Source: Candidatus Bathyarchaeota archaeon
GTDB lineage: Archaea; Thermoproteota; Bathyarchaeia; Bathyarchaeales; Bathycorpusculaceae
Direction of reading: 5' to 3'
Assembly: GCA_022865455.1 (NCBI GenBank)
Contig: JALHSY010000055.1
Location: 3,965 to 67,964, forward strand
Length of the DNA stretch: 64,000 nt
In this document: positions 1 to 64,000 of the stretch, piece after piece
How positions within the stretch are numbered: the first letter of the stretch is position 1
How the letters are laid out: every line of letters begins with the position of its first letter
Program-made: the position numbers and the translations under genes
The notes under the pieces: model-generated
What the model saw: the letters and a program-made list of their open reading frames with translations, nothing else
Databases searched by the model: none
What the model was told of the DNA's origin: nothing

Positions 1-837
1 GCCCATGTTCATGTCCGAAGGGTTTGGATACTCAATCGGACAGGCGTCTCGACATTCGCCGCAACCGGTGCAGTTCTTGGCGATGACGTAACGCGGGTTT
101 TTCCTGATTTTCACTTTGAAATTGCCCACATAGCCTTCGACTTTCAGAATGTCAGCAAAAGAGAGTATCTCGATGTTCGGATGCCTGCCAACATCCACCA
201 TTTTCGGACCCTCGATGCATATGCTGCAGTCAAGAGTTGGGAATGTCTTGTCCAGCAACGCCATGTAGCCGCCGATGCTCTCAGTCTTCTCCACGACGTA
301 AACCTTGTACCCCATGTCAGCCAAATCCAGCGCAGCGTTTATGCCGGCGATTCCGCCGCCGATGATCATTACCTTTTTTGTCATCGGTAGTTCAATGGGC
401 TGTAAAGGTTCGAGAAGCTTTGCCTTGGCTACGGCCATCCTGACAGTTTCTTTCGCCTTTTCCGTTGCCTCCTTAGGCGTGCTTGGGTGGCACCAAGACG
501 AGAACTCGCGAATGTTCGCCATCTCAAAGAGCCACGGGTTCAAGTCTGCCTGAGAAACACACCGCTGAAAAGTCGGCTCATAAAGCCTAGGTGAGCATCC
601 AGCGACGACTACACGGGTGAGGTTCTTCTTCTTTATCGCATCTTTGATTTCTTCTTGACCTTGGCGACTGCAGGGATAGTTCATGTTCTCAGCGTGAACA
701 ACGTTCGGCAACGTCTTCGCGTAGGTCGTCAAGTCTTCAACGTCAATCACAGAAGAGATGTTTGAACCGCATTGGCACACGAAGACGCCTATTCGAACCT
801 TCCTAGGTTCTCTCTTCTTCCTTTCTTTCCTCACCAT
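1..837 (-). CDS. hdrA: Heterodisulfide reductase subunit A-like FAD/Fe-S oxidoreductase, partial (C-terminus lies beyond window start)
   Basis: Not in the ORF track because it runs off the edge. My own translation of the minus strand from the ATG at 837 stays open to position 1 (279 codons): MVRKERKK...VFVCQCGSNI...KKVMIIGGGIAGINAALDLA (GxGxxG)...LDKTFPTLDCSICI...CTGCGECRDACP. The stop of the polyferredoxin gene abuts its start. Confidence 0.75.
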   Translation of the reverse strand, partial: MVRKERKKREPRKVRIGVFVCQCGSNISSVIDVEDLTTYAKTLPNVVHAENMNYPCSRQGQEEIKDAIKKKNLTRVVVAGCSPRLYEPTFQRCVSQADLNPWLFEMANIREFSSWCHPSTPKEATEKAKETVRMAVAKAKLLEPLQPIELPMTKKVMIIGGGIAGINAALDLADMGYKVYVVEKTESIGGYMALLDKTFPTLDCSICIEGPKMVDVGRHPNIEILSFADILKVEGYVGNFKVKIRKNPRYVIAKNCTGCGECRDACPIEYPNPSDMNMG

Positions 838-838
838 C

Positions 839-1768
839 TCACATCGCCTTCCATCCCAGCCGTTTCTCCACAGAGTCCCGTGCCCGTTGAGAACCTTTAG
901 CCTTCAACTCCTTCGTAACTTCCACTGGCGATGTCAGCCTTTCCAAAGCCTTATTCCAAGCTCCTGAACGAAGCGACGCATGGGTTATGCTGGTTCGCTT
1001 AAGCTCCAAGGCGTCGTCAACAGGACAAACAGCCTTACATGCCCCGCAATAAACGCAAAACACCTCATTCGGATACACTTTCTTAGCATCATCTGAAAGG
1101 TACAGAGCACCCGGTATCGGGCAAACGTCCAAACAGTCCGTGCAGCCTTTGGGACACTTTTCCGGGTGAATGAGGATTTTTCCGTTGATGAACTTTCGCA
1201 CCTGTAATACGCCGTCAGGGCACTTGAATTCGCAGATTCTGCAGCACGGGCAGCGGTCCTTTTCAATGTCAATCTTGACCTTAAGTCCTTTCCTCTCCTC
1301 ATCAGTCAGTAGATCAATGTCTTCTACAGGTTTCCCGTCAGCCGTCTGCCAGGTCACTTTGATCAGGTCCAGAGGACATATTTCCCGGCATTCCACACCG
1401 CGCGGAAGCTTGCTTGCATCTGCCTGGATGTCTCGGATCAACTGGGGGAAGCTTTCTTTTTCGACCACCGAGAGCGCATGCTTGCCGTTCACGGTCACTT
1501 TCATTGCTCCGTACGGGCAGAGCACGTCGCAGATTCCGCAGAAATTGCATTTCGCCAAATCCATGTCCACTTTGGCCTTTTTGGCCTTTTCCCCGTCGGT
1601 TTTTGGCTGTTTCTCGAGTTTGATGGCTTCTTTCGGACAGGCGAGGGTGCAGATTTGGCATCCTACACAATGATTCTTGTCAAGAGTGAGCCTGTAATTC
1701 TTTACGTGTAAAACCCATTCTAACGTTAGGGCGTCAGCTTTATCGGTTTTCAGTTTCTTTAGAGGCAT
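839..1768 (-). CDS. Polyferredoxin-like 4Fe-4S cluster protein
   Basis: 309-aa ORF with five Cys-cluster motifs (CVGCQICTLACP, CNFCGICDVLCP, CPCCRICEFKCP, CTDCLDVCP, CVYCGACKAVCP). It sits immediately upstream of the hdrA-like gene. Confidence 0.85.
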   Translation of the reverse strand: MPLKKLKTDKADALTLEWVLHVKNYRLTLDKNHCVGCQICTLACPKEAIKLEKQPKTDGEKAKKAKVDMDLAKCNFCGICDVLCPYGAMKVTVNGKHALSVVEKESFPQLIRDIQADASKLPRGVECREICPLDLIKVTWQTADGKPVEDIDLLTDEERKGLKVKIDIEKDRCPCCRICEFKCPDGVLQVRKFINGKILIHPEKCPKGCTDCLDVCPIPGALYLSDDAKKVYPNEVFCVYCGACKAVCPVDDALELKRTSITHASLRSGAWNKALERLTSPVEVTKELKAKGSQRARDSVEKRLGWKAM

Positions 1769-1868
1769 TCACTGACCCACCAAGTCACATCTTTGCGACG
1801 TGAAACCATGGTCAAAAGGTAGGCTACACTTACTTTCATATATAGTTTGGTTTGAAGTCCATTGTTTT

Positions 1869-2429
1869 TTAATGAGCAAGTTTAATGCAAATTGCCACAT
1901 GGCATTGCAAGCCCTCGTCTTCCAACGCAACAATGCTCAGATTTGCAGCCTGTAGCAGTTCTCCAAAATTATTTAGCGTGAAAGACTTCTTCAAACCGGT
2001 GACAACTATGACAGCCTCTTTTTTTGCGACTCGATTAAGCTCGTTAAGTGTCGTGGCGGGATTCGGCGTGTTTTGTACGAGCGTAAGGGCAAAGACATTG
2101 CTGAATGTGTTTCTCCTTAGAGGCATGTAGTCCGCATCGGCCAAGATCAAGTGCACATTCGAGTAATCTTTGGCGCGCGTTTTGGCTTGCTGCAAAGTCT
2201 TCCTAGAAATGTCCAGTCCGACAGTTGCCCTTGCTCGGTTAGCAACATGTTTGAACAGCAGTCCAGTCCCGCAGCCAACATCCAGAGCCATGCCACTTCT
2301 GACGATTTTCGCAGTTTTCAAGGCTGCATCGATCTTTGCAGACTGCTCTTCAGCATATCGCATATCATACAGGTGCGCCGTCGTGTCGTAGCGCCGCATT
2401 ATCGCACGTTTCTTGTTCCAGCTGCTCAT
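1869..2429 (-). CDS. Class I SAM-dependent methyltransferase
   Basis: 186 aa with motif I LDVGCGTGLL and a downstream acidic loop GLDIS. The size is typical of small-molecule methyltransferases. Confidence 0.8.
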   Translation of the reverse strand: MSSWNKKRAIMRRYDTTAHLYDMRYAEEQSAKIDAALKTAKIVRSGMALDVGCGTGLLFKHVANRARATVGLDISRKTLQQAKTRAKDYSNVHLILADADYMPLRRNTFSNVFALTLVQNTPNPATTLNELNRVAKKEAVIVVTGLKKSFTLNNFGELLQAANLSIVALEDEGLQCHVAICIKLAH

Positions 2430-2490
2430 GGTACGCCTTCAGAAATCTTATGTATGCACAAGTCCTCATAAACTATTGGCGGACAACACC

Positions 2491-3276
2491 GTGCCTGATT
2501 CCAAACCTTTAACAGTTCTAGTCAATCCGAACGTTGCAGAAGCGGAAAAGACAGCTAGAGAGGCTGTTTCTCAACATAAGACGCTGATTGTCATCGGCAA
2601 TTGCTGGGTGCATTATCAGGGCAGGGCAAGGTCGGAACTTGAACCTGGAGAGCGCATCTTGGTAATCAAGCAGGACGGTTCTCTCCTTGTCCATCGTTCA
2701 GTCGGCTATGAGCCGGTTAACTGGCAGCCTCCAGGCTGTGTTTTTCACACTCAAATGCGGGGCAACTTTCTGGAAGTTCACGCTGTAAGACAGAAGCCAG
2801 CTGAATCTGTTAAGGTGTCTTTTGACCGAATCCAGATGGTTTCTGCTCTAAGCCTCCAAGACTCGGGTGAGTTCTCCCTTTATGCAAGTGAGGAGGACAT
2901 GCAGAAAGCCATTTTGTGCAGGCCTTCACTGTTGGAAGAGGGATTCAAGCCTATCAGTTATGAGAAAAGGGTTCAGCCGGGTTTTGTGGACGTCTACGGC
3001 GTGGACAAGGATGGGAAACTCGTAGTTGTGGAGATTAAGCGGAAGAAGGCTGGAAAGGAGGCGGCGATACAACTTGCAAAGTACGTTGACGCGGTAAAGA
3101 GCAGGGCAGATCGTGAAGTGCGAGGGATCCTTGCAGCTCCGAGCATTGCGAAGGAAGTTCAGAGAACATTAGAGACGCTTGGCCTAGAGTTCAAATCCTT
3201 AGACCCGAAAAAATGCGCGGAAACGCTTCGTCGCTCGGAGACTGCAAAGCTGACTGAGTTTTTTGTGGAAAAATAA
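2491..3276 (+). CDS. nucS: Endonuclease NucS (mismatch/branched-DNA nuclease)
   Basis: Contains LIVIGNCWVHYQGRARSELEPGERILVIKQDGSLLVHR...PVNWQPPG and a C-terminal RecB-like VDVYGVDKDGKLVVVEIKRKKA. The track ORF starts at 2413 and overlaps the divergent gene. An in-frame GTG at 2491 gives the usual ~260-aa length. Confidence 0.85.
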   Translation: MPDSKPLTVLVNPNVAEAEKTAREAVSQHKTLIVIGNCWVHYQGRARSELEPGERILVIKQDGSLLVHRSVGYEPVNWQPPGCVFHTQMRGNFLEVHAVRQKPAESVKVSFDRIQMVSALSLQDSGEFSLYASEEDMQKAILCRPSLLEEGFKPISYEKRVQPGFVDVYGVDKDGKLVVVEIKRKKAGKEAAIQLAKYVDAVKSRADREVRGILAAPSIAKEVQRTLETLGLEFKSLDPKKCAETLRRSETAKLTEFFVEK

Positions 3277-3315
3277 ATTAGTAGGTTTGGAGTTGGCTTT
3301 GAAGGGTTGAAAATT

Positions 3316-3855
3316 ATGAATGTTTGGAAGGACATTCCAGCAGGCGACAAGCCGCCTCAATTGTTGAATGTGGTCATTGAAGTCATAAGCGGTTCCAGAG
3401 ACAAGTACGAGCATCATTCCGAATGGGAAGCCTTCGTTCTAGACCGTGTGATCCCTTCGTCAGTGGTTTTTCCAGTCGAGTACGATTTTGTTCCGCAGAC
3501 CTGGTTTGACGATGGCGACCCCCTTGACATAATGGTGATGAGCTACGAACCGCTTGAGGTCGGCTGCATAGTGAAAGCCCGAGTTATTGGAGCGCTGATT
3601 GTTGAGGATGAGGCTGGGGAGGACGCGAAGATACTATCCGTGCCCGTGAATGATGCGAGATTCGACGGTTACCATGACATGACAGATGTGCACCCGCACG
3701 AGATTAAGGAGATACAAGAGTTTTTCGAAACGTACAAGCGGCTTGAGCCCCACAAGTGGGTGAGATTCAAAGAATGGAAAAACGCTGAGGACGCTTGGAA
3801 GATAGTCACCTACTCCATGGACAAGTACAAGGAATTGATGAAACAGAAAAAGTAA
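3316..3855 (+). CDS. ppa: Inorganic pyrophosphatase, family I
   Basis: Contains VIEVISGSRDKYE...LDRV...YDFVPQTWFDDGDPLDIMV...DEAGEDAKILSVP, the typical soluble PPase signature. The ATG at 3316 gives MNVWKDIPAG. The track start at 3307 is a TTG. Confidence 0.9.
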   Translation: MNVWKDIPAGDKPPQLLNVVIEVISGSRDKYEHHSEWEAFVLDRVIPSSVVFPVEYDFVPQTWFDDGDPLDIMVMSYEPLEVGCIVKARVIGALIVEDEAGEDAKILSVPVNDARFDGYHDMTDVHPHEIKEIQEFFETYKRLEPHKWVRFKEWKNAEDAWKIVTYSMDKYKELMKQKK

Positions 3856-3879
3856 GCCGCGGTTCTTGCTTGCAGTTGG

Positions 3880-5502
3880 CTAGGGCAGTATCTTCGAGAA
3901 AGCTTCGTATTCCTTGTCCGAGAACCAGCCTTCAGCCCTAAGTTGCCTCAGTCCGCTCTCAATCTGCTCACGAGCGACACTGGCTTTCAACAGGTCCGTC
4001 TTTTCGCCTGCCTCGTTTGTCTCTCTCTCAAACACGGCGTTCTTCTCCATTAGGGATGGAAACTTGCTCAGAAATGAGCCTATTGCAGGCGAGCGAGGAT
4101 TGAACAACTGTTTTATTCTTGCCTTGCCTAAGGCGCCTTTGAGTTTTACGAGAAGCTTGACGCTGTTCACGGTTGACGGCGGAATGGCCATGTAGCGTTT
4201 TCTCGAAGCGGACTGGAAGCACACCAGATAGAATGGCATGTAGATGATTGACAGTTTCTTTTGTTTCGGTTGTATGCCTAGCTTGTCAGGCACTGTTATC
4301 GATGCTTCTCTGAGTTTTGCCGTGTTGTCCATCTGTTTGATTATTGTCGATGTCAGTTCTTCCATCTTGCCGATTTCCTGTTTGAGGATTTGGGTTTTCG
4401 CGTCTCTTGAAGATTCGATTTCAACCAGTTCTCTGTTTGCTTCTTGGGCTTTGGAGTCGCAATTCGACTTGATTGTGAGGATTTCCCCTGTTTTCTTGTC
4501 CTCAGTCTCCTTCAGATCCTTCTCGAATCTCTTGATCTCAGATTCGACGATGGAAAGCTCTTTTTTCAGCTTTTCCCGCTCTTCTTTCCATTTTCTTTCG
4601 CCAACGGCGTTCTTGCTTTTCGCACTTGTCTTTATTTCCGCCTCGCAGTGTTCAACCCGTCTGTTCAGCTGGTCTTTCGTTTTTTCTCGTTTGACCTTTT
4701 CCTTTTGCAGGCGAAGAAGCTCTTTCTCAAACTTCTTGGAAATCACAGTTATTTCTGCATCGTATTTGCTGCGTATTTCTTTGACCTTTTCTTCGACTGG
4801 ACCTCGGTGTTTCTTCAGTTCTTCGTTGAATGAGTCTCTTGTCTCCCTGATTTGGTCGAGTAAGTTTTTTGCAAACTCTTTGGTAGTCGCATTCAGAAGC
4901 TTCATGCCTTTGCCTAGGTCTCGGACTTCCTCTGCAAACTTGGCTTTCAAGCTTTCCAGTTCGTTTATTGCTGACGAGATCACCGTTCCATCTATTGTCG
5001 AGGGAAGAACCGTCACGTTGCGCGATGCTTCAAAAAGCCCTGCTTCAGCAACATAAGTGTCAAATTCTTGGAGAAAAACAGGTTCAGCCAACAGTCCGTC
5101 TAGGACGGTTTTCTCTTGTCGGTCTGACACCTGAAAATAGTTTTGGTTGTCTGAGAGGAAAGCAGCGTAAGCTTGTCTGGAGCTGGAGCTTCTTTCGGCG
5201 CTGCCGATGAAAGTTGGGATTTCTTGGATTTCCGGGTGCAGTAGCGCATGAGAGTGTGCCTTCAATCCGTCGAAGATTAAGTTTGCTTCGTGGAACGGAG
5301 CGACCCATAAAGGGTAGTACGTTTTTGCTATGAAGCTGATTTTTTCTGGGGGCTGTTTTATGACGATTCCGCCGCCTTTTCTTTTTTCCATTTGAGCCAA
5401 ACAGAAGACTGCGGCTTTTTCCGTTTCTTCTGGGAACTGTTCGCGGCGGTTCTGCGATAAGACGGAAAACGGGAGAACCAGTTCGGGTGTTTCTTGAGGC
5501 AA
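3880..5502 (-). CDS. Hypothetical coiled-coil protein
   Basis: Long uninterrupted 540-aa ORF. The central ~250 aa are K/E-rich heptad-like sequence. No recognisable catalytic motif. Confidence 0.6.
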   Translation of the reverse strand: MPQETPELVLPFSVLSQNRREQFPEETEKAAVFCLAQMEKRKGGGIVIKQPPEKISFIAKTYYPLWVAPFHEANLIFDGLKAHSHALLHPEIQEIPTFIGSAERSSSSRQAYAAFLSDNQNYFQVSDRQEKTVLDGLLAEPVFLQEFDTYVAEAGLFEASRNVTVLPSTIDGTVISSAINELESLKAKFAEEVRDLGKGMKLLNATTKEFAKNLLDQIRETRDSFNEELKKHRGPVEEKVKEIRSKYDAEITVISKKFEKELLRLQKEKVKREKTKDQLNRRVEHCEAEIKTSAKSKNAVGERKWKEEREKLKKELSIVESEIKRFEKDLKETEDKKTGEILTIKSNCDSKAQEANRELVEIESSRDAKTQILKQEIGKMEELTSTIIKQMDNTAKLREASITVPDKLGIQPKQKKLSIIYMPFYLVCFQSASRKRYMAIPPSTVNSVKLLVKLKGALGKARIKQLFNPRSPAIGSFLSKFPSLMEKNAVFERETNEAGEKTDLLKASVAREQIESGLRQLRAEGWFSDKEYEAFSKILP

Positions 5503-5547
5503 GTATTCACCGTTTTTGATACTATTGATAGACTCAGTTTAAATGCG

Positions 5548-6930
5548 TTATGAAAGCTGCAGTTTCTCCATCTGCGAAACCTGTTTTTCCGGAGCAAAGA
5601 AATCGGTTATTCTCTTCTGGAATAGCGCGCTTTTTAACAGGTCACTTCTCCTTATCCATTGTTCCAGCGGAATTTGGAGTCGGGCTGCAATCCATTTCAA
5701 CGCCATTTCCAAGGTGTTGAAGATGTACGGCTTCTGCCTCATGGCGTTTCTCACGTTCTCCCTCACTTGCCACACTCCGACAGGCATTATGTAGCCTGGG
5801 CGAGCCTCGCGCAGCACAATCACGGTGGCCTGTCTTCTTTCCTTCACAAGCTGGTCGCAGACGGCCAAACGTGCGGCATAGTAACAGCCGCCTATTTCTG
5901 CGTAGGTTGTTCTTCCATCGTGGCCTTCCCAGTCCGAATACATGACGGCTTCACTGCCGCCAGGATTCCAGACGGTGCCCGGGTACCATGCTTCCATGGC
6001 TTCGTAGCTCCAAGCGCTTGGGATCATTAGAATTTCGAAGATGTTGTCCAAGTACCGAGATTCGTACACGCGGTGTTCGTTTATTTCGGGGAATTGTTTT
6101 ACTTGGGCCATGAGGTTCTTTGAGACGATGTCGTCCACTGCGGTTATGCTCCAGCGTGTTGGCACGAGGCGCCTGTTGTCTTTCAGGCCGAATGCGCCGA
6201 CGCTGAAGGCTCTTTGAATCTTCGTAACGGAAACGCCTTCTTCGTAAAGTTCAAGCACGGCTGGCACGGCTTTCAGGTCGGTGTCGCTGTAGGCTTTCTC
6301 CACATGCTGGTCCCATCGGGTGTTGCTCAGGAGCAAGTCGCGGATTGGTGCTGAAGGCCCGAAGGGTTGGACTTCGTCGTCGAGGAATATGGAGCCATGC
6401 GGTCTCTTGGTCAACAGCAACTCGACATCCACTGGTTTGACGGCCAGTGCCAGTTCACGGGTCTTGTCAATTATTTTCCCCGCTTCCTCGAACCTTCTCA
6501 CGTGGACTCGGTGTTTGCCGCGGATGAGCATTGAGCGGAAGCCGACGATCTCGTCCATAGACCTTCCAAACCACAGCTCTGGCAGGTCGTAGAGGCTTGT
6601 GTCTTCCTGCACGGGCGGGACAAGTGGGCCAGCATAGACGTTTGGGTAGCCGATTCTGCCGACGAAAACGCTCGGTGGCGACGCGCCGGCTATGTCTTCG
6701 CTGCTCATTAAGGGCACGCTCCTGAGGTAGTATTTCACTTTGACCATTATGGGGCAGCGGTCTTTTCCGCAGAGAAGTCTTGAGCCTTTGCAGATTACGC
6801 ATAGACCGCTTTTCGAATCTTTGCCGGTAATGGTCAGAACGCCTTCTTGGTCGAGGTTCGTGCTTCTTAGAAGATCGTGCACCCAAGTGTTTGAGTAGGC
6901 TTTGCTGACTTGTTTTGGTGAAAAGGTCAA
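5548..6930 (-). CDS. Nre-family archaeal DNA repair protein (DUF650/DUF651-like)
   Basis: 460 aa with an N-terminal Cys cluster CVICKGSRLLCGKDRCP. Length and overall pattern match my memory of archaeal Nre proteins. Assigned by recall only. Confidence 0.65.
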   Translation of the reverse strand: MTFSPKQVSKAYSNTWVHDLLRSTNLDQEGVLTITGKDSKSGLCVICKGSRLLCGKDRCPIMVKVKYYLRSVPLMSSEDIAGASPPSVFVGRIGYPNVYAGPLVPPVQEDTSLYDLPELWFGRSMDEIVGFRSMLIRGKHRVHVRRFEEAGKIIDKTRELALAVKPVDVELLLTKRPHGSIFLDDEVQPFGPSAPIRDLLLSNTRWDQHVEKAYSDTDLKAVPAVLELYEEGVSVTKIQRAFSVGAFGLKDNRRLVPTRWSITAVDDIVSKNLMAQVKQFPEINEHRVYESRYLDNIFEILMIPSAWSYEAMEAWYPGTVWNPGGSEAVMYSDWEGHDGRTTYAEIGGCYYAARLAVCDQLVKERRQATVIVLREARPGYIMPVGVWQVRENVRNAMRQKPYIFNTLEMALKWIAARLQIPLEQWIRRSDLLKSALFQKRITDFFAPEKQVSQMEKLQLS

Positions 6931-7061
6931 CGCTTATCATCCAGAATGATGGTTGAAAGTGGCTCTTATCTTTTCTGAGATCAGTTCACTGTCCTGTCAG
7001 TATTTACGTTTTCCGTGTGTTTTATATCGGCTCCCACGTGAGCATTATGGTGTGAGCTGCC

Positions 7062-7343
7062 ATGAGCGAAAATGTGCGTTACTACAAGGGAAAGTACAAA
7101 GTTAAGGTTTTGACTGAGAGCAAGGGAAGCTGGATTGTTGAGGCTTTAGAGTCGTTTGAAGATGACGTTCAAGGCACAAAGACGGAAGTCAAGGCCGGTG
7201 AACGACGCATCGTAGCTCCGAACCTGCTTCTCAAGAAAGAAAGCCTGCCGCCTCCGATAAAAGAGCACGTCTACGAGTTGAAAATAGAGAAGAAGCTCAA
7301 GCATTTGATTGAAGAAAAAGAGAAAGGACAGAAACAAGTCTAG
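7062..7343 (+). CDS. Hypothetical small protein
   Basis: 93-aa ORF in an otherwise empty intergenic space with a plausible K/E-rich composition. No homology recognised. Confidence 0.4.
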   Translation: MSENVRYYKGKYKVKVLTESKGSWIVEALESFEDDVQGTKTEVKAGERRIVAPNLLLKKESLPPPIKEHVYELKIEKKLKHLIEEKEKGQKQV

Positions 7344-8182
7344 GAGATAGGCTTCTTTCCGTACACTTTTACGCTTGACACTATGCCAACCATTTGCTTC
7401 AATTCATCATGGGAAACGCCTAGTTTCTCGGCTTGAGTTTTCACGTTTGGATCGTCAAGCATGAATTCAGCTGGAAAGCGTGTCTCATCAATCACTTTGA
7501 CTTCTTTGAATCCTGCTTTCTCTATCATTTTCAAGTATTCCCTTTTCTTCACAGCACCTGCCACGCAGCCTACGTAGGCTCTGACGTTTTCCTTCACAGA
7601 CTCAGGAAGCTTCTTGTCTAGAACAATGTCCGAAATCATCAATCTGCCGCCAGGTTTCAGAACTCTGAAAGCTTCTTCGAAGACTCTTTGCTTGTTTGGC
7701 GAAAGGTTGATCACGCAGTTGGAAATAACAGCGTCAACCGTGTTGTCGGCAACAGGTAGATTCTCTATTTCTCCAAGTCTGAACTCGACATTCTTACGTC
7801 TGCTTTTGCGAGCATTTTCTCTCGCTTTGTCAAGCATCTCAGGAGTCATGTCCACGCCGATCACCTTTCCAGTTTCCCCCACTTTCTTTGCAGCGAGAAA
7901 ACAGTCAAAACCTCCGCCTGAACCAAGATCAAGAACGGTTTCGCCTTCCCTCAGGGAAGCGATAGCAATGGGGTTTCCGCAGCCGAGACTCAGATCGGCG
8001 CCTGCAGGGATAGAATCGAGCTCTTCGTCAGAATAACCGATTTTCTTGCTGTACTCTCTTTGCGTATCGCTTTTGTCGCAGCACACATCTGAAGAACCAC
8101 AGGAACAAGCCTGTTCTTTTGCGACTTTTGCGTAGCCTTCACGCACCATCTTCCTCACCTTATCTTCTCTCACACTGTTCAC
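7340..8182 (-). CDS. arsM: Arsenite S-adenosylmethionine methyltransferase-like
   Basis: Contains an N-terminal Cys pair CSCGSSDVCC, then SLGCGNPIAIASL, VLDLGSGGGFD, VIGVDMTPEML, VISNCVINLSPNK, FRVLKPGGRLMISD and YVGCVAGA. This is the canonical ArsM pattern. Confidence 0.8.
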   Translation of the reverse strand: MNSVREDKVRKMVREGYAKVAKEQACSCGSSDVCCDKSDTQREYSKKIGYSDEELDSIPAGADLSLGCGNPIAIASLREGETVLDLGSGGGFDCFLAAKKVGETGKVIGVDMTPEMLDKARENARKSRRKNVEFRLGEIENLPVADNTVDAVISNCVINLSPNKQRVFEEAFRVLKPGGRLMISDIVLDKKLPESVKENVRAYVGCVAGAVKKREYLKMIEKAGFKEVKVIDETRFPAEFMLDDPNVKTQAEKLGVSHDELKQMVGIVSSVKVYGKKPIS

Positions 8183-8436
8183 CTCCTTACTTGAGAATCG
8201 CTAAGCATGGGACCAAGCATCGATTTTATTTGGTCACTAAGGTTGTCGGCTTTAATCATTATTATGCAGCATATCTCGCCCTTATGCTCATAGCCGATGA
8301 CTGCCAACTTGTCGTCTGGCTTCAGTCCAGCCTTTTCTCTCACGTCTTTGGGCAAGACTATCTGACCCCTCGCATCCATCGACACAACTGCATCAACCCT
8401 GAAACATCCCTCTTGGTCCTTCACACACATCACCAC
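8179..8436 (-). CDS. AbrB/SpoVT-type DNA-binding protein
   Basis: 85 aa with the swapped-hairpin motif MDARGQIVLPKDVREKAGLKPDDKLAV. It overlaps the arsM start by 4 nt, which suggests an operon. Confidence 0.65.
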   Translation of the reverse strand: MVMCVKDQEGCFRVDAVVSMDARGQIVLPKDVREKAGLKPDDKLAVIGYEHKGEICCIIMIKADNLSDQIKSMLGPMLSDSQVRR

Positions 8437-8600
8437 AGAAAAGCAAATCGCTTCGGAATATTAAAACTTATCTGAGAATTCTGATAAATCCGAAATAACT
8501 GAGGGTTGGCGCCCTGGCCGAGATTTTGCCCAATTTCCAAATCTCGCTTCTTGCATGATGCATAAAAAATGATTGATCTCCTGTTCAAATATATCGTTTG

Positions 8601-8620
8601 CGTTTTATTTGCATAAAACG
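8601..8620. promoter_or_regulatory. Palindrome CGTTTTAT-TTGC-ATAAAACG (copy 1 of 3)
   Basis: Perfect 8-bp inverted repeat with a 4-nt spacer, 165 nt upstream of the abrB-arsM operon. The same palindrome occurs at 31779-31798 and 34631-34650. Confidence 0.6.
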
Positions 8621-8910
8621 AAAACAACAGTTTCCGACTTGGCAGATTCTCCGCTCTTATGGCAGAATCAACAACTTGGATTCTTGACATCATTATTCTG
8701 AAGCCTATTCATTCAATTGCCAAAAAAGTCTGAAAAGTTACTCTTGGTCTTTGATAGAGGGGCAAAGGAACTTGAGCAATCTGTTTCATTGGCTTCAATA
8801 CTGAATGCTTTTCTTATTTCGCCGGTCTCTAGACCGCCTTCTTCCGGTAGAACTTGGCAAAGTCGACAGTATGAACAACTGGGGTTTTATGGATCGTTGT
8901 GGTGGGGTCG

Positions 8911-8935
8911 CTTAGGTCAAAGCCCACGTTTGAAC
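8911..8935 (+). repeat. 25-nt direct repeat, left copy (CTTAGGTCAAAGCCCACGTTTGAAC)
   Basis: 23/25 identical to 12718-12742 in the same orientation. The two copies bracket the 1162-aa fusion gene. Confidence 0.7.
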
Positions 8936-9129
8936 CCTGAGGTTTGATTGTGCCTTGTTTAGGCAAGCAAAAGAGAAGGGATTCAGACAGAGCAGGACGG
9001 TTGGATTAATCTATTGACGAGTTCTTGGATGTCATTCAGTTCCGCCGTAGACTCGCCGATACACCAAACTTGGCTGTTTGAGTGCATTTTATTGTCATGC
9101 AAATGAAATAGATGACTAGTTCAAAAGGA

Positions 9130-12100
9130 TTAAGTTGCATCTATTTCGCCGGTAAAGAGCCTTGGTCTAAGATTCGGGTCTCTGATCATCTCCGCATATT
9201 TTTGATATATTTTTTCTGAAGTGGTTCGAGGCACTAGCTGAAGTGAGGTTTTGAAATGCTCTGGCGTCAAAACCATTCCCTCCGCCATTTCAACTACAGT
9301 TTCCCATAGTTTCTTTAAGTCGCTCATCGAATAATGCTCTGTTAGTCTTGCGATCTCTGTCAACAAGAGTTTGCTGGAACAACTCATTCCTCTAGCTAGT
9401 GTCTGCAAATATCTCAGCCTTGTTTCAAAGTCTGGAAGCGGGAAGTATGCAGTTTTTAGTCTTCTTGCGGCAGATTGAAAAATCTTGTACGGATCATTCT
9501 CTGCCGTTATGAAAACAATTCTGGCTTTTTCGTCTTTCATGATTCTATTGTATTCATCGTTAAGCACGCCGAGAATACCCTTTTGCTTTTCTTCCAGCAA
9601 AGAGTCCGCCTCGTCTATGAAGATGACTGCGGGCATTGCCTTCCAAGCGTTGTCGACAATCAAAGCAAATTCCTTTTCAGGCTTTTCAAGCTTGAGAATA
9701 TCTTTTGCATGAATTGTGACATAGCTCTTAATGATCTTCTTCCTCTTCAAATCCTCCAGGAGACGTGAAACTACGTAGCTTTTCCCTGCGCCAGCTATAC
9801 TGAAGAGATTCAGACCAGCATAACTGGCCAGATCACGTGGTTTTCTAATGCCAACAAAGTCTTGAATGATTTGAGCTAATTTTGCCCTAATTTTCACGTG
9901 ATTTCCAATATGTACGTTTACACCTTCGAGCAACGCTTTTAGATGAGAGGCCGCAAGTTCCACATCCCTTTCGTTGTTGAAGTGGTGAACACAGATTCTA
10001 ATACATGGAGGCTTACGCAAAGATCTTACAATGATATTTGACTTTCCCAACAAGGCTACTATCTTTTCATAAGTAGCATTTTCCTCGTTTCCTTGAATCT
10101 GAAGAATTAGCATTCCAGTCTTGGCCGCATCAGTCGGGTTTAATACTCTCCATTTTGTGTTCTTGATAGCGTCCTGAAATCTTTTAACAAGCTTTTCTTT
10201 CCATTTTGAGATTTCTGAGAAACGCAGTTTTGACACTGTCCCAATCGCTTCGCCTAAGCCGATAATTTTGGCAACATCTGCAGTGCCCAATTCATAAATT
10301 TGCCCATCACTCTTTTTGGGGGCATGTTTGGGGGAAACCGTGTAAGCCGTTGAGATTGGTAAATGGACTCCAAATGGGTTATCAGCTTCAAGGTTTTCTT
10401 CCTTAGAGTATAACAGACCTGTTCCTTCTGGTCCCAACAACCATTTATGCCCATCAAAAGCGTAAAAGTCGCACCCAAGATCTTTGACATTAACGCTAAT
10501 ATTGCCAACTGCGTGGGCTCCATCTACGAGAACAAACATCTTTCTACGCAAGCCTTTCGAAGCTTGCTGGCATTTCTTCACGATCTCTTTGATAGGCAAT
10601 TGCTTACAAGCACTGAACAGTATATGGCTTAGTATTATCAACCTTGTATGGGGGCCAATTCGGCTAATGAGTTTAGGAAGCCATTCCTTTCCTTCCAAAA
10701 TCTCTTTTTTGATTGAGGCAACGTCAAAGGTTTGGCCTAAGTGGTCTTCGTAGTACTCTTTGAGACGATAGACCACATTGTGTTCGAGATCTGTTGTCAG
10801 TACTTCGTCTCCTTGTTTGAGCACTCCTCTTAAAACCAAGTCAATACTTGAAGTCGTGTTATTGGTAAATATGATAGAGTCGCTACTCTCAGCTCCGATG
10901 AATTTCGCCACGAGACTTCTAGTTTGCTCGATTTTCTCCCCGAGTTCCTTTTCTAATTCTGTCCCTATTGGTCCTTCTTCGTTTCGACGCGCCAACCATC
11001 TTTCTTGTTCGTTCAAAACTGACTTATATGTAGAAGTCAGGCCCCCACTGTTCAAGAATATTCTGTAAGATTTCAGATTAAGGTGAGCGCGAGTCCCAAA
11101 TTTATCATAAGAAAACTCCTCTGACAGACGCACTCGCAGTCGATTTGCAATGCCCACATACTCCATAAGCTCTCCTATGTCTATCAAGTCTCTCTGCAAT
11201 TCCTTCTTCAAGCCCTTGCCTAATCGCAGGTTTTTTTCCTTGAGCTCCCCAAAAAGTGACTGCAAATCCTCAACAATCAAGTCAAAAGTTCTGGAAAAAC
11301 TCACCACTATCTCCTTGTAGTCTTTTGTGTCCAAGTCTATGATTCCATTCTCAACGAGCCAATCTTTCAAATCCTGTTCGTCATCAAACAGAAGCCGTAT
11401 GCAGGGAATAAGCTTGTGTTTTATCAGGAATTTGACGTCTTTCACTCGGTACATTAGCAGAAGTAGTGATCTCACCAACTCCTTGGATGAAGGAAATTGC
11501 TTCCCACAACTGGACAATATGTTGAAAAACGAACGGACTAGTTCGTCTCCCTCTTCAGTAATGGTCTGGAACTTTGATTTCAGTCCAGCAATTGCTCGTA
11601 TCTTGCTATAAAGAACTACTTCAAAAGTCGTGCATCTAGCGTAGAACTCGACTATCAAGCGTTGTATGTCTTCATTCGGCTCAAGCATGCCAAGCCTGTA
11701 CGGTTCAATCAGCTCTCCCACATATTCATCTTCATATTTTTTGCAGTCCATTAGAATATCAAAATATTTCTCTCCAATAGTTCTAGCTGTCTTTTGAACG
11801 TCAATCTCACTACTACTTTTCTTTGTGACCGCTGAAGATATGGCGCTTCTCAATTCAGCAAGTGCAAAGTCATACTTAGTCTTAAGGAGTGGGGGCAAGT
11901 GGTTTTCCAATTCGAGCAGAGAGTTGAGCAAGTACAGTGAATTTCCGAGAGTTGACAACTCATTTGCTAGTCTCTCTACAAGCTCAACGATATCGAAGAA
12001 TTCGTCTGGCGAAACTCCGTAATTCTTAACTTGTTTAAGGATAGATTCCGAAAAGGTGTCAGGATTGCAATCTTTTCTCAATCCTGGCTCGATTATATAT

Positions 12101-12618
12101 TCATAGAAGTCTAGGAGATCTGGTTCATTCCACTCGCTAATGAAACGTTCGGGATTTTCAACCTTGTAGTCAGATTCTCTCAGCCGTTTCAGGAATTTCT
12201 CTCTTTCGCCATTCTCTAGTTTCTGAAAGACAATTTGTCCTACGTATAAATATCCGATAACCTCGTCTGGCCATATCATTATTGGAAACAGAAGATTCGG
12301 AAATCCTCTCCCCTGGTGACACCTGTAGAAATACCCTTTCTTATGCGTTCTAGCCATGTGTGCGCCTTCAGTGTCTGAAAGCAAGCACTTGAGCTGAGCT
12401 TTTTCGTTCAAAGGGCAGTCAATCATGCTTTGGCAGACGTTTCCACCCAATTCTTCGGCTCTTCTCGCAAATACTCGTGTTTTTGGAAACTTTCCAGTTA
12501 TTGGTCTTGACTGAAGATCCTCAAAAACTACAGAAACTTTTCCCTTGAATAATCTCGCAAGTCTTTCTTGCAAGAACTCCAAAAAAGACCTGTCAAGAAT
12601 TGTTGTCAGATCAGTCAT
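9130..12618 (-). CDS. Multidomain protein: PocR-like sensor domain, helical region, class-V aminotransferase/cysteine desulfurase-like PLP domain, and C-terminal AAA+ ATPase
   Basis: Uninterrupted 1162-aa ORF. The N-terminus has YRCHQG..FPIMI..VIGYLYVGQI (PocR-like). The middle has IIFTNNTTSSIDLV, VDGAHAVG and FDGHKWLLGPEGTGLLY (PLP lysine). The C-terminus has Walker A SIAGAGKSY, Walker B VIFIDEADSL and AAA-type YFPLPDFETR. Confidence 0.85.
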   Translation of the reverse strand: MTDLTTILDRSFLEFLQERLARLFKGKVSVVFEDLQSRPITGKFPKTRVFARRAEELGGNVCQSMIDCPLNEKAQLKCLLSDTEGAHMARTHKKGYFYRCHQGRGFPNLLFPIMIWPDEVIGYLYVGQIVFQKLENGEREKFLKRLRESDYKVENPERFISEWNEPDLLDFYEYIIEPGLRKDCNPDTFSESILKQVKNYGVSPDEFFDIVELVERLANELSTLGNSLYLLNSLLELENHLPPLLKTKYDFALAELRSAISSAVTKKSSSEIDVQKTARTIGEKYFDILMDCKKYEDEYVGELIEPYRLGMLEPNEDIQRLIVEFYARCTTFEVVLYSKIRAIAGLKSKFQTITEEGDELVRSFFNILSSCGKQFPSSKELVRSLLLLMYRVKDVKFLIKHKLIPCIRLLFDDEQDLKDWLVENGIIDLDTKDYKEIVVSFSRTFDLIVEDLQSLFGELKEKNLRLGKGLKKELQRDLIDIGELMEYVGIANRLRVRLSEEFSYDKFGTRAHLNLKSYRIFLNSGGLTSTYKSVLNEQERWLARRNEEGPIGTELEKELGEKIEQTRSLVAKFIGAESSDSIIFTNNTTSSIDLVLRGVLKQGDEVLTTDLEHNVVYRLKEYYEDHLGQTFDVASIKKEILEGKEWLPKLISRIGPHTRLIILSHILFSACKQLPIKEIVKKCQQASKGLRRKMFVLVDGAHAVGNISVNVKDLGCDFYAFDGHKWLLGPEGTGLLYSKEENLEADNPFGVHLPISTAYTVSPKHAPKKSDGQIYELGTADVAKIIGLGEAIGTVSKLRFSEISKWKEKLVKRFQDAIKNTKWRVLNPTDAAKTGMLILQIQGNEENATYEKIVALLGKSNIIVRSLRKPPCIRICVHHFNNERDVELAASHLKALLEGVNVHIGNHVKIRAKLAQIIQDFVGIRKPRDLASYAGLNLFSIAGAGKSYVVSRLLEDLKRKKIIKSYVTIHAKDILKLEKPEKEFALIVDNAWKAMPAVIFIDEADSLLEEKQKGILGVLNDEYNRIMKDEKARIVFITAENDPYKIFQSAARRLKTAYFPLPDFETRLRYLQTLARGMSCSSKLLLTEIARLTEHYSMSDLKKLWETVVEMAEGMVLTPEHFKTSLQLVPRTTSEKIYQKYAEMIRDPNLRPRLFTGEIDAT

Positions 12619-12717
12619 CTGCAGTCACCTAGTAGGCTATAGATAGCTCCTGCTATTCCCAGTATAAGTCTTACGTGTAGTAAAGGCGAAAGTTGGAAGG
12701 CTCGTTGGATACTAAAA

Positions 12718-12742
12718 CTTAGGTCAATGCCCACGCTTGAAC
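12718..12742 (+). repeat. 25-nt direct repeat, right copy (CTTAGGTCAATGCCCACGCTTGAAC)
   Basis: See 8911-8935. It lies 100 nt upstream of the fusion-gene start, in the divergent promoter region. Confidence 0.7.
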
Positions 12743-12943
12743 ACACGCATCTGGCTAGGTCTAGCAAATTCCCAAAAGTTATCTCTCAGAACACTCATTA
12801 CTCATGTTTCATCTTCCAAACAGACGCAAGTGTCTTGCGCATTAGAAAGAGCAATCTCCCAACATAGTTGTTCCAGAAGTTGAGGATAATCAGCAAGAGT
12901 GAATTCTTTTAAATCAATTAGAGCATAGTATCGTCGGGTTGAC

Positions 12944-14011
12944 ATGACAAGAAGTTACGTGGTTCCCGATCCGCCAGAATTGATTTCCCAGATCAGTGAA
13001 ATTGTTGCCAGAATTCAGCCGTTATGGGACGCAAGAGACTTCAGAGCCACTGAACCCTTGTTCAGGCAATACTATGAGACAATGAGAGCTTGCGAAGAGA
13101 CTCTGCCCGAAGGCAAGAGGCTCCACAAGGGCGCACCTTTGCATAACTGGGGCATTTCAATATTGTTGCAGGAAGAACCCACAAGGATTCAGGAAGCTGT
13201 CGAGAAAATCTTCCTCGCTTACATAGAAGATTTGTTAGACTTTGATACTATTGACCAGGTTCACTCATCCTCTGCTTACAAAACGCTGTACACCAGTCCA
13301 ATTGGCGTGGATGCTTTATCCTCTGCTCAGACCATAGTGGAAGAACTAAGAAACGCTGGAAGAATTCCAAAAAACCCTGAAGAAGTCTTCACTGAAAGCT
13401 TGCGCAGAGAAACTCAACTGGGACTTCGACAAACAAATACCAAGAAACTCAAGACAGTCTTTGTAGTACATGGCAGGAACTTGAAAGCCCGAGACTCCAT
13501 GTACTCTTTCTTAAGGTCACTCGATATGAACCCGATAAACTTGGCGGAAACCATGCTTCAAAGTGGACTAGTAACTCCATATATAGGTGAGGTGTTAGAT
13601 TACGCCTTTTCCCTTGCTCAAGCCGTCGTGGTTCTCATGACGCCTGATGATGTTGGTTGCTTGCGAGAACCATTTAGAAAAGCTGGTGATCCGATTCATG
13701 ACACAAAATTCACACCTCAAGCTCGACTAAATGTGATTTTTGAAGCAGGTATGGCGATGGAGGGAAAGTTCCGTAAGAGAACGATATTAGTTGAATTGGG
13801 TCAACTTCGGCAATTGACTGACTTGGGTGGCCTTTTCATGGTGCGACTAGATAATTCAATTGAAAAACGTCAAGACCTTATAGCGCGACTGAAGAACTGC
13901 GGGTGTACGGTTAATGACACAGGTGACGGTTGGCGCCGAGCAGGGGATTTCGAAACGACTATAGTCCATAAGGAGAATTTCCTACGTCGATTCATGCTTT
14001 CGCACCTTTAG
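12944..14011 (+). CDS. CAP12/PCTIR-type TIR-like domain protein with N-terminal helical domain
   Basis: The C-terminal half has VFVVHGRNLKARDSMYSFLRSLDMNPINL...AQAVVVLMTPDD...ARLNVIFEAGMAMEGKFRKRTILV...LTDLGG. This matches the pattern of the predicted nucleotide-binding TIR-like family (PF10137-type). The N-terminal ~170 aa are helical and of unknown function. Confidence 0.75.
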   Translation: MTRSYVVPDPPELISQISEIVARIQPLWDARDFRATEPLFRQYYETMRACEETLPEGKRLHKGAPLHNWGISILLQEEPTRIQEAVEKIFLAYIEDLLDFDTIDQVHSSSAYKTLYTSPIGVDALSSAQTIVEELRNAGRIPKNPEEVFTESLRRETQLGLRQTNTKKLKTVFVVHGRNLKARDSMYSFLRSLDMNPINLAETMLQSGLVTPYIGEVLDYAFSLAQAVVVLMTPDDVGCLREPFRKAGDPIHDTKFTPQARLNVIFEAGMAMEGKFRKRTILVELGQLRQLTDLGGLFMVRLDNSIEKRQDLIARLKNCGCTVNDTGDGWRRAGDFETTIVHKENFLRRFMLSHL

Positions 14012-14236
14012 TTTATGCCATCACTACTGCATTTAACAGGCTGCAAAACGCACTCGCAGAGGGAGAGACAACGATGGACGAAATGGTTCTGTAAAGTCTT
14101 CGGTGAAAATCCGTGACTTCTCTTCCTTGTAAAAATTCGGTGAAACAAGCCCTATGCAAGTTTTCGGTTGATTTATATAAAGAGAAAAATAATAATGATT
14201 CTTGACAATTCTGATTGTCGAAGGACTTGAGAGATA

Positions 14237-14893
14237 ATGAGCAAACCAAAAAGAAACGATAGAAAGGTCGAGGTTACTGGCATTTCCTCAAGCGACTCCA
14301 TTAAGAGATACAAGACACTTCTTGAAAACGAGTTTGGTGCTTTTGACGTTGAGGATAAGGGAGAATATGTCTTACTGCATAAGAGAATCAAACTTCCCGA
14401 CAGGAAATTCATCAATATCATCGTATACTCTACTGATAGAATATGCGTTTCTGGTTCGGCATCCATAGATACTGGCGAATTTGGACAAAAAGCAACGAGA
14501 ATCGTTGAACTAGCTCAACAAGCCAACACACCTATTGAGGATGTAAGACCAATCTCCGTTCAAAGTGCCAAAGACATTCTGGGTTTTGCTAAAAACCTCA
14601 ACTTAGACAAGGACTATGAACGAATGATAGCGATTATTCTGTCAGATACTTCCAATGAAATTGTTCTTAGGGAGAAAATGAAGGCTTTCCAAATTGGGGG
14701 TACTGCTCTTGATGACAGCATTCCTGAGAAAATAAGAAGATTAAAAGAAAAAGGTTGCCAGATTGTTGAAGAAGCTGCAATAAAAAACCTTAGAGAGACA
14801 CGAAATAGGATTGTACACTACGGAGAAATACCCCATAAAGGGCAAGCAGAAGAGTGTTTGAAAGTAGCAGATCATGTGCTTCAATCGGTGTAA
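14237..14893 (+). CDS. Two-domain protein: RNase HIII N-domain-like (TBP-like) plus C-terminal HEPN (R-x4-H) domain
   Basis: The C-terminus has LRETRNRIVHYG, which fits the RNxxxH(Y) HepT/DUF86-style HEPN motif. The N-terminus has KVEVTG...IIVYSTDRICVSG, which resembles the RNase HIII N-terminal domain pattern. The stop lies 3 nt before the next gene. Confidence 0.55.
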   Translation: MSKPKRNDRKVEVTGISSSDSIKRYKTLLENEFGAFDVEDKGEYVLLHKRIKLPDRKFINIIVYSTDRICVSGSASIDTGEFGQKATRIVELAQQANTPIEDVRPISVQSAKDILGFAKNLNLDKDYERMIAIILSDTSNEIVLREKMKAFQIGGTALDDSIPEKIRRLKEKGCQIVEEAAIKNLRETRNRIVHYGEIPHKGQAEECLKVADHVLQSV

Positions 14894-14896
14894 AAC

Positions 14897-15550
14897 ATGG
14901 TTCTTGAAGGATTGAATGAATACGTTGCCTACATTGGGTCTGATGAAGCAGGCAAAGGTGAGTGGCTTGGTCCTCTTGTCGTGACGGCGGTTGCGTTATC
15001 AAAGCAACAACGTTCATATCTTGTTACTCAAGGAGTAATGGATAGTAAAGAACTTAGGCTTGATGTTATTGCTGAACTTGCGAAAATAATACAGAAGTCA
15101 TGCCTGTCTTACCATGTCGTCACTATTTCCCCACTTTCATTCAACGGTTTGATGAAAGAGGTAAAAGGTGAGGGACGGAGTCTAAACGACATTTTGGCAT
15201 GGGGGCACTCACAAGCAATCGGCGACGTTTTTGAAGAATTGACTAGAAACGGAATATCTGGTAAGATCAAGCTTTCAATCGATATGTTTGATAGGATAAA
15301 AACGGAAGACAGATTGAAAAGAATCATTGATTTGAGAAAATTCGATTTGGATCACCGACCCAAAGCAGAAAGCGAAACCTCTGTAGCAGCAGCAAGCATA
15401 GTCGCTCGGGCTGTGAGGGAACTTTGGATTGATGAAAAATCGAAGGAACTCCGTCTAGATTTGCGAAGGCTCTCGGTTAATGAAGCAATATCGCATTCTG
15501 ATGCTAATTCCTTTGCGAAGCTGAGTTTCTTGAAGCGCAGAAGACCCTAA
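14897..15550 (+). CDS. RNase HIII-type ribonuclease H catalytic domain protein (no N-terminal domain)
   Basis: Contains GSDEAGKGEWLGPLVVTAV, GVMDSKEL, AWGHSQAI and KAESETSVAAASIVAR. These match RNase HII/HIII catalytic motifs with the HIII-like KAES..AAASI.AR tail. Confidence 0.7.
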   Translation: MVLEGLNEYVAYIGSDEAGKGEWLGPLVVTAVALSKQQRSYLVTQGVMDSKELRLDVIAELAKIIQKSCLSYHVVTISPLSFNGLMKEVKGEGRSLNDILAWGHSQAIGDVFEELTRNGISGKIKLSIDMFDRIKTEDRLKRIIDLRKFDLDHRPKAESETSVAAASIVARAVRELWIDEKSKELRLDLRRLSVNEAISHSDANSFAKLSFLKRRRP

Positions 15551-15891
15551 TTTTGTTTGCTCGCATTTTGAATCAGAGTTATCCACTTGTTTTGACCTCC
15601 AATTTTTATTCCACAAGCTTCCGCTGGAGTCTTACCGTCTAAGCCTTCATGTGGTCTTATGAAGTTATGAAACATTTGGTAGCCCTTTAGAATTGGTGTG
15701 TCTTCTTTCTTCAAACCCCTCATGACTTTCTCTCTATCTCTCACTTCTCCATTAAACCGTTCCATTTTGTTGTTGTTTCTGTCTCCCTGAATAGTTATGT
15801 GCCTTACATGTTCTGTCCTTGTATCCTTCCTGAGATTCCAAAACTCCTTCTTGTAAGCATCGTGATAAGCTGGCAAACCATCCGTTATCAA
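15547..15891 (-). pseudogene. Truncated IS6-like DDE transposase (C-terminal half only)
   Basis: The 114 aa ITDGLPAYHDA...NNNKMERFNGEVRDREKVMRGLK...FIRPHEGLDGKTPAEA align with residues ~180-300 of the intact transposase at 18638-19579. It lacks the Zn finger and the first catalytic Asp. Confidence 0.7.
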
Positions 15892-16157
15892 GGTCCCTTG
15901 AAATAGAACTCGGCTGTGACCTTCTCCAATCTGCTAAACTTCTCTTTCAATTCAACCGTCTTACGCTCAATATCCGTTAATAGAGCATCATATTCATTAT
16001 CGGTTGATGCAAATTCATTTAGAGCCTGAAGTCTTCCTCGTGAGACTTTAGCCCCTGATTGAAGTTTTTCTTCTAACACTTTTTCTCTCTGTTCAAGTAA
16101 CTCAAATTCCTTCTTCAAGAATCCATATCTGCTCTCATAACGCTGTCTGGTTGACAT
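15888..16157 (-). CDS. Hypothetical coiled-coil protein fused or abutting the transposase fragment
   Basis: 89-aa ORF whose TGA overlaps the TTG of the transposase fragment. It does not resemble a transposase N-terminus. Confidence 0.35.
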   Translation of the reverse strand: MSTRQRYESRYGFLKKEFELLEQREKVLEEKLQSGAKVSRGRLQALNEFASTDNEYDALLTDIERKTVELKEKFSRLEKVTAEFYFKGP

Positions 16158-16202
16158 GACAACCTGTATTATGGAATAGACATAAAAAGTCTAGCCATCA
16201 CC

Positions 16203-16223
16203 GATACTGTTAAGTTATTTGTG
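16203..16223 (+). repeat. 21-nt repeat GATACTGTTAAGTTATTTGTG (copy A)
   Basis: Identical to 37044-37064. It is the reverse complement, with 1 mismatch, of 22161-22181. Confidence 0.75.
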
Positions 16224-16285
16224 GTGACCAAAAAGAGCCCTACATGCGACCAGAGTTTTCTAATGAGAGTCTTGTGAAACGTTGG

Positions 16286-18004
16286 CTATTTTGGAGATAG
16301 TGACCATGTATTGACTGCTAAATCAGCAAGTTTCTTCTGCCTTTCATTTATCTCGATTGGACTCCACAGAGTTTGTTCATTTGTGAGTTCGCAAATAAGC
16401 TGAGTTATTGCTAGTGGGCTTTTCTTGTATACAAGTCGTTTGGTCTGGAACGGAGCATTTCCAAAATCAGCGTTAGTTGTTGCGTTTAGTAAAGTCATAT
16501 TTCCGATTCTTTTGGTGTATGCATCTGCCGTTTCAGAATCAATATGTGGCCAATTGTTTGATCGTTCATACGGTAGGATATGTTCTAAGTTGAGAAAATC
16601 CGTATCTCGTTCTGGAACTAATTCTGGTTGAACATCCTTTCTCACGCAACGTTCTATTGCACGTAGATAGTATCGAGCAAGATTATGTTGTGATACTCTC
16701 GCAGTTGTAAAGGCTGTTCTAAATTCTTCGTCAGAAGGAATTACAGTCACTAAACTGTCTAGTAGTTCCTTTGTAGTCTTGATTTTGCCCATAGAGACGC
16801 TTAGAGCTTGATCTCCGTATGCATCTTCCAATTGTCCCCCCCTCATGCCACCAGAAATCAAGAATCTAACAGTCCAGCATATGAAGGAACGAAATGAAGT
16901 CAACGCTTCTGATGGCTCAAAATGCTTCGCAACAGCGAGCATTAATGGACGTATTTGTTGCACTTTCAATTCCCTAAGATTTGCAATACTTTCGCCGATT
17001 TGAGCTGGATAGCTATTCCACTTTTCATGAGTTGGAGTGAGTATTGCAGCATAACTATTTGCATAATCGGCAAGCTTGTCCAGAAAGCTAATTGCTTGAC
17101 CTCTACCTTGTACTTCTTTCTGAATCTTCTCGAATATTTCTTTTTCACGTGTTGGACCATACAACGTAATCATCAAGTGCCTCAGGTAAGTCATTACTAT
17201 GTCCTCAATGCCCAAAGTTTCCAGTATAGCAATCATTCTAGACCATTTTTGCTGTGCTTCTTGTATACGGTCACCTGCTTCATGGAAAAGAAAATTCTTA
17301 ACCAAATCAGCTTGAGAAGTCTTAAGACCACGATCATTTAGCGTTTCAAACATCATGAAGGCATTCACTTCATCAGGAACGGTCAGGTGAATGATAGTGG
17401 CTTTGTTGTCTATGAATTCTAACCATTCATTCAGGATGTCTTTAATGTTCCTGAAATCAGTCTGATTCTTCACTAAGTCTTGAACTAGACTTTCTGCTTT
17501 GTTTGCTGCAAAGTCGATTCGCTTGTGTGATTCTTTCTTTGGCTCAACAGACTGTCGTTCTTTAGCATTTGGTAGAGCAATTATGCGATTCTTAAAGTAT
17601 TCATTATCATCTGTGTTCAACGCCAGCTTAGGCACAGTTTCTACTTGTTCTCGATCAATTTTATACAGGTACTCTGTGTCAATGGAAGCTTGCAATGTTT
17701 CCTGTTTGTTCAAGTAAAAATAGTCCCTGATTGCTGCTAGTAGTATTGTCGTAGTTGCCAATCTTTGTTGTCCGTCCACTACTTCTGGAACGTTTTTTGA
17801 GCCCTTTGAAATCACGATTGTGCCGAGAAAATAGATAGATTGCTTATTTCTTATTGCATTCTGGAAATCTCGGAATAGATCGCCAATATGCTTGTCTTCC
17901 CATGAATATTCACGTTGATTAGGGGGAACTTTCAAGCGACCAGCTTTTAGCAATGTTCCAATCCCTTTAAACTCAAAAACTGAACTAGTCGTTATTTTCT
18001 GCAT
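16286..18004 (-). CDS. GmrSD-like DUF262/DUF1524 protein (type IV restriction-like nuclease)
   Basis: The N-terminus has PNQREYSW and VVDGQQRL (DGQQR ParB-like NTPase motif). The C-terminus has LNLEHILP...NMTLL (His-Me/HNH-like DUF1524). Confidence 0.85.
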   Translation of the reverse strand: MQKITTSSVFEFKGIGTLLKAGRLKVPPNQREYSWEDKHIGDLFRDFQNAIRNKQSIYFLGTIVISKGSKNVPEVVDGQQRLATTTILLAAIRDYFYLNKQETLQASIDTEYLYKIDREQVETVPKLALNTDDNEYFKNRIIALPNAKERQSVEPKKESHKRIDFAANKAESLVQDLVKNQTDFRNIKDILNEWLEFIDNKATIIHLTVPDEVNAFMMFETLNDRGLKTSQADLVKNFLFHEAGDRIQEAQQKWSRMIAILETLGIEDIVMTYLRHLMITLYGPTREKEIFEKIQKEVQGRGQAISFLDKLADYANSYAAILTPTHEKWNSYPAQIGESIANLRELKVQQIRPLMLAVAKHFEPSEALTSFRSFICWTVRFLISGGMRGGQLEDAYGDQALSVSMGKIKTTKELLDSLVTVIPSDEEFRTAFTTARVSQHNLARYYLRAIERCVRKDVQPELVPERDTDFLNLEHILPYERSNNWPHIDSETADAYTKRIGNMTLLNATTNADFGNAPFQTKRLVYKKSPLAITQLICELTNEQTLWSPIEINERQKKLADLAVNTWSLSPK

Positions 18005-18007
18005 ATA

Positions 18008-18235
18008 TCATTCCCACTTTATTTTTTTGAAAAACTCTATCTGGTGTCCTACTGCTTCTAATTCTTTGATGGCTGCTTGCCTTAGTCGTTCTCGAACCCA
18101 AACGGAAAGAGGGGCCCCAGAAATCTTGGCGGCATCTTGGAATGCTTGCTTTTCAGCCTGTTCGAGTCGGATAAATAGCGATTCGACCTTTTTGTCTTCG
18201 GCTTTCTTGCTTGGTCTTCCGCGTCCAGCCATCAC
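18008..18235 (-). CDS. Ribbon-helix-helix-like small protein
   Basis: 75 aa with FIRLEQAEKQAFQDAAKISGAPLSVWVRERL, typical of RHH antitoxin or regulator folds. Its stop lies 3 nt from the GmrSD-like start. Confidence 0.55.
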   Translation of the reverse strand: MMAGRGRPSKKAEDKKVESLFIRLEQAEKQAFQDAAKISGAPLSVWVRERLRQAAIKELEAVGHQIEFFKKIKWE

Positions 18236-18334
18236 AATCCACAGAGCTATTTTTTGTATATCTTATTAATATACTTTTTCTGAAAAACGGAATTAATGTA
18301 TAATTATGGTATAGACAAAAATCGAGATTTCGGG

Positions 18335-18487
18335 CTACTTTATCCTGATTCTTTGTTTGATCCGATTTTCCCATTCCGCTTGTGTTACTATGCCCTTTTC
18401 TTCAAGCAATTCAACTAGGCTCGTAAGCATGGTATCTAACAAGTCAACTTCCTCTGAGAGTTCTCGTTTCGGTTTATTCTTTGCCAT
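18335..18487 (-). CDS. Small hypothetical protein (50 aa)
   Basis: My own translation gives MAKNKPKRELSEEVDLLDTMLTSLVELLEEKGIVTQAEWENRIKQRIRIK. Its start overlaps the stop region of the preceding small ORF. It is below the ORF-track size cut-off. Confidence 0.35.
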   Translation of the reverse strand: MAKNKPKRELSEEVDLLDTMLTSLVELLEEKGIVTQAEWENRIKQRIRIK

Positions 18488-18641
18488 GTTTTCCACCCTT
18501 CGTTAAATATCCCTTCTCTGAGAGCCAACTCATTATTATTGTTCGCAGCGTGTCTGAACACGTTTCGCCTATCGTTCCAACTAACTCTTTGTTCAGGAGA
18601 TCAGCAACATTTTCAGGAAGTGCTACTAGGACTTTTCTCAT
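18474..18641 (-). CDS. Small RHH/CopG-like protein (55 aa)
   Basis: My own translation gives MRKVLVALPENVADLLNKELVGTIGETCSDTLRTIIMSWLSEKGYLTKGGKHGKE. Its ATG overlaps the transposase TGA (ATGA). Confidence 0.4.
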   Translation of the reverse strand: MRKVLVALPENVADLLNKELVGTIGETCSDTLRTIIMSWLSEKGYLTKGGKHGKE

Positions 18642-19579
18642 TTCACAATCGCCTCCATTTCTCTTTTCTCTACCTTCTCAGGACTTGTTGCTTTGGCTAG
18701 AAGTTGTGCTTCATATTTTGTTGCTTCGTCTATCAATCCTTTCCATGTGCAAGGTGCTTCTGTTCTAGCTGCTTGTGCTGGCGTTTTACCGTTTAGGCTT
18801 TGGTGAGGTCTAACATAGTTGTAATGAATTGTGAAACCTTCCAGAAGTGCTTTTGTAGACTCAAAGCTTTTGAGTCCTCTCATCACTCTTGTGCGGTCTT
18901 TGACTGTTCCATGCATTCTTTCAACGATATTGTTTGTCTCTCTAGCTCGTATTCCGACTCTCTGTACTAATTCAGGTCTTGTGTCTTTTCGCATAGTATA
19001 GAAGACCTTGTTGAAAGCGGTTTCATATACAAAGCTACCGTCTACGAATACGGCTCTAGGTCTAACCTTGCTCTGTTCATATCCTTGCTTGAATACTGCT
19101 ATTGTGTCTTCTAGGGTTCTTGTTCCTGAGACGTGAGACGCAACCAGAAACTTCGTATCTTCGTCTATCATTTCCCAGAACCACACATTCCGCCCTTCAC
19201 ATGATAGCATTGTTTCGTCTTCATGCCATAAACCCGAAAGTTGAGGCGTGAGAGTAACCACGAAATCCTTAACCAACTTTGAGTATTTCTTTATCCAATT
19301 CAGGATTGTTACTTGACTGAAGGTTTCTCCGAATATCTGCTCTAGGTTTCTCTGAGTCTTGCGTAGCGATAGACCGTCATAATATAGGTTTAATGCGGTG
19401 ATTATGAGGTTCTTATCTGCCTTCATTTTGGCGAATCGTGCGTTCTCGTAGAAGCGGTGTCTACAGTCTTTGCACTTGTAGACTTGCTTGCCTTTGACTT
19501 TGCCGTCTTTCACGACTTTTTCAGAGCCACAATATTTGCATGGCATACGTCTCACAGGTATACTATAAGATACCTTCAC
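18638..19579 (-). CDS. IS6-family-like DDE transposase with N-terminal zinc finger
   Basis: 313 aa with CKYCGSEKV...YKCKDCRHRF, the DDE residues (WHEDETM, VFVDGS, NNIVERMHGTVKDRTRVMRGLKSF) and C-terminal YVRPHQSLNGKTPAQAA. Confidence 0.85.
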   Translation of the reverse strand: MKVSYSIPVRRMPCKYCGSEKVVKDGKVKGKQVYKCKDCRHRFYENARFAKMKADKNLIITALNLYYDGLSLRKTQRNLEQIFGETFSQVTILNWIKKYSKLVKDFVVTLTPQLSGLWHEDETMLSCEGRNVWFWEMIDEDTKFLVASHVSGTRTLEDTIAVFKQGYEQSKVRPRAVFVDGSFVYETAFNKVFYTMRKDTRPELVQRVGIRARETNNIVERMHGTVKDRTRVMRGLKSFESTKALLEGFTIHYNYVRPHQSLNGKTPAQAARTEAPCTWKGLIDEATKYEAQLLAKATSPEKVEKREMEAIVK

Positions 19580-19712
19580 TCATATATGTCTTGTGGTATG
19601 TCCACAAGATACCCAACTTGATAGTAGAAAATGTTTATTAGTAAGCATAAAGAAATACTTACTGTATTTAGTACTCAAAAATACTACAAGCATGTATGAT
19701 TGAGGGAAATGA

Positions 19713-19868
19713 ATGACAAAAAACCACATAACCGTTCGTTTGCCCCCAGAATACATAGAATGGCTTGAGAAAAAAGTTGAAGCCCACGATTATGGTTCAG
19801 TCAGTCATGGCATAACCCAACTTATCCGTGACGAAATTAGACGAGAAGAAGGCAAGAAAAATGAATGA
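19713..19868 (+). CDS. Small RHH (CopG-like) protein (51 aa)
   Basis: My own translation gives MTKNHITVRLPPEYIEWLEKKVEAHDYGSVSHGITQLIRDEIRREEGKKNE. Its stop overlaps the ATG of the next gene (ATGAATGA). Confidence 0.5.
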   Translation: MTKNHITVRLPPEYIEWLEKKVEAHDYGSVSHGITQLIRDEIRREEGKKNE

Positions 19869-20445
19869 AAAAAGGCGCATTGAAGACGACCTTTCGATTA
19901 CTCAGAAGGTATCTATCCTGCTTATTGGAGCCAACAGTTTTCAACCAATAAGAGGCAAACTTTGGTTCCAAAAAGAACTGTTTCTGATTGCACGAAATAT
20001 CGGAGAACTAGCCGAAGAAGCAGATTTTGAAAGTGACTTTATCGGACCATACTCTGAAATAGCCGACGAAGAGCTAGACCAACTTAAAAGGGAAGGCATC
20101 GTTTCCAAAGAAAAAGTTGAGTTGACCCCTCTTGGTCGTGATGTAGCTAATCGACTTAGAGTACAAAGCCCGCCTGCGATACTTAAATTAGTTTCAGAAA
20201 TGAAACGTTTCCTTAACAATCTGACAAAAGAGGAATTGCTTGGCTTCATATATTATTCATATCCAGAAATGCGAGTGGACTCTGTTGAGTTTGCAGAAAT
20301 CGACAAAAACAGAGTACAGATAGCTATTAGTTTGTTTGGAAAGCGCAAAGTAAGTCTGGGCAAAGCCGCACTGATTGCTGGGATGAGCCAAGATGATTTT
20401 ATTAGTGAATTGAAAGCAACAGGCGTCAGAGTTTTCGCGGAGTAG
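19861..20445 (+). CDS. Putative antitoxin: Panacea (DUF4065)-like N-domain plus UPF0175-like C-terminal HTH
   Basis: Contains GKLWFQKELFLIA...DFIGPYSEIADEEL (Panacea-like pattern) and C-terminal VSLGKAALIAGMSQDDFISELKATGVRVF (UPF0175-like). The track ORF starts at a GTG at 19828. The ATG at 19861 is coupled to the upstream RHH. Confidence 0.55.
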   Translation: MNEKRRIEDDLSITQKVSILLIGANSFQPIRGKLWFQKELFLIARNIGELAEEADFESDFIGPYSEIADEELDQLKREGIVSKEKVELTPLGRDVANRLRVQSPPAILKLVSEMKRFLNNLTKEELLGFIYYSYPEMRVDSVEFAEIDKNRVQIAISLFGKRKVSLGKAALIAGMSQDDFISELKATGVRVFAE

Positions 20446-20452
20446 ATACTTT

Positions 20453-20953
20453 TTGAAACTGGTTTTGGATGCATCTGTCATTATTGCATTCTTTAGAGAG
20501 CTAGATGATGGACAATTCCTTTATGCTCTAACCAAAAAGGGTTTTGAAATCTATGTTACAGATGGAGTCATAGTTGAGGTTAAGAAGGAACCAGAACTCA
20601 GTAGACTAAGACAAGCAATACGCGAAGGATGGATTGGAAGTAAGTCTGTTGAGAAGCACGAATTTGACAGGTTAAAGAACGTATATCCAATGTTGGATTA
20701 TGCAGAGGTTGAAGTCTTGATATGTTGTTTACGCTTTAGGTCTTATGACGAAGAATATTGTTGTGTTCTCGACGAAGGCCCTGGAAGGAAAATAGCAGAT
20801 TCACTGAACTTGGCAAAAACGGGCACGTTGGGTTTGCTCAAAATCTTGGAAGATAACAAAATCATTGATACTGAGTGTACGGAAAAGCTTTTGAACAAAC
20901 TGGAACAATCAACATTTAGATTGAGGAAACACAATCAGGGCATTACCCAATGA
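20453..20953 (+). CDS. PIN-like (DUF3368-type) nuclease, putative toxin
   Basis: N-terminal LVLDASVIIAF with acidic residues spaced as in PIN domains. UPF0175/DUF3368 is a known gene pairing. Confidence 0.6.
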   Translation: MKLVLDASVIIAFFRELDDGQFLYALTKKGFEIYVTDGVIVEVKKEPELSRLRQAIREGWIGSKSVEKHEFDRLKNVYPMLDYAEVEVLICCLRFRSYDEEYCCVLDEGPGRKIADSLNLAKTGTLGLLKILEDNKIIDTECTEKLLNKLEQSTFRLRKHNQGITQ

Positions 20954-22155
20954 CCCATCTGTATATAGACCCGATTTTTGTGGACAAGGAAGATGAGACA
21001 CTTTACAAGAGCAAGAGAATACGCGTTGATGGTAAATCATTTGACACTCCAATAATCTCGTATGATATGACTGTATTTAGAAGCAACGATAGGGTTGCTC
21101 CCCCGACAAAAGGATTAAATGAGATCTACCAGTTGATGGGAACAGAAAAGGTTCCTATAGGAAAACTAATGTCTAACATGAAGGCAGAAAAGGATTTTGA
21201 TGTTAGACTTCAGACCAAGTTTGGTCGAACTGATTCCGCTCATGAGGTAAACATCGGGATCTTGGAAAGCGAATCAGCATCGTATCCTTCGGGGACAGAA
21301 CTAGATTATGTTTTGAAAACAGCATCTATAATTTCGGACATTGTTCCAATTCCTAACTTTCATAGCATAACGGCAAACATTGACTCTGATTCTCAGTTCT
21401 TGGAATACACCAAGTTCTTGGAAAATGTGATTTCCAACGTCGAATCTTACAAAGATAGAAAACCCATCATGGGTGTGATTCCTAAACTATCATACACAAA
21501 CACTGAGAAACTGGTCGAGTTCTATATTGACAAAGGGCTTAACGCGTTTTATGTGGATTTTGCAGCGAGAAACTCGATTACTGCGCAGAGAGACTTCTTG
21601 CATGTCTTTAGTGTTTTGCATGAACACGACTTGATTGAGAAGAGTTTTGTTTACGCGTTCAATGTGGATGCTGGTAGACTGTCAAAGAATGCTACAGTTG
21701 TGAATGCAAGAGATATTCTGTCTTATGGATTTGGCTTTGACGCAATAGGCAGAAAACACAGACGAGTTAAGGCTAGTTCTGAGACATGGCGAAGAATCAA
21801 CACGTTGCCTAACAGAGTTCGATTATTCAATAGATACGATTATGGGTATCACAAAATTCTGGAAGCTGAGAAAATCAAGGAGATTTATCCTAGTGATTCA
21901 TGCATATCTCTTGAGAAGCTTTTGAGCAACTTCTATACAAATGTCCAAGAATTAAGAAGATGCGAGAACATGCTAAACAGTGAGCAACTTGGGCTTGAAG
22001 CTAATAACCTAAAATATGTTATTAAGAACGACAAACCAACCGAGTATTTGGCCGACAAGACATACGTAAAACCAATCGACCTCAAAACAATAACCAGATT
22101 CAGAAAATCATTATCTACCTCTGCCAAACCTAACTGGGAAAATTGGCTCAAATAG
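20950..22155 (+). CDS. Hypothetical protein (401 aa)
   Basis: Uninterrupted ORF overlapping the PIN-like stop by 4 nt. No motif recognised. Confidence 0.6.
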   Translation: MTHLYIDPIFVDKEDETLYKSKRIRVDGKSFDTPIISYDMTVFRSNDRVAPPTKGLNEIYQLMGTEKVPIGKLMSNMKAEKDFDVRLQTKFGRTDSAHEVNIGILESESASYPSGTELDYVLKTASIISDIVPIPNFHSITANIDSDSQFLEYTKFLENVISNVESYKDRKPIMGVIPKLSYTNTEKLVEFYIDKGLNAFYVDFAARNSITAQRDFLHVFSVLHEHDLIEKSFVYAFNVDAGRLSKNATVVNARDILSYGFGFDAIGRKHRRVKASSETWRRINTLPNRVRLFNRYDYGYHKILEAEKIKEIYPSDSCISLEKLLSNFYTNVQELRRCENMLNSEQLGLEANNLKYVIKNDKPTEYLADKTYVKPIDLKTITRFRKSLSTSAKPNWENWLK

Positions 22156-22160
22156 GCCAT

Positions 22161-22181
22161 CACAAATGACTTAACAGTATC
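22161..22181 (-). repeat. 21-nt repeat, inverted copy C (CACAAATGACTTAACAGTATC on + strand)
   Basis: Reverse complement GATACTGTTAAGTCATTTGTG matches copies A and B at 20/21 positions. It lies between the TA-like operon and the cassette array. Confidence 0.75.
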
Positions 22182-22325
22182 GCCATCACCCGACTGTTAA
22201 CACGGAGACGAATCACCCATCAAGTTAACATAACCTCGTTTTGGCTTCTGTCACGTCTTAGGGTCATGTAGCAGTGCAAAAATGCCTAGTATTGCACGTT
22301 TCGCCCCGGGAAAGAAGAGGGAGGG

Positions 22326-22532
22326 TTAAAAGTCGAACGTGAAGTCTTTGCCGTGTTTTTCGAGCCACTCTTCTAGTGCTTTTCTACCAATTTTGGTTTT
22401 CATTGCAGAGGGCATTTTGCCCTTGTGATTGGCCCATTTTACACAGTAATCATTGAGGTTTTTGGCTATTTCTGGTGTGAGGGTCAGGTTGAGACGTTCG
22501 CTTTCTTCAGCCTGTTCCTTCTTGCTTGGCAT
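22326..22532 (-). CDS. RHH (CopG-like) protein, last gene of cassette array
   Basis: 68 aa with LNLTLTPEIAKNLNDYC, which fits an RHH strand-helix. A variant leader copy lies at 22540-22570. Confidence 0.55.
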   Translation of the reverse strand: MPSKKEQAEESERLNLTLTPEIAKNLNDYCVKWANHKGKMPSAMKTKIGRKALEEWLEKHGKDFTFDF

Positions 22533-22579
22533 TTTGTATCACCCCACATTTGCACAAGGAGAAAAAGGGAAAGGAGTAT

Positions 22580-22924
22580 TTATACAGATTGGAGAAGGGT
22601 TTTGAGAGTGAATTCTTGTGGCTGAATGGACTTCATGTTTCTGAGCGAGAACTCTTGTGTTGATTGAGGTACGGGCCCGACTTCTTCAGATTTGTTGCTG
22701 CCGTCTTTCATGCAGAACATGTAGTACCACAGGAAATGGTTCGAAAGGTACTCCTCTTCAGCCGAATCCCATTCGTCCAGTCGGAATTCCGGGTTGAAGT
22801 CTGGGATTTGTGATTTAAGGTAGTCTTTGTTTTCGCTGTAGGTCAAAGTATCATCGATGAGGTGTTCGTCCAACTCATGTTTTCTGCAGAATATTTTCAG
22901 TTGTCTAAGTTGAAGGTTATTCAT
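22580..22924 (-). CDS. Hypothetical protein (cassette array)
   Basis: 114-aa ORF. The leader GGGGTGAAAATGA lies just upstream of the ATG at 22924. Confidence 0.55.
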   Translation of the reverse strand: MNNLQLRQLKIFCRKHELDEHLIDDTLTYSENKDYLKSQIPDFNPEFRLDEWDSAEEEYLSNHFLWYYMFCMKDGSNKSEEVGPVPQSTQEFSLRNMKSIQPQEFTLKTLLQSV

Positions 22925-22966
22925 TCATTTTCACCCCAAACAGAAAAAGGAGGAAAGTTTGTCGCT

Positions 22967-23425
22967 TCACGCTATTGGTCCTGCTTTCAACGAGAACCTT
23001 GGCACTGGCTTCATCGAGTTCTCATCCATAAGCTTATTGAGGAACTCGAGGATTTCCTTTTCTCTCTGCTTTTCTTTCTCTCTGCGGCCTAGCTCTTCAT
23101 AGCGTTGTGTCTTTTCGTTGTATACATCTGGAACCGAAACTACGAAGGATATTTTGGTGCGGTGACTGCTTGTATTGTAGAGTTTTTCTTCGATGTCGAA
23201 TCCCCAGTATTCATTCGCCTTTCGCTTCATGAAACTTATATGGGAAGGTGAGAATCGGACCGTGTACTCTCCAGTGTCAAGATATCTGAATCCACAGCTT
23301 CCAATCTCTATACGGACGCCAGAATGCGGCAGGTTCGTCACGATGTCTATAGCCACTTTGTGTACCAATTTTTGCAGGACGGTTTCGAACTGGTCAAAGC
23401 CATATTCACTTCTTATCGTTGGCAT
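22967..23425 (-). CDS. Hypothetical protein (cassette array)
   Basis: 152-aa ORF. The leader GGGGTGATAAAAG precedes the ATG. Confidence 0.55.
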   Translation of the reverse strand: MPTIRSEYGFDQFETVLQKLVHKVAIDIVTNLPHSGVRIEIGSCGFRYLDTGEYTVRFSPSHISFMKRKANEYWGFDIEEKLYNTSSHRTKISFVVSVPDVYNEKTQRYEELGRREKEKQREKEILEFLNKLMDENSMKPVPRFSLKAGPIA

Positions 23426-23440
23426 CTTTTATCACCCCAA

Positions 23441-23463
23441 CAGAAAAAGAGCCCTTACGGGCT
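23441..23463 (-). terminator. Hairpin AGCCC-GTAA-GGGCT followed by CTTTTTCTG
   Basis: The stop codon of 23455..24006 lies in the hairpin loop. The T-run is the T5 part of the conserved leader. Confidence 0.4.
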
Positions 23464-24006
23464 TTTTCGAGCTTTCATGTAACTTTCTAGAGGATAGAGC
23501 TGTATCTCGATTGCTTCAACTATGCGTTTCGCGTCAGTCTCCCAGCAAGGTATATCGTCTAGAACTCTGTGACCGGACTCGTTCTTTCTAAAGAAGTCTT
23601 TCAGATGACGAAGCGTTGGATACTGAGCCACCCATCCGCAGATGTTATAGTGTGCGATGCTGCCACAGCATAGATGAAGAAACTCGTAGAAGTATTTTGA
23701 CAGTACAGGGTCCGTGTCGACCGGGAGCCAGAGGACACCAGCAACAAGGTGACGGCCAGGCTTCTTCTCGCCGTACAGTCTGCCATGCTCCATGATTCTC
23801 TTGAGGTTCTGGAGTATCCGTTTCTTGCTCCATACACTATTTCCGTTGACCATGATTGTGGCTTTTACGTTGTTTTCGTCTATGAGGTCCTGAAGTTTCA
23901 GTCTAGCTGCAGGTTCAATCATATCTTCCAGGCGTTCTATTGTTTTCAGAAGTTCCTCGGCCTTGACTACAGTTTTTTTCTGTCCATGAACTTCTATTTT
24001 CAACAT
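23455..24006 (-). CDS. Hypothetical protein (cassette array)
   Basis: The track ORF starts at a GTG at 24018. The ATG at 24006 sits 9 nt after GGGGTG and gives MLKIEVHG... Confidence 0.55.
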   Translation of the reverse strand: MLKIEVHGQKKTVVKAEELLKTIERLEDMIEPAARLKLQDLIDENNVKATIMVNGNSVWSKKRILQNLKRIMEHGRLYGEKKPGRHLVAGVLWLPVDTDPVLSKYFYEFLHLCCGSIAHYNICGWVAQYPTLRHLKDFFRKNESGHRVLDDIPCWETDAKRIVEAIEIQLYPLESYMKARKSP

Positions 24007-24038
24007 TAGTATTTTCACCCCGAAGAAAAAAGGAGGAG

Positions 24039-24992
24039 TTATTGTTTCTTTTTTGCCTTCACCATCTCTGCTAGTGAGAATGTAGTTGGCGCCACAATCA
24101 TTGGCTGTTCTGGTTGCGGCTGTTCCTTCTGTTCTTTTGCCAAGTTCGCCAGTGAAAATTTGAATGGCGGCGGCATCTTGAAATAGTATTCTTGAAGGTC
24201 AGCGGGATCCCAAAGGTTGCCCAAGTTCCACACCGGGCCCGACGGCGTTGAAGCGTCCAGGTTAAGCATTAACGTGTCAGCTCGGATGATGCTGTAAGGA
24301 TGGTTGCTGAAGAGGGCCATGTTCACTAGGCATGCCCGGTAAAGCGTGACGTCTATTTCAATACCGAACAGGATTAAGGGTTTTTGAGGTTCTAGAAGAG
24401 TGGCTTCTATCAGAAATCGCCCGGTCCCGACACAGGGATCCATGTATGTTATCGGTTCATTCGGCTTCTTTTTCTTCGCAGTTTTCTCATTCTCCGTGAG
24501 AACGCATTTTATCATGAAGTCAACGATCTGTTTGGGCGTCAGCATCTGTCCAAGAGAGTTCTTCCGTCCTGCCAGCTCCAGTTCACAGAATAAGTCGCCT
24601 AAATGGTCCCACGGCTTTGCTCTGGCTGCCACGACATACTGTTCTAGCATGTCTGTCTTTTCAATGTGGTCTAGAATATCCTTCGCGTTAGATGAGAGTT
24701 CAGCCGCAGGATGTATCCATTGGAGCCTCTCGCTTTTCGTGAAAATTGCTCGGTTCTTCCACATTGGAAAGGGGTAAGGGCGTATCATGTTGCTACATTC
24801 TTCTTTGACCATTCGAACATCCATTGTGGGTTTTGAGTAGATCCAGGGATTCGACAGCAAACCCAGATGATAGGCTAACAGTTCAATCAGGACCTCCCAG
24901 CTCCTTCTATAACCAAAGTGGCTTTTCAGGTCGATTTCATGCAGCATCTCGTACAGTATGTCCTTAGGGTTTCCTGTGGCGTAGCGTTTCAC
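24039..24992 (-). CDS. N6-adenine DNA methyltransferase-like protein, apparently truncated or degenerate
   Basis: Contains motif X-like MLTPKQIVDFM, motif I DPCVGTGRFLIEA and LFGIEIDVTLYRACLVNM. PPPF sits at the position of motif IV (D/N)PP(F/Y), and only ~35 aa follow it. The GTG start lies 45 nt downstream of the leader. Confidence 0.7.
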   Translation of the reverse strand: MKRYATGNPKDILYEMLHEIDLKSHFGYRRSWEVLIELLAYHLGLLSNPWIYSKPTMDVRMVKEECSNMIRPYPFPMWKNRAIFTKSERLQWIHPAAELSSNAKDILDHIEKTDMLEQYVVAARAKPWDHLGDLFCELELAGRKNSLGQMLTPKQIVDFMIKCVLTENEKTAKKKKPNEPITYMDPCVGTGRFLIEATLLEPQKPLILFGIEIDVTLYRACLVNMALFSNHPYSIIRADTLMLNLDASTPSGPVWNLGNLWDPADLQEYYFKMPPPFKFSLANLAKEQKEQPQPEQPMIVAPTTFSLAEMVKAKKKQ

Positions 24993-25086
24993 GTTGATGG
25001 TGTGTATTAGTTTCTGAAGTTTCTCGCTCGTATTTTCACCCCAAAGAAAAAGAAAAAGAGGGGTTATGGAAGGTCTAAGAATCGGT

Positions 25087-25287
25087 TCACCTGTAGGTCT
25101 GTGAAGCCTTCACGTTTGGCGTTCTCTCGGAAAACTTCTTCCCAGCTCTTTCCAAACTGGGGAAAGCTGTTGTTCCAGATTTGCTGTATTCTGTCACTCT
25201 CTTGACTCCGTGTACCATTCTGACAAATGCGTCGTTTTCTGCCTGCTCGTCCCTGCATCTCTTCTGGTGTTTACTTCTTATCACCAT
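25087..25287 (-). CDS. Hypothetical small basic protein (cassette array)
   Basis: I prefer the ATG at 25287, preceded by GGGGTGAAGAA, over the overlapping 25064..25258 frame. Confidence 0.45.
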   Translation of the reverse strand: MVIRSKHQKRCRDEQAENDAFVRMVHGVKRVTEYSKSGTTAFPSLERAGKKFSERTPNVKASQTYR

Positions 25288-25299
25288 TTCTTCACCCCG

Positions 25300-25809
25300 T
25301 TAGAAAAAGGAGGGATTGGCTATTTCGTACATTCCAAGCTCATCATATATTCTGTTGTAGCCTTCGATGTTTTGGTCGCTGAAACTCCATGCTCTTACCA
25401 GTCTGAGCAACTGCCGGCTTAATCTGATCTGTTTGCCAGCTATCTTGTACGCCCATTTTGCCCGGTCCAGTATGTAGGATATCGTGTTTACTTCAGGGGA
25501 CTCTGTTGTGCCGGTCTTTCTGTACCGTTCTACTTTTGCCCAATAATTGTCGATGGTGTAATTTTCTTCTCTAGGACAGTCAGGATAAGTCTCTTCTAGG
25601 TACTCATTGTTCTCCAGGCAGAGATACCATGTTGAGTTGTTACCGTTATAGCGTTCCACGTCCAGCTGTAGTAGTAATTGGCAATCTCGGCAATGTGGTA
25701 GATGCTCAATGAATTTGACTTCACCTCTCAGAAAGGTAATGGCTTCCATCAGCTGTCCTTCAACAATGAGCAGCCACTCACGAGTGTTCAATCGGTTCAG
25801 AAGCATCAA
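25300..25809 (-). CDS. Hypothetical protein (cassette array)
   Basis: 169-aa ORF. The reading frame stays open for a further 90 nt up to the leader at 25899 without an ATG. Confidence 0.55.
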   Translation of the reverse strand: MMLLNRLNTREWLLIVEGQLMEAITFLRGEVKFIEHLPHCRDCQLLLQLDVERYNGNNSTWYLCLENNEYLEETYPDCPREENYTIDNYWAKVERYRKTGTTESPEVNTISYILDRAKWAYKIAGKQIRLSRQLLRLVRAWSFSDQNIEGYNRIYDELGMYEIANPSFF

Positions 25810-25933
25810 GAGTTTCTTGCTTGTCTTCGGCGGCGCCTTCGGTTTCTCCTCAGGTCGTTGAATCCGCTGTAAAAGTAGATGTATTTTGCTCGTAAGGACA
25901 CCCCAAACAGAAAAAAGGGAAAAGGAAGTTGAC

Positions 25934-26137
25934 TTATACGATTCTCAGCACTAGCCAGATTACGCCCGCTATTATCGCCAATGCCAGGAAGAACAGGAAG
26001 CCTAGGAAGAACAGGATTGTAAGGATCGGCCTAAGCAATATGGCCATGACTACGGCGCCCAGAAGACTTAGGACAGACAGTGCCAACAGCAGCGCGGCTA
26101 TGCCAAGAAATATTCTTTTTCCAATCATTGACATCAC
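25934..26137 (-). CDS. Small membrane protein, two predicted TM helices
   Basis: Contains IFLGIAALLLALSVLSLLGAVVMAILL and ILFFLGFLFFLALAIIAGVIWLVL. The leader abuts the start. Confidence 0.5.
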   Translation of the reverse strand: MMSMIGKRIFLGIAALLLALSVLSLLGAVVMAILLRPILTILFFLGFLFFLALAIIAGVIWLVLRIV

Positions 26138-26168
26138 CCCGAACAGAAAAAAAAGGGAAGGCTATGGG

Positions 26169-26507
26169 CTATATTGCTGAAACTACTCTGAACTTGTTTC
26201 CGCATGACTCGCATTCTACGGTATAGTTGGCGTCGGGTTCGACTGTCCGAGTCTCGCCGCAGCGTGGACATTCAACATCAACAATGTCATCAAGCGTCAA
26301 GGGAAGGTGTACGACTGGAATTTGGTCAGTTTTGGCTGCCGCAATCTTGACTCTTTCTTCAAGCTGAGTTGTCGGTTCACATCCTAGGCTTTGGTAATGT
26401 TCTTCACAGAGGTATGCATGTGGTCCGAACTGTGTTTTGCTGTCATATTTTGCAGGTCTATCTCTTCCTGACTGTTTGCATACGTCACAGTTGGGAAGTT
26501 TCTCCAT
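26169..26507 (-). CDS. Zinc-ribbon protein
   Basis: Contains CDVC...CEEH and CPRCG...CESCG Cys pairs. Confidence 0.55.
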   Translation of the reverse strand: MEKLPNCDVCKQSGRDRPAKYDSKTQFGPHAYLCEEHYQSLGCEPTTQLEERVKIAAAKTDQIPVVHLPLTLDDIVDVECPRCGETRTVEPDANYTVECESCGNKFRVVSAI

Positions 26508-26554
26508 CTGTATTGTTCTCGTCTGGTTTCACCCCAAACAGAAAAAAAGAGAAA

Positions 26555-26821
26555 CTATCTTCTGATTTCAACAAAAGCTTTCAGGGAGAATCGCTTGTTG
26601 GTTATGGGTTCCGGCGGAAACTTGATAGCTTCCTGAATGTAGAAGTCAGCAAAGTAATATGTGTCACACTGTCTCCAAGCATCTGCAACTATATGTGCCG
26701 CTATGCTCTCTGGATTCTCCGGGTTCGTTTCCTCTTTTGGGATAACTCTGGACTTCAAAAGGTTCTCCCTAACGTAGTTTCTAAGTTTCTCGAAGGCCTC
26801 GCTTGAACAATCGTCCAACAT
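26555..26821 (-). CDS. Hypothetical protein (cassette array)
   Basis: 88-aa ORF directly after leader copy 26828. Confidence 0.5.
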   Translation of the reverse strand: MLDDCSSEAFEKLRNYVRENLLKSRVIPKEETNPENPESIAAHIVADAWRQCDTYYFADFYIQEAIKFPPEPITNKRFSLKAFVEIRR

Positions 26822-26902
26822 TTAGTACACCCCGAACAGAAAAAGGAGAAACTAATGTAAGTTTTCTTCACCCCAATAGAAAAAGGGGAAGCTAGTTGGA
26901 AG

Positions 26903-27938
26903 TTAAGTTATGAATATTGGCATCCGCATTACGTTTTTTGCTGTTGTCTGGTAGTATTTGACTAGCACTTGAAGGTTTGTTGAGATGGCCCTGTAGGGTT
27001 CGCCTACTTGTTCGTAGCTGAATGACGCTTTCAGAGGCTTAGGTGAGTCTGACAGCTGGTCTTTTGTTTTTCTGAGCTCCCACTCGTTAAACCCGCTGCC
27101 AACGCATCCACGATATCTTCCGTTTTCATCTGCTAAAACCAGGCTGCCGAAGAATGAGTTTCTAGCGTTCTCTCCAGCTGTGTATCCAACTACGTTGCAG
27201 ACCTCGAAAAGCCAGTTCTTCACTTTTAGCCAGCTGTAGGACCTCTCATGCTCGTATGGGCTCTCAATTTGTTTTGCTATTAAGCCTTCGCGGTTCATGC
27301 TGATGGTCTCTTCCCATGCACTTAAGAGGTCTTTCTGGAAAGGAACGAATTGTACAGTGGCATCTTTGACCTTGGAGAGAAGTTGCTGCAGCAGCTCTTT
27401 TCTTTTCCAGTAAGGTATCTTCTCAGTATTGCCGCTCTTGACCTTGAGAACATCGAAAGCTTCGAATGTTATGGGAAAACTGTCTCTTAACATGTAGTCT
27501 GGGAACTGGGTTGCACATCTTCGTTGTGCCGACGTAAACTCTTCCTCGCCCGTTTTAGGGTTTATGTAGACGACTTCGCCGTCTAGCGTCCACATGCCAG
27601 GAATCTGTTTGAGAGCCTTAACTATCTCTGGCAGGCGTATTTTCTACGCATACGACAATGACGATACTGTCTAATTGCGTTATGCTGTGTAGATTACGCC
27701 GTGCCTGTTCTGCAATGTTACATTACCGTCGCCTATAGCGATGACACGTGTACCGTCCCATTTACGGGCTATTTTAGGAGGTAGCTTTCCGTTCGGCGAC
27801 GAAACCGCGTATCATCAGTTTCTTTAGTTGTTCTACAATGGCTTTCCTGTACGCTACGGTTGCAGCAGGCCCGTCTAAGCCGTTTTGTCTGACTAGTGAC
27901 ATGTCTACTTCGACTTCATGGCATAGCATTGGCATCAT
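26903..27938 (-). pseudogene. ATP-dependent DNA ligase, disrupted near motif I
   Basis: The ORF 26903..27595 carries WTLDGEVV, EGLIAKQIESPYE, SWLKVK and GSLVLAD..GRYRGCVGSGF. My own translation upstream finds MMPMLCHEV...GFVAERK, stop at 27774. A +1 frame then gives ARKWDGTRVIAIGDGNVTLQNRHG (KxDGxR), stop at 27680. A third frame gives RLPEIVKALKQIPGMWTLDG. Confidence 0.7.
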
Positions 27939-27939
27939 T

Positions 27940-28125
27940 CTAGATTCTTCCTTCCTCGCTGAGTTTGGTGTTGAACGCTTTAATGTTGTCTGCTAACCAT
28001 TGGCCAGCATCCCGATCTAGAAATTCCTTGAACTCTTGCAGCTCTGCTTCTGTCGGTTCCCGTCCAAAAACATTGTCTTTCAGCTGTTCCTTCAGTTCCT
28101 CATCTGTCCACTTCACTTGATACAT
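27940..28125 (-). CDS. Hypothetical small acidic protein (cassette array)
   Basis: 61 aa. Its stop abuts the ligase ATG, and the leader lies upstream at 28131. Confidence 0.5.
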   Translation of the reverse strand: MYQVKWTDEELKEQLKDNVFGREPTEAELQEFKEFLDRDAGQWLADNIKAFNTKLSEEGRI

Positions 28126-28168
28126 TTTTACACCCCGTAGAAAAAAGGGGGATTTGAACCCACAGGGG

Positions 28169-28960
28169 TTACTTCTTCTTTGCAGACGGGATAATGAGAA
28201 GGGCCTGGATCGGGGGCAGTGTCTCGAGGGTCTTCACTGGCCGTATTGGGATCTTCACGCCTGGCACGTCTCGCAGGCAGCGGTATTCGACTTTCTTGTT
28301 GCTGATTCGGAGCAGCCATACGAATTGGCCGTCTTTCACTATGGGTACGAGGAACGCGTAGTACTGTGTGAAGCCGCCGTTGGAATAGGTGGTTATCGCT
28401 ATTTCGTCGCGTTTGATTGCGGCGTCAGCTTCATTCCAGAGTTTTAGGTCGTTGCGTGGATCCGCTGCGGGCAGCTCGTATTCTTCATGTATCAAGAAAC
28501 CCTCAAGCATTGTTGAAGAGACCCAATAGGCATCTCCCTGGTCCTGCACTTCCGTTGGTGTTTCTTTGACTTCGATGCGTTCGGTCGGAGGGTAAGGTGC
28601 AACAGGATCTCCGATGCTGCTGTCAGGGTTCACTAGGTAATACTCGATCTTTTTCTTGTCAACCGTTTCGCCTTTCTTGTTGACGGCAAGATTCTTTGTG
28701 TGCTCGAGTATGCATCTAGCCTTAGCTACAGGTATCAGGTTGCCTTTCGAGTCCTTCAGTATGGTTTCGACCTGCAACTCTTCGCCTGTACCGACAATCT
28801 CCCAATGGCTCGTGTCGACTACTCGACACTCCCTCACTGGTTCGCCGTCTACCAGCTCCGTAAGCTGCGGGTCTTGGATCAGTAGTGCGTTGCCGACTCT
28901 CTGCTTGCACACTCTCACGTCTGCATTGCCTATTTTCAGCCAAATCGTCGATGTGGGCAT
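28169..28960 (-). CDS. Hypothetical protein, weak Ku-like pattern
   Basis: 263 aa with N-terminal TIWLKIGNADVRV and C-terminal YELPAAD...EIAITTYSNGGFTQYYAFLVP...LLRISNKKVEYR. These are loosely reminiscent of prokaryotic Ku. It lies next to the ligase. Confidence 0.5.
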   Translation of the reverse strand: MPTSTIWLKIGNADVRVCKQRVGNALLIQDPQLTELVDGEPVRECRVVDTSHWEIVGTGEELQVETILKDSKGNLIPVAKARCILEHTKNLAVNKKGETVDKKKIEYYLVNPDSSIGDPVAPYPPTERIEVKETPTEVQDQGDAYWVSSTMLEGFLIHEEYELPAADPRNDLKLWNEADAAIKRDEIAITTYSNGGFTQYYAFLVPIVKDGQFVWLLRISNKKVEYRCLRDVPGVKIPIRPVKTLETLPPIQALLIIPSAKKK

Positions 28961-28995
28961 TTTCTACACCCCAAAACAGAAAAAGGAGGGAAAGT

Positions 28996-29229
28996 CTAGT
29001 CTACTATCTTCGGGAACTTGTTCACGAACAAGTATATGCTGTCAGAGATTGAGCATTGATGTTTCTCAAGCAGTTCCTCAAACTTCGCTTTAGTGATAAC
29101 ATGGTCGTTCGGATCAATTTGATGGTCTAGTCTTTCAATATCGATTGCTGGAGTTGAATTCAGGAAGCACTCTTTTAAGCAAGCAACTACTCGGTCATAG
29201 ACTTTCTTCTTTTCATCCATAAGAAACAC
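28996..29229 (-). CDS. Hypothetical protein (cassette array)
   Basis: 77 aa, with the leader upstream at 29227. Confidence 0.5.
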   Translation of the reverse strand: MFLMDEKKKVYDRVVACLKECFLNSTPAIDIERLDHQIDPNDHVITKAKFEELLEKHQCSISDSIYLFVNKFPKIVD

Positions 29230-29259
29230 CCCAATAGAAAAAAGAGAGGGATTTTTAGA

Positions 29260-29487
29260 CTACCGTTTCTTCCTCAAGCGAGCTGCCACTATTGTTCTCA
29301 ATGTGAATCTGGGTTCACCTAGAAACTTGGAGCATGCGTACTTGACTAGACAGTCGTTACAGTCTCCGTCCCGCTGCAGCTTGCGGCACTTCAGAACCTT
29401 CACTTGGCAGCCGACAGCCACTCTGTTTGGAATGACTATGGTCACCAGTTTTCCTTCGTTCTCGCAGAATACTGACGTGAACATCAC
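29260..29487 (-). CDS. Hypothetical Cys-rich small protein (cassette array)
   Basis: 75 aa, with the leader upstream at 29485. Confidence 0.5.
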   Translation of the reverse strand: MMFTSVFCENEGKLVTIVIPNRVAVGCQVKVLKCRKLQRDGDCNDCLVKYACSKFLGEPRFTLRTIVAARLRKKR

Positions 29488-29508
29488 CCCGACAGAAAAA
29501 AGGAGAGT

Positions 29509-29793
29509 TTAGAAGCTGTCTTTCAGCCGACGCATAATCTCTTCTTCATTGAAATTTTCAGCTTCGATAATCTCCGTTGGGATAACAATCGGATGAAGAG
29601 CATTGCGAGCGGTTCTTATCTCCGATGAACCTACTATGTTTTTGACTGCCTCTATAATGGCTTCGCCTTCTCCTACAGCTTCTAGAATCTGCACACTCAC
29701 CAGAACAACAGCTATTTTAGGCAAAACTTTCACCCCAGAAAGCATTGTAGCGTCTACGCTAACCCTGCCCCTTTTCCTTACCGTGCAAATCAC
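29509..29793 (-). CDS. Hypothetical protein, first gene of cassette array
   Basis: The track start at 29793 is a GTG. An internal ATG at 29745 (MLSGVKVL) is an alternative. No full leader copy lies upstream. Confidence 0.4.
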   Translation of the reverse strand: MICTVRKRGRVSVDATMLSGVKVLPKIAVVLVSVQILEAVGEGEAIIEAVKNIVGSSEIRTARNALHPIVIPTEIIEAENFNEEEIMRRLKDSF

Positions 29794-30436
29794 TTCGCAT
29801 GGCTGCCTGCGTTTGCCTACTCAAAAATTGAGAGCTTGCAAGACAATGAATTTGGGGGTGGCTCTTACAAGCATGTGGCAAAACGTAAAGAGGCTTCTGT
29901 TTTGTGTTTCAACAGGCTATCCCTCTTATGTCACTGGCTTCCCCGCCAATCACCTCTAAAAGAGAGCCCTACCATCACCTTAAAACATTAGCTTTAAGGT
30001 CGGTTGGTGTCCTAGTCGGTTACCTGTCCAGTGTTCTACATTGGGGTGGTGCCTGTTTCCCATACAGGCGGCGGTCATAACACTAGACAGACCTTTAGGG
30101 CGAACAGCATAGACGCTTCTCCATTTGTCGTGGGCTTTTCTCCAGCCGAGCTTACGCTGGCGAAAGTTTCACATTTTCAAGCAATAAAAAATGCTGGCTC
30201 TCCTTTCGCTTTCCTCACGTCTCCTTTCTAATTAAACTCCAAGAAGGGCTACGCCTTCTGTTTAACCTAGGTGACGCATTACGAGGACGACTTTTAGAGT
30301 GCCCACGTGTTAGTGCCTTTATTCTGTCCTACGGGCTTTTAGCTCTGGGGGGTGATCTTTCCATACCGTCGTCGGGCTAGCCGAACGACTATAGTACAGA
30401 CAAAAGGGGAGGGTTGGTGCGATAAGACTAGGTGTC

Positions 30437-30925
30437 TTACAGCTTTTTCTTCTGCTTGCTCTGCTCTAGCGCCTTCTGCATCCATTCGGACAGGCTGAAG
30501 CGGGGTGCGACGGGGTGTCCTAGCTCTTTCAAAGAGTCAGGAATAGCCACAGCATCGCAGTATTTCTGAGCTTGGACTAGAGGCTTCACTTTGTCTTGGA
30601 ATGGCTTGCGGGCTGTGGCAGCCGTCTTTCTGAGGTCTGTCAAGTCCTTCTGGTTGGCTTTGATTGCGGCTCTCAGGTCATCAGTAGCGTCTTCTATGTA
30701 AGAGTCGATGTTCTCAGAGAGTTGTTTACCCTTCTCTCTGACAGCCTTAGTCTCGTCTTTGGTCTTCTCAGCCATGTCCTGCTGAGTCAGTCGGCGAGCC
30801 ATGAAATAGCCGTATCTTTCAGCTACAAGCTCAGTAAAAGCCTCTAGCATGTCCATCTTGGATGGAACTGCCTCGGCTGGAACAGCCTGAGCAGTTTGAG
30901 CAGATTGGGCATTACGTCTTGGCAA
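30437..30925 (-). CDS. Hypothetical helical protein
   Basis: 162-aa ORF with a TTG start. An internal ATG giving MDMLEAF is possible. Confidence 0.45.
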   Translation of the reverse strand: MPRRNAQSAQTAQAVPAEAVPSKMDMLEAFTELVAERYGYFMARRLTQQDMAEKTKDETKAVREKGKQLSENIDSYIEDATDDLRAAIKANQKDLTDLRKTAATARKPFQDKVKPLVQAQKYCDAVAIPDSLKELGHPVAPRFSLSEWMQKALEQSKQKKKL

Positions 30926-30998
30926 GGTTTATTTTCTCCCTAATTTGAGGAAACTAACCCCTTGCGCTATTTTGCCGTAGAGGATTTCAGAAAGGCTT

Positions 30999-31292
30999 TT
31001 ACTCCCTGTCGCCCAATCCAGAAAAAGGGATATTTTGGAGACTTGGAAACTTGCGTATAGCTTTCCAAAACCCCACGTTATTGATTACACGTTCCAGAGT
31101 GCCGACTGTCTCCTTATCGCTGAACCGCACAATACTAAAATTGTCGAAGTCATGCAGAGGTATCCTTATCACAAAAACCCAACATTCCTTATGCGACTTG
31201 TTTCTGTGTTTTGCCATGCAGTCCTTAAACGTGGAAACGTCTTGACTCTTGACTATGTAACCGCAGTCTTTACACTTGCCCACGTACAACAT
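30999..31292 (-). CDS. Hypothetical zinc-finger-like protein
   Basis: 97 aa with a CKDCG...C..H..SH pattern. Confidence 0.45.
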   Translation of the reverse strand: MLYVGKCKDCGYIVKSQDVSTFKDCMAKHRNKSHKECWVFVIRIPLHDFDNFSIVRFSDKETVGTLERVINNVGFWKAIRKFPSLQNIPFSGLGDRE

Positions 31293-31715
31293 ACCAAAAC
31301 CCCTGTTTATTTGTGGGCGACAGTTTAGAGAAGCCTTAGTAATCCTCAGTAATCAAATCTTAAAGGCTTTATTCTGCTTCAAAAGTGTTTTATTCCGCCT
31401 TTTTGAATATTCGCCTAAGATTTAGGCGTTTACTCACTTATGCGTCTTATTTAAGACGTGAAACGCTATTCTAAAGGTTTTTTGCGTTTCGCCCTTCCAG
31501 AGCTACACTTTTTAACCTTCTCCGAAGGCACAGCCAAAAACTCACTAAATAGGCGCAATAGCCTTTTTAGGACAGCCTAAGGCTTGTTTGGTAAATTGTG
31601 GCGTTTTTGTTCACTCTGAAACACCTAACAGCTCAACAGAGTTGCACAGCTTTAGCGGTCTTGCGTTTATCTCTAGGCTTCTAAGTTTGCCGTTTAGCTT
31701 GTTCTTGCCCATGTT

Positions 31716-31744
31716 GGTTATCGTTGCACTTTAGCACGATAACC
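31716..31744. promoter_or_regulatory. Perfect 9-bp inverted repeat GGTTATCGT-N11-ACGATAACC
   Basis: Read directly. It lies in the 900-nt non-coding region 31293-32186. Confidence 0.5.
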
Positions 31745-31778
31745 AAAAGCACTTCGTGCAAACAACTATTTAAACATG

Positions 31779-31798
31779 CGTTTTATTCACATAAAACG
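31779..31798. promoter_or_regulatory. Palindrome CGTTTTAT-TCAC-ATAAAACG (copy 2 of 3)
   Basis: Same 8+4+8 structure and the same GAA 3' flank as the copies at 8601 and 34631. Confidence 0.6.
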
Positions 31799-32136
31799 AA
31801 CATGACAAAGACATATCTTTGTCCAAATCTGAATAATCTTGCCATATTTCCATTATTCCGACATTATTTAACCTTAGAAGCTAGAACGGATAAGGTAAGC
31901 TAGGCTATGGAAGCTTAAGGACTCTATTCTAAGGCTTAATATGCGACAGGAACCCAAATCTAAGGATAAGTATCCACCTGAAAGCTCCTTTCAAGGATAT
32001 GTTCAACAGAGAAGATTCTAAGAGAAGTTACCTTGGAAGCGACCGTGTAGTCTGGGATTTTCATTTTGGCCTGTTTTAGCAAGAGGGAGGAGACGCCGCC
32101 TGCGCACTTACGTCTAGGGAGTTGTCTTTTCTCAGA

Positions 32137-32916
32137 ATCTCGAGAGCTGTTCCAAGTCCAGATATGCTTCCTCCTATAATTGAGATTTGTCTGGCAGACA
32201 AGTTGTTCGCCTCGAGATGATTTATTTTCACATTCTGTCTATTTGTGCTTTTAGTTCCAGATACTTCTCGAGATATTGCCAGTTGAAGGGATTATCTCGA
32301 GATGGTAAAATATTTGTACTCGAGACTGAAGAAGAGGACAGTCTCGAGAAGAAGGCGCCAGATGAGCCAGATGAGCTTAAAGGGTTATTCGAGAAGCCTC
32401 GAGATGAAGGAAAAGAGGATGAGGAGATACTCAGAGAGGTATTCGAGTCAAATCCTAATGCCGACATAAAGAAGCTTGTGGAAGCAACTGGGCTTCCTGC
32501 CCTGACACTTGGCAGGATCAAAGGACTAATCTCGATACGACGTAAGCGAGACTCGAGAGCATCTGGGAAGCATCTGGAAGAGGGCGAGGTAAGTGAACCG
32601 GACGCCAGGCAGCTTGTGGCTCAGTTCGGTCGGGATGGACTGAACAAGCTCAAACGCGGGTTCCTGAAGAAAACTTTGGCTCTTGCGCCTGGAATGGCTG
32701 ACAAGACAGCCGAGTGGATCCTTCACAAGTGGGACATAAACCCGAGAGTTCAGGACGATCCGAACACATTCTATGAGATGCTTCACAACGATGCTGGGTT
32801 GAAACCGAACATCGCCATTTCGATTGCCAAGGATGTTTTCAGTTTGGAGGAGCAGTACGCTGATATTCTCGAGGACAAGGGCGAGAAACCTATTTTCATC
32901 TCAGGCAGTCCTCGAG
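32137..32916. repeat. Cluster of ten CTCGAG(A) iterons
   Basis: CTCGAG occurs at 32139, 32211, 32267, 32296, 32319, 32343, 32398, 32552, 32868 and 32911, plus TTCGAG, CTCGAT and CTCAGAG variants. The sites fall in all three phases of the overlapping ORF. Confidence 0.75.
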
Positions 32917-33176
32917 TCTCTGGCTCGCCTACTGGAGAACCTATTCTGTACCGAAGAGACCAGTATTCACAGAGCACGGGGCCTTTCGAAGTGTCTGGGA
33001 GAGGAGGTCGCGGAAATTATCCTGACCAGCCAGGACAGTTTCTGACTATGGAAGCATATCTGAAACTTGAGCGTGAAAAAGAGGAAAAACGACGGATAGA
33101 GAAGATTGAAGACAAAATGGAGAAAATGACCCAGGAAATCGATTCTTTCAAGAAAGGCTTCGATATATGGGTCTGA
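32187..33176 (+). CDS. Hypothetical protein (5' third doubtful)
   Basis: 329-aa ORF with a TTG start. The C-terminal two-thirds look protein-like. The first ~130 codons coincide with the iteron cluster and may be non-coding. Confidence 0.45.
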   Translation: MSGRQVVRLEMIYFHILSICAFSSRYFSRYCQLKGLSRDGKIFVLETEEEDSLEKKAPDEPDELKGLFEKPRDEGKEDEEILREVFESNPNADIKKLVEATGLPALTLGRIKGLISIRRKRDSRASGKHLEEGEVSEPDARQLVAQFGRDGLNKLKRGFLKKTLALAPGMADKTAEWILHKWDINPRVQDDPNTFYEMLHNDAGLKPNIAISIAKDVFSLEEQYADILEDKGEKPIFISGSPRVSGSPTGEPILYRRDQYSQSTGPFEVSGRGGRGNYPDQPGQFLTMEAYLKLEREKEEKRRIEKIEDKMEKMTQEIDSFKKGFDIWV

Positions 33177-33220
33177 GTGGAGAAGACTACATAGAGTCTC
33201 TTGTTTTTCATTGGCTTTTC

Positions 33221-34207
33221 CTAGGAGCGTTTCTTTGCACCGAATTCGCCGTTTCTAATTGCTTGGAAAACTTGACTAACACTCCTAAAGAAGTGTGAAG
33301 GAATGGTCACCAATGCTCTAGTCAAAGCAAGAGCGAAATCGGTGTGTTCAGCCGTTCCACCCTGCAAGACGTCTGCCCAAAGATATGGACGGTATCTTGC
33401 AAGGCTGGAAGCCGCGAAAACAAGGATATAGTCTTTGAAAAAATTGGATGGAGAGTAGGTAAGGTCAATAAAATCGGTAGAAAAACGCTTTCCAATTAAC
33501 TCCATATTTGCTGTTTCATCAAAAGCCTTCGCATCAAAAGCTAGGAGCTGCTTTAGCGAAATGCATTCAGAGCCTTTGAATAGAAAGTGGTTGTTCGCAA
33601 CAAAAGCGATTTCTTCTTTCTCCATTATCGGTAGGAAAGGAGAAAAGGCCAAACAGGCGCCCAGAAGTACTCCAGTATCAATGAATCTCTGAAAGATCGT
33701 TCCGTTGCTCTTAATTACTTTAATCTCCATGTCCAGAAGTTTATCCGACCATTTGGAAATTTTTACTCCATGAGAAGTGGCATGTTCAGGAGTCCACTTG
33801 AAAAACGTATAGTTGAAGAATGAAATGAAGCAGTGTATAGAGTAATGGTACAGGACAGGAGCCACCATGTCACTTGTCCGAGAAGCTATCTTCCACAGTT
33901 CAATGGCATTTTTCAAAAGCGCAACATTCTGCGAAGCCACTTCAGGGTGCTTTCCCGAATACTCAGTCGTTACAACGTCGACGCGGTTTCCGCTCATCTC
34001 TGAATATCGTTTTACCACATCGTCAAGAGGAACAAACGTCTTGTTAATCTGACCCTGTAGGGTCTTATAGGGGTGCAGAAGAGTGAGAGTTTCGAAGAGC
34101 CTCCAATATTCATCACTTATGAATGAACGCAGCACTGCCAATCCCATCATGAGCTTCTTGTGGCTACTCTTAAGCTTTGCACAAGGGTGTGATATCGAGA
34201 GTGCCAT
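33221..34207 (-). CDS. Hypothetical protein, possibly YaaC-like
   Basis: 328 aa. PVLYHYSIHCFISFF and FAASSLARYRPYLWADVLQG resemble my recollection of the YaaC-like family. Unverified. Confidence 0.5.
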   Translation of the reverse strand: MALSISHPCAKLKSSHKKLMMGLAVLRSFISDEYWRLFETLTLLHPYKTLQGQINKTFVPLDDVVKRYSEMSGNRVDVVTTEYSGKHPEVASQNVALLKNAIELWKIASRTSDMVAPVLYHYSIHCFISFFNYTFFKWTPEHATSHGVKISKWSDKLLDMEIKVIKSNGTIFQRFIDTGVLLGACLAFSPFLPIMEKEEIAFVANNHFLFKGSECISLKQLLAFDAKAFDETANMELIGKRFSTDFIDLTYSPSNFFKDYILVFAASSLARYRPYLWADVLQGGTAEHTDFALALTRALVTIPSHFFRSVSQVFQAIRNGEFGAKKRS

Positions 34208-34221
34208 ATCTCATCCATGTT

Positions 34222-34494
34222 TCACAACAATCTGAAGTAGGCCACCTTCTCAAGATCTTTCTCTCCCTTCTTTTCTCTGACTAGTGGGTGACGTTCGACA
34301 GTCTTCAGAGCCGACTTCACATTTTCCTCTTTGAGATCAGTTGCTCTAGCGATGTCTGCAGGTGAGCGCCAAACATTGGGATTTTGTCTCAAATACAAGA
34401 AGACTCTAGCCCGCGAACCAAAAGGGAGTTCTTCTGTTCTTTCATCGTCCGCTACTGGCTTTCCGTCTCTAATTCCGATTTCTATCCTTTTCAC
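34222..34494 (-). CDS. Small winged-helix DNA-binding protein (paralog of 62234..62503)
   Basis: RVFLYLRQNPNVWRSPADIARATDLKEENVKSALKTVERHPLV...YFRLL aligns at roughly 45 percent identity with the ORF at 62234. Confidence 0.6.
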   Translation of the reverse strand: MKRIEIGIRDGKPVADDERTEELPFGSRARVFLYLRQNPNVWRSPADIARATDLKEENVKSALKTVERHPLVREKKGEKDLEKVAYFRLL

Positions 34495-34630
34495 CTCCTA
34501 TGCCCTATAGAAAGGCCAAACCTGACCCCAATTAGAGTTCTTGAGCTCCTTTTATTTTAGTTTTGCGCCTCATTTTCGGCGCTTCATTTGTCCACAGCGG
34601 CATTGCACAGCGCATTTCAATGCATCTTTC

Positions 34631-34650
34631 CGTTTTATGCCTATAAAACG
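34631..34650. promoter_or_regulatory. Palindrome CGTTTTAT-GCCT-ATAAAACG (copy 3 of 3)
   Basis: Lies 137 nt upstream of the wHTH gene start at 34494. Confidence 0.6.
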
Positions 34651-34702
34651 AAAATGACGGCAAATCTTATTATAAAAATCCTTGATGCAGTTAGCAGAAG
34701 GT

Positions 34703-34745
34703 GAAGGCGGGGTGGCCATCACCTGCTAGGAGGCCAACCCCCTTC
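34703..34745. other. GC-rich stem-loop (13 bp with one bulge and one mismatch, 14-nt loop)
   Basis: GAAGGCGGGGTGGCC-loop-GGCCAACCCCCTTC, paired by hand. It contains the 8-mer GCCATCAC. Confidence 0.5.
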
Positions 34746-35248
34746 ATAGTCTCACTTTAAACAATGAACTGGACGAAATCCACACTTCAAGAGCTTTTTC
34801 TTTTGTTCCAAAAAAGAGATGTTGAAACTCCCGACAAGTCCTGCCTTTCTTGAGGAAGAAGCTGCATGGAAGACGCAGAATCTGGAGGCATGAGGAGGCG
34901 CGACTGCATTAGATTTTTTGACTATCGAAAGAGGGCGTAATTCTCTGATTGTATGTGCCAATCTTGCTCGACGTCGTCTCAAGTCAGTTTCGAAACTCTT
35001 AGTAGAATACTGCCCTTTTCATCTTCAACAAAGACGATGAGGTTTCCTATTTTGGCATTTAGCTTTTCTTGCACGGATTTGACGAGGGTTACTCTATATT
35101 TTGGGCCGACCTTGCTAGTTCCTAAAACTTTCTCCACTTGTGTCACCCTCGCCTGTTTCTACTCTGCATAGACTGTTAAAAGTAGGTGAGTAAAGTAGCA
35201 CAAGTGTTAAATGTCGCACGAAGCAACGTCAAATGGGGACCGACTAAA

Positions 35249-36016
35249 ATGAGGAGAGAAATCCCTTTAGTGGTGTTGGTTTTATTTTTTCAGACCATAC
35301 TATTAGCACAGTTTGCAACACCAGTTGAAGCAAACACAACTCTAAATGTCTTGAGTCAAACGGGATACCTAGCCTCTGCTGGACAATATCTTGTTGTAGG
35401 AGAAACACAAAATGTTGGAAATCAAGCGGTCCATATGGTGAATATGACAGTATCATTCTATAATGCAAGTGACAATCTGATATGGATTGGCCACGGCGGC
35501 TTCATGCTGGATACAATTAATCCTGGCTGTAAGTCTCCTTTCATGTGTCTTATAAATAGCGAGATTTTGGCAAGCCAAGTGAACCACTATTCAGTGGAGA
35601 TATCGTCATTTGAACCTACAAACCCAAAGCCTGTAGGTCTCAGGATTGTGACGAATAGTTCCTACATCGATGAATACGGGGATATGGTCATAAATGGAAC
35701 CATCAAGAACACCGGGACCACGACTGCGTCTATGCTCACAATATGGGCAACCTACTATGATACACATGGAAATGTCACGGACGTCAGAGAAGAAGCTTTG
35801 ACAGTTTCACTGTACCCTAACCTGACTTTCCCTTTTGAGATAAAGCTATATGAGCCAAATAGAGTGCCTAGCATCACTAGCTATGAACTAACTGCAGAAT
35901 CATACGAATATGCATCGATCCCTGAATTTCCATCAGCCGCACTTTGGTTGCTAGTAATGGTTTGCGCTCTAGTCGCAGTTGCTAAGAAGAAAAACGCACA
36001 TCATGTTCTTGCGTGA
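35249..36016 (+). CDS. Secreted PEF-CTERM (archaeosortase-sorted) surface protein
   Basis: The ATG at 35249 gives the signal peptide MRREIPLVVLVLFFQTILLAQFATPVEA. The C-terminus has IPEFPSAALWLLVMVCALVAVAKKK. There are multiple N-x-S/T sequons. Confidence 0.75.
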   Translation: MRREIPLVVLVLFFQTILLAQFATPVEANTTLNVLSQTGYLASAGQYLVVGETQNVGNQAVHMVNMTVSFYNASDNLIWIGHGGFMLDTINPGCKSPFMCLINSEILASQVNHYSVEISSFEPTNPKPVGLRIVTNSSYIDEYGDMVINGTIKNTGTTTASMLTIWATYYDTHGNVTDVREEALTVSLYPNLTFPFEIKLYEPNRVPSITSYELTAESYEYASIPEFPSAALWLLVMVCALVAVAKKKNAHHVLA

Positions 36017-36078
36017 ATGGCAGAACAAATGCAAAACTCAAAAACAAGGAGACTCAAAGGATAAAAAAGAAGGTCCAA

Positions 36079-36723
36079 ATGCGAAAAGTATTGGCAATAG
36101 GCATCTCGATCTTAGTTGCAGCTATAAGTCTCAATTGCCTAGGCGCACAGTTTCACGTGGCATATGCCTCGCCAAGCTTCAGTTTTAGAGTTCGATTTCC
36201 CAGCTTTGTTCCCGACAGCTGGATACAAAATGACTACATCTTGGCTGTTGAATTGGAAATTCCTTCCGTGAGTTATTATGACGAAAAGAGGACTGACTGT
36301 AGCAGGTATCTTTCTCAACTTCCCCCCTTAGAATTTTCTATTGACGACTCTTGGATAGGGCTAAACGCAAAGATTACAATTGTTGCTCGATGGCATCTTG
36401 ATGATGTCATCATCGACATCAACCCTAACCCCGCTGATGGACGCTGGGGTCCTCTTTACAAACAAGCATCAGCTCTCGTCCTTTCGTATGTCATAGGTGC
36501 TAGCCCCGTGCAAGGGTCTGCAGACGGAAAGGATGACGGATACCTCTTAGATTATCCGCATGACGCCCATTTCAGTTACACATTAGAAACTTTGCAGGAT
36601 GGAAACGTCATCCCTGAATTTCCAGCCTGGACATTATTTCTAGCCGCCACAGGAATCTCCACACTTACAGTTGTCTCAGTTACAAGAAAGGCAAAACGCT
36701 ACCTCCATAACGTTGCCACTTAA
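36079..36723 (+). CDS. Secreted PEF-CTERM (archaeosortase-sorted) surface protein
   Basis: The ATG at 36079 gives the signal peptide MRKVLAIGISILVAAISLNCLGAQ. The C-terminus has IPEFPAWTLFLAATGISTLTVVSVTRKAKR. Confidence 0.75.
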   Translation: MRKVLAIGISILVAAISLNCLGAQFHVAYASPSFSFRVRFPSFVPDSWIQNDYILAVELEIPSVSYYDEKRTDCSRYLSQLPPLEFSIDDSWIGLNAKITIVARWHLDDVIIDINPNPADGRWGPLYKQASALVLSYVIGASPVQGSADGKDDGYLLDYPHDAHFSYTLETLQDGNVIPEFPAWTLFLAATGISTLTVVSVTRKAKRYLHNVAT

Positions 36724-37024
36724 GAAGCCCTATCTCTTTCCATGAAACTGCTATCTGTGTTGAGAGCGCTTGCAATTTCGACAAGGAGCCGCAGAACAAG
36801 TCCGCCTGTTCTGCTGTTACATTTTGCCTCGGGATCAGCGACGGCACCTCGTCAATCGCTACCAGCTTCTTCAGCGCTCCACATTTCACAACTCTAACGG
36901 TGTTTTCAAGTGCGTTCTCTGCAGTTGTTCTTTGGTCAAAACGTGCGTCAATGAGAATTGCTAAAACTCTTTCGAAGTTATTATCAAAAAATTGCTCAGC
37001 ATCCTTGTGCCTAAACCAAATCAT
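36680..37024 (-). CDS. Hypothetical protein
   Basis: 114-aa ORF whose start lies 20 nt downstream of 21-mer copy B. It overlaps the convergent PEF-CTERM gene end by 44 nt. Confidence 0.35.
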   Translation of the reverse strand: MIWFRHKDAEQFFDNNFERVLAILIDARFDQRTTAENALENTVRVVKCGALKKLVAIDEVPSLIPRQNVTAEQADLFCGSLSKLQALSTQIAVSWKEIGLLKWQRYGGSVLPFL

Positions 37025-37043
37025 AAATGGATCTGGTGCTCGG

Positions 37044-37064
37044 GATACTGTTAAGTTATTTGTG
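37044..37064 (+). repeat. 21-nt repeat GATACTGTTAAGTTATTTGTG (copy B)
   Basis: Identical to 16203-16223. It sits between the GHKL gene stop and the next minus-strand ORF. Confidence 0.75.
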
Positions 37065-37069
37065 ATAGT

Positions 37070-38434
37070 CTAATTAAGTTCGCCTTGTTGCCTGAGGAAG
37101 TAGCAAGTAGCTTTGTCCACTTCAAGGTTTGTTTGCTCATGGCTCCACTTTCTGGATTCTGGATTGATACTTACCGCAACTCTTGAGAGATACGGCAAAA
37201 GTCTTAGCCATTTTGGACCAAGTGAGGGTTTATTTTTCAACGCAAACCTATAGAGCGCGTTAGTTCTGTTCTTTACGATAATATTCGGTTCGACATAAAA
37301 TAGGGGTTCTTTTTCACTTCCATAATCTTGATCAACCCACATAATGCCGTAGTTTGTTTGAGTCGTTCTCCTAATTGGTTTGCTTGTCTTAGTCAAGGTA
37401 TGTAACTTCACGTAATCTGGTGGTTGTACATCCTTTTCTATTGTTGACCTCTTACTTTTCTTGCGTTCTCTGGTGTTCAGCGCAGTAAGCGTACTTTCCG
37501 TCCCTTTCCCGAACGGGATTCCTCCTTTGGGGAGCAGTTTCATGTCTTTGAGATAATTTTTCATTAGCTTAGAGAGCTCATTCCCCATACGTATCTCGTC
37601 TCTGCCCATCTCTTCTTCTCTTTTCGGGAATCGCGTTACATATTCTTTCAAATGTTCAAAAAAATCGCTATATGTCTTATCTTTGACCAATTCATTTCTT
37701 GACGTGGTGGGAATTAGCTCGTTGCAGTTGACCCAGCCTCCAAAGTTCCTCTCAGGGTCGACTAGGACTGAATTGACAAAGACATGCTTGACGTAAAGAT
37801 CCAAGGAGCCATGACCTTTTCTCTCTTGTTTGACATTTCCTGCGACACCAATTCCACCCTTGATTCTAAACAAGAATCTTTCATTCTTGTCTACTTTTGA
37901 TGTAAGACATGTTCCATTGAGATTGATCTCTACACCATCTGCAATACGGAGACCAAAAGCCCGTTTCAGATACTCTGATAACTCATCATTTGACGGAACA
38001 TCTACAGGATTGAGGATACTTACTCGTGTTCCTTGATGCTCTAAGTATTCCTCCTTAGCACCTATGTTAGCGTCAAGAAATTCGGGCGTCATAACGATGT
38101 CAATACCAAACTTTCCGTTATTTGTTTTGAAATTGACATTCTTGCCCATGCGCAAAAGTGACAGTTTTCCCAATCCTTTCATTCCTATGGTTTCACCGCC
38201 TCGCTTTGCTTTTGTATAATCGCCGAATGTTCTGAACTTCTCTAGATCTTGAACGCCCTCACCCCAATCTTCGACAATAATCTCACTCCGTGAGGCTTGT
38301 ATCTCTACTTTCTTGCTACCTTCATCTAACGAATTGGAAATTGCCTCACGAAAAGACTCAAGACTTGAAGGGTAAAGCCTTAAGGCAAGTTCATAGATTA
38401 TGTCGATTCCAGCCTTATGTTCAAGTCTCATCAA
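37070..38434 (-). CDS. GHKL-superfamily (HATPase_c_3 / MORC-like) ATPase
   Basis: Bergerat-fold motifs: FREAISNSLDEG (N box), VEDWGEGV (G1) and IGMKGLGKLS (G2). Confidence 0.75.
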   Translation of the reverse strand: MMRLEHKAGIDIIYELALRLYPSSLESFREAISNSLDEGSKKVEIQASRSEIIVEDWGEGVQDLEKFRTFGDYTKAKRGGETIGMKGLGKLSLLRMGKNVNFKTNNGKFGIDIVMTPEFLDANIGAKEEYLEHQGTRVSILNPVDVPSNDELSEYLKRAFGLRIADGVEINLNGTCLTSKVDKNERFLFRIKGGIGVAGNVKQERKGHGSLDLYVKHVFVNSVLVDPERNFGGWVNCNELIPTTSRNELVKDKTYSDFFEHLKEYVTRFPKREEEMGRDEIRMGNELSKLMKNYLKDMKLLPKGGIPFGKGTESTLTALNTRERKKSKRSTIEKDVQPPDYVKLHTLTKTSKPIRRTTQTNYGIMWVDQDYGSEKEPLFYVEPNIIVKNRTNALYRFALKNKPSLGPKWLRLLPYLSRVAVSINPESRKWSHEQTNLEVDKATCYFLRQQGELN

Positions 38435-38524
38435 GTCTGCTTCTCCTGAATATTACCTTCCCCAATTAATTGTCAGGCAAATCCTTATATTAGGTTTATT
38501 ATACTACCAAAAAAGGTTTTATAG

Positions 38525-38548
38525 GGTTTCGAACAATAGTTCGAAACC
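38525..38548. promoter_or_regulatory. Perfect 10-bp inverted repeat GGTTTCGAAC-AATA-GTTCGAAACC abutting an ATG
   Basis: Ends one nucleotide before the start codon at 38549. Confidence 0.55.
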
Positions 38549-38881
38549 ATGGCACTAGTCAAATCCACATGTCCCAAGTGTGGCGAAGAAGGAACACAAT
38601 CGATTACCTATAAGCCCTCAAAACGAAATCCAAAATATCAATACCTAACTTATGTTCACAGCAAGGATAGGAGATGTTTCATCGGTAGAATAAAAAACAC
38701 TGATGAAGTCATGGGTGAACTAAACAGACCAGAAGCAAAGGAAGAATACGAAAAGGCTTTCAAAGAGATAATTAGGGAATTGAAGGAATTGGTCGATCAC
38801 TATAGGCATATGAGTGGCGGCGGTTCTTTCAATGCGCTAGTCAGACGTTTGCAGGACTTAGTTAAGAAGTATGGTTACTGA
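38549..38881 (+). CDS. Zinc-ribbon plus helical small protein
   Basis: 110 aa with CPKCG...HSKDRRC. It is divergent from the GHKL gene. Confidence 0.5.
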   Translation: MALVKSTCPKCGEEGTQSITYKPSKRNPKYQYLTYVHSKDRRCFIGRIKNTDEVMGELNRPEAKEEYEKAFKEIIRELKELVDHYRHMSGGGSFNALVRRLQDLVKKYGY

Positions 38882-38893
38882 TCGATCGATCGA

Positions 38894-41029
38894 CTATTTC
38901 TTAAGTCTACTCTTCACGAGTTCCAGTATCTTTGCCGACTTCTTCCCTGTTCCGACTCCTTTGATATACCGTAATTCTTCTTTGAATTTCGCTTCGCCAA
39001 GTCTCTCGTACATCTCTGCGAAAATATCCATTATAGAACCTTTATAGTTCAGAGGGGGCTTGCGAAAGATGGTTTCGCAACGATTTCTAATTTTCCTAGT
39101 AGTTTCTCTACCAATACCTCTGAGTCTAATAAGCGGAAGTTCCTCTTCGGTCACTCCAAATCGGATTCTATCTCGAAAGTCTCGGAACTCCTTAGGAACA
39201 GGTATGTTCTTCTTTTGTGCTAACTTTTCGTATAATAATAGGAGTTTCCCCATCTCACTTGCGACTTGGGGAAGTTGACTCGTATAGACCTTGTAGTTTT
39301 CTTCAATGTCGCTCAAGTCATTGTTCTCCATCCATCCGAAAAACATTGCATATGCTGAGTATTCTGGACTGTCAAGGTCAGATACTGGCACTCCGATTTT
39401 TTCATAGAAGCTGATTATTTCTTCCGACTTTTCCCGAGGAACCTTACTAAGGCATGCGCCCTCAAACAGAGAAGATATCATGTGAATGATATTGTGATCC
39501 ATTCTCAATTTCCTCTCCGTTTCCAAGATCCTGTTCAGTGTTATGAATGGTGTTAGTTCATAAAAGGAAAATGTTCGGAACAAGAAATCAATAGTGACTT
39601 CTCCTAAATCTGTAAGCTTGTTTCCAGGAGCACCTAATGGAACAATGAACCCAGCATCGTACAAATACTGGGCATGAGATTTTAGAATTGAAAAGAGATC
39701 AAATGGCACCAATTGGTTTTCTTCTTTCCTAGATTGGAAATTGTAGAAGGTATTCTCAAAGAATTTCACTATCTCTTTGTCTTTGGATCTTCCAGAGTAT
39801 ATCAACTCCAGAATGGTTTTCCTGAAATAATCATCTCGTCCAACATGAGAAATGGCTGTTTCTATCTTTCCATCAAGATACTTCTCCACATTGTCCCTCT
39901 TCTTCTTCTTTACGATGAAGGCATATCCTTCTTTCTCGAAGTCTGGTCTACCAGCACGACCTGCCATCTGAATATACATGTATATTGGGATGTCTGTTCT
40001 TTTGCTCGGAACGGAAGGGTCATAGAAAGATGTATCAGCAACTATCACACTTTTTGCTGGGAGATTTACTCCGTAAGCAAGTCCAGTTGTTGCGAATAAG
40101 TAGTAGATTTTTCTTTCAACGAACAATTCTTGAACAAGATTCTTCAGTCTTTGATCAAGACCTGAGTGATGAAATCCGACTCCCTTCAGCAAGCATCTGC
40201 GAAGCTCTTCCTCGAGACTTGTTAACTTGTCACGAGATAGGGCTTTGCCGAATGCAAGGTCAAGATCTCCTTCTTTGAAGACATTTTTTCCCAAGAGTGA
40301 GCACATTGTTTGAGCTCTGGATTTCGTGGACTCCTTTGTGGTGCAGAAGACCAGATATGGCCCCTTTGCCATCTCAAGAAGCCTTTTGCAGAGTTCCTTG
40401 TTCTGCACCGCTTGACCAGTGTTGCTTAAATCAATGATTGCATGATTGATCTTGACCTTTCTCGCCTCTTCTGGCACTACGACTACATTGGCTCTTAGCC
40501 ACTCCCCAATCTCACCTTTGTCCTCAAACGTTGCGGAAAGACAAATGACTCGGATGCCGAGTTCCTTGAGAATTGTGATGACCTTTTCCAGATTGAATCC
40601 TCTCATAGGATCGTACAAGATGTGAAATTCGTCAATAATAGCTAAACCAAATCCCTCAGCTCTATGTCGTGAGACCAGTGCTGTCTTGTAAAAAGATTCG
40701 AAAGTAGTGATAACTATATCAGAACCGTTCCAATCTGCTGGAGAAGATTTTGCTCCAGCGATCTTTGCTGGCAAAACTTCAAAATCCTTCTCTTTCTCAG
40801 AAATGAGCGAAGTCATGGGCACCAAATAGGCGACTCTTTCACCAGAATTTAGGGCCTGTAACATCGCGAGTTGAGCTACGCCAGTCTTTCCTGAAGCAGT
40901 AGGAGCGATAACAACAAAATTACCTTCAGATTCGAGAAGACCATCTTCTACTGCCCTTGTTTGAGTGATATTGAGTTCCTTCCAACCTTTCAACTCCAGA
41001 AGCTTAGCAATTGTTTCATTTACTGCCAT
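38894..41029 (-). CDS. Ski2/Hel308-like DEAD/DEAH superfamily-2 helicase
   Basis: Contains VIAPTASGKTGVA (motif I), IIDEFHIL (II), LSATFED (III), VGFHHSGL, QMAGRAGRP (VI), and C-terminal HhH-like RLRGIGRETTRKI and IKGVGTGKKSAKI. Confidence 0.85.
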   Translation of the reverse strand: MAVNETIAKLLELKGWKELNITQTRAVEDGLLESEGNFVVIAPTASGKTGVAQLAMLQALNSGERVAYLVPMTSLISEKEKDFEVLPAKIAGAKSSPADWNGSDIVITTFESFYKTALVSRHRAEGFGLAIIDEFHILYDPMRGFNLEKVITILKELGIRVICLSATFEDKGEIGEWLRANVVVVPEEARKVKINHAIIDLSNTGQAVQNKELCKRLLEMAKGPYLVFCTTKESTKSRAQTMCSLLGKNVFKEGDLDLAFGKALSRDKLTSLEEELRRCLLKGVGFHHSGLDQRLKNLVQELFVERKIYYLFATTGLAYGVNLPAKSVIVADTSFYDPSVPSKRTDIPIYMYIQMAGRAGRPDFEKEGYAFIVKKKKRDNVEKYLDGKIETAISHVGRDDYFRKTILELIYSGRSKDKEIVKFFENTFYNFQSRKEENQLVPFDLFSILKSHAQYLYDAGFIVPLGAPGNKLTDLGEVTIDFLFRTFSFYELTPFITLNRILETERKLRMDHNIIHMISSLFEGACLSKVPREKSEEIISFYEKIGVPVSDLDSPEYSAYAMFFGWMENNDLSDIEENYKVYTSQLPQVASEMGKLLLLYEKLAQKKNIPVPKEFRDFRDRIRFGVTEEELPLIRLRGIGRETTRKIRNRCETIFRKPPLNYKGSIMDIFAEMYERLGEAKFKEELRYIKGVGTGKKSAKILELVKSRLKK

Positions 41030-41144
41030 CAGATGAATTCCTCTATACTTAGTGAGTGTATCGAAAATAAAACTATCTCAATGTTATTGAAACAGGGATC
41101 GATCGATTGCAAGTAGCGACGAAACATACATTGCCAAGGCCAAA

Positions 41145-41474
41145 TTGGACGAGGCTTTCAAGAAGCTGAGCAAATACCTCAGCGTGACCGGTGTAGAAGA
41201 AGATAAGAAACCGCTGCAAGAAATAGTAGTCCAACAGGAAACTGAGATTACGAACCTTCGCAATCGGTTGGACGTTGTCGTCAAGGCAGGGGAAAAGAGT
41301 AGGGAAGAACTTGACGAGATGCGACAACAGCTGAGCTCGCTAGCTTCTGAGGTCGGCCAGCTGGCGAGTAGGTTGAGCATGATGCGAGCACCAATCCCGA
41401 CGAAGGAAAACAGGAAAGCCAGCTCAAAAGCTGCAAAGACCTTGGAAAAAGAAGGATTCGTCATCGAGAAGTGA
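41145..41474 (+). CDS. Hypothetical coiled-coil protein
   Basis: 109-aa ORF with a TTG start. Its composition looks more protein-like than that of the overlapping antisense ORFs. Confidence 0.35.
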   Translation: MDEAFKKLSKYLSVTGVEEDKKPLQEIVVQQETEITNLRNRLDVVVKAGEKSREELDEMRQQLSSLASEVGQLASRLSMMRAPIPTKENRKASSKAAKTLEKEGFVIEK

Positions 41475-41544
41475 TTATTCAAGACACTTTTTACATAGCG
41501 CACGCGCTAAATTGTTTGATCTTTCTGTGTGCAGGGGCTTCAAC

Positions 41545-42750
41545 TTAATAATCTGCACCCAATTTGCCGCTAAGGTAGTGAAGAAGATCGGCTCTGAACC
41601 CGTAAAAAGGTTTTCCCACAGATGTTGGAAAATATTCTCGTGCTAGTTTCTCGTCGTATGTGGCATCCTCACGTTTCTTCACTTTTTCTACTACTATCTG
41701 GTCTTTGGATCCGTGTACATAGATCGCAGCTATATGACCGCCAGTAACTCTTCCTTCAATAGGACCATCAATAAAGTAGCGAACAATCACTTGAACAGGT
41801 TGAAGCCAATTCTGGAACATCTCCTTGAGGAACGGAAATCTCGCCGCCAATTCTCTTCTTTTGCTTATCTCTTTGTATGTCCAATTGAATGCAAATGAAT
41901 CCGAAATCTTGTATGCATCAAAAAGGATTCCCCTTTGAGCACGATTGAAATTCTTTATTTCTTTCTTCAGTTCATCTACTCCGGAAAAGAACGGGTGCTC
42001 CCAATTCAAATAGATTTTTTCGCTTTCTACATCAAATCGAATACCCTCAGAAAGTGCATCCCCAATAGGCGGTAAAGAGAAGACCTTGGAAAAAACTTCA
42101 GTTTTAGATCCTAATGACTCAGATGTTTTATTCACGATAACTTGGTCCTCTCTTTTCGTGCTTCGGTAGTACCTTGTCGCTATTGTTCGATCTTTTTCAT
42201 TATATAAGACGAAAACTTCAAGCTTGCTAATCCATGATGGCACTGCTGGTTCAAGCTGCGGAAACTCAACAGCTACCAATTCTCGTCTATATCCAAGTAA
42301 ATCCTTGTACCATTTTTCAAGAGCCTCTGCATCATCTTTAAAACTTCCCCAATATTGCTTGGCAAGTTTCTTTCTAATTTCTGTCCCTTCACTATCAAGA
42401 ATTGCAAAAAAGGGGAATAGAGGTATCCTGTCTAATGGAAGTTTCAATATAGTAAGTACCTCGACGCCCTCTTTTTGGAGTTTTGGAGGTATCGTTAATA
42501 ACATTTCTCGGGTCTCATTCTCTTCCATTGCTTGGATTATTCCGGAATGTACAATACCATTTATGGAGAATCTCAAGAAAACACCGTTGGGCTTTTCGTA
42601 TTCCTTTTGTTCGATCTTCTTCACTTGCCAAAGTTGCAGTTTAAGTCTTCTCAACTCCTGCTGCAATGAAGTTACCCCAGCGGCACCGCTTACGAAAACG
42701 GCGTTTTTCTTGGGAAACAACTCGCTAATTATCTCGTTAATGCTTTTCAA
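41545..42750 (-). CDS. Hypothetical protein, partner of the HD-domain gene
   Basis: 401-aa ORF. Its start overlaps the stop of 42747..43901 by 4 nt. No motif recognised. Confidence 0.6.
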   Translation of the reverse strand: MKSINEIISELFPKKNAVFVSGAAGVTSLQQELRRLKLQLWQVKKIEQKEYEKPNGVFLRFSINGIVHSGIIQAMEENETREMLLTIPPKLQKEGVEVLTILKLPLDRIPLFPFFAILDSEGTEIRKKLAKQYWGSFKDDAEALEKWYKDLLGYRRELVAVEFPQLEPAVPSWISKLEVFVLYNEKDRTIATRYYRSTKREDQVIVNKTSESLGSKTEVFSKVFSLPPIGDALSEGIRFDVESEKIYLNWEHPFFSGVDELKKEIKNFNRAQRGILFDAYKISDSFAFNWTYKEISKRRELAARFPFLKEMFQNWLQPVQVIVRYFIDGPIEGRVTGGHIAAIYVHGSKDQIVVEKVKKREDATYDEKLAREYFPTSVGKPFYGFRADLLHYLSGKLGADY

Positions 42751-43901
42751 CCAACTATCCCTCTTCTAATTATGATTTTCTCGAATGCTTGGCTTTCAAA
42801 ACCGCGGAGATCATTCCCTATCATTTCTTTGAGTTGCGACTGCATAAAGTCTAATCTATTAACATCTATCCTTGTACCAGTATCGGCAAACAACGGGCCC
42901 TCAACGGGTCTAAATTCGATTACCAAAGGCACTGCCTCCAGAGAGATAGAAACAAGCGGAGTAACAACATTAACCAGATCATCGATTTTTTCAGATTTTG
43001 AGCACAAAATAACTGTGGCAGCGTTTTCAAATGCAGGAGGTGATGAAAGTTCAATCAAGTTATGCGTATCAAAATCCCTAATGTCCACATTAACGACGGG
43101 AATGTTATAGTTCTGAAAAACCTCTTCAACGCTTTTGAGTTCGCTTTCGAGTTTCCTTTTCAGCAAATTGCTAATCCGGTACTTTTCAACTCGCTCGCGT
43201 ATACCTCCTGAGAAATCGATGGATACAACGATAGATGCCCTCCTCCTCTCAAACGTAACATCGGTAACTGGAAAGTGCGCTTTCCAATACTCTTTCGAGC
43301 ATTCAGGTATGTAATCATAGAACAGGTCGAAAATTGCCTTTGGTGCTCTTGATCGGTCGCAATCACAAGAATCTGCGATTCTAAGAAATGCACCCAAAAG
43401 TGGAGTTCTAATTTCGAAACCAACAATTCTCTGACTCGGTGGCAAATCTGACAAAGCAATTTGCCTGTGGGCTTTAATGACCTTCTTTATTATATCTAAT
43501 TCGTGTGTGTTTATGTTTAGATGATGTTCGTCATTTAGCATCTGGACTATTTCAGCACTTCGAATATGATGCTCTTCTCTTACTTGTTCTGGGTTTTCAT
43601 TTCCTTGTCTTCCAATAAGCATACTGATATCATGGTAATACGCTGCTACCGCAAGAATGAAGGTTTCAGCAATGTTGATTGGGTCAGCAAGTAAGGAAGT
43701 CAAAGCATTAAGTTTATCGATAATTCTTCTAACATGGTCAATTCCATGGTCTACGAAATAGCCTTTCTCTGTCGCTATAACTTGGACTGCAGCTGGCGGT
43801 GCGTTTCGCAAAACTAATTCAGCGAAATCTCTTGCTACTTTGAATTGTGTTTCATATGGATTGGGTTCAGCAAGCCTTTCAATAAGCCCATTAGGTGGCA
43901 T
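42747..43901 (-). CDS. HD-domain phosphohydrolase-like protein with unknown C-terminal domain
   Basis: Contains HGIDHVRRII and VAAYYHDISM (H...HD), then later KAHRQ and LRIADSCD. Confidence 0.7.
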   Translation of the reverse strand: MPPNGLIERLAEPNPYETQFKVARDFAELVLRNAPPAAVQVIATEKGYFVDHGIDHVRRIIDKLNALTSLLADPINIAETFILAVAAYYHDISMLIGRQGNENPEQVREEHHIRSAEIVQMLNDEHHLNINTHELDIIKKVIKAHRQIALSDLPPSQRIVGFEIRTPLLGAFLRIADSCDCDRSRAPKAIFDLFYDYIPECSKEYWKAHFPVTDVTFERRRASIVVSIDFSGGIRERVEKYRISNLLKRKLESELKSVEEVFQNYNIPVVNVDIRDFDTHNLIELSSPPAFENAATVILCSKSEKIDDLVNVVTPLVSISLEAVPLVIEFRPVEGPLFADTGTRIDVNRLDFMQSQLKEMIGNDLRGFESQAFEKIIIRRGIVG

Positions 43902-44113
43902 TGTATTCCAACGTTTGAATTAGAAGCCTTCCAAGTAACTCAAATGTGAACATTACGTATAATAAACTTGCCGCAAAACATAATTCACTGCCATGAAACG
44001 GAAAAGCTTAGCCCACGGGGGACGCGCACTCTGTGAGAGACAATGTCAAGGCCAAAAATTGAAGTTAACGCGCTGGTAAGCCGCGCTCACTCTTACCCTG
44101 TCACGTCCATAGC

Positions 44114-45271
44114 TTGGCGCTAAACAGGCTTCTTCTTTTCAACCAGCACGCGCCGGTAGGAATCATAATAAGTCTCGCTGATGACCTTCGACTCATGGAA
44201 AATGGAATGGTTACAAGGGCCTTCACTGTTCCTACAAAAACCATCATTTATCCGGCGATGTTTGTCGCACCGGCTTGGGCCCCAGGTTATGTATGCCCGA
44301 AAGGTTTGTGTGGTTTATGCTGTTTGACACAGTCACCTACTGGTGTTTCATCCTCCCACAATGCAAATCTGGACAAGGCCGTCTGCAGATCCTACAACTC
44401 TGAAATAAGGACATGTCGGAAATATCTCGATAGACCTACAGTCTGCAGAAAATACCCTTTTGCTTTCGGAGTCGAAAATGATCGGATTCTGATCTCAGTG
44501 TCTTTGGAATGCCCCGGAACCAACTCAAAAACGGATATTGATACAGATGCTGTGTCAAGTATGCTTTGCGAAGAACCTACAAATGCGATAATAACTTTCA
44601 TGGACAGTCAATATCGAAGTGCAGTTTCTACTCCTGGTATTTGGAGAGATGCTGGCCAAGTTTGGACTGAACTCTCGCGTAGGGTGCAGGAATACTTCAG
44701 CAAAAAAACATCCTTGCCTTGTCTGCAAGAAGTTCAACAGTTGACCGTTGACACGGTTTGGGGAGTAGCTGGGGAAGAACCTCCGGAGGTTCCGCCTTGT
44801 TCCGTCGGTACAGTGACGAAGAACACTCAAGGATTGTACATAGCTACGCGATTTGAGACGCACGCTCTCGGCTTGGTCAAAGTGATAGGCTCCAAGACCA
44901 AGATTAGTCTTCTGGACGAAAAATGGCGAGAGATCAACAAGATAACCATTAAGACACCGACAGAGTTTCTCAGCTTAGAAATGGACAAGGACGCTCAAAG
45001 CATGATAAGGGACTACGTTTCTTTCCTATGCAATCGGCCATTCTTATCATTAGCTTCCATCAGATCAGTCTCCGAACATGTTCCTGTCCCGATTATTCTG
45101 CAGAGAGCTTTTGCTGGTGTCTTTGCGCCTTTGGAAGCTGGAGCGACCCTAGTCGCACATAGAGACCACTTAGAGAGTCTAGACAGTAACGCAATGAGAG
45201 AGATAATTAGCTTCGCTGAGGGAAACAATCATAGCATTTTTGCAGGATCAGGCCGAGTTCACACACTATGA
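44114..45271 (+). CDS. YkgJ-type (UPF0153) cysteine-cluster protein with C-terminal extension
   Basis: Contains CPKGLCGLCC...CRSYNSEIRTCRKYLDRPTVCRKYPF. The start is a TTG, and the ATG at 44196 is an alternative. Confidence 0.6.
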   Translation: MALNRLLLFNQHAPVGIIISLADDLRLMENGMVTRAFTVPTKTIIYPAMFVAPAWAPGYVCPKGLCGLCCLTQSPTGVSSSHNANLDKAVCRSYNSEIRTCRKYLDRPTVCRKYPFAFGVENDRILISVSLECPGTNSKTDIDTDAVSSMLCEEPTNAIITFMDSQYRSAVSTPGIWRDAGQVWTELSRRVQEYFSKKTSLPCLQEVQQLTVDTVWGVAGEEPPEVPPCSVGTVTKNTQGLYIATRFETHALGLVKVIGSKTKISLLDEKWREINKITIKTPTEFLSLEMDKDAQSMIRDYVSFLCNRPFLSLASIRSVSEHVPVPIILQRAFAGVFAPLEAGATLVAHRDHLESLDSNAMREIISFAEGNNHSIFAGSGRVHTL

Positions 45272-45784
45272 GTGAAAGCACATGCAAAAGTAAGCAGTTG
45301 AGCCTGCCCTGGCAACGCAGAAATGCCTAGTCATCCATTAACAAATATGAGCGCAAGCTGGCAAAGCAGCTGTGAAAAGAAGGGCTTGTCGTCCAGAAAT
45401 AGAGTCAACTCCCCCCGAGCTAGGGTATCTTGTTCACAATATATTCTGTCTGCTGAAGGCTCAAGAGAAGGTTTTGGTGAACCTATACGCAAGAAAGGCG
45501 GAAATAATCTTTCCTACGTTGCAGATAGATGACAGGGTGGCCGAATATCTCAGAGAAACAATTCTGAATTATTACCTGTGAGCGTGGTTTGGGCGTAGCA
45601 TTATGATGGCTTGGACTTGTGACCTTCCTTGCATTGAAAGAGTCTGTTGAAGGGCGCACCAATCTACTCGTTTCCAGAATGTGGAATATTACGTCAATCA
45701 GTTGTTGGTGCGCATCTCGGGTTGCGAAATCGTTAAGTAGTTTACACCAGAGCAATCTAAATACAGACTAAGAACGGCGAGACG

Positions 45785-47557
45785 ATGCGAATTACTAAAC
45801 CTGAAATCGATGAAATCTACAAAAGAGTGCAATCGAAATATGGAGGAATTAAGGAAGACTATTTCGCCTTATTGTACTTAACCAAGGAATTCAGGTTAAA
45901 CCTCGAGGAAACAGCAAACAACCAAGTTGCGTTTGGTGGAACGGACTACGGAATAGACGCCTTTCACTTCGACGAATTGCGAAGGAATCTTTACCTTTAC
46001 CAGTTCAAATGGTCTGTTGACCCGATGTTGTTTAAGGACTCATTCCAGAGGTTAATCAAAGACGGCATGGAAAGAATTTTCGGAAATCCAAGACAGGATC
46101 CGAATCAGAATCAAGTCTTGATAAAACTGAAAACTTGTCTCGCAGAAAATCGGTCGATAATTGATAAAATACTCATTCATTTCGTGTTCAATGGCGACGT
46201 AGAAACTGCAGAAAGGAGCCGCGTTCTGGATAGATTGCGTGAAGACCTTTACGATAAGAAATTCCTCGTGGAGCAGTATTTTGAAGGACAAAAAGTGCAG
46301 TTGATAATTCAATACATTTCAAATGCTAGACAAGAACGTACCAACATAGTCCAGGTCTCGGCAGCAGCTCACAAGTACGAGTTTGAAATTGCTGGCAGGA
46401 TTGGCTTGGATTCTCCCGACAAGAAGCTGTATGTCTTTTTTATTCCTCTCCACAAGCTCCTTGATATGTATAACGACCTTGGTCCGATGTTCTTTTCAAA
46501 GAATATCAGGTCTGGCTTGCCTGAAGACAAGAATACTAACCGAGAGATAAGGCGGTCACTCAGAAGGATAGTGCTTGAAGGAGAAGCAGTTGATGACTTC
46601 ACATTCTACCATAACGGCATCGCGTTAACTGCAGAAAAAGTGGAAGAAAAACAGAATTCAAGTATTATTTCTTTGGTGGAACCAAGAATCTTGAACGGCG
46701 CACAGACTGTCACAAGTTTAAAAGAATTTTCTGAGAAGAACCGCGGGAATAATAGTTTCAATCAGAACATAGAACGCTTTCATGAAATCAAAGTATTAGC
46801 AAAAGTGGTTCATTCAACAAACGATGACTTCATCAGGAGTGTGACCATAAATAACAATAGGCAGAACCCTGTCATGCCATGGAATCTGAGGGCAAATGAC
46901 ATGGTACAATTGCAATTTGAGGACAAATTCCGTAATGAACTCAAAATCTACTACGAGAGACAAGAAAATGCATTTAGGAATCTAACAGACCTGGACAAAG
47001 AGCAAATTGGTATAGTCGATTCCAAAAGCATAGAGATACGAAAGTTAGCACAGACATTTCTTGCTATACAAGGACAAATCGAGAAATTCTCTTCAATCCC
47101 TGAAGTTTTCGAAAATCAGAATTATTATGAAGATGCGTTTAAGGAGAGATACCTTCGAGTAGATGCAAGAAAGCTAGTACTATTCTACAAAGTCCAATTC
47201 AAGTTGTCCAGCATAATTAACGAGTTCGAGGAAAAATGGGCAAAATACTGGTACCTCGAAAAGGCGAGGTATTTGTTGTGGTCACTACTTATTCAAGGCC
47301 TCTTGAACAATGACAGGTTTGGCACATATGTGAATGACTATGGAAATTCGCTTGTAATCGAAGGCGATTTTACTGCCCTTCTAAAAGACATTGCATTGAA
47401 GCAAATACGTCACATTATCAGCAAAGCACTTGAAGACAGGAGATATGCAAAGTATCTTGCTGACAACCGATATTCGTTCCTCAGGTCAAGGGCTACATAC
47501 AATCACTGCATGGAAGTGGCGCACAAACTGTACAAATGGGAAAAGCTCAATCCCTGA
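45785..47557 (+). CDS. AIPR-family abortive-infection protein
   Basis: The N-terminus has GGTDYGIDAFHFD...LYLYQFKWS (PD-(D/E)xK-like). The centre has FYHNGIALTAEKV...ILNGAQTV, the hallmark NGxQT of AIPR. Confidence 0.75.
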   Translation: MRITKPEIDEIYKRVQSKYGGIKEDYFALLYLTKEFRLNLEETANNQVAFGGTDYGIDAFHFDELRRNLYLYQFKWSVDPMLFKDSFQRLIKDGMERIFGNPRQDPNQNQVLIKLKTCLAENRSIIDKILIHFVFNGDVETAERSRVLDRLREDLYDKKFLVEQYFEGQKVQLIIQYISNARQERTNIVQVSAAAHKYEFEIAGRIGLDSPDKKLYVFFIPLHKLLDMYNDLGPMFFSKNIRSGLPEDKNTNREIRRSLRRIVLEGEAVDDFTFYHNGIALTAEKVEEKQNSSIISLVEPRILNGAQTVTSLKEFSEKNRGNNSFNQNIERFHEIKVLAKVVHSTNDDFIRSVTINNNRQNPVMPWNLRANDMVQLQFEDKFRNELKIYYERQENAFRNLTDLDKEQIGIVDSKSIEIRKLAQTFLAIQGQIEKFSSIPEVFENQNYYEDAFKERYLRVDARKLVLFYKVQFKLSSIINEFEEKWAKYWYLEKARYLLWSLLIQGLLNNDRFGTYVNDYGNSLVIEGDFTALLKDIALKQIRHIISKALEDRRYAKYLADNRYSFLRSRATYNHCMEVAHKLYKWEKLNP

Positions 47558-47580
47558 TTTCTCAATTTTCTGGGCATATC

Positions 47581-48156
47581 CTAAAGGAGCTTATAGTAAG
47601 TCTTTTCATTGCACGCATCTATCTCCTTTAGGCTGAACCCTCGCTTTTTCTCCAAAATGTGTTCGAGCTTGTCATTCAAGACTTGTTCCATCTCCAATTC
47701 CTTGAATCCTCTCGTACGTGCGTATGTCTCCCAGAGCTCAATGAATTTTGTACCATGCCCTTTATCCTCAATGAAGACTTCTATCAGCACTATCGAACAT
47801 TGGCTTCCATGAGCTGCTCCTATCTGTTTTCCGTCATATTGAAGCACAAAAACAGGTGGTTCCTCTGGATTTGTCCAACCGCTTGCTGATTTGTCGCCAA
47901 TCCTGCCTGATCTGAAAACATATTTTCCGCAACAAATCATAGAATACCTTCCAAGTTGTCGACTTCTTGATATTTTTGTATGACATGTGCTTTCTAATCT
48001 TTTCGGGATATGCATTTCAATCGCTGACGAAGCATGGAAAAAGGTAGATGGCTCTCTAACGCGCACGCATAAAGATAAGCGTAGTTGCTGAAACCGTGCC
48101 TGGAAACTGTAACCGTCCAAACGTTTGAAGAACAGGTCAATAAAGTCCGTCATCAT
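47581..48156 (-). CDS. Possible GNAT-like acetyltransferase
   Basis: Only the C-terminal half (IEVFIEDKGHGTKFIELWETYARTRGFKELEME) looks GNAT-like. The true start may be internal. Confidence 0.35.
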   Translation of the reverse strand: MMTDFIDLFFKRLDGYSFQARFQQLRLSLCVRVREPSTFFHASSAIEMHIPKRLESTCHTKISRSRQLGRYSMICCGKYVFRSGRIGDKSASGWTNPEEPPVFVLQYDGKQIGAAHGSQCSIVLIEVFIEDKGHGTKFIELWETYARTRGFKELEMEQVLNDKLEHILEKKRGFSLKEIDACNEKTYYKLL

Positions 48157-48432
48157 CTCTTCAATGTAAGCGTCTTTTGTGCCAAACGGCGCTCGCGTGA
48201 TAATTGAGCATAATATTCTCCTGCAGAAAATAAAAACGTGCTGTACACATTAGAAATAAACCGAAGCTATTAGGAAAAACGATGTTGCTGGTCGACAGCA
48301 TCTTGCAGACGGTGTGACCTTGTCCACATATGCAAGCAGAATTGGAGGAACGCTGCATCATAAATCAACGGTTGTTGCTATGACCTTCGGTCTTGCCAAG
48401 AAAGAAAGGAGACGAGCAATTGTAAGCTCTAG

Positions 48433-51400
48433 TCAGCCAAAGGCTCTTCTGAGTTTCGCAAATCCCTCGTCCAAGTTGGCGTGGTGTATCACATAGACTC
48501 TATATCCTAGGGCTTTGAGTTTCTTCCTTTTTTCTTCGTCGTCTTTTTTGACGTAGTCTTCGTCGTGGGCTGGGCCATCGACAAACACAGTGATTTTCTC
48601 TTTCTTGTAGTAGAAGTCTGGTTTTGCTATTCGCACGTCGCCGTCATAGATGATTTGTTGTCCTTTGTCGGGTAGTGGGAGTCCTTCAGTTGCGATTCCT
48701 TTCAGAACGTTTCGTTCTAGTTCTGATTCGCATGTTTTCAGTAATTCCGCGAGTTTCTGTTCCTGATTGACGGCTGGGACTTGGGTTGGCTGCGCTGATT
48801 CCAGTTTTCTAAGTGTGGGTAGGACGAGGTTTCTGTCTAGTTTTTCGTGTTCTCTTTGGTTGTAGTAGTTGAGTAGGCATTCGTAGCATGCTTTGTTGCA
48901 TCCTGCTTGCGGATCGTTTTCGTGGAGGAGTTCTCTTGCTCTTGCGACAACGCCTGCGAGGCCTTGTGGGGTGGTTAGTGCTTTTATTGCTCCTGTTCCT
49001 CCTTCGGCTGTTTCGTAGAGGATTATGTCGCATTTGGAGGGGTCTGCTTGTTCTTTGGAGACAAAACCGTCAACTTCGCTTTCATCTAGATTTAGTGCTA
49101 TCTGTAGGCCTTGGAGGAGGGCTTCTTTGAGTGTTAGGTAGTAGGCTTCTGTTTGTGATTGTTTCAGGTCTTTTGGTGGGGATATTTTGAGGGTGGCAAC
49201 GTCGTGTGTGCCGACTGTGAAGAGTATGATGCTGTGGATTATGTCGTCTTTTTGGGCGTTTTTGGGGCAGTGCGAGTTGGATTCTGGGTCGATGTGTTGG
49301 TCTATTCGGTCTTCGCCAAATAACCATCGGTTACAGGCTGAACAAAGTACGAATCCAGCATCTTGGCCGTCTTCTTGGTTTCTGTTTGTTCCTTTGTTTA
49401 TATGTATGATTCGTCCGTTGTGTTCGTATTGGATTATGAGGGATAGGTCGTTTTCGCTGGTTACCGTGTATTCCTGGGTTTGGTCGCCAGCTTCGTAGTG
49501 GGTTGATGATTGGTAGCCTAGTCTCATGCGTTCTTCTTCGTCGCTGGTGATTCTGAGTTTGCGTATCGCGTACATGTCTGGTAGTTGCATGGCATTGGGG
49601 TTTGGGTGCTCGCCCGTTAGCGGTTTTTTGCATTTGGGACATGCCGCTGCGGTTTTTGCTGGTTCACCTCTGAGGACGTTTGAACAGTTGGGGCATATGA
49701 GCAGGTGTTCTCTGACTGGTTTTTGGTCTCTTACTTTGGGTCTTGCGTAGTTGACGGAGTATTTGGCGCCTTGATAGTAAACGGTGTTTCCGGGAGCGAA
49801 TTCTGAGAGAGCGATTACGTTGGCGCGTTGGATTTCGTTGTCTGATTCGCTCAGAGAGAGGACTATGTTGCTGCTTGGGAAGCCATAGTTCGGTAGGAAG
49901 CCTCTGGCGGCTAAATATCGGTATATGTAGAAGTCTTTTTCGCCTTCGCGCATGTTTTTAAGTTTCTGTTCTATGGCTGTAGTTCTGTTTTTGTCTTGGG
50001 AGGAGGGGCCTTCTTTTCTGTTTTTGGCACTTAGGTCTTGATGTTCTCGGTCCAGGGCAGCGTATTCTTTTCTCCAATATTCGAGGGCATTTTCCAGGTT
50101 TTCTGGGAAAGAGTCAATGGTGTTGTTGATGAAGGCTTCTGTGAACCAGGGGTAGTTTACCATTTCTAGTGAGAATGCGCTTTTAGCTGACTCCAAAATC
50201 CGGGTTTTTGACTCCGTAATTTTTCTTGTTAGGTCATTTTTATAGTCTGGTAAGATGGGGTAGCCTGGTTCGTCAAGGTTGAGGAATTCGCCGATGCCGG
50301 TTTTTAGTTTTGTTTCCATCGTTTCAAGAATCAAGGAGTGGAGGTGTGTTGTAATGAGTTGTTTGTTATCGAGCATGAATCTGGGGGAGGTGATTTTTCC
50401 TGAGACGATTTTTTCCGGGAACCGATAGAAGTATTGATCGTGAGGGCCTCTCGATATGCCGCTTCCGCAGAATGTGGTTATTATTGATGGTTGGCTTTTT
50501 CTTCCTGCCCGTCCTGCTCTTTGGGCGTAGTTGCTTGGGCTTGGGGGAACGTTTCTCATGTAGATGGCTGAGAGCTCCCCTATGTCTATGCCTAGTTCCA
50601 TAGTTGGTGTGCAGACTAGCACGTTTAGGGGGTCTGCGGGGTTTCGGAATTTTGCTTCGATTTTCTTTCTTTCGTCGCCGTCGAGTTGGCCGCTGTGTTC
50701 TTGGGCTTGTATGCTAACTGTTTCTTTGAATGGTTGCGAGTATGCTATTCTGAAGTAGTTTTTTTCAAAGTCTCTTTCTTGGAGTAACCCACAATCTGAT
50801 CCAGTGCATAGATCTAATGTTGTTTGGTGTTGAATGAGGCCGCATTTTGGGCAGACTTTGTGTTTTGTCCTTTTGAGAGCTTGAAGTTGGATGTACTCGG
50901 AGTCTATCATGTAAACCTGCCCAAGCAGTATACCTCTGTAACCTTTCACTCCATGCTGAACTAGGATCGGCGCGAGTTCTTTATCTGACAGGATTTCGAC
51001 GACTTGATTGAGCACGTTAGCAGCAGTGTCATGGTCAACTCCCAGAACTCTCTGTGTCCATATCATATGCCTGCTCTTTGTGCGAGTTAGCCTGTAAACC
51101 AATGTCGATCTTGCTTTTTTTGCAGTATCGGAATATCCAATCACTGTTCTGGGTGATTCAGCTCCAATGTCAAACTGGCATTCTTCGGAGAGTTTTGATA
51201 TTATCTCTGTTTGGAATTCTCGTTGCTTGATTAGGTCATTCTGATAAATTGCCCGTTTACTTCTGAAAATATCCAAGATACCAGTTAAGAAATCATGTCT
51301 TTCGACTGATGTGAGCTTGTCAAGTGGTTTGACATTTTTCCATACAGCATCGTCTATGGCTAAGAGGTCTAGTCCGTTATACGTTACTTTGACAAGACCC

Positions 51401-53688
51401 ACTTCTTCGAGGTTGCGTTGGTTTTTTCTAGTGGATGCTGCAAGGTCTAGGACTACGTTATATTCTAAGTATCGCTGGTATGCTTCGTCGGCATCTGTGG
51501 TCTTGACATATTTGCCTTTTGCTCGGGAGTAGTCTGGGATTACGCCGTTTTTCTCCATCGTTTTGAAGATTCTTGTGCCCGTATGGTTAAGACCAAGTTC
51601 TTTATCTGTTCCTTCGACGAAACCTCCATCAATGAGTGCGTAGTAGAGCGCTTGTCTAAAGCGGATTCTTTTTTGCAGGTTATTCATGTGCGCCGCCTGC
51701 AAAGCAGTGTCTTGTCTGCTGTCTGAGAAGGCGATTAGTTTTCTTTCGTTAATTCCCAGTTTAGAAACGATACTTGAGACAAGAACGTCTGTTCCTGTGC
51801 TTCTGCCGATTGAGCCGAAGGTGAAGAGTTTGCTAAACTCACGTGGTTTTCTGTCGTAATATACTCCACAAGTGGGGCAGAAAAGAAATGGGGCTGAAAC
51901 GAGGATTACTTCTAGCTTGTCTTTACAGTTGCAGGCCGCGTCTATTTTGTTGCAGTCCGGGCAATAGGCAGTTTTGTAGGGTTTGGCTTCTTCATGGCTT
52001 TCTCTGAGTTCTTTTTCGCTGTCGAACCATTCTGTTGGAAACGGCACGGCGTTTTCGTCATAGGTTCCAATAAGTATGTAGGCGTTTTTGCCTTGTGTTT
52101 CTACCATGTCGATGTCTCTGGGGTAGAGAGTGTTGTCTTCGGCTATCGTTACGCCGTAGAATTCTTGGCCACATGAACGGCAGAAGTTAAGGGGAAAAGT
52201 GACTCTTGTTTTGGAGGCTTTGGCGCACGTTGGGCAGGTGCTTTCTCCTCTTTCGTTGAGATGTGGTCCTTCTTTTGTTAGGCAGGTTGTGATTGTTTTG
52301 CCTTGGGAGAAGAATGTGTGAATTTTCGGAACGAATTTGGGTTGTTGGGTGCCGAGGATTTCTACGGTTCCGACTGAGCCTGCGAGGAGTGCTGCTTTGA
52401 GTTCTTTTGTGCAGTCTTCCATGGAGGAGGTTGGTCGGTGTTTTTCCTTGTATTCCTTGAGTATTGTTCCTAGCGATAGGGAGTTTTCTGAGAGTTTGTC
52501 TTCGAGGAATTGGACTGTTTGTTGGGAGGATAAAATTGTGCCTAGCGCTTCTGGTGTTTTGTCTTTGTTAGCTATTTCCGTGCCTGTTAGTGATTCTGCT
52601 AGGGTGATGGCTTTTTCGAGGCTCCCATCGAATTCTTCTACCATGGCGTTTGCAACTTGGATTGTTGACGGGAGTGGTTCTGGGTTGGATCTGGGTGTTT
52701 TGAGGTAGTGTTCTCCGATTACGTGGGTTGGTTGGAATTCTTCGCTGAATAGGTTTTTTGCAAATTGAGCGATTAGCTCTTCGCCTTTTTCTCCTTTTTC
52801 ACTTTGGACAGTTGCGCTTGTGCCAATGCATCTGAGCGTGCCTATGGTCCCTGTGCGTTGTTTAAGTCGTCTGATTAGGCAGGCTACATCTGCGCCTTTC
52901 TTGCCTGAATAGGTGTGAATTTCGTCCAAGACGAGGAATTTGAGGCGGCCCTTGTGTTCTTTGGGAAAGAGTTTTCTGTCTTCAAAACGTGTTAGAAGCA
53001 GTTCAAGCATGACGTAGTTGGTCATGAGTATGTCCGGTGGGTTTGCTTGTATTTCGTCTCTGGACAGAAGTTCGCTGTCATAGGGTTCGTCTCTGCCTGT
53101 GGCTGTTTTAAGTGCTGCTCTTGCTTCTTCGGGACTGTTTTTTGTGTCGCCTGTATAGAGACCTATTTTTAGTCCTGTGCCATGTAGCCTTTGTGAGAAG
53201 TCTTCGTATTGGCTGTTTGCCAACGCGTTCATTGGGTAGACTATTATTGCTTTTATCCCGCTTAGCCCTTGGTCTCGCATTCTGAGGCATTCATTGATAA
53301 TTGGTATGCCAAAGCAGAAGCTTTTACCTGAACTCGTTCCTGTCGTGACAAGAGTGTTTGCGTTGTCCCTTAGAATCGAGAGAACGGCTTCACTTTGATG
53401 TTTGTAAGGAGTTATTGGCACATTTGCTAGTTTTCCATATGGATCTTTTCTGGCGAATATTTTGAGGGCATTCCTGTGAAGAATGTTATCGTCCACTAAT
53501 TTTTGGAGACTATCACCTTGCTCAAATCGGCGATTAAGCTGAATATAGGGATCTTTCCAAAGAAGAGTACCCTCAGCAATCTTCTCCTGAATCCACTCTT
53601 GAATGATCGGATTTCTAATTCTCTGGAATGTATTCACATATGTTTTGTAGGATTCCTGTACGTGCGCTAAAGCTTCAAAGGGGTTCAT
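48433..53688 (-). CDS. DEAD/DEAH helicase-DUF1998-PD-(D/E)xK (DUF559-like) fusion; DrmA+DrmB-like (or DruE-like)
   Basis: 1751 aa with TTGTSSGKSF (Walker A), LVLDEIHTYSG, YAQRAGRAGR and several CxxC pairs. CNKACYECLLNYYNQREH is typical of the DUF1998/MrfA Zn domain. The C-terminus has KPDFYY..ITVFVDGPAHD...LGYRVYVI. Confidence 0.9.
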   Translation of the reverse strand: MNPFEALAHVQESYKTYVNTFQRIRNPIIQEWIQEKIAEGTLLWKDPYIQLNRRFEQGDSLQKLVDDNILHRNALKIFARKDPYGKLANVPITPYKHQSEAVLSILRDNANTLVTTGTSSGKSFCFGIPIINECLRMRDQGLSGIKAIIVYPMNALANSQYEDFSQRLHGTGLKIGLYTGDTKNSPEEARAALKTATGRDEPYDSELLSRDEIQANPPDILMTNYVMLELLLTRFEDRKLFPKEHKGRLKFLVLDEIHTYSGKKGADVACLIRRLKQRTGTIGTLRCIGTSATVQSEKGEKGEELIAQFAKNLFSEEFQPTHVIGEHYLKTPRSNPEPLPSTIQVANAMVEEFDGSLEKAITLAESLTGTEIANKDKTPEALGTILSSQQTVQFLEDKLSENSLSLGTILKEYKEKHRPTSSMEDCTKELKAALLAGSVGTVEILGTQQPKFVPKIHTFFSQGKTITTCLTKEGPHLNERGESTCPTCAKASKTRVTFPLNFCRSCGQEFYGVTIAEDNTLYPRDIDMVETQGKNAYILIGTYDENAVPFPTEWFDSEKELRESHEEAKPYKTAYCPDCNKIDAACNCKDKLEVILVSAPFLFCPTCGVYYDRKPREFSKLFTFGSIGRSTGTDVLVSSIVSKLGINERKLIAFSDSRQDTALQAAHMNNLQKRIRFRQALYYALIDGGFVEGTDKELGLNHTGTRIFKTMEKNGVIPDYSRAKGKYVKTTDADEAYQRYLEYNVVLDLAASTRKNQRNLEEVGLVKVTYNGLDLLAIDDAVWKNVKPLDKLTSVERHDFLTGILDIFRSKRAIYQNDLIKQREFQTEIISKLSEECQFDIGAESPRTVIGYSDTAKKARSTLVYRLTRTKSRHMIWTQRVLGVDHDTAANVLNQVVEILSDKELAPILVQHGVKGYRGILLGQVYMIDSEYIQLQALKRTKHKVCPKCGLIQHQTTLDLCTGSDCGLLQERDFEKNYFRIAYSQPFKETVSIQAQEHSGQLDGDERKKIEAKFRNPADPLNVLVCTPTMELGIDIGELSAIYMRNVPPSPSNYAQRAGRAGRKSQPSIITTFCGSGISRGPHDQYFYRFPEKIVSGKITSPRFMLDNKQLITTHLHSLILETMETKLKTGIGEFLNLDEPGYPILPDYKNDLTRKITESKTRILESAKSAFSLEMVNYPWFTEAFINNTIDSFPENLENALEYWRKEYAALDREHQDLSAKNRKEGPSSQDKNRTTAIEQKLKNMREGEKDFYIYRYLAARGFLPNYGFPSSNIVLSLSESDNEIQRANVIALSEFAPGNTVYYQGAKYSVNYARPKVRDQKPVREHLLICPNCSNVLRGEPAKTAAACPKCKKPLTGEHPNPNAMQLPDMYAIRKLRITSDEEERMRLGYQSSTHYEAGDQTQEYTVTSENDLSLIIQYEHNGRIIHINKGTNRNQEDGQDAGFVLCSACNRWLFGEDRIDQHIDPESNSHCPKNAQKDDIIHSIILFTVGTHDVATLKISPPKDLKQSQTEAYYLTLKEALLQGLQIALNLDESEVDGFVSKEQADPSKCDIILYETAEGGTGAIKALTTPQGLAGVVARARELLHENDPQAGCNKACYECLLNYYNQREHEKLDRNLVLPTLRKLESAQPTQVPAVNQEQKLAELLKTCESELERNVLKGIATEGLPLPDKGQQIIYDGDVRIAKPDFYYKKEKITVFVDGPAHDEDYVKKDDEEKRKKLKALGYRVYVIHHANLDEGFAKLRRAFG

Positions 53689-53691
53689 TCA

Positions 53692-56600
53692 TCATTCACC
53701 TTGTCTTTCTTCAGTTAAACTAATTCTATCATATTCTTTTAATAACTCATCTTTAGTTACAAATGATCCGTGAACTGAGACATCTTTGTCTCGAAGAATT
53801 CTGAATGAATCTATAATGTGCGCAAAATCTTCTTTAGATACCCCATATATCTTGGCAATTGTGGCATCGATTTCTATCCTTAGCTTAAATCTTTCTGGTT
53901 CATCCCAAACAAATGGTCCACCAACAAAACCGGCTTCGGTGGCAAATGCGTCAAGACTTTTTGAAGTCCAGACGAGTTTTATTAAACGATTTTCCAGGTA
54001 TGTCGCTGCACATTGCGTATATCCATCCTTCGCAATGTTCATTAGACGCAAGTCGCTTGCAGTCGGAGCAGGTAATTGCTTTAAAATAAATGAATTGAGG
54101 TTTGTTCCGCCCATTTTTTGGCGAAGAATATAATCGAAAATTATTGACGTGAATACTCCAGTGAAAAGCAACGCGTCATTAACAGGGACCTCACCTCGAA
54201 ACAGCAGAATGGATGCACTATTTCCCATAGGCATCCAGGGTATTATTGTTCCCATAGCCGATCGAGTATCGGTAGTCATGCGTGTTATATTCCTGAACGC
54301 AAATGCCCATTTATGATTCCACGAATGCTTATTGGAAACTAACTTGAAGTCCCTTTCCGAGACCCAATAACGAGAAACGATTTCGTAATCTGCATTTTTC
54401 TTCTGTTCGATTGTTGGCTGATCCGTTCCTGCTCTCCTTCTTAAGCGGTTTTCCGCATCCACTTCTTCGAATGTTGCAAATCTGTGATCCAATTGATTGA
54501 AGAGTTTTGCTTCTAGTAGCGGAAGATATCTTTCGATTTCTTTTACGAAAATGCCGTTCGGCAACAAGGTGAAACCTCTTTCTAGAAGAGCTTCTTTGGT
54601 GTTCCCTTGAAATAGTTCCGCATCTGCCGTCATATGATAAATCTGCAAATATTCAATATTCCAAGGATTCGTATTATTGTTTTCATCAATTAACACTGGA
54701 TGTTTCCTGTACAAATTCTTAACTATCTCTGCATCCCTTCGGCTTTGAAAAGTAGCCAATGTTTTTGTGTTTGGATTTATCAAAGCTATCTCTTCAGGCG
54801 TCAGAATGATTCTTCTCTCCTGATCAGATAGTTGCTCTGTATTTGAGAGTAGGAAAGCGAAATCACTCTTGGTTTGAGGATTGCTTTTACTGGCAATTGT
54901 AAGAAGACAAAAGCGTTCCACTGGAGCAACGTCAGGAAAGAGCAGCTCTCTGTTTTCAAAATCATATAAAGAACAGATTGCTTTCGAATCAACTAGACTT
55001 CCGAAGAATTCTTTCCATGTGTCATCGGTCGCTATTCCTGTCTTTACAACTATTCCGGCTCTACCTTTCCTGCCAAGAATCGACCACCCATGCTCGGAGA
55101 ACAAACCAAAAGTGTTAGTGTCGCCAACAGCAGTTAAAGGAAATCTTCCGCTTTGTCGAATAAAGGAAGCTTTTTTCTGACTTTCGATTTGCGCATGAAC
55201 CCAAAGAGAAAACAAACTTGGGTTCCTCTTTTCCAAGGAGTCAATAAGCTGTGTTCTCTTAACCTTTGATTCAGTGTTGGCAATTTCGTCATCCCTTCCT
55301 ATGAACCACTCGCGCTCTTCGATCTTGATCTTTTCCCAAGGTGGGTTTCCGAGTATACAATCAAATCCTATTTCTTCTCTTTCAAAGATGTCAGGAAACT
55401 CGAGGTACCAATGGAAGAAGGAATAGTGCTTAACCAGTTTTTCGATCATTGTACAAGTTTCTGAGTATAACTTGCTGTTTCCTTCTTTTGATACCAGTCT
55501 CAGAACCGCTTGTGTTGGAGGCGTTGGACTGTCCTCCTGGAGTGGCCAGAAGAAGGCAGCCGTCCATGCATCGGCAAGCAGAGCTTGTTGCCTCAAATCT
55601 GGTAGATTCAGTAATGCATTATATTTCCGTTTTTTCTCTTCAACATCACTTGGTGATTTTTCGGCAAACTCGTCCAACAAGGCGTGCTCTTTGGAATGAG
55701 TTGAATATTCGGTTAGATTAAATTCAACCATTAGTTTTTGGTTCTGTTCTAAGACATTAATGGCTCTGATCTTCTTTGAAAAAATCTTATCATCGCCTAA
55801 GACTGACGTAAATGCTTCTGCAGGTAAGCCTTTCTCAAGCAGCATAGGCGTAGCGCCAACTAGCGAATTGCCGCATTTTATGTGATGGTCTAAGAAGTTT
55901 AGAGGCATATCTTCTACACAAGAATTGATCCACAAAGAAACCTTTGCCAGCTCCACTGCCATCGGATTCAGATCTACTCCGTATATGCAGTGCTGGAGTA
56001 TCGTTCTTGTTGCCTTCTTGATTTCCCTATCTGGTGGCTCTGTCTGACTAGTATAGAGTTTAGCGAGTTCTCTTGCAAGATAATTGTTGGCAGCGATTAA
56101 GAAAGCGCCGCTGCCACACGCAGGATCACATACTTTGATAGATAGTATCGCTTCTTCTTTGTTCTTAGCTCCTGCAAGTTTTTCCTCTACAACAGGCTTC
56201 AAAGCAGTTCTGATTAATTCATCGATTAAGTGAAGTGGTGTGTAGTAACTTCCTGTCGTCTTCCGATTCATTCCTCTAGGGTCCAAAAAGAAAGTATTGG
56301 CAGCAACCTGTTCCCCTTGAACTTCTTGCGCTCTATCGAACACTCTAGGTACAAAATCTAACAAACTCTCATAAATCGAACCAATTTCCTCAACGCCAAG
56401 GTCTAAGTAGTTAATGCGTTTCAAAACCCGCTCTTCTTCTATCATTGTGAGTTGCCTGACTGCTTCAATTAGATCTTCGTTCTTGCAAGTCAAACCAGAC
56501 AAGACCGGAATTTGGGCGTCGTCAAACAAACTACCATTATGACCAAAAACCTTCAACTCTGGACAGCCATTCTTCAACATTTGAAAAGTAACCTTCAGGC

Positions 56601-57681
56601 CTTCCCACAAGTCTAAATGATCGTCTTTTCCCCGCTTAGTCTCAGAAATTTCTCGAAGACGAGTTACACTGTACTCCTCAGCATACAATGAATCCCTTGT
56701 CGGTAACATCGCTCGCTGCTCAGCAAACAATAAAAACAAAAGTCTATAAACAACATGCAAAAGTTCTGAATAGTACGCCCTGCAGAACTCCTCATCTGCA
56801 ATCATTTTTTTGGATATATCGGGCGTCAAGAAGCCATTGCCTAATGCTTCAATTGCTTTTTTCACATTCAGCCGAAGATTCTTGCCAACCGTTACTCCTG
56901 CTGCTCGGCTCTCCTTGTAGAATTGTTCAAGAATACAGTTACCATCTTTTTGAAGAACAAACCTGCTAGCATGTGCCATTCTGTACATTGCTCTGAAATC
57001 AGTGAAGCTCCTCTCTCGGAAGATATTCTCGATGTCAAACTCAACGTAGCCTTTAGTTGTGGTATGGTAATATTCGCGGAGAATGCGAAGTAAAATGCCG
57101 TTGGTGACAATTCCCCATTTAGAACTTTTGTTTACATTCAGATAAGCCTGCAACTCATCATGAGGACTGCGGCTTCGTCCCCTCCCAATGACTTCTCCCT
57201 CGGTTCTGTTGTTGGCTTCCTCCAAATCTTGAGAAGGGGCTACCATATGCAACATTGGCGCTCCAGCGCTAATCCAACCTCTGTGAGAGAGCCTGAACCT
57301 AAGCTTATCATCACCGTCGACAACAATTTCTTCTTTGATGAAGCCTGGATCAAAACCTAACTCCTTGAAAAGCGGAACTATCCACTTACTTCTGGCGTCA
57401 GACACATTCATCTTGAGGTAGCGATTTGACAAGGAATCCCAACGTTCACGAAGGCGATCCCAAGAATCAACAATCCACTGATCAAGTTCTGCCTTGTTCC
57501 TAGGCGCTTCTGCACTGAATGTTTCAAAGGATTCTGGCTGAACCTTTGGATTAGCCACTTTTTCTCCGCAAATAATCTCAAGAAACTCTGAGGTAATTAT
57601 GCCGCCATGAGCTGACATGTTAGAAAGCGGATTCTTCCTCAACTCAGTTCCCTCCCAACGCTGGATAGTAAACAGTAACAC
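53692..57681 (-). CDS. Large N6-adenine DNA methyltransferase (Eco57I/PglX/DrmMI-like)
   Basis: 1329 aa with TGSYYTPLHLI, VCDPACGSGAFL (motif I), IYGVDLNPMAVELAKVSLW and ILGNPPWEKIK (motif IV NPPW). The likely true start is the ATG at 57618 (MSAHGG), which removes the 38-nt overlap with the SNF2 gene. Confidence 0.9.
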   Translation of the reverse strand: MLLFTIQRWEGTELRKNPLSNMSAHGGIITSEFLEIICGEKVANPKVQPESFETFSAEAPRNKAELDQWIVDSWDRLRERWDSLSNRYLKMNVSDARSKWIVPLFKELGFDPGFIKEEIVVDGDDKLRFRLSHRGWISAGAPMLHMVAPSQDLEEANNRTEGEVIGRGRSRSPHDELQAYLNVNKSSKWGIVTNGILLRILREYYHTTTKGYVEFDIENIFRERSFTDFRAMYRMAHASRFVLQKDGNCILEQFYKESRAAGVTVGKNLRLNVKKAIEALGNGFLTPDISKKMIADEEFCRAYYSELLHVVYRLLFLLFAEQRAMLPTRDSLYAEEYSVTRLREISETKRGKDDHLDLWEGLKVTFQMLKNGCPELKVFGHNGSLFDDAQIPVLSGLTCKNEDLIEAVRQLTMIEEERVLKRINYLDLGVEEIGSIYESLLDFVPRVFDRAQEVQGEQVAANTFFLDPRGMNRKTTGSYYTPLHLIDELIRTALKPVVEEKLAGAKNKEEAILSIKVCDPACGSGAFLIAANNYLARELAKLYTSQTEPPDREIKKATRTILQHCIYGVDLNPMAVELAKVSLWINSCVEDMPLNFLDHHIKCGNSLVGATPMLLEKGLPAEAFTSVLGDDKIFSKKIRAINVLEQNQKLMVEFNLTEYSTHSKEHALLDEFAEKSPSDVEEKKRKYNALLNLPDLRQQALLADAWTAAFFWPLQEDSPTPPTQAVLRLVSKEGNSKLYSETCTMIEKLVKHYSFFHWYLEFPDIFEREEIGFDCILGNPPWEKIKIEEREWFIGRDDEIANTESKVKRTQLIDSLEKRNPSLFSLWVHAQIESQKKASFIRQSGRFPLTAVGDTNTFGLFSEHGWSILGRKGRAGIVVKTGIATDDTWKEFFGSLVDSKAICSLYDFENRELLFPDVAPVERFCLLTIASKSNPQTKSDFAFLLSNTEQLSDQERRIILTPEEIALINPNTKTLATFQSRRDAEIVKNLYRKHPVLIDENNNTNPWNIEYLQIYHMTADAELFQGNTKEALLERGFTLLPNGIFVKEIERYLPLLEAKLFNQLDHRFATFEEVDAENRLRRRAGTDQPTIEQKKNADYEIVSRYWVSERDFKLVSNKHSWNHKWAFAFRNITRMTTDTRSAMGTIIPWMPMGNSASILLFRGEVPVNDALLFTGVFTSIIFDYILRQKMGGTNLNSFILKQLPAPTASDLRLMNIAKDGYTQCAATYLENRLIKLVWTSKSLDAFATEAGFVGGPFVWDEPERFKLRIEIDATIAKIYGVSKEDFAHIIDSFRILRDKDVSVHGSFVTKDELLKEYDRISLTEERQGE

Positions 57682-60589
57682 ATAACAAATCTACTGAAGC
57701 AACAGACAAATTATCGATGCCTTCGAGCCACTGTTGCTCCCCGCGACCTTCCAAGCTCTTCTTAACCTGCCCCCTTTCGATGGCAAGCTCGGCACAACGC
57801 TCTTCAGCCCTCTTCCGCAACGCCGTTTCTAGATTCAACTTAGATAAAGCTGCACTCAAGTCCTCCTTCATTTCAGCCTCAGTTCTCGTATGAACAACAG
57901 GGATCGAACAGGAAAGCGCATTAACATCAGCCTGAGAAAATATATCACCACCATGAACTTCAAAACCAACTCTCAAAAGCTCTTCAACTATAGACACAGG
58001 ATCCGTATGAACAGCATATCTTGCAAGAAACGTGTAAACTGCAGAGACCTTAGTCGCATTTCTTGTCGCTATGCAAGCAGTACGCCCATAAATGTCCGAC
58101 TCTTTTGAGGAAAAAGTAAGCTGCTTAACGAGGTCTATCAAATTCCTAACCAGCCTATGACCCAAATCAATGACCTCAAGCTCTGGATCATCTCTGCCCC
58201 TTAATGGATCGAACGTAGCACTCTGCAATACATTCTTTTCCAGGCCTTGTGATAGGCGGCTGTCTAAAACTTCAATCCTGAAAGTGTCGTCATCACTGCC
58301 CGTGATTCGGCAGCCAAATCTGTTCAACCCACTCTTCACAAAGTTTTGGATCTGCTCTTTGCTGCCAATCAGGTTCTCTGTTTCAGTCAACCTCTTCTGA
58401 ACTTCAGACAAATCAATGCTGGACTGACCATAAAAGTTGTCATTCTTCATCCGCTGAATTGACTCATCCGAAAACGGATTAATCACCTGCTCCGGTTCAG
58501 GCGACATATCCTTAAGAAAATCATCCAAACTACGCTGACCAATCTTAACATCGTAACCCTGCTCCCTGATCAGATCCAAGACAGAAATATCGTCACCAAA
58601 AAAAGGCGGCGAGAAACCGAAATCCTGCCTAATCTGAAAAGCCTTCTCCACCAAAACCTTCAGAATAGCAGCTTCCAACGAATCGTTAACGACCATGGTC
58701 CTTATGAAAACGGTGTCTTTAGGTTGCCCATAACGGTCAACACGCCCATTCCTTTGCTCAAGCCTATTCGGATTCCAAGGCAACTCGTAATGGATTATCT
58801 GTGAAGCAACATACTGAAGGTTAATCCCTTCAGAGACGCAATCAGTTGCGACCAAAATTGCTTGAGGTGCCTTTTCAAACTCATCGAATTTCTCAGCTCT
58901 CTGTACTTCGTTCAGTGAACCATCAAGCGTGAAAACTTTTGCTTCTTTGAAGTTTCTGTGTTCAGGAATATTCTTAGCAAGATAATCCAACGTGTCTCTA
59001 TACCTAGTGAAGATAATGACCTTGGGAATCCTTCTAACCATAATGCGCAACGTATTGTCCAGCAATTCCGTAAGCTTAGTGTCTTTTGCCGCAGTAACTT
59101 TTTGAGCTTCAAGAAGAGTTTGTTCCAAAAGCCCTTTTTCCTCAAACAGCGTGCCTTTGTCTCCAAACACATGGCGTTCCATTCTTGCATCTGTTTCTGC
59201 ATCATCAATACGTTCACCCGTGTCGTTGTCCAAAACCGCGGCGCGTGCTTCTTCTTCAGTTACAGATGTCTCCTCATCAAAACGCTCTTCTTGAGCTTCT
59301 ATTCTCCTCTCAACGGTTTTCAAACGATTCTTTAATGAACAAACAAGAGAATTCGGGGAACTCAACGCACGCTTATGAAAATGAGTCACAGTCCACTTGG
59401 CTAATCTCATTCTGTAAGTGTGCTCACCACCCGCAGTAGCAAGAATGTGCCTTCCAAGCTTCTCAACCTCATTCATTACATTAGATTCCAGAGGCGAAAG
59501 CTTCACAAAAACCTCATCGGCATCCCTCTTAGGAAACGGGCTTTTGTCGCCAGTTTTGCTCATTTCTGCTTCAACATCGGATCGCCGTCGCTGACAAACG
59601 TACAACTTGGCTATATCACGATCAATCACTGGATCACTGTCGGAACCAGTTACAGCTCCAACCTCCAACATCTTAAGCAAGCTAGCGAAAGTGTCAGTAT
59701 AGCCGTTATGCGGTGTCGCAGTTAGCATGATCAGGTGTCGCGTCTTCTTGGAGAGGTCACGCATTAGTTCCCAGCGTTCCATTTTCACCTTCTGCTTAGG
59801 ATCTATTTGGTGAGGCTTTGCAACATTATGAGCTTCGTCGACCAAAATAATGTCCCAGTTTTGTTCAAGAACCTGAGCTTTTACCTCAGCCATCTTGGCG
59901 TAATCCATCGAAGCAATAAGATACGGGTAATACTCCCACGGATTAGTGCCTGGAGGCAAGCCCCGCTCCAGTGTGCGTCGATGAGATGAAGAGATTATCT
60001 CTGAATCAATATGGAAGAAATAGTCTAAAGCTTCTTTCCACTGTTCTCTAAGCATTGCTGGGCAAATTACCAAGAGACGAGAAGCTCTCTGTCTCGCGAA
60101 AAGCTCAACAACTGTCAAGCCTGCCTCTATGGTTTTGCCCAAGCCAACGTCATCAGCGATAAGCAAACGAACTCGAGGCATCTCCAACGACATGACAACA
60201 GGAACCATCTGAAACAAAACGGGAACAACTCTGCTCCGCTGAAGACTCATAAGAGGAGCAGCACCATGAATCATACTGAGGCGATAAGCCCTCAGAAGTA
60301 GATCCTGCGCAGAAAAGTTCCCCACAATCTCACTAGAAGGCGGCTCAATCCTGCCTGGAAGAACCGTTTCAAAAGGCAAATAGAACTTCCTTCGCTCGAT
60401 TGGCGTACCATCAATGCTTGTGGCAACCAGCACATCTCCCTGCACGTCATCAACACGCCACAGCCTCGACCTGAGCTCAACAATCGAGCCGAGCGACAGC
60501 TTGACCTCTTTGTTCGCGCCGCTGTCTTCTTCTTCAAACCCCTTTTTCGGCTCCAAAGCTTCGTCACCAATACCGTTCATGCACATCAA
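57644..60589 (-). CDS. SNF2-family helicase (DrmD-like)
   Basis: 981 aa with LIADDVGLGKTIEAG, ILVDEAHNVAKP, LMLTATPHNG, ILVATDCVSEGINLQ and QRNGRVDRYGQ. Confidence 0.9.
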   Translation of the reverse strand: MMCMNGIGDEALEPKKGFEEEDSGANKEVKLSLGSIVELRSRLWRVDDVQGDVLVATSIDGTPIERRKFYLPFETVLPGRIEPPSSEIVGNFSAQDLLLRAYRLSMIHGAAPLMSLQRSRVVPVLFQMVPVVMSLEMPRVRLLIADDVGLGKTIEAGLTVVELFARQRASRLLVICPAMLREQWKEALDYFFHIDSEIISSSHRRTLERGLPPGTNPWEYYPYLIASMDYAKMAEVKAQVLEQNWDIILVDEAHNVAKPHQIDPKQKVKMERWELMRDLSKKTRHLIMLTATPHNGYTDTFASLLKMLEVGAVTGSDSDPVIDRDIAKLYVCQRRRSDVEAEMSKTGDKSPFPKRDADEVFVKLSPLESNVMNEVEKLGRHILATAGGEHTYRMRLAKWTVTHFHKRALSSPNSLVCSLKNRLKTVERRIEAQEERFDEETSVTEEEARAAVLDNDTGERIDDAETDARMERHVFGDKGTLFEEKGLLEQTLLEAQKVTAAKDTKLTELLDNTLRIMVRRIPKVIIFTRYRDTLDYLAKNIPEHRNFKEAKVFTLDGSLNEVQRAEKFDEFEKAPQAILVATDCVSEGINLQYVASQIIHYELPWNPNRLEQRNGRVDRYGQPKDTVFIRTMVVNDSLEAAILKVLVEKAFQIRQDFGFSPPFFGDDISVLDLIREQGYDVKIGQRSLDDFLKDMSPEPEQVINPFSDESIQRMKNDNFYGQSSIDLSEVQKRLTETENLIGSKEQIQNFVKSGLNRFGCRITGSDDDTFRIEVLDSRLSQGLEKNVLQSATFDPLRGRDDPELEVIDLGHRLVRNLIDLVKQLTFSSKESDIYGRTACIATRNATKVSAVYTFLARYAVHTDPVSIVEELLRVGFEVHGGDIFSQADVNALSCSIPVVHTRTEAEMKEDLSAALSKLNLETALRKRAEERCAELAIERGQVKKSLEGRGEQQWLEGIDNLSVASVDLLCVTVYYPALGGN

Positions 60590-60776
60590 ACACCATATGT
60601 TTCAATTCTAGTGTGGTGTGATCTCAACGTATGACAAACAAAGATTATACGCACTTGAGCCTAAAGAAGCTTAGGTGACCTATCAAAAGAAGCGCCTCAA
60701 ACGAAGACATGAATCAAGCCCCCGTAGAAACAAAAACCCTTCTAAACACAACTGAGAGAACCACCAGTGACCAAGA

Positions 60777-60911
60777 ATGCCCACATGTCCAAAGTGTAAG
60801 AAAGAAAACACCAAGTCAGTCAAAACATGGAAATACGGCCAATTCGCAGTTCATGCGTGCACATGCGATCGAGCGATCAACTTTCGTAGAGGCGCTGCAA
60901 CTCTCGATTGA
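60777..60911 (+). CDS. Possible small zinc-ribbon protein (44 aa)
   Basis: My own translation gives MPTCPKCKKENTKSVKTWKYGQFAVHACTCDRAINFRRGAATLD. It overlaps the 3' end of the convergent gene and is speculative. Confidence 0.25.
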   Translation: MPTCPKCKKENTKSVKTWKYGQFAVHACTCDRAINFRRGAATLD

Positions 60912-61767
60912 ATGGTTTTGGCTTCTGATTCAGCAACTCGTTGAGAGCAGCGACTTGCGCACTCAACCTCTTCTGGTTCTCTAGCATGGGGTCCATTTTC
61001 TTGAGGCTTTCAACAACCATAGGGAAGTTCTGAACCATGAAAAGGTAGTCTTCAAGAAGTTTCTTATCTCTCGACTCTAGTTCGGGTTTACCTTTACTGC
61101 AGTCCACCCAGACATCGCCAACGCTGACAGTCTTCTTGAAGAGCGGCGCTAAGGGATCATTTAGAATAGCCAAATGAAATTTGCCTGCCGGTCTCGGACA
61201 CCCAAACCTTACCTTCAACGCATCTTCCAAATAGCGACTGAACTCGACAGTTCGCAAAAGACTCTGCCGTTCCAAATCATCCGCGTCGCTACCCCTAAGA
61301 CCAAAATCATAGACCTCGACAGCATTGGATGATGGTAGATACCTGAACGCAACACCCAAGGCACGTCCATAGAAGCAATCCCACCCGGCCATGTGAACGG
61401 TCTTCCAGCGCACAGTCGCCTTAGAAATGTCTACCACACCCCTAACAACGGGAAACGCCCAACGGCAGTTATGCAACCGTAACAGAGGCTGCCAACGAAC
61501 AGTCTCAACCTCGTAGGTATCGAGAAAACTTTGCCTTCCTCTATCAGTGACTTCAAAAAACCACGGTTTCTTCCGCGTAGTTCGCTCAATATAGCCACCG
61601 CGCTCAAACCTAACAAGGTAATAATGAACAAACTGACGACTACGACCTACTTTGTGGGCTATCGCTGCTTCATTGCTGACCCCCTCAGAAATCAGGGTGA
61701 CAATGCCTTTGGCAAAACAGAATTTTGCCTTCCTCTTTGCGCTATCAAGCCCTGCGGGTTCACCCAA
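60877..61767 (-). CDS. wHTH-containing protein, possibly a replication or regulatory protein of an integrated element
   Basis: 296 aa. The N-terminus has AAIAHKVGRSRQFVHYYLVRFERGGYIE (wHTH-like). The rest is unrecognised. Confidence 0.55.
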   Translation of the reverse strand: MGEPAGLDSAKRKAKFCFAKGIVTLISEGVSNEAAIAHKVGRSRQFVHYYLVRFERGGYIERTTRKKPWFFEVTDRGRQSFLDTYEVETVRWQPLLRLHNCRWAFPVVRGVVDISKATVRWKTVHMAGWDCFYGRALGVAFRYLPSSNAVEVYDFGLRGSDADDLERQSLLRTVEFSRYLEDALKVRFGCPRPAGKFHLAILNDPLAPLFKKTVSVGDVWVDCSKGKPELESRDKKLLEDYLFMVQNFPMVVESLKKMDPMLENQKRLSAQVAALNELLNQKPKPFNRELQRLYES

Positions 61768-61911
61768 GTTGTCACCACCTTCGGAGGAAATTTACTGTGT
61801 TCAATCCTGACATAGTGGAGACAAGACACGCGGTTTTTTCTGCTGGTATGTGTCCTGTAATTATATTATAAATCATACGAAAAGCTAAATATATGTTTTG
61901 TCATATCATTA

Positions 61912-62229
61912 GTGTGGTCGAGAGTGTCCCAGACTCCACTAGTAGACCTCCTGTCAACTATACCCGGGGGGCCACGGTTAGCATTGAGGTTATTGTTAAG
62001 CTACCCGGAAAGGAAGACAGCTGAAGAACTCTCAAGCAAAATGCCCTTCATGTCTTCCGTGCGTATCAAGCAAGTCCTTAGAACTTTGACTGAAACCAAA
62101 TTGATTGATAGAAGGGAGAGACGCACAGGTCAGCGAGGGGTTCAGCCATTTGAATATAGGCTTTCAATTCCACTGTTTATGGAACTTCGGAGAAATCTGA
62201 GGAGTCAGAACATGGACAATAACGTATGA
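61912..62229 (+). CDS. MarR/wHTH-like small protein
   Basis: 105 aa with TAEELSSKMPFMSSVRIKQVLRTLTETKLIDRRE. Confidence 0.45.
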   Translation: MWSRVSQTPLVDLLSTIPGGPRLALRLLLSYPERKTAEELSSKMPFMSSVRIKQVLRTLTETKLIDRRERRTGQRGVQPFEYRLSIPLFMELRRNLRSQNMDNNV

Positions 62230-62233
62230 GGAG

Positions 62234-62503
62234 GTGAAAGAGACGGAAAAGACTGTTAGTAACAAAGGCTCGAAAAAAGAACTGCCATACTTGACGATTG
62301 GGGATGATCTGCGAGTGTTTCTTTTTTTGAGAAGGAGAAGCGGCAGTTGGTATACGCATGAAGACCTAGCTAGAGACGCTGGACTTGAGATGGAAGCAGT
62401 GAAGTCAGCCGTCAAAACGATTCGACATCATCCACTTATTGAAACGGAAAAAGATGAGGAAGGTCGTGAAAAGGTGGGTTTCTTCAGACTGCTCAGGACA
62501 TAG
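62234..62503 (+). CDS. Small winged-helix DNA-binding protein (paralog of 34222..34494)
   Basis: Contains LRVFLFLRRRSGSWYTHEDLARDAGLEMEAVKSAVKTIRHHPLI...FFRLL. Confidence 0.6.
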   Translation: MKETEKTVSNKGSKKELPYLTIGDDLRVFLFLRRRSGSWYTHEDLARDAGLEMEAVKSAVKTIRHHPLIETEKDEEGREKVGFFRLLRT

Positions 62504-62984
62504 CAGAGTAAAACAGGTGCCCGCGCTAGGGTTCTTAGCTTTTCAGACGATTCTGAGAGAAAAGTCTGGCAACTTGTAGAGAACCTCGTTAGGCGAGAAA
62601 TGAATCCACGCTGGCTGATTCTTTCCCGGATTTGGAAAAGCGGTTCATTTCTAGTGCCATCAATGGCAGTTGATTTAGGCTTCTTTTCGCCGTTGGCGAC
62701 CTGTGTTCCGAGATGCAACTCTCAGGTTGAGCAAGAGCTTCATGCTTTCGGTATTCTATTCCTCGAATTGGCATCTTATAACTTGCGGCAAGGTGTTTTG
62801 TCGCTCCAGTGGTGTCTACTGCACAATTCCCACTTCCGCCTGCAATGGATTTTGGCATCAAGATTCTTTATTCAGAGAAGCTGAAGCAAAACACACTCGT
62901 TCTTCCAGACATGTCGAGACGTCTTGAAGGTCACTCTAGGCATCAGGAGGACTTGACGAGGTCTCCTGCAATAGGTCTGCAGAA

Positions 62985-63400
62985 TTCTCGAAGCAAAAAA
63001 GGCTCGGGAACACCCTTGGGTCAAAGGGTATTCGGAACTCGACGCTCTCGAAATATGTGAGAATCATCTCGAGATGTCTCGGGGCGTTCGCAAGTCCTCG
63101 AGACTCTGAAGACCCCGAGATATTAGGGACCCTTGACCCTTTCGCGAGATAGCCGGGTCTTCTCCAGAGCCTGGCTAATGCAACCAAACGCTCTTCAGAA
63201 TAGAAAGAGAGAACTCGAGAAGCACTTCAACTGACTGGGCCCGTCTAAGGCCTGATTTCGCCAGTCATACTCCCAGACACCAGAAAGACCCAAGAAGAGC
63301 TTGTCCAGAGCACCTCCACGCTTCTCGAGATTCCAAAGTCCAAGCATACCAGCAGTACTCGGAGTTTCGAGAAATGCCAGTTTCGTCGAGGAATCTCGCT
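62985..63400. repeat. Second cluster of CTCGAG(A) iterons
   Basis: CTCGAG occurs at 63068, 63097, 63214 and 63324, plus CTCGAA, CTCGAC, CCCGAG and TTCGAG variants. The region has only weak overlapping ORFs. Confidence 0.65.
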
Positions 63401-63671
63401 GAGACTGGCTACTTGCAATTCGCGCGGGGGGAAGGTTTATGTGCACTCGTCCAAAGATGCTGTCCTGCAGATAAAACATGTGCTCAGAAAGGGATCCGTC
63501 AAGACTTAGGATCAATGAAGAAGCTGTAGGAATTCTGAGGGCAGCGGCAAAGGTAGCTGAAGAGAGGATCCGCAAACGGTTCCCAGAGGAAAGAAGGGTG
63601 CAGTGAGCAGGCCTCATGGAGACACCTGGCAACTCTGAGCGGAAAAGCCTAGGCTAAACCCTTTAGAAATG

Positions 63672-64000
63672 CTACTTCTTTCCAACGACGGTGATCGGGA
63701 CGCCGCGCTTTTTGGCATACTCGATGAAGGCTTTCTTCCCCTCTGCTAGTCTCTTAACCTCTTCAAAGGTCATTCTCTTAGTCGGATATCCGGTCTGCAA
63801 TCCCATCGCAACACCCAGCATAGATTTGAGCGTGTCAATCTCCGCCACGATCCCATTAATCGAGATAGCATCCTGGATTTTCAAAACACCCTTGCATTTC
63901 ACGCATAGACTTGCACCGGGTTGGTTAGGGTTTCCGCAGCGAGGGCACATGATGACTGCCGGCTCCTCCTTGGTTTTCTGCTTCAGGCCGGCTTTCTCGA
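63672..64000 (-). CDS. Zinc-ribbon protein, possibly extending beyond window end
   Basis: The track ORF 63672..63950 has MCPRCGNPN...CVKCKG. The frame stays open upstream to position 64000, so the N-terminus is uncertain. Confidence 0.45.
   Translation of the reverse strand, partial: EKAGLKQKTKEEPAVIMCPRCGNPNQPGASLCVKCKGVLKIQDAISINGIVAEIDTLKSMLGVAMGLQTGYPTKRMTFEEVKRLAEGKKAFIEYAKKRGVPITVVGKK

Follow-up and report, generated by a model that had tools for sequence, protein, structure and literature searches.

A palindrome at the module borders of tRNA-integrated islands in Bathyarchaeia, possibly a promoter-linked protein-binding site

Why should one and the same palindrome stand at three distant intergenic places in a single stretch of archaeal DNA, and what could read it there? 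In the 64-kb window analysed here (the whole stretch of 64,000 nucleotides, from a Candidatus Bathyarchaeota archaeon), the sequence CGTTTTAT-N4-ATAAAACG is present in three exact copies at 8601-8620, 31779-31798 and 34631-34650, with the spacers TTGC, TCAC and GCCT, respectively. These copies are termed P1, P2 and P3, and the site in general is termed P. An earlier note had considered such a repetition to be far beyond chance, and this is confirmed by 100 dinucleotide-preserving shuffles, in which the pattern was found 0 times. The window holds no further copies with up to two mismatches and has no Rfam match at gathering score. Distances of 2.9-23 kb separate the three copies, which bracket gene modules and all belong to one island of at least 55 kb. 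At the island end, no conserved element lies further out than P1 (plus strand, extended site 8598-8623). P2 (plus strand) lies in 894 nt of non-coding DNA that separate a minus-strand multi-gene module from the ORF at 32187, and P3 is inverted relative to P2 (minus strand, spacer AGGC in its own polarity) and lies between the wHTH-YaaC genes and plus-strand genes at 34953-36723. On at least one side of the respective region there is a gene start for each of the three copies, with 165 nt from P1 to the minus-strand ORF start at 8436 and 137 nt from P3 to the one at 34494, exactly as had been described.

The earlier note had suggested, as one possibility, a dimeric DNA-binding protein that ties a chromosomal arsenic operon to the mobile module. 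A switch of this kind has to be given up, as P1 belongs to a tRNA-integrated island and not to the arsenic/AbrB promoter. The AbrB/MazE-like gene (8179-8436, minus strand, Pfam PF04014) and the SAM methyltransferase gene that comes after it (7340-8182) are chromosomal neighbours outside the element. Of 10 contigs that encode an identical AbrB-like protein, 8 have a complete tRNA-Asp gene in front of it and lack P, even with two mismatches allowed; absence at orthologous promoters is what the earlier note had named as refuting. In L295, L298 and L302 this intact tRNA gene is found 76 nt upstream of the AbrB-like gene, at the very position where the window has only a 3'-end remnant of tRNA-Asp(GTC) (AAATCTCGGCCAGGGCGCCA, 8505-8526, minus strand). 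A tRNA gene search of the window gave no hit, and the remnant is the attachment-site repeat at the integrase-distal border of the island. It is followed by the "A" module (8527-8600, minus strand), the 74 nt with which the island ends; the TATA-like box of this module (8587-8594, ATATATTT as minus-strand sequence) is directed away from P1. The order in the window is thus the last ~20 nt of tRNA-Asp, 74 nt, P1, and at least 55 kb of island, and deep "empty-site" contigs diverge from the window sequence at 8526. P1 is island sequence, ~75 nt from the border at tRNA-Asp, and empty sites lack it; the identical AbrB-like protein occurs both with and without the island.

The island carries defence, mobile and IS genes and ends in a tyrosine-integrase gene that runs past the window end, of which the C-terminal zinc-ribbon tail is seen at 63672-63998 (minus strand, "Int2" family); this tail clusters with L182:9924-11192 (PF00589 plus zinc ribbon), and tyrosine integrases are encoded in 10 of ~23 longer P loci. 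The A module is 98% identical in L001, L258, L196, L182, L297 and L301, with a different sequence past P in these loci, and the identical unit of A and P is joined to at least six different continuations in other contigs. A tRNA 3' fragment lies ~66-75 nt from P in three flank families, A, A' and G. The host of the island is an uncultured sediment archaeon of the Bathyarchaeia, and the palindromes belong to mobile DNA in its tRNA gene.

Outside the window, the core of P forms tight clusters of two to four copies in five other Bathyarchaeia genomes and is found in ~45 sediment-metagenome contigs, always in intergenic position. In GTDB, the motif with the following AA gave 43 loci, 7 of which belong to Bathyarchaeia (5 genomes, clustered within 4-9 kb), and the other 36 are single matches in unrelated taxa; viral contigs gave just unrelated single matches. 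P is restricted to one Bathyarchaeia lineage and is clustered there. Where long sequences were scanned it is not frequent genome-wide, which the earlier note would have taken as a refutation: in a complete 2.35-Mb relative the motif with AA is confined to one 8-kb block, and in a 2.0-Mb contig the motif is confined to one 16-kb region. A single 8-kb block in 2.35 Mb, together with a single island in the window, speaks against a dispersed repeat of the REP/MITE type.

The conserved site is longer than the three copies alone would indicate, namely ~26 bp of the consensus TTK-CGTTTTAT-NNNN-ATAAAACG-MAA. The GAA flank that had been regarded as asymmetric is part of this longer symmetric consensus, as judged by 27-28 unique left and 17-21 unique right flanks of related sites (T, T and G/T at positions -3 to -1, A/C and A at +1 and +2). 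A true asymmetry exists in the spacer, since all 10 exact sites known before the metagenome search can be oriented in such a way that the spacer ends in C, and by this polarity the copies 1 and 2 point in the same direction and copy 3 is inverted. The arms of the dyad are invariant around at least 15 different spacers among related sites and stricter than those of typical operators, although this strictness is in part due to ascertainment, as most sites came from an exact search. Copies with one to three mismatches exist, variants with a mismatch in one arm persist in at least five loci, and the L242 copy has a symmetric double change (CGTTTTAG...CTAAAACG). P can also be parsed as 10/11-6-10/11 (tTTKCGTTTTA-TNNNNA-TAAAACGMAAa), and its hairpin is more stable than that of shuffled sequence (z of -3.3 to -5.8). 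Only 5 nt from P2 there is another palindrome, "B" (31804-31823, plus strand, GACAAAGA-CATA-TCTTTGTC), with the same 8-4-8 geometry, which adjoins P at 16 sites and exhibits paired symmetric changes (GACAAACA/TGTTTGTC and GCAAAGA/TCTTTGC); as single-stranded DNA, P and B together fold with z = -7.0. Other palindromes and short repeats are also present in this 0.9-kb non-coding region of P2, which is conserved in several related elements.

The flanks of P are shuffled. Across ~45 sites the flank classes recombine freely, with the same sequence on one side and unrelated sequence on the other, and the break lies exactly at P. Homology of the window to L021 and L028 ends at 31777, at P2, and the end points of homology to other loci are 8624, 31777 and L178:1135. 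Among metagenome contigs, branch points fall at 8601 and 8622-8624, which gives at least three alternative right flanks and one alternative left flank, and again at 31777-31779, where alternative left flanks join P2. The inverted P2 and P3 enclose a 2.85-kb module (31799-34630) with a 329-aa ORF (32187-33176), a YaaC-like protein (33221-34207) and a wHTH protein of 90 aa (34222-34494, minus strand), and comparable P-bracketed modules are found in L178, L242, L244, L245, L011 and L029+L021. L198 and L305 repeat the arrangement at P3, L190 has another module attached to the outer flank of P3, and run X18 has a variant of the spacer. A contig of run X5 joins 33135 to 34643, so that a form without the YaaC-wHTH part may exist, with intervening letters possible at the join. 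Adjacent P sites have opposite polarity in 7 of 8 pairs, a small sample in which polarity was taken from one spacer base or from flank homology. As these 20-26 bp are the sole sequence common to otherwise unrelated modules, it is likely that modules are joined, swapped and lost there, and the exact end of homology between genomes at P would be accounted for in this way.

There is also a putative link to promoters, which is one-sided and follows the polarity of the site. Of 27 unique flanks on the non-C side, 11 have a 7-mer of only A and T at 3-16 nt from the arm, compared to 1 of 17 on the C side (Fisher p = 0.015; background 3.7%). In 11-20 of the 27 unique flanks there is a TATA-like box at 4-6 nt from one of the arms, although the left-flank classes may be distant homologues of each other and not independent cases, and about a third of the sites have no box. 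The boxes read TTTATATA or TTTAAATA and are directed away from P. At P2, the box (31767-31774, minus strand) has the sequence TTTAAATA, is separated from the palindrome by 4 nt and is directed toward the minus-strand module that starts at 31292. L275 and L208 have homologues of the first two genes of this module (30999-31292 and 30437-30925), likewise on that side of P, and the first of the two recurs also in L175 and L244. The T-rich arm of P itself forms, together with the spacer, an A/T box TTTTATWW; with the AAAC spacer, which is common, this box is a perfect TTTATAAA. Most other sites have a separate TATA-like box, 4-6 nt beyond the opposite arm and directed away. In the window, a gene reads away from each copy on the side of the TATA box (the non-C side).

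With respect to the neighbouring genes, the positions are diverse. Intergenic gaps of 90-125 nt hold many copies, in L245 P is within a 123-nt divergent intergenic region, and many copies follow gene 3' ends by 25-120 nt; by ORF calls that are noisy, 34 gene 3' ends and 28 5' ends face P. In L236 and L176 the site is between two convergent genes, and in seven related elements it comes after the final gene of the operon, 25-34 nt behind the stop codon. Neither kind of position is accounted for by a site that acts purely as a promoter operator. Conservation in relatives gives a divided picture, since P is absent at the orthologous AbrB promoter but five related mobile elements retain it, with its position unchanged, in front of a conserved operon of five genes, and one of these copies carries the symmetric double change given above.

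The earlier note had further named the wHTH protein next to P3 as one to be checked for binding. Against this, a paralogue in the window (62234-62503) and a homologue in L176 have no palindrome upstream, and L190 has the P3 flank joined elsewhere. The two wHTH families next to P, W1 and W2, have no relation detectable by hhalign, no single regulator family recurs near the ~45 related sites, and no DNA-binding protein family is common to the P loci. From the original idea, the dimeric DNA-binding protein remains as the likeliest reader of the site, and the links to arsenic/AbrB, to wHTH and to an origin fail.

As the breakpoints fall at P on both sides in many independent comparisons, it could be asked whether P is a dedicated site for site-specific recombination, with inverted recombinase-binding arms of 10-11 bp around a crossover spacer of 4-6 bp, at which a tyrosine recombinase (host XerA or element-encoded) inserts, inverts and exchanges modules. 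P would then be an archaeal counterpart of the pdif sites that flank the dif modules of Acinetobacter. This is the main rival reading, possible, albeit doubtful. In its favour are the modules bracketed by two P sites, the alternating polarity, the reading of P as 11-6-11 as in the dif definition, the single P cluster per genome, the enrichment of integrase genes near P, and a scar-like order in L011 (P, 18 nt, half a P). Spacers also recur with unrelated flanks (TTGC with at least four left and five right flanks, AAAC with at least five left and four right flanks), as would be expected if partner sites needed identical spacers. However, the three spacers in the window are all different, and a fixed crossover side was not found, as the spacer is the same in 21 of 30 left-sharing and in 21 of 75 right-sharing pairs. 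The recombinase is not constant either (the families Int1 and Int2 differ), at nine loci the 10 kb around an Int2 homologue contain no P, and the element integrases evidently attach at tRNA genes and not at P. Shared sequence of 20-26 bp could give the same mosaics without a dedicated enzyme, and the one-sided TATA box is left unexplained. The inner arm bases of dif in E. coli are ATAA|TTAT, of which TTTA|TAAA in P is the reverse.

Integrase-related functions other than crossover were considered as well. P might be an accessory site in the "arm" of attP, bound by an excision factor, an architectural protein or the N-domain of the integrase and needed in cis for integration and excision, with internal copies as relics of former element ends. 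The distance of ~66-75 nt to the tRNA-derived attachment repeat in the families A, A' and G and the conserved cap (att repeat, 74 nt, P) with variable cargo beyond it would agree with such a role, which is nevertheless unlikely, as P2 and the operon-flanking copies of L178, L244 and L245 have no tRNA fragment nearby, P is present in elements with two different integrase families, and Int2 homologues elsewhere have no P. The attC sites of integrons are imperfect palindromes of 55-140 bp with the consensus R''(RYYYAAC) ... R'(GTTRRRY), accompanied by an intI gene. P was rejected as such a site: it has 20-26 bp, reads GTTTTAT...ATAAAAC, which is the opposite arrangement without RRR, and the integrases are ordinary PF00589 enzymes at tRNA sites. 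A bidirectional transcription stop at module ends, as a DNA cruciform or as an RNA hairpin with U-rich arms, would make sense for the many copies behind gene 3' ends and for the stable hairpin, the arms of which offer U4 runs to polymerases from both directions. It is very unlikely all the same, since a terminator needs no exact conservation of 16-22 nt, the runs are no longer than T4, copies are also in short divergent promoter regions, one-arm variants persist, and one metatranscriptome contig reads straight through P. Hardly credible, finally, is an origin-recognition element of the chromosome or the mobile element, which had been suggested for the palindrome and is unsupported. P2 does lie in the conserved non-coding region with other palindromes and short repeats, but the copies enclose genes and are kilobases distant from each other, P1 caps an island end, many copies sit in the short gaps mentioned above, and no Orc1/Cdc6 or Rep gene is among the ORFs scanned against Pfam. 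Archaeal ORB origin repeats, which P presumably does not resemble, are grouped within ~1 kb, several of them about an A/T-rich unwinding region, and have orc1/cdc6 as a neighbour.

Several known systems bear comparison with P. In Acinetobacter, plasmid and chromosomal dif modules are flanked by pdif (XerC/XerD) sites (PMC13141974, PMC6449649). Like these, P is a short inverted-repeat site with variable spacer between gene modules, neighbouring sites alternate, the same module has different neighbours, spacers are shared in different contexts, and the cargo includes toxin-antitoxin and defence-type genes. Unlike them, P probably differs from dif in sequence, has perfectly symmetric arms and no linked Xer recombinase, its recombination is proposed from sequence, it is hosted by tRNA-integrating archaeal islands and not by Rep_3 plasmids, and its one-sided TATA box suggests a transcriptional role. 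The archaeal dif/XerA system also has an inverted repeat with short spacer, conserved flanks and neighbouring inverted repeats, at one locus per chromosome, with two copies at one location in S. solfataricus (Cortez et al. 2010, PMC2958812). P shares these features, including the single locus per chromosome, but unlike archaeal dif it is found in few Bathyarchaeia genomes, inside obvious mobile DNA, and P1 is absent from island-free strains. Conjugative plasmids of Sulfolobus (the pNOB8/pING family) reportedly have a palindromic 16-bp recombination motif in several copies per element that borders variable regions and deletion variants. P is likewise a short palindrome in several copies per archaeal mobile element at the borders of variable regions, but it has a different sequence and its host belongs to a different archaeal phylum. 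Temperate phages have repeated operators, and in lambdoid phages "linker" sequences mark mosaic boundaries; P is similar to both in being a short conserved site that is repeated between the genes of a mobile genome, near promoters and at mosaic joints. The "stoperators" of mycobacteriophage L5 are said to be repeated asymmetric 13-mers with a known repressor, and in contrast P is a perfect dyad with two to four copies per locus and a binder that is only hypothetical.

It is about as probable as not (roughly 0.5) that a dimeric protein of these mobile elements binds P as a promoter-linked site, and that P doubles as the shared sequence at which modules recombine. Protein binding at P, its regulatory effect and the mode of recombination are inferred. 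The palindrome would be the invariant core of a symmetric protein-binding site of ~26 bp, carried by a family of tRNA-integrating mobile elements or genomic islands in one Bathyarchaeia lineage, and the candidate regulator could be a product of either element or host. As there is an A/T box in the arm and a TATA-like box outside the opposite arm, a dimeric regulator on the dyad would sit on or beside TBP/TFB sites, and when bound it would control the transcription that leaves the module border.

The palindrome CGTTTTAT-N4-ATAAAACG, here called P, has exactly three matches in the window, at 8601 (P1), 31779 (P2) and 34631 (P3), all of them intergenic, and no further copy is found there with up to two mismatches. 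There was not a single match in 100 dinucleotide-preserving shuffles. The three-copy observation of the earlier note stands, and so do its distances to the two ORFs on the minus strand (8436 and 34494). The consensus drawn from the unique flanks is longer, TTK-CGTTTTAT-NNNN-ATAAAACG-MAA, and the site has a polarity, in that the spacer can be oriented to end in C in 10 of 10 exact sites that pre-date the metagenome search. P1 and P2 have the same polarity, and P3 is inverted. An A/T-only box of 7 nt lies 3-16 nt from the non-C arm in 11 of 27 unique flanks, but on the C side in only 1 of 17 (Fisher p = 0.015; background 3.7%). In the outward direction from P, these boxes read TTTATATA, TTTAAATA and similar, and outward is the direction in which an archaeal TATA box is usually read. 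The T-rich arm together with the spacer is an A/T box in itself; in the abundant class with AAAC spacers this box is TTTATAAA, and the outer box is missing there.

A GTDB scan with one genome per prokaryotic species and the motif plus its AA flank as query gave 43 loci, 7 of them from five Bathyarchaeia genomes and the remaining 36 being single matches in unrelated taxa. The Bathyarchaeia copies are clustered: in a complete 2.35-Mb chromosome they are confined to one 8-kb block (L011, with exact sites at 1038 and 5193 and degenerate ones at 5039 and 5066), and on a 2.0-Mb contig three copies lie within 9 kb, in two neighbouring blocks (L029 and L021). Searched without the AA, the 16-base motif gave only unrelated single matches among those listed for GTDB genomes, and the 17 matches in viral contigs are all unrelated and have no flank homology. 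The metagenome scan gave at least 120 loci, and about 45 sites, most of them from freshwater-sediment projects, have flanks in common with the window or with one another. Due to this clustering and the restriction to Bathyarchaeia, P is taken to be a lineage-specific, locally clustered element and not a genome-wide repeat. The same 16-base palindrome occurs at least twice per contig in several marine Flavobacteriaceae (Muriicola, Eudoraea, Kriegella and others; L099, L102, L109, L086/L105), where the flanks do not resemble those of the archaeal sites, and may be an unrelated regulatory site of convergent sequence in these bacteria.

The AbrB-like protein encoded next to P1 is found in identical form on at least 24 public contigs, ten contexts of which were compared. 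In 8 of these 10, an intact tRNA-Asp(GTC) gene lies 76 nt upstream of the AbrB-like gene, ordinary housekeeping genes lie beyond it, and the palindrome is absent even with two mismatches allowed. In the window and in the other two contexts (L297, L301), the tRNA-Asp is reduced to its last ~20 nt (8505-8526 in the window), followed by a conserved module A of 74 nt (8527-8600), a P1-type site with the spacer TTGC, and then differing cargo; deep metagenome contigs that represent the empty site diverge from the window at 8526. The empty contexts and the tRNA remnant thus place P1 within an island that is integrated at tRNA-Asp, about 75 nt in from the integrase-distal end, and the at least four different upstream contexts at the AbrB-like gene in public contigs mark the tRNA-Asp(GTC) site as an integration hot spot. 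The arrangement of A and P is also present in L001, L258, L196 and L182, and in two further flank families the distance between P and a tRNA 3' fragment is about 66-72 nt. Next to P, the related loci have such fragments only and no intact tRNA gene, and the window contains no tRNA gene at all. The proposal that the palindrome links the arsenic operon with the mobile module is refuted by these empty sites, and the AbrB-like protein is inconsistent as its partner, since most contexts of the identical protein lack P. The 90-aa wHTH protein (34222-34494), which has a paralogue at 62234-62503, does not fit this role either, and a common wHTH binder was dismissed because two wHTH families are found beside P without detectable relatedness. 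As the reader of P, a putative dimeric binding protein continues to be preferred.

The island comprises at least 55 kb, from 8527 to the window end at 64000, directly upstream of the host AbrB-like and methyltransferase genes, and between 28 and 48 kb the read depth in other samples is at no point back to the core level. Among its products are a CAP12-type TIR protein, an RNase HII-like protein, GmrSD, two IS240-type transposases, a UPF0175/DUF3368 pair, a DNA methylase, a ligase fragment, a YaaC-like protein, HATPase_c_3 and DEAD-helicase proteins, and HD-CE and AIPR proteins; a zinc-finger protein is encoded at 30999-31292. The last ORF of the window (63672-63998) encodes the zinc-ribbon tail that belongs to a tyrosine integrase. 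Its family (Int2) is also found near P in L182, L258 and L032, and a second integrase family on six other P-bearing contigs; at nine loci with Int2 homologues there is no P within 10 kb, so that P is not the own site of Int2 and this integrase is ruled out as the enzyme acting on P. Terminal repeats that would indicate circular contigs were not found.

Several other features of the island deserve mention. Just within it, an unusual fusion protein of 1162 aa (9130-12618) combines a PocR sensor, a class-V aminotransferase/cysteine-desulfurase and an AAA ATPase domain. A stretch of ~40 nt at 8897-8938 (about GTGGTGGGGTCGCTTAGGTCAAAGCCCACGTTTGAACC), which overlaps a 25-nt direct repeat described in the earlier note (8911-8935 / 12718-12742), has a very high summed depth in sediment metagenomes, 626 versus 43 beside it in run X11, with many differing sequences on either side, and a related sequence adjoins P in L011, L229 and L269 (flank class M); the ~40-nt stretch may represent a further attachment or repeat element. 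The terminal repeat GATACTGTTAAGTTATTTGTG at 16203-16223, 22147-22193 (inverted) and 37032-37078 apparently comes from an insertion sequence of the IS240/IS6 type, transposase genes of which lie at 18638-19579 and 15547-15891; those at 22.1 and 37.0 kb form an inverted pair around a 14.8-kb segment with P2 and P3. Between the co-directional minus-strand genes at 22900-29510, there are at least 12 copies of a CACCCCAAACAGAAAAAGGAGG-like sequence, which on the coding strand is a T-rich spacer with a GGGGTG ribosome-binding site. The CTCGAG-rich stretch 32009-32315, at the 5' part of a 329-aa ORF, has a close relative on a 3.2-kb sediment metatranscriptome contig, where the depth of 88 is far above the surroundings, and this relative may be an abundant RNA and not coding sequence.

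P2 and 15 related P sites are adjoined by a second 8-4-8 palindrome, B, which in the window is GACAAAGA-CATA-TCTTTGTC (31804-31823). Its variation among the sites consists of symmetric paired changes. B is probably a second binding site with a putative reader of its own. Small ORFs that run through or start at a palindrome (8430-8693; an ATG in module B) were discarded, as protein conservation is absent, and a hairpin in module A was rejected for lack of covariation, as judged by eye.

With respect to its flanks, P is a joint between exchangeable sequences. The segment 8502-8624 is 98% identical to L001 and both sides differ beyond it, and L021 and L028 cease to be homologous to the window at 31777. 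In sediment metagenomes, the branch points of the assembly graph coincide with the palindrome: the left flank of P1 has at least three alternative right flanks, branching at 8622-8624, its right flank is also found behind one other left flank, joined at 8601, the right side of P2 has at least three alternative left flanks, and the outer flank of P3 occurs also with another spacer and another partner. The flank classes of the ~45 related sites, designated by letters, combine freely (G+C, G+B, G+I; K+I, K+B), and class A has at least five different partners. Pairs of P bracket a 2.85-kb module in the window (P2-P3), modules of 3-6 kb in L011 and L029/L021, and a conserved five-gene operon in L178, L242, L244 and L245, and neighbouring sites alternate in polarity in 7 of 8 adjacent pairs. 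These last four loci, together with L259, L236 and L225, represent a family of small integrative elements of sediment Bathyarchaeia, in which the operon between the two P sites consists of genes for a C2H2 zinc-finger protein (~286 aa; L178:3027-3887), a zinc-ribbon protein and a PadR-like wHTH of 93 aa (L178:1183-1464) together with two small ORFs, and which have a tyrosine integrase of 410-470 aa. For the A-P-B arrangement in L011 and L032, the idea that it represents an empty site into which the 23 kb from P1 to P2 had been inserted was rejected, because A-type flanks end in tRNA 3' fragments and are thus element ends, and because the spacers of P1 and P2 differ.

Most of the data can be accommodated by either of two readings. 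The one preferred here, with a probability of roughly one half, is that P is a putative promoter-linked protein-binding site. This is suggested by the dyad with its unconstrained spacer, the TATA box that lies on one side only and at a fixed short distance, the genes that are read away from P1, P2 and P3, the location of P within very short divergent intergenic regions, and the fact that five related elements retain P upstream of one and the same operon, in one case with a symmetric double substitution. The mosaicism would then follow from P being the sole sequence that unrelated modules have in common. On the other hand, a regulator gene common to the P loci was not found, and of the gene ends next to P about half are 3' ends, P lying between convergent genes at some sites. 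The extensive shuffling of flanks, the bracketing of modules by P pairs with alternating orientation, the same spacers with unrelated flanks and a possible 11-6-11 parse would be expected of a site dedicated to recombination, comparable to pdif sites and dif modules, which is the second, less likely reading. No recombinase is linked to P, however, the evident integrase targets are tRNA genes, and the TATA box is left unexplained. Nor does a fixed crossover side emerge: a spacer tied to the C-arm flank, which would imply one, was considered and rejected, with the same spacer in 21 of 30 left-sharing versus 21 of 75 right-sharing pairs.

Smaller shares of the probability fall to an accessory site of an attachment arm, to a terminator hairpin and to an origin element. 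A terminator is disfavoured by the only moderate stability of the hairpin and by one assembled contig of the metatranscriptome run X33 that spans P, reading through; Rfam families were not detected in the window. For the origin element, which the earlier note had offered as its other explanation, there is no support. More speculatively, and rather improbably, P might be the crossover site of an archaeal cassette exchange equivalent to the bacterial dif modules, where a homodimeric tyrosine recombinase (the host XerA or an enzyme of the element) would join sites that share a spacer, so that the tRNA-integrated defence islands of Bathyarchaeia could gain, invert and trade modules, the one-sided TATA box serving as an outward promoter for the incoming module.

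Phages and plasmids are already known to have repeated operators and sites at module boundaries. In formal terms, P comes closest to dif modules; we know of no dif-module-like exchange system reported in Archaea. The literature searched does not appear to describe the motif, its confinement to Bathyarchaeia islands that integrate at tRNA genes, or the combination of promoter polarity with a module joint. A tempting mis-annotation is corrected, as the arsenic genes merely border a tRNA-Asp integration hot spot. Bathyarchaeia are abundant uncultured sediment archaea with barely described mobile elements, and P offers a simple sequence by which the ends and the internal joints of their mobile islands can be marked. 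It thereby raises the question of how archaeal defence islands are assembled from modules, be it through a promoter/operator with a second role as recombination linker, or by a true exchange of the dif-module type.

Follow-up and report, generated by a model that had tools for sequence, protein, structure and literature searches.

What does a single polypeptide do that joins a ligand-sensing domain to a PLP-dependent enzyme and an AAA ATPase, and does it act together with the genes beside it? The question is raised by an open reading frame at positions 9130..12618 on the (-) strand of the window, by which we mean the whole stretch of 64,000 nucleotides analysed. The gene is complete, begins with ATG and encodes 1162 residues with the N-terminus MTDL, the common start of all homologs. 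An identical protein, MCJ7430127.1, carries at NCBI merely the name "aminotransferase class V-fold PLP-dependent enzyme" (Candidatus Bathyarchaeota archaeon). The initial annotation had read it as a fusion of a PocR-like sensor, a class-V PLP enzyme and an AAA+ ATPase, bracketed by direct repeats and divergently transcribed from a TIR-like gene, and had considered a role in conflict or signalling plausible.

Domain architecture of the 1162-residue protein

The protein consists of four regions: a PocR domain (residues 7-150), a helical region (~151-519), a class-V PLP domain (520-897) and an AAA module (908-1162). The motifs from which the fusion was proposed are all present in the open reading frame, namely YRCHQG, FPIMI and VIGYLYVGQI in the N-terminal part, IIFTNNTTSSIDLV, VDGAHAVG and FDGHKWLLGPEGTGLLY in the PLP domain, and SIAGAGKSY, VIFIDEADSL and YFPLPDFETR in the AAA module. 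The domain mapping suggested as a check bears the fusion out: profile searches detect both the PLP and the AAA domain, and the three Pfam matches (PocR, class-V PLP and AAA) exceed their curated cut-offs. The four-part architecture has kept its cofactor- and nucleotide-site residues and is under purifying selection in every part: the PLP residues, Walker A and B, sensor-1 and the arginine finger are invariant down to 34% identity, and dN/dS lies between 0.08 and 0.20 in each of the four regions. The full-length AlphaFold model is of moderate confidence (pLDDT 70, pTM 0.37), with an inter-domain geometry that is not reliable. No characterised or described protein with a PLP-enzyme/AAA architecture turned up in the literature and databases searched, in keeping with the earlier remark that no characterised example was known.

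The sensor and the helical region

The PocR domain (PAS-like; 12169..12600, (-) strand) matches Pfam PF10114 over residues 7-150 with 39.4 bits against a cut-off of 23.9, and Foldseek with the N-terminal model gives weak matches to PAS, Cache and LOV domains. Invariant residues are C62, C78, C100, D82 and N108, and the three cysteines are found in 15 of 15 sequences, including relatives that lack the AAA module. PocR is the most conserved part of the protein, and its mean identity of 64% and dN/dS of 0.08-0.19 rule out diversifying selection on the sensor. It is not accompanied by an AraC-type HTH, and the NCBIfam model of the PocR transcriptional regulator, NF047788, scores 23.5 bits against a cut-off of 500.

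The middle region (residues 151-519; 11062..12168, (-) strand) had been described as helical. AlphaFold predicts it to be all-helical over residues of about 136-523, with pLDDT mostly 75-90, and it is presumably a transducer or scaffold. It has no Pfam match, and a fold search gave no PDB match with E<0.1. Its dN/dS is 0.12-0.18, and its first half is common to the AAA-less relatives.

The PLP domain

The PLP domain (residues 520-897; 9928..11061, (-) strand) is of fold type I and class V. Pfam Aminotran_5 covers residues 520-866 with 168.6 bits against a cut-off of 21.5 (E 2.6e-49), and H724-K725, D699, H613, T588-T589 and R874 are invariant across 14 members. H724-K725, D699, H613 and R874, which include the Schiff-base lysine K725 (10444-10446, (-) strand), the pyridine-N aspartate, the stacking histidine and the carboxylate-binding arginine, align with the corresponding segments of C-DES. 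This cystine C-S lyase is also the best PDB sequence match (1ELQ, E 8.4e-34, with a gap-free alignment through PPCIRICVHHFNNE) and the best Foldseek match (TM 0.76). The class-V fold that the initial annotation proposed therefore stands, whereas an identity as a cysteine desulfurase of the NifS/SufS type does not. The loop that carries the catalytic, persulfide-forming cysteine before the C-terminal arginine in NifS, IscS, SufS and DndA is absent from the domain: merely SLRKPPCI lies between VR865 and R874 and aligns gap-free with loop-less C-DES, and the SufS and NifS profile alignments end at residue 866 or before. The NCBIfam desulfurase cut-offs are missed by SufS (141.5 vs 475.1), CsdA (98 vs 607), NifS (65 vs 531) and DndA (59 vs 480). 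Judged by its closest relative in sequence and predicted fold, and by the missing cysteine loop, the domain appears to be a C-S lyase of the C-DES type. Published C-DES-like enzymes without the persulfide-carrier cysteine are true C-S lyases (PMC12494993).

The linker and the AAA module

A ten-residue linker, EGVNxHIGNH (residues 898-907; 9898..9927, (-) strand), connects the PLP and AAA domains. Across 14 members, down to 34% identity, E898 and G899 do not vary and H903 hardly does; the pLDDT of the linker in the AlphaFold model is low. This strong conservation suggests that the PLP and AAA domains are coupled and not loosely tethered.

The AAA module with its lid (residues 908-1162; 9133..9897, (-) strand) is of the classical clade and resembles Vps4/CdvC. 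Pfam AAA (PF00004) matches residues 940-1054 with 35.4 bits against a cut-off of 21.2, and PDB Vps4 (4LGM) is matched at E 1.3e-13 with the RR fingers kept. Walker A, GAGKS (9778-9792, (-) strand), and the DE of Walker B (9610-9615, (-) strand) are accompanied by sensor-1 N1041 and the arginine finger R1053; G945-K946, E1003, N1041 and R1053 are invariant, and the C-terminal tail FTGEIE is conserved. The module is not an ortholog of Vps4/CdvC: it has no MIT domain and no aromatic pore loop 1, and the NCBIfam CdvC match (E 4.8e-14) reaches 52 bits against a cut-off of 650. Pore loop 1 is variable and has the non-aromatic I-L-K-L where Vps4 has K-W-L-G; pore loop 2 is shortened. The module thus lacks the aromatic pore loop that an unfoldase would be expected to have.

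Rarity and relatives with other C-terminal modules

The full architecture is extremely rare: four clusters and one fragment were found among 1.84 billion representatives, and a single locus among 185,579 species genomes; the taxon names met are Bathyarchaeota only. In viral contigs the family does not occur, and none of the plasmid or phage records covers more than the PLP domain. The family comprises about 15 sequences. Searches with the AAA module or the helical region by itself gave no match at all, including to the family, owing to a limit of the prefilter, and carry no information on its distribution. PocR-helical-PLP proteins without an AAA module (P0012, P0018, P0019, P0021, P0023-P0027 and P0032) are all uncharacterised. 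They agree with the full-length protein in the PocR domain, its three cysteines included, in the initial half of the helical region and in the C-DES-like domain, and they end instead in a charged helical tail of ~115 residues, in nothing, or in a KaiC/DUF7504 domain. The charged tails are mutually homologous and are read as coiled coils, and the KaiC/DUF7504 domain, which occurs in one sister protein, has no recognisable Walker A. These swapped C-terminal parts are all self-assembly modules. That an AAA module, a coiled-coil tail and a KaiC-like domain occupy the same place points to a role of this position in the control of assembly. A split-gene version of the fusion was considered and rejected: the gene directly after P0018 has no similarity to the ATPase (BLASTP E 9.9; no Pfam match). 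P0012 is located among housekeeping genes, and P0023 is cargo of an integrase element as well.

Genomic context and mobility

The direct repeats noted on both sides of the gene are confirmed as two copies of 25 nt that are identical at 23 of 25 positions. The left copy, CTTAGGTCAAAGCCCACGTTTGAAC, lies at 8911..8935 (+), 195 nt downstream of the stop codon, and the right copy, CTTAGGTCAATGCCCACGCTTGAAC, at 12718..12742 (+), 100 nt upstream of the start codon. A search of the window finds these two copies and no others, whereas 100 shuffles give an expectation of none, and the flank-versus-flank repeat score is 19 compared with a shuffled maximum of 12. The left copy holds an imperfect palindrome, TCAAA-N7-TTTGA. 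A tRNA origin was rejected, as the window contains no tRNA or Rfam match and the repeat is not found at other loci; it may be an att core, may have arisen as a target duplication, or may be an operator-like palindrome. Att-like repeats occur in three other contexts with integrases and/or tRNA-Gly: a perfect 20-nt repeat with an integrase in L001, tRNA-Gly-derived repeats in L014, and intact tRNA-Gly attL/attR with an integrase in L102, the locus of a sister variant. Together with the repeats in the window, they indicate that the gene is carried on integrative elements, in some cases next to defence genes.

Copies that are 88-89% identical have in common just the gene and about 64 nt upstream of it. 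The sole conserved upstream element among 10 loci is AAGnCTTAT after a TTATAA-like box, which in the window corresponds to a TATA-like box followed by AAGACTTAT (12664..12686, (-) strand; 46-68 nt before the ATG). This block travels with the gene and is a putative promoter. GCGCGC / CTAGCGCGCGC, found about 70 nt upstream in four lineages, was rejected as a cassette end: it recurs in other intergenic regions of the same contigs and does not occur near the copy in the window, and we treat it as a genome-level motif.

The divergent neighbour (12944-14011, (+) strand), 325 nt away, does encode a TIR domain, of the CAP12/Pycsar type (E 2.7e-22), and matches PADLOC PDC-S35. When the neighbours of homologs are tabulated, as had been proposed for TIR-like and HEPN genes, a functional link is not supported: all-versus-all BLAST of the flanking ORFs finds none common to 7 independent contexts, and the neighbours differ in three further contexts too. 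As a partner the TIR gene is not conserved, and its proximity appears incidental. Homologs lie in variable regions, often associated with integrases or defence genes, and not in conserved metabolic operons. Recognised defence genes adjoin the full-architecture gene in 3 of about 11 contexts. Neighbours of this kind are TIR/PDC-S35 and GmrSD in the window, an AbiLi/PDC-M38-like pair plus an integrase in L001, and an MmeI-type restriction-modification enzyme, PD-(D/E)XK and PIN in L004; L102 has an integrase and an HD-CE/HATPase protein, and the rest of the neighbours are unknown or housekeeping. Such context statistics are weak, as the family is tiny and most contigs are shorter than 10 kb. In PADLOC-DB 2.0 the PLP domain is matched only by the generic SspA and DndA models, and the sensor, helical and AAA parts by nothing. 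A conflict or defence role for the protein, suggested by this context, is plausible.

Discussion

The gene has no partner conserved across the contexts examined and is carried on repeat-bounded integrative elements. Its product would be a stand-alone, horizontally mobile "sensor-enzyme" of Bathyarchaeia. The most likely reading, to which we give about even credence, is a ligand- and ATP-gated, self-assembling C-S lyase. The PocR domain, with its three invariant cysteines, would sense a small molecule, a metal or a redox cue, and the helical region of ~370 residues would pass on the signal and serve as a scaffold. The C-DES-type domain, presumably a dimer like other fold-type-I enzymes, would cut the C-S bond of cystine, cysteine or a cysteine S-conjugate by PLP-dependent beta-elimination. 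Because the persulfide-carrier loop is absent, pyruvate, ammonia and a free persulfide or thiol would be released, and no sulfur would pass to an acceptor protein. The conserved trans-acting arginine finger suggests a ring of Vps4-like AAA modules in which ATP is bound and hydrolysed, and without aromatic pore loops the module may be a nucleotide-dependent switch that acts on the assembly or conformation of the lyase, and not an unfoldase. Fusion of a dimerising enzyme to a hexamerising ring would give a higher-order assembly, such as a double ring of 12 chains. Biologically the protein probably acts conditionally, in answer to stress or infection. It may serve in defence, in sulfur or redox stress, or in detoxification, and the substrate, ligand and oligomeric state are predictions.

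A possible but doubtful extension is that the protein is a one-protein, mobile-element-borne archaeal conflict system. The cysteine-rich PocR domain would then detect a cue linked to infection or damage, ATP-driven ring assembly by the pore-less AAA module would turn the lyase on, and collapse of the cyst(e)ine pool or a flood of persulfide or sulfide would halt growth.

It is unlikely that the PLP domain is instead a second sensor that, like GabR/MocR regulators, binds an amino acid as an external aldimine but does not turn it over, with the AAA ring as an output that remodels or sequesters a target. PLP-binding residues alone do not prove catalysis, and non-catalytic PLP sensor domains such as GabR/MocR also keep them. 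Two potential ligand-binding modules precede an intact ATPase, and a classical AAA module usually provides the mechanical output of the protein that contains it, which this explanation would fit. Some AAA proteins function without canonical pore loops, and remodelling is thus conceivable. The degenerate pore loops nevertheless argue against this explanation, as does the invariance of the substrate-carboxylate R874 and of the full C-DES-like active-site set. Sister proteins keep PocR and PLP and swap the AAA module for a coiled coil or a KaiC-like domain without Walker A, which implies that the conserved core is the sensor plus the PLP domain and not the ATPase.

The AAA module could also be a built-in activase or chaperone of its own PLP enzyme, loading or exchanging cofactor or releasing dead-end adducts. 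Functional pairs without covalent fusion are known, ClpX with ALAS and the PLP decarboxylase LdcI with the MoxR AAA+ protein RavA (PMC7077987, PMC7812809), and the strongly conserved linker is consistent with such a partnership. We consider it quite unlikely, as the threading pore loops needed for activation of the ClpX type are degenerate here and the AAA-less sister lineages evidently function unaided.

A sulfur-mobilising cysteine desulfurase-ATPase fusion for DNA phosphorothioation (Dnd/Ssp-like) or another thiolation is very improbable. The PADLOC SspA and DndA models match the PLP domain with 83 and 79 bits, and a DUF262/DUF1524 GmrSD-type nuclease with weak similarity to SspE lies 3.7 kb from the gene in the window. 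Against this, the persulfide-carrier loop that defines the NifS/SufS/DndA types is missing, the scores fall far under every NCBIfam desulfurase cut-off, neither the window nor any other context examined contains DndBCDE or SspBCD genes, and the nuclease matches HEC-06/GmrSD far better (E 2.6e-179) and is not conserved beside the gene. Equally improbable is a two-gene signalling system of this protein as sensor or regulator and the closely spaced, divergent TIR protein, a match to the candidate defence family PDC-S35, as effector: the TIR gene is absent from all other contexts examined, it lies outside the repeat-bounded unit since the right repeat copy sits between the two genes, and PDC-S35, whose "-S" we take to mean single-gene, is catalogued as an independent candidate system.

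The domains of the putative gated lyase are individually ordinary; their combination is not. No description of a PLP enzyme covalently fused to a classical AAA ring was found in the literature and databases searched, and the independent attachment of a coiled coil, a KaiC-like domain or an AAA module to one sensor-lyase core is a natural experiment in the control of an enzyme by assembly modules. Gating of the lyase by ligand and ATP, if real, would introduce a new principle of regulation for PLP enzymes and offer a handle on the sulfur and persulfide biology of uncultivated Bathyarchaeia. If the association with mobile elements and defence islands is functional, it would represent a new effector chemistry in prokaryotic immunity. 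We know of no PLP-enzyme immune effector so far; the conflict reading, if true, would provide the first, with a classical AAA module newly used as an assembly switch. As a single cytosolic polypeptide of 1162 residues, the protein should be directly testable in vitro.

Comparison with known systems

C-DES of Synechocystis (an L-cysteine/L-cystine C-S lyase; 1ELQ/1ELU/1N2T) has the same PLP-binding set as residues ~520-897 at an identity of about 25-30%, and both have a short C-terminal segment without the NifS/SufS catalytic-cysteine loop (PDCIRACCHY vs PPCIRICVHH). C-DES and YcfC, the latter from 6-thioguanine biosynthesis, are stand-alone enzymes of ~390 residues, whereas the PLP domain here is set between a sensor/helical N-terminus of 520 residues and an AAA C-terminus of 255. 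The N-terminal position of PocR is that seen in signalling proteins (PMC5847659), such as the Salmonella PocR regulator and archaeal PocR histidine kinases. The output here is a PLP enzyme plus an ATPase and not an HTH, a kinase or a cyclase, and this subfamily has three invariant cysteines. The LdcI-RavA cage and ClpX-ALAS are examples of a PLP-dependent enzyme that works as one unit with a ring ATPase, but in each the partners are distinct polypeptides and belong to AAA+ clades (MoxR, ClpX) and PLP families other than those found here, with neither sensor nor fusion. Among classical-clade AAA ATPases (Vps4/CdvC, spastin, Cdc48/p97 D2), archaeal Vps4 (4LGM) aligns with the module in Walker A, Walker B, sensor-1, the RR arginine-finger pair and the YxPLPD segment; the N-terminal "substrate-recognition" position of Vps4/CdvC is here filled by an enzyme.

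A fusion of PocR, class-V PLP and AAA domains

The gene at 9130-12618 on the reverse strand is a single open reading frame of 1162 residues containing all motifs quoted in the initial annotation, and the fusion described there is borne out by three Pfam models that score above their curated thresholds in one chain: PocR at residues 7-150 (39.4 bits), Aminotran_5 at residues 520-866 (168.6 bits, E = 2.6e-49) and AAA at residues 940-1054 (35.4 bits). The identical protein at NCBI, MCJ7430127.1, carries the automatic name [quoted passage not shown]. We made two AlphaFold models, one of the full-length protein (pLDDT 70) and one of residues 1-525 (pLDDT 76). Both contain an unbroken all-helical stretch at residues ~136-523, for which Pfam gave no match and a fold search no relative.

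The architecture is rare. A word-indexed search of 5.8 billion clusters returned 11 full-length homologs with 49-100% identity, all with the identical architecture, and an HMM scan run exhaustively over 1.84 billion representatives recovered it in four 50%-identity clusters (P0004, P0014-P0016) and one fragment. Among 185,579 species-representative genomes there is one family locus, L017, in another Bathyarchaeota MAG; the remaining matches are stand-alone bacterial enzymes resembling C-DES, the cystine C-S lyase of Synechocystis. A motif-guided search through 241 million metagenome records gave four loci. The viral contigs searched contained no family member, plasmid and phage records matched nothing beyond the PLP domain, and literature searches for the PocR/PLP/AAA combination found no description.

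Second-tier matches share with the fusion protein its PocR domain, half of the helical region (the first) and a C-DES-like domain, and lack the AAA module. Several of these sisters end in charged helical tails of ~115 residues, homologous to one another, which we read as coiled coils. The C-terminus of another, P0023, is a KaiC/DUF7504 RecA-fold domain in which the Walker A position reads VVLTSPSCNERD, so that the P-loop lysine is not recognisable. The slot after the lyase domain is thus filled by interchangeable self-assembly modules. The distant PocR-PLP relative P0012 (1216 residues; 8680-13651 in context L011) has a ~140-residue insertion within its PLP domain, and its gene follows an archaeal S-adenosylmethionine synthetase gene on the same strand after 74 nt, amid housekeeping genes. 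Judging by this location, the AAA-less branch may perhaps be metabolic and not mobile.

PocR, C-DES-type and AAA domains

The nearest solved relative of the PLP domain is C-DES, both by sequence (1ELQ, E = 8.4e-34) and by fold (TM 0.76). The alignment with C-DES is gap-free through the C-terminal segment, where VRSLRKPPCIRICVHHFNNERDV in the window protein stands opposite IRTIADPDCIRACCHYITDEEEI in C-DES, and SufS/NifS-type alignments end short of this segment. The domain is therefore without the flexible loop bearing the persulfide-forming cysteine, the hallmark of cysteine desulfurases, and its NCBIfam desulfurase family scores are all far under the cut-offs. The class-V part of the earlier cysteine-desulfurase/class-V call stands on the Aminotran_5 match, but the desulfurase part does not, and we reject membership of that family. 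The PLP lysine (H724-K725), D699, H613, T588-T589 and the carboxylate-binding R874 are all kept, and are invariant down to 34% identity. We assign the domain to the C-DES-type class-V PLP enzymes. Both C-DES itself and YcfC, which is C-DES-like, are true C-S lyases, from which the sulfur product is released (PMC12494993).

Structural matches to the PocR domain are weak (best E = 0.13), and all are PAS, Cache, LOV or GAF sensors. C62, C78 and C100 are invariant in 15 of 15 sequences, including distant AAA-less relatives, and a fourth cysteine lies nearby; this conservation suggests a metal, Fe-S or redox-sensitive site. The protein is a PocR-domain protein and not a PocR regulator.

The AAA module falls in the classical clade, with archaeal Vps4/CdvC nearest to it (structure 4LGM, E = 1.3e-13; NCBIfam CdvC, E = 4.8e-14). 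Walker A G945-K946, Walker B E1003, sensor-1 N1041 and the arginine finger R1053, which lies within a Vps4-like "ARRL..YFPLPD" segment, are invariant. Where pore loop 1 of Vps4 is an aromatic K-W-L-G, however, the fusion protein has a variable I-L-K-L; its pore-loop-2 region is also shorter and, unlike Vps4, it has no MIT domain. The non-aromatic pore loop 1 and the absent MIT domain led us to reject CdvC/Vps4 orthology. We read the module as a probable ATPase that still requires ring assembly for ATP hydrolysis, and not as a canonical polypeptide translocase. It is joined to the PLP domain by a ten-residue linker, EGVNxHIGNH, that is nearly unchanged across the family, and among three closely related copies dN/dS is 0.08-0.20 in each of the four regions. 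Both observations indicate that the fusion is maintained as one functional unit.

Mobility and genomic context

We examined about ten non-redundant contexts of the full-architecture gene and three of its AAA-less relatives. All-versus-all BLAST across seven contexts found no conserved flanking open reading frame besides the gene and its own shadow frames. Three copies (L001, L010 and L099) are 88-89% identical in DNA with no flanking sequence in common, and their homology runs from ~64 nt before the ATG to the stop codon. The sole conserved non-coding element, a TATA-like box followed by AAGnCTTAT, lies ~46-68 nt upstream. Homology confined in this way, with one conserved upstream element, indicates that the gene is mobile as a unit complete in itself, putative promoter included.

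Signatures of integrative elements are present in four contexts: the window, L001, L014 and L102. The direct repeats reported around the window gene are real; a 25-nt repeat (23/25 identical), unique in the 64 kb with 0 expected, has one copy 100 nt before the gene and the other 195 nt after it. Positions 8865-13132 are also covered, at 99.93% identity, by an independent metagenome contig whose ends fall 46 nt beyond the left repeat and ~390 nt past the right one. The left repeat also lies 218 nt upstream of a putative AbrB/methyltransferase operon (7340-8693), which makes a shared operator a possible alternative reading of the repeat. In L001 a perfect 20-nt repeat surrounds 7.45 kb containing a tyrosine integrase, an AbiLi/PDC-M38-like ATPase-DUF3226 pair and the fusion gene; in the right flank lies a second, decayed copy of the integrase 3' end (~310 nt). 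L014 has a 38-nt repeat on both sides of the gene, the upstream copy matching the 3' end of tRNA-Gly at 26/27 positions. L102, the context of the KaiC-type sister P0023, holds a 13.1-kb element in tRNA-Gly(GCC) (4533-17719): the intact tRNA gene and an identical copy of the 37 nt at its 5' end, 13.1 kb away, enclose a tyrosine integrase, the P0023 gene, several reading frames without matches and a 1020-residue HD-CE/HATPase_c_3 protein. We conclude that small integrative elements carry the fusion gene as accessory cargo.

A GCGCGC(GC) palindrome, often as CTAGCGCGCGC, occurs near the gene borders in L001, L008, L009, L014 and L099 (-65 to -161 upstream, +16 to +26 downstream). It also occurs in other intergenic regions of those ~43%-GC contigs, almost never within the 3.5-kb gene, and not at all near the window copy; in some Bathyarchaeia it may act as an intergenic signal across the whole genome.

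Recognised defence genes adjoin the full-architecture gene in 3 of ~11 contexts: TIR and GmrSD/HEC-06 in the window, the AbiLi-like pair in L001, and an MmeI-type restriction-modification enzyme, PD-(D/E)XK and PIN in L004. Other neighbours are of no known family or housekeeping, for example EF-2 and POR in L017 and glutamine synthetase in L099. The gene is sometimes, not always, in defence-type islands, which fits a conflict role without proving it. The protein belongs to no PADLOC system.

GC content is low around the window copy (39-43% versus 47-49%), in a stretch that also holds IS240-family transposases and a UPF0175/DUF3368 pair. The TIR gene (12944-14011, forward) encodes 355 residues with a C-terminal CAP12/Pycsar-type TIR domain (E = 2.7e-22; PADLOC candidate PDC-S35, E = 2e-22); its N-terminal ~170 residues gave no match. 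This gene is absent from every other context examined, so the role with it suggested by the initial annotation is not supported; it is probably an independent defence gene. Two forward genes separated by 3 nt follow, 14237-14893, whose 218-residue product has no match in Pfam, NCBIfam or PADLOC, and 14897-15550, whose 217-residue product is RNase HII/HIII-like (Pfam RNase_HII, E = 3e-23) and below NCBIfam cut-offs. This extra RNase H is oddly placed, between the TIR gene and a transposase fragment. A GmrSD-type (DUF262 + DUF1524) type IV restriction enzyme (16286-18004, reverse; matched over nearly its full length by PADLOC HEC-06, E = 2.6e-179) is flanked on either side by reverse-strand IS240-family DDE transposase genes at 15547-16157 and 18638-19579, one of 313 residues and a truncated copy of 114 residues, the latter preceded by an 89-residue coiled-coil frame. 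The UPF0175/DUF3368 pair (19828-20953, forward), which we read as a toxin-antitoxin pair with a PIN-like toxin, is followed by a 401-residue frame without a family match (20950-22155).

On the other side, an AbrB/MazE-like gene of 85 residues (8179-8436, reverse) runs 4 nt into the start of an ArsM/UbiE-like SAM methyltransferase gene (7340-8182, reverse); just upstream of it is an 87-residue frame without a match (8430-8693, reverse). A DNA-repair-type cluster beside the island (2413-6930) comprises the NucS endonuclease (2413-3276), a 540-residue coiled-coil protein (3880-5502) and archaeal Nre (5548-6930); the NucS and Nre genes fit an archaeal host. A second defence-type cluster of three genes (45785-57681) encodes an AIPR abortive-infection protein (45785-47557), a 1751-residue DEAD helicase with a C-terminal MrfA/DUF1998 Zn-binding domain (48433-53688) and a 1329-residue Eco57I/MmeI-type methylase (53692-57681), an arrangement that looks DISARM-like. 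The strongly negative AT skew at 48-54 kb overlies the giant helicase gene.

Proposed mechanism

Known domains are here combined in an undescribed architecture. The protein is real, conserved and mobile, and we infer its function. In the mechanism we favour, to which we give an even chance, PocR would sense a ligand, metal or redox cue, the helical region would transduce the signal, and the C-DES-type domain would cut a C-S bond to give a free persulfide or thiol, pyruvate and ammonia. The lyase step is backed by the conserved active site and the absent relay cysteine. The AAA ring would use ATP to control assembly or conformation, not to unfold a substrate. We assign it this role mainly because the slot that it occupies holds swappable self-assembly modules in the sisters; the intact ATPase site and degenerate pore loops also back it. 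With a dimerising enzyme linked to a hexamerising ring, the predicted assembly is a 12-mer or a larger lattice.

A GabR-like sensor role for the PLP domain, with the AAA module as effector, is unlikely given the lyase-type active site, and an AAA module acting in cis as activase of the lyase seems a little less likely again. A Dnd/Ssp-like sulfur relay is highly improbable, since both the cysteine loop and the Dnd/Ssp partner genes are missing, and functional pairing with the TIR neighbour, not conserved beside the fusion gene, is equally so. Under the AAA-controlled lyase mechanism, the protein might conceivably be a single-protein archaeal immune effector in which an AAA assembly switch gates PLP chemistry, although we regard this as doubtful. 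The nearest functional analogies are the PLP-enzyme/AAA+ pairs LdcI-RavA and ClpX-ALAS, which are non-covalent, whereas here the two partners are covalently fused.

Follow-up and report, generated by a model that had tools for sequence, protein, structure and literature searches.

The closest known system to the two-gene archaeal cassette described here is the bacterial RnlA/LsoA family (RNase LS family), found in the rnlAB and lsoAB anti-phage toxin-antitoxin systems. Substrate binding by RnlA requires its TBP1 domain, and the active form is a canonical HEPN dimer (PMC8266594). RNase HI binds a TBP-like domain (NRD) of RnlA and is required for RnlA activity, and RNase HI and RnlB jointly act on RnlA by way of a TBP-like domain (PMC5308261). 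Many RnlA/LsoA family members carry a fused RNase H domain (PMC5308261, PMC3710099). Anantharaman et al. (2013) predicted 'two-headed' combinations of HEPN with a second RNase, in the form of HEPN-RNase H fusions, HEPN-NamA operons and HEPN-RNase III fusions (PMC3710099). The N-domain of RNase H3 provides hybrid-specific binding and enhances substrate binding, and canonical RNase HIII needs it to bind its substrate and to work in vivo (PMC4132731).

The cassette studied here (Table 1) resembles RnlA/LsoA in having a TBP-like domain N-terminal to a HEPN RNase with an R-x4-6-H motif, in placing the toxin gene first in the operon, in its link to an RNase H (a functional one in RnlA), and in being mobile and defence-associated. 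It differs in belonging to archaea and not to bacteria; gene 1 carries a single TBP-like domain, against two in RnlA, and shows only 8-10% identity in structural alignments. None of 33 gene 1 members matched the RnlA Pfam family at E<=5. The cassette carries no RnlB- or Dmd-type antitoxin, and the downstream gene is always of RNase HIII type; the partner is an operon-encoded type 2 (HIII) core rather than the host's type 1 RNase HI; it is also separate, unlike the caulimovirus-like RNase H fused to some RnlA-family proteins. With canonical RNase HIII (rnhC; 2d0a, 3asm, 4py5), gene 2 shares the catalytic fold, the D-E-D-E carboxylates (the fourth being Glu) and the GKG-E motif, and its close relatives (50-55% identity) include full-length archaeal RNase HIII proteins of 282-294 aa that carry the N-domain, two of them (P0158, P0161) flagged with PF11858. 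Gene 2 itself lacks the whole N-terminal TBP-like domain (DUF3378/PF11858), and whereas canonical RNase HIII is a fixed housekeeping gene, gene 2 is mobile and always co-encoded with a HEPN protein. Eukaryotic RNase H2 is a heterotrimer of a catalytic A subunit and accessory B and C subunits, and in it, too, the catalytic subunit is a type 2 RNase H reliant on partners encoded by other genes. Its accessory subunits are unrelated, with neither a HEPN nor a TBP-like domain, and it is a housekeeping enzyme that is not mobile. The combinations of Anantharaman et al. likewise join a HEPN RNase to a second RNase that recognises duplexes or hybrids, in defence contexts near R-M genes (PMC3710099), but there the partners are RNase H-fold (type 1 or NamA) and RNase III proteins of bacteria, not an archaeal RNase HIII core. 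We found neither an operonic RNase HIII core as a HEPN partner nor the present archaeal family in PMC3710099 or in the other literature searched. The first-pass annotation knew of no described system with this composition; for gene 1, the architecture is already known from bacterial RnlA/LsoA (PMC3710099, PMC8266594).

Table 1. Features of the cassette and its borders; positions are those of the window, the whole 64-kb stretch of DNA analysed.
Feature	Position	Strand	Description
Upstream region moving with cassette	14099-14236	+	Repeats, TATA-like element, palindrome
Gene 1	14237-14893	+	218 aa ORF; TBP-like + HEPN protein, RnlA/LsoA-like architecture
Gene 1 N-domain	14237-14530	+	aa 1-98; beta-alpha-beta3-alpha, TBP-like fold
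Gene 1 C-domain	14534-14890	+	aa 100-218; all-helical HEPN domain
Gene 1 R-x4-H motif	14801-14818	+	R189-N-R-I-V-H194, putative HEPN catalytic motif
Gene 2	14897-15550	+	217 aa; RNase HIII-type catalytic core without N-terminal TBP-like domain
Gene 2 active-site segment	14942-14962	+	D16-E17-A-G19-K20-G21-E22; remaining carboxylates D129, E158
IS transposase remnant	15547-16157	-	ORFs 15547-15891 and 15888-16157

Both ORFs sit exactly at the coordinates first annotated and are separated by three nucleotides: the TAA of gene 1 is followed by AAC and then by the ATG of gene 2. The peptides on which that annotation relied are all present in the translations, namely KVEVTG, IIVYSTDRICVSG and LRETRNRIVHYG in gene 1, and GSDEAGKGEWLGPLVV, DSKEL and KAES..AAASIVAR in gene 2.

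Several lines of evidence bear out the identification of gene 1 as a HEPN protein. The AF2 model of the whole protein (pLDDT 89.6) contains only helices over residues 100-216 according to DSSP, and the C-domain superimposes on the HEPN protein AF_0298 (2hsb; Foldseek TMt 0.70, rmsd 2.8); the HEPN toxins 8xdj, 8yuf and 7ae9 were also among the Foldseek matches. The R189-to-H194 segment corresponds to the R-x4-6-H motif with which the last core helix opens in the HEPN superfamily, and 33 homologues with identities down to 50% all keep R186, R189, N190 and H194. No Pfam HEPN or RnlA model matched gene 1 above threshold, and none of the 51 homologues, each of about 218-225 aa, has a Pfam annotation. 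The sub-threshold hits included RiboL-PSP (16.2 bits vs a cut-off of 28.4) and DUF4145 (15.4 vs 23.1), and such sub-threshold matches to six HEPN-clan Pfam families recur over the 33 members. The HEPN homology is supported transitively, since the gene 1 family profile retrieves distant proteins that match PF05168 HEPN at 3e-10 to 3e-11, or DUF4145 above its cut-off. Nothing specific ties gene 1 to the suggested HepT/DUF86 flavour; its weak matches in Pfam are to DUF4145, RiboL-PSP, Swt1 and Apea.

At the level of the whole protein, the top Foldseek matches of gene 1 are RnlA (7aex, 4i8o, 6y2p) and LsoA (5hy3), with alignments over the whole length to 7aex, 4i8o and 5hy3 at probabilities of 0.94-0.97. 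When the N-domain is modelled alone (pLDDT 94.6), its Foldseek matches include the TBP domain of RnlA (rmsd of 3.2 across 72 columns, prob 0.96) and other TBP-like folds (PGM C-domain, spermine synthase N-domain, KA1, TBP). The proposal that this domain is RNase HIII-like is borne out as to fold. As to kinship, hhalign against the N-domains of archaeal full-length RNase HIII gave a collinear but weak match (P=1.7e-4, reversed control 0.04; E=0.015 with an earlier, shallower profile), and RNase H3 N-domains are absent from the Foldseek top 50 for the isolated domain. We regard it as a candidate module for binding nucleic acid or RNA/DNA hybrids. Proteins in which the N-domain seems fused to an F420 oxidoreductase (P0240) or to a CobN fragment (P0199) were set aside as probable gene-calling artefacts.

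Gene 2 matches Pfam RNase_HII (PF01351) at 3.1e-23. Its best NCBIfam is rnhC (TIGR00716), aligned to the catalytic part only (profile 82-249 of 284), with a score of 82.1 bits that is below the equivalog cut-off of 161.2 and yet the best of any family; the archaeal RNase HII family rnhB (TIGR00729) gave 62.8 bits vs a cut-off of 123.3. The best PDB match is likewise an RNase H3 (4py5, 7e-17), with RNase HII weaker (1eke, 1.8e-10). The motif is GKG rather than GRG, and the fourth carboxylate is Glu, vs the D-E-D-D of RNase HII. D16, E17, G19-K20-G21, E22, D129 and E158 are invariant in 18 relatives of gene 2 and align with D78, E79, G81-K82-G83, E84, D180 and E206 of Ta-RNase H3, residues whose roles are described in PMC4132731; the catalytic residues are all intact. 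The protein begins 15 residues before D16, and alignment to relatives of 287-313 aa shows the whole N-domain to be missing. NCBIfam, PDB and alignment evidence thus agree with the first reading of gene 2 as an RNase HIII-type core without its N-domain, distinct from archaeal RNase HII. The invariance of these residues across homologues shows that the motifs of neither gene are due to chance, and that of the R-x4-H and D-E-D-E residues shows catalysis to be under selection in both.

Did a single RNase HIII split, passing its N-domain to a HEPN protein? Gene 2 lacks the domain and gene 1 has a weakly similar one, so that this account is partly right; yet a simple transfer does not suit the deeper-branching cassettes L015 and L047, which pair a gene 1 homologue (39-41% identity) with a full-length RNase HIII of 287-288 aa that keeps its own N-domain. 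From these two loci, the partnership with the HEPN protein appears to be older than the RNase subunit's loss of its N-domain. Neither long nor short forms group as a clade when the catalytic domains are placed in a midpoint-rooted neighbour-joining tree. The occurrence of partnered RNase HIII both with and without its N-domain fits redundancy of the two TBP-like domains, and hence a shared complex.

In each of the 41 related loci whose length allows the check, gene 2 comes directly after gene 1, with 0-25 nt between them or a 4-nt overlap; the pair recurs wherever this can be checked. These loci span 39-96% identity, lie in at least 15 distinct flanking settings and come from several lineages of archaea, although taxonomic labels of MAGs are uncertain for small contigs. 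The two genes diverge in parallel (gene 1/gene 2 identities of 96/96, 82/90, 75/77, 51/59 and 39/50%). We consider adjacency without functional coupling effectively refuted by this co-occurrence, with its spacing, its range of identities and its variety of contexts. No natural fusion of gene 1 with gene 2 was apparent from the lengths of relatives. The family is small and patchy: it comprises 76 representative clusters among 1.84 billion, seen only in archaeal MAGs and metagenomes, and a GTDB scan with family motif patterns found one locus in 185,579 species genomes, in a Bathyarchaeia MAG that had already been found, a rarity only loosely supported given that the patterns are degenerate but narrow. 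Neither gene was matched by PADLOC, and PHROGs gave marginal matches only. Neither the viral contigs of IMG/VR nor the plasmids of PLSDB yielded a relative, and so nothing points to carriage by viruses or plasmids.

The cassette is a mobile unit whose genes travel together. L017 (94% nucleotide identity) and L019 (92%) have only 14142-15750 in common with the window, and their flanks are unrelated. Beyond the cassette itself, close copies (92-94% DNA identity) share only some 75-95 bp on its upstream side and at most about 200 bp on its downstream side; homology to otherwise unrelated loci begins at 14142-14162 of the window. The upstream region, which may have a regulatory role, contains three TTCGGT(G/T)(A/G)A repeats (14099, 14136 and 14163), a pattern matched only these three times in the whole window, all within 73 bp, then a TATA-like element (TTTATATAAA, 14172-14181) and a perfect palindrome, GACAAT-TCTG-ATTGTC, at 14205-14220. 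We rejected this palindrome (GACAATTCTGATTGTC) as a toxin-antitoxin operator because it is conserved in the closest relatives only (L017-L019). IS remnants or an integrase adjoin the cassette. In the window an IS remnant abuts its 3' end, overlapping the stop codon of gene 2, and homology with close loci fades within that remnant (15680-15888); a related full transposase lies at 18638-19579, and another is found upstream of the cassette in L025. The remnant is likely a trace of cassette movement that lies outside the function of the module.

The neighbourhoods are often those of defence genes. The upstream neighbour in the window (12944-14011) is a CAP12/Pycsar-type TIR protein (PF10137 2.7e-22; PADLOC PDC-S35), and GmrSD, a DISARM-like trio, AIPR and toxin-antitoxin pairs make the window a large defence island, in agreement with the first-pass annotation. 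We rejected the idea that the TIR gene is a third component, because homology among cassettes starts only beyond the end of that gene, and the other loci lack it. Elsewhere the flanks include a type I-like MTase with an S subunit (L017), GmrSD with an MTase and the CfrBI REase (L019), an Eco57I/MmeI type IIG enzyme (L032), MTases (L023, L013), TIR_2 (L031), DarT with Eco57I (L015), and an integrase with an MmeI MTase (L011). Defence-type neighbours occur in at least 10 of about 19 contexts, an enrichment that is qualitative, judged by eye and without a background statistic. About four contexts have plain housekeeping flanks: purine genes in L001, TiaS/AlaRS in L005, and those of L007 and L010.

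A possible objection is that the pair is a housekeeping heteromeric RNase HIII, in which gene 1 is an accessory substrate-binding subunit, like the non-catalytic B and C subunits of RNase H2, lending its TBP-like domain in trans so that primers or R-loops can be removed, while the HEPN domain acts as a dimerisation scaffold or flap RNase. The perfect RNase HIII active site of gene 2 would suit such an enzyme, as would the need of the canonical enzyme for an N-domain in binding and in vivo function (PMC4132731), the four housekeeping contexts, and the location of unpartnered full-length relatives beside Mre11/Rad50/Cdc6 (L014) or metabolic genes (L046). We consider it unlikely nonetheless: near-identical cassettes lie in unrelated flanks, with R-M, TIR, GmrSD, DarT, integrase and IS neighbours frequent; the family is tiny and patchy; the invariant HEPN motif would be unnecessary in a mere scaffold; and the HEPN partner also accompanies RNase HIII that already has an N-domain.

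A second alternative is a classical toxin-antitoxin pair in the rnlA-rnlB order, with a HEPN toxin and with gene 2 mainly an antitoxin or gatekeeper that binds the TBP-like or HEPN domain, its own nuclease activity being secondary. The toxin-first order, the small mobile two-gene format, the action of RnlB on RnlA with RNase HI through a TBP-like domain (PMC5308261), and, in the closest relatives, an operator-like palindrome between TATA box and start codon all point this way. Yet the palindrome is not kept across the family, and of the two genes gene 2 is the better conserved, with its four carboxylates and GKG-E substrate-contact motif invariant, which argues for selection on catalysis and not on binding alone. 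Moreover, one MAG (L049) has a disrupted gene 1 beside an intact gene 2, the reverse of what addiction predicts, although this may be an assembly error. We judge a role mainly as antitoxin to be improbable.

We favor instead, at a probability of roughly 0.55, a small mobile two-gene archaeal cassette of conflict type, that is, a defence system or toxin module. Because its genes are always together, mobile and usually among anti-virus genes, the pair is probably an undescribed two-enzyme module of this kind. Counted against a defence or toxin reading are the housekeeping flanks, the lack of PADLOC, phage or plasmid relatives, of any fusion and of above-threshold Pfam matches, and the lack of a recognisable antitoxin or sensor to hold the HEPN RNase harmless.

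The best reading of its activity is a mobile heteromeric dual RNase, predicted to target RNA linked to RNA/DNA hybrids. Gene 1 would be an RnlA/LsoA-like endoribonuclease, combining a TBP-like domain with a predicted catalytically competent HEPN domain, and the two proteins would form a complex, probably on a HEPN dimer. The TBP-like domain may give both nucleases their grip on hybrids or nucleic acid, and the HEPN site may cleave single-stranded RNA next to the hybrid. The outcome could be destruction of invader transcripts and primers; alternatively, the module could be turned on host RNA, leading to dormancy or abortive infection. We propose tentatively, at somewhat less than even odds, that this is an undescribed archaeal immune module in which a mobile HEPN RNase captured an RNase HIII core and supplies the hybrid-binding domain in trans; the dual nuclease would recognise RNA/DNA hybrids of viral or plasmid invaders (replication primers, R-loops), destroying the hybrid RNA and the attached transcript.

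The archaeal immune repertoire is poorly charted, and the cassette would add a candidate defence system to it, one in which a housekeeping type 2 RNase H has been co-opted into a mobile conflict module. To our knowledge, the dependence of E. coli RnlA on housekeeping RNase HI has never been well explained. A natural cassette that hard-wires an RnlA-like TBP-HEPN protein to an RNase H, which in some branches has shed its own hybrid-binding domain, would be a cleaner system in which to ask why HEPN toxins recruit RNase H. With a small family, two short proteins and an obvious active site in each, these hypotheses are cheap to test. If true, the immune proposal would make the cassette an archaeal, operon-encoded counterpart of the RnlA-RNase HI partnership, and would give type 2 RNase H its first defence role.

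Gene 1, which encodes a TBP-like plus HEPN protein, and gene 2, which encodes an RNase HIII-type catalytic core, form a tight cassette with 3 nt between the gene 1 TAA stop and the gene 2 ATG; the first-pass annotation had placed both ORFs exactly, and all the peptide motifs that it quoted are found in them. From context look-ups and a metagenome scan we gathered about 45 loci, and in all 41 that carry a gene 1 homologue and extend far enough downstream a gene 2 homologue directly follows the gene 1 homologue, so the pair does co-occur elsewhere. The linkage is kept even as gene 1 identity falls from 96% to 39%; divergence runs in parallel in both genes, gene 2 being always somewhat more conserved. 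MAG labels of the bearers include Bathyarchaeia, Njordarchaeota, Nitrososphaerales and a Desulfurococcaceae-labelled MAG. No cassette relatives were found in the viral contigs and plasmids searched, and PADLOC recognised neither protein. In a Nitrososphaerales MAG (L049, 1243-1797) the gene 1 homologue has an in-frame stop, being a pseudogene or else misassembled; the RNase HIII core that follows it is intact.

Features of the window, with domains of the gene 1 product
Feature	Position	Strand	Details
PocR sensory + class-V aminotransferase/cysteine-desulfurase-like + AAA ATPase fusion	9130-12618	-	1162 aa; unusual; desulfurase-like domain PADLOC SspA/DndA-like, ~1e-23
CAP12/Pycsar-type TIR protein	12944-14011	+	N-terminal extension ~170 aa; PADLOC PDC-S35, 2e-22
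Repeats and palindrome upstream of gene 1	14099-14220		
Gene 1	14237-14893	+	ORF, 218 aa
Gene 1 N-domain	residues 7-97		beta-alpha-beta3-alpha; AlphaFold2 model
Gene 1 C-domain	residues 100-216		all-helical; AlphaFold2 model
Gene 2	14897-15550	+	ORF, 217 aa
IS transposase remnant	15547-16157	-	abuts cassette
GmrSD-type (DUF262/DUF1524) modification-dependent endonuclease	16286-18004	-	full-length; PADLOC HEC-06, 2.6e-179
IS transposase copy	18638-19579	-	
UPF0175 antitoxin-like domain (C-terminus of 205-aa protein), then DUF3368 (PIN-like) protein	19828-20953	+	
DEAD/ResIII helicase, separate	38894-41029	-	
AIPR abortive-infection protein	45785-47557	+	PF10592, 3e-27
DISARM-like gene trio	48433-60589	-	
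DEAD helicase + MZB/DUF1998 fusion of trio	48433-53688	-	1751 aa
Eco57I/MmeI-type N6 methyltransferase of trio	53692-57681	-	1329 aa
SNF2 helicase of trio	57644-60589	-	

Gene 2 matches Pfam RNase_HII (PF01351, 3.1e-23), and its top NCBIfam model is rnhC/RNase HIII (82 bits, with the alignment confined to the catalytic part of the profile, positions 82-249 of 284), against 63 bits for archaeal RNase HII (TIGR00729), with the equivalog cut-off reached for neither. Among solved structures the best match is RNase H3 of Thermovibrio (4py5; 7e-17, chain residues 74-238), archaeal RNase HII 1eke being a weaker one (1.8e-10). Aligned with 17 relatives, gene 2 has invariant D16, E17, G19-K20-G21, E22, D129 and E158, whose counterparts in Ta-RNase H3 through the 4py5 alignment (D78, E79, G81-K82-G83, E84, D180 and E206) constitute the catalytic tetrad and the 2'-OH-contacting motif (PMC4132731). 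With Glu as fourth carboxylate and a GKG instead of a GRG motif, the core is of RNase HIII and not RNase HII type. Since only 15 residues precede the first catalytic Asp, and relatives of 282-313 aa (48-55% identity) carry an additional N-terminal domain of ~80 aa (flagged PF11858/DUF3378 in the full-length relatives P0158 and P0161), gene 2 is an RNase HIII catalytic core that is intact but lacks the N-domain, as had been proposed.

The HEPN assignment of the gene 1 C-domain is solid. Single-sequence Pfam matches are all sub-threshold and all in the HEPN clan (RiboL-PSP, DUF4145, Apea, Swt1), and such sub-threshold matches recur among 33 aligned homologues (DUF4145 in 29, RiboL-PSP in 17, Swt1 in 16). 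R186, R189, N190 and H194 (R-x4-H) do not vary down to 50% identity, nor do D137, E141 and E146, which lie in an earlier helix. Searched exhaustively with an HMM, 1.84 billion cluster representatives yielded just 76 proteins at E<=1e-3, nearly all two-domain and 216-226 aa long; the C-domain is tied to HEPN by transitive homology because the most distant profile matches bear Pfam HEPN or DUF4145 above threshold. The AlphaFold2 model built on the family alignment is confident, with pLDDT 89.6 and pTM 0.72, and its C-domain alone matches the HEPN structure 2hsb (TMt 0.70) and the HEPN/MNT toxins 8xdj and 7ae9 in a Foldseek search of the PDB, upholding the original reading of an R-x4-H HEPN protein.

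The TBP-like fold of the N-domain is likewise solid. Top PDB matches to the whole gene 1 model are E. coli RnlA (7aex NRD-HEPN, 4i8o, 6y2p) and LsoA (5hy3), RNase LS-family HEPN toxins; these alignments cover both domains (prob 0.94-0.97), with TM-scores that are low because domain orientation differs, and the N-domain of this model finds TBP itself and further domains of TBP-like fold. Residues 1-98 modelled separately (pLDDT 94.6) again match domains of this fold, and the TBP domain of RnlA (rmsd 3.2, 72 columns, prob 0.96); the RNase H3 N-domain is absent from their 50 best Foldseek matches. When a 71-sequence profile of the gene 1 N-domain was compared with one of the N-domains from 13 full-length archaeal RNase HIII relatives, the two gave a collinear match over 53 columns (P=1.7e-4; reversed control, P=0.04 across 11 columns). 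The resemblance to the RNase HIII N-domain first remarked on thus holds for the fold, but specific kinship is plausible with weak support.

RNase HIII is considered rare in archaea. We looked at four contexts of full-length, N-domain-bearing gene 2 relatives. Two have no partner and adjoin Mre11/Rad50/Cdc6 (L014) or metabolic genes (L046); the other two have a gene 1 homologue immediately upstream (L015, 39% identity; L047, hhalign 2e-57), and therefore the TBP-HEPN partner coexists with RNase HIII that keeps its own N-domain. The proposal of a split RNase HIII whose N-domain was re-attached to HEPN is right about the core but is countered by these last two pairs. Most simply, an archaeal RNase HIII of housekeeping type would have been recruited beside a TBP-HEPN protein and have lost its N-domain later, which fits the redundancy of two TBP-like domains inside one complex; a neighbour-joining tree did not settle the number of losses. 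At L014 (507-4864) the 287-aa enzyme comes directly after the Mre11/Rad50-like genes, near Cdc6, which hints at a housekeeping replication/repair role for unpartnered RNase HIII in some archaea.

The cassette behaves as a small mobile conflict cassette, of the toxin-antitoxin or defence module type, not as a fixed housekeeping operon. By whole-locus blastn, L017 (94% nucleotide identity), L019 (92%), L018, L020 and L022 share only 14142-15750 with the window, that is, both genes with ~75-95 bp upstream and at most ~200 bp downstream, and their flanks are all unrelated. A transposase related to the window IS lies upstream of the cassette in L025 (3434-4321), and an integrase directly upstream in L011. 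Neighbours in the other, independent contexts are a type I-like methyltransferase with S subunit (L017), GmrSD, methyltransferase and CfrBI endonuclease (L019), an Eco57I/MmeI type IIG enzyme (L032), large methyltransferases (L013, L023), TIR_2 (L031), DarT and an Eco57I methyltransferase (L015), a SNF2/NOV_C protein (L047), and plain housekeeping genes (L001, L005, L007, L010). The L019 GmrSD is unrelated to that of the window.

The window bears out the defence island, with a TIR-like gene alongside, that the first-pass annotation described: it holds the CAP12-type TIR, GmrSD, DISARM-like trio and AIPR genes and toxin-antitoxin pairs, probably including the UPF0175-like and DUF3368 genes. The AIPR protein and DEAD/ResIII helicase are further signs of one long island, and the PocR fusion could also belong to defence, as a component related to DNA phosphorothioation or one of some other, novel kind. 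The TIR protein is ruled out as a cassette component because homology among cassette copies begins after its stop codon.

Contig L041 matches window 14585-16213 at 99.5% identity; a stretch at its bases 1600-1664, which overlaps the end of this match, resembles window 22172-22236. This suggests a repeat at the IS end and a strain-level rearrangement immediately 3' of the cassette. The 64-kb window contains three matches to TTCGGT(G/T)(A/G)A, all of them inside 73 bp just upstream of gene 1, and L017, L018, L022 and L024 also have two TCGGTTGAT copies upstream of the cassette. Between a TATA-like box and the gene 1 ATG lies a perfect palindrome, GACAAT-TCTG-ATTGTC, that is kept only in L017-L019. 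These repeats and the palindrome may be regulatory sites.

The two TBP-like domains of RnlA resemble the RNase H3 N-domain most, where the gene 1 model has one N-domain of that fold; substrate binding by RnlA needs TBP1, and its active form is a canonical HEPN dimer (PMC8266594). A TBP-like domain of RnlA (NRD) is bound by E. coli RNase HI, which RnlA requires for activation and which stimulates its cleavage of RNA (PMC5308261). In RNase H3 the N-domain binds specifically to hybrids and improves substrate binding (PMC4132731). Anantharaman et al. described HEPN domains of the RNase LS family in fusions with RNase H or with a TBP-like domain like that of RNase HIII, predicting RNA in RNA/DNA duplexes as the target (PMC3710099). 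From these facts and the anatomy of the two proteins we infer that they would form a heteromeric dual RNase: the gene 1 TBP-like domain would anchor it on nucleic acid that contains hybrids, the RNase HIII core would cut hybrid RNA and the HEPN dimer adjacent single-stranded RNA, which may mean direct attack on invader RNA or else dormancy.

The rival reading of a housekeeping heteromeric RNase HIII is disfavoured by the mobility of the cassette, its patchy distribution and the invariance of the HEPN motif. That of a classical toxin-antitoxin pair with gene 2 a mere antitoxin is disfavoured by the invariance of the gene 2 catalytic and substrate-contact residues. As for the claim that the composition is undescribed, bacteria are already known to have both the TBP-like plus HEPN architecture and the partnership of HEPN with RNase H, but neither the conserved pairing with an RNase HIII catalytic core in one operon nor the archaeal family itself was found in PADLOC or the searchable literature. 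We consider the cassette a good candidate for a defence or toxin module, and one that is cheap to test.
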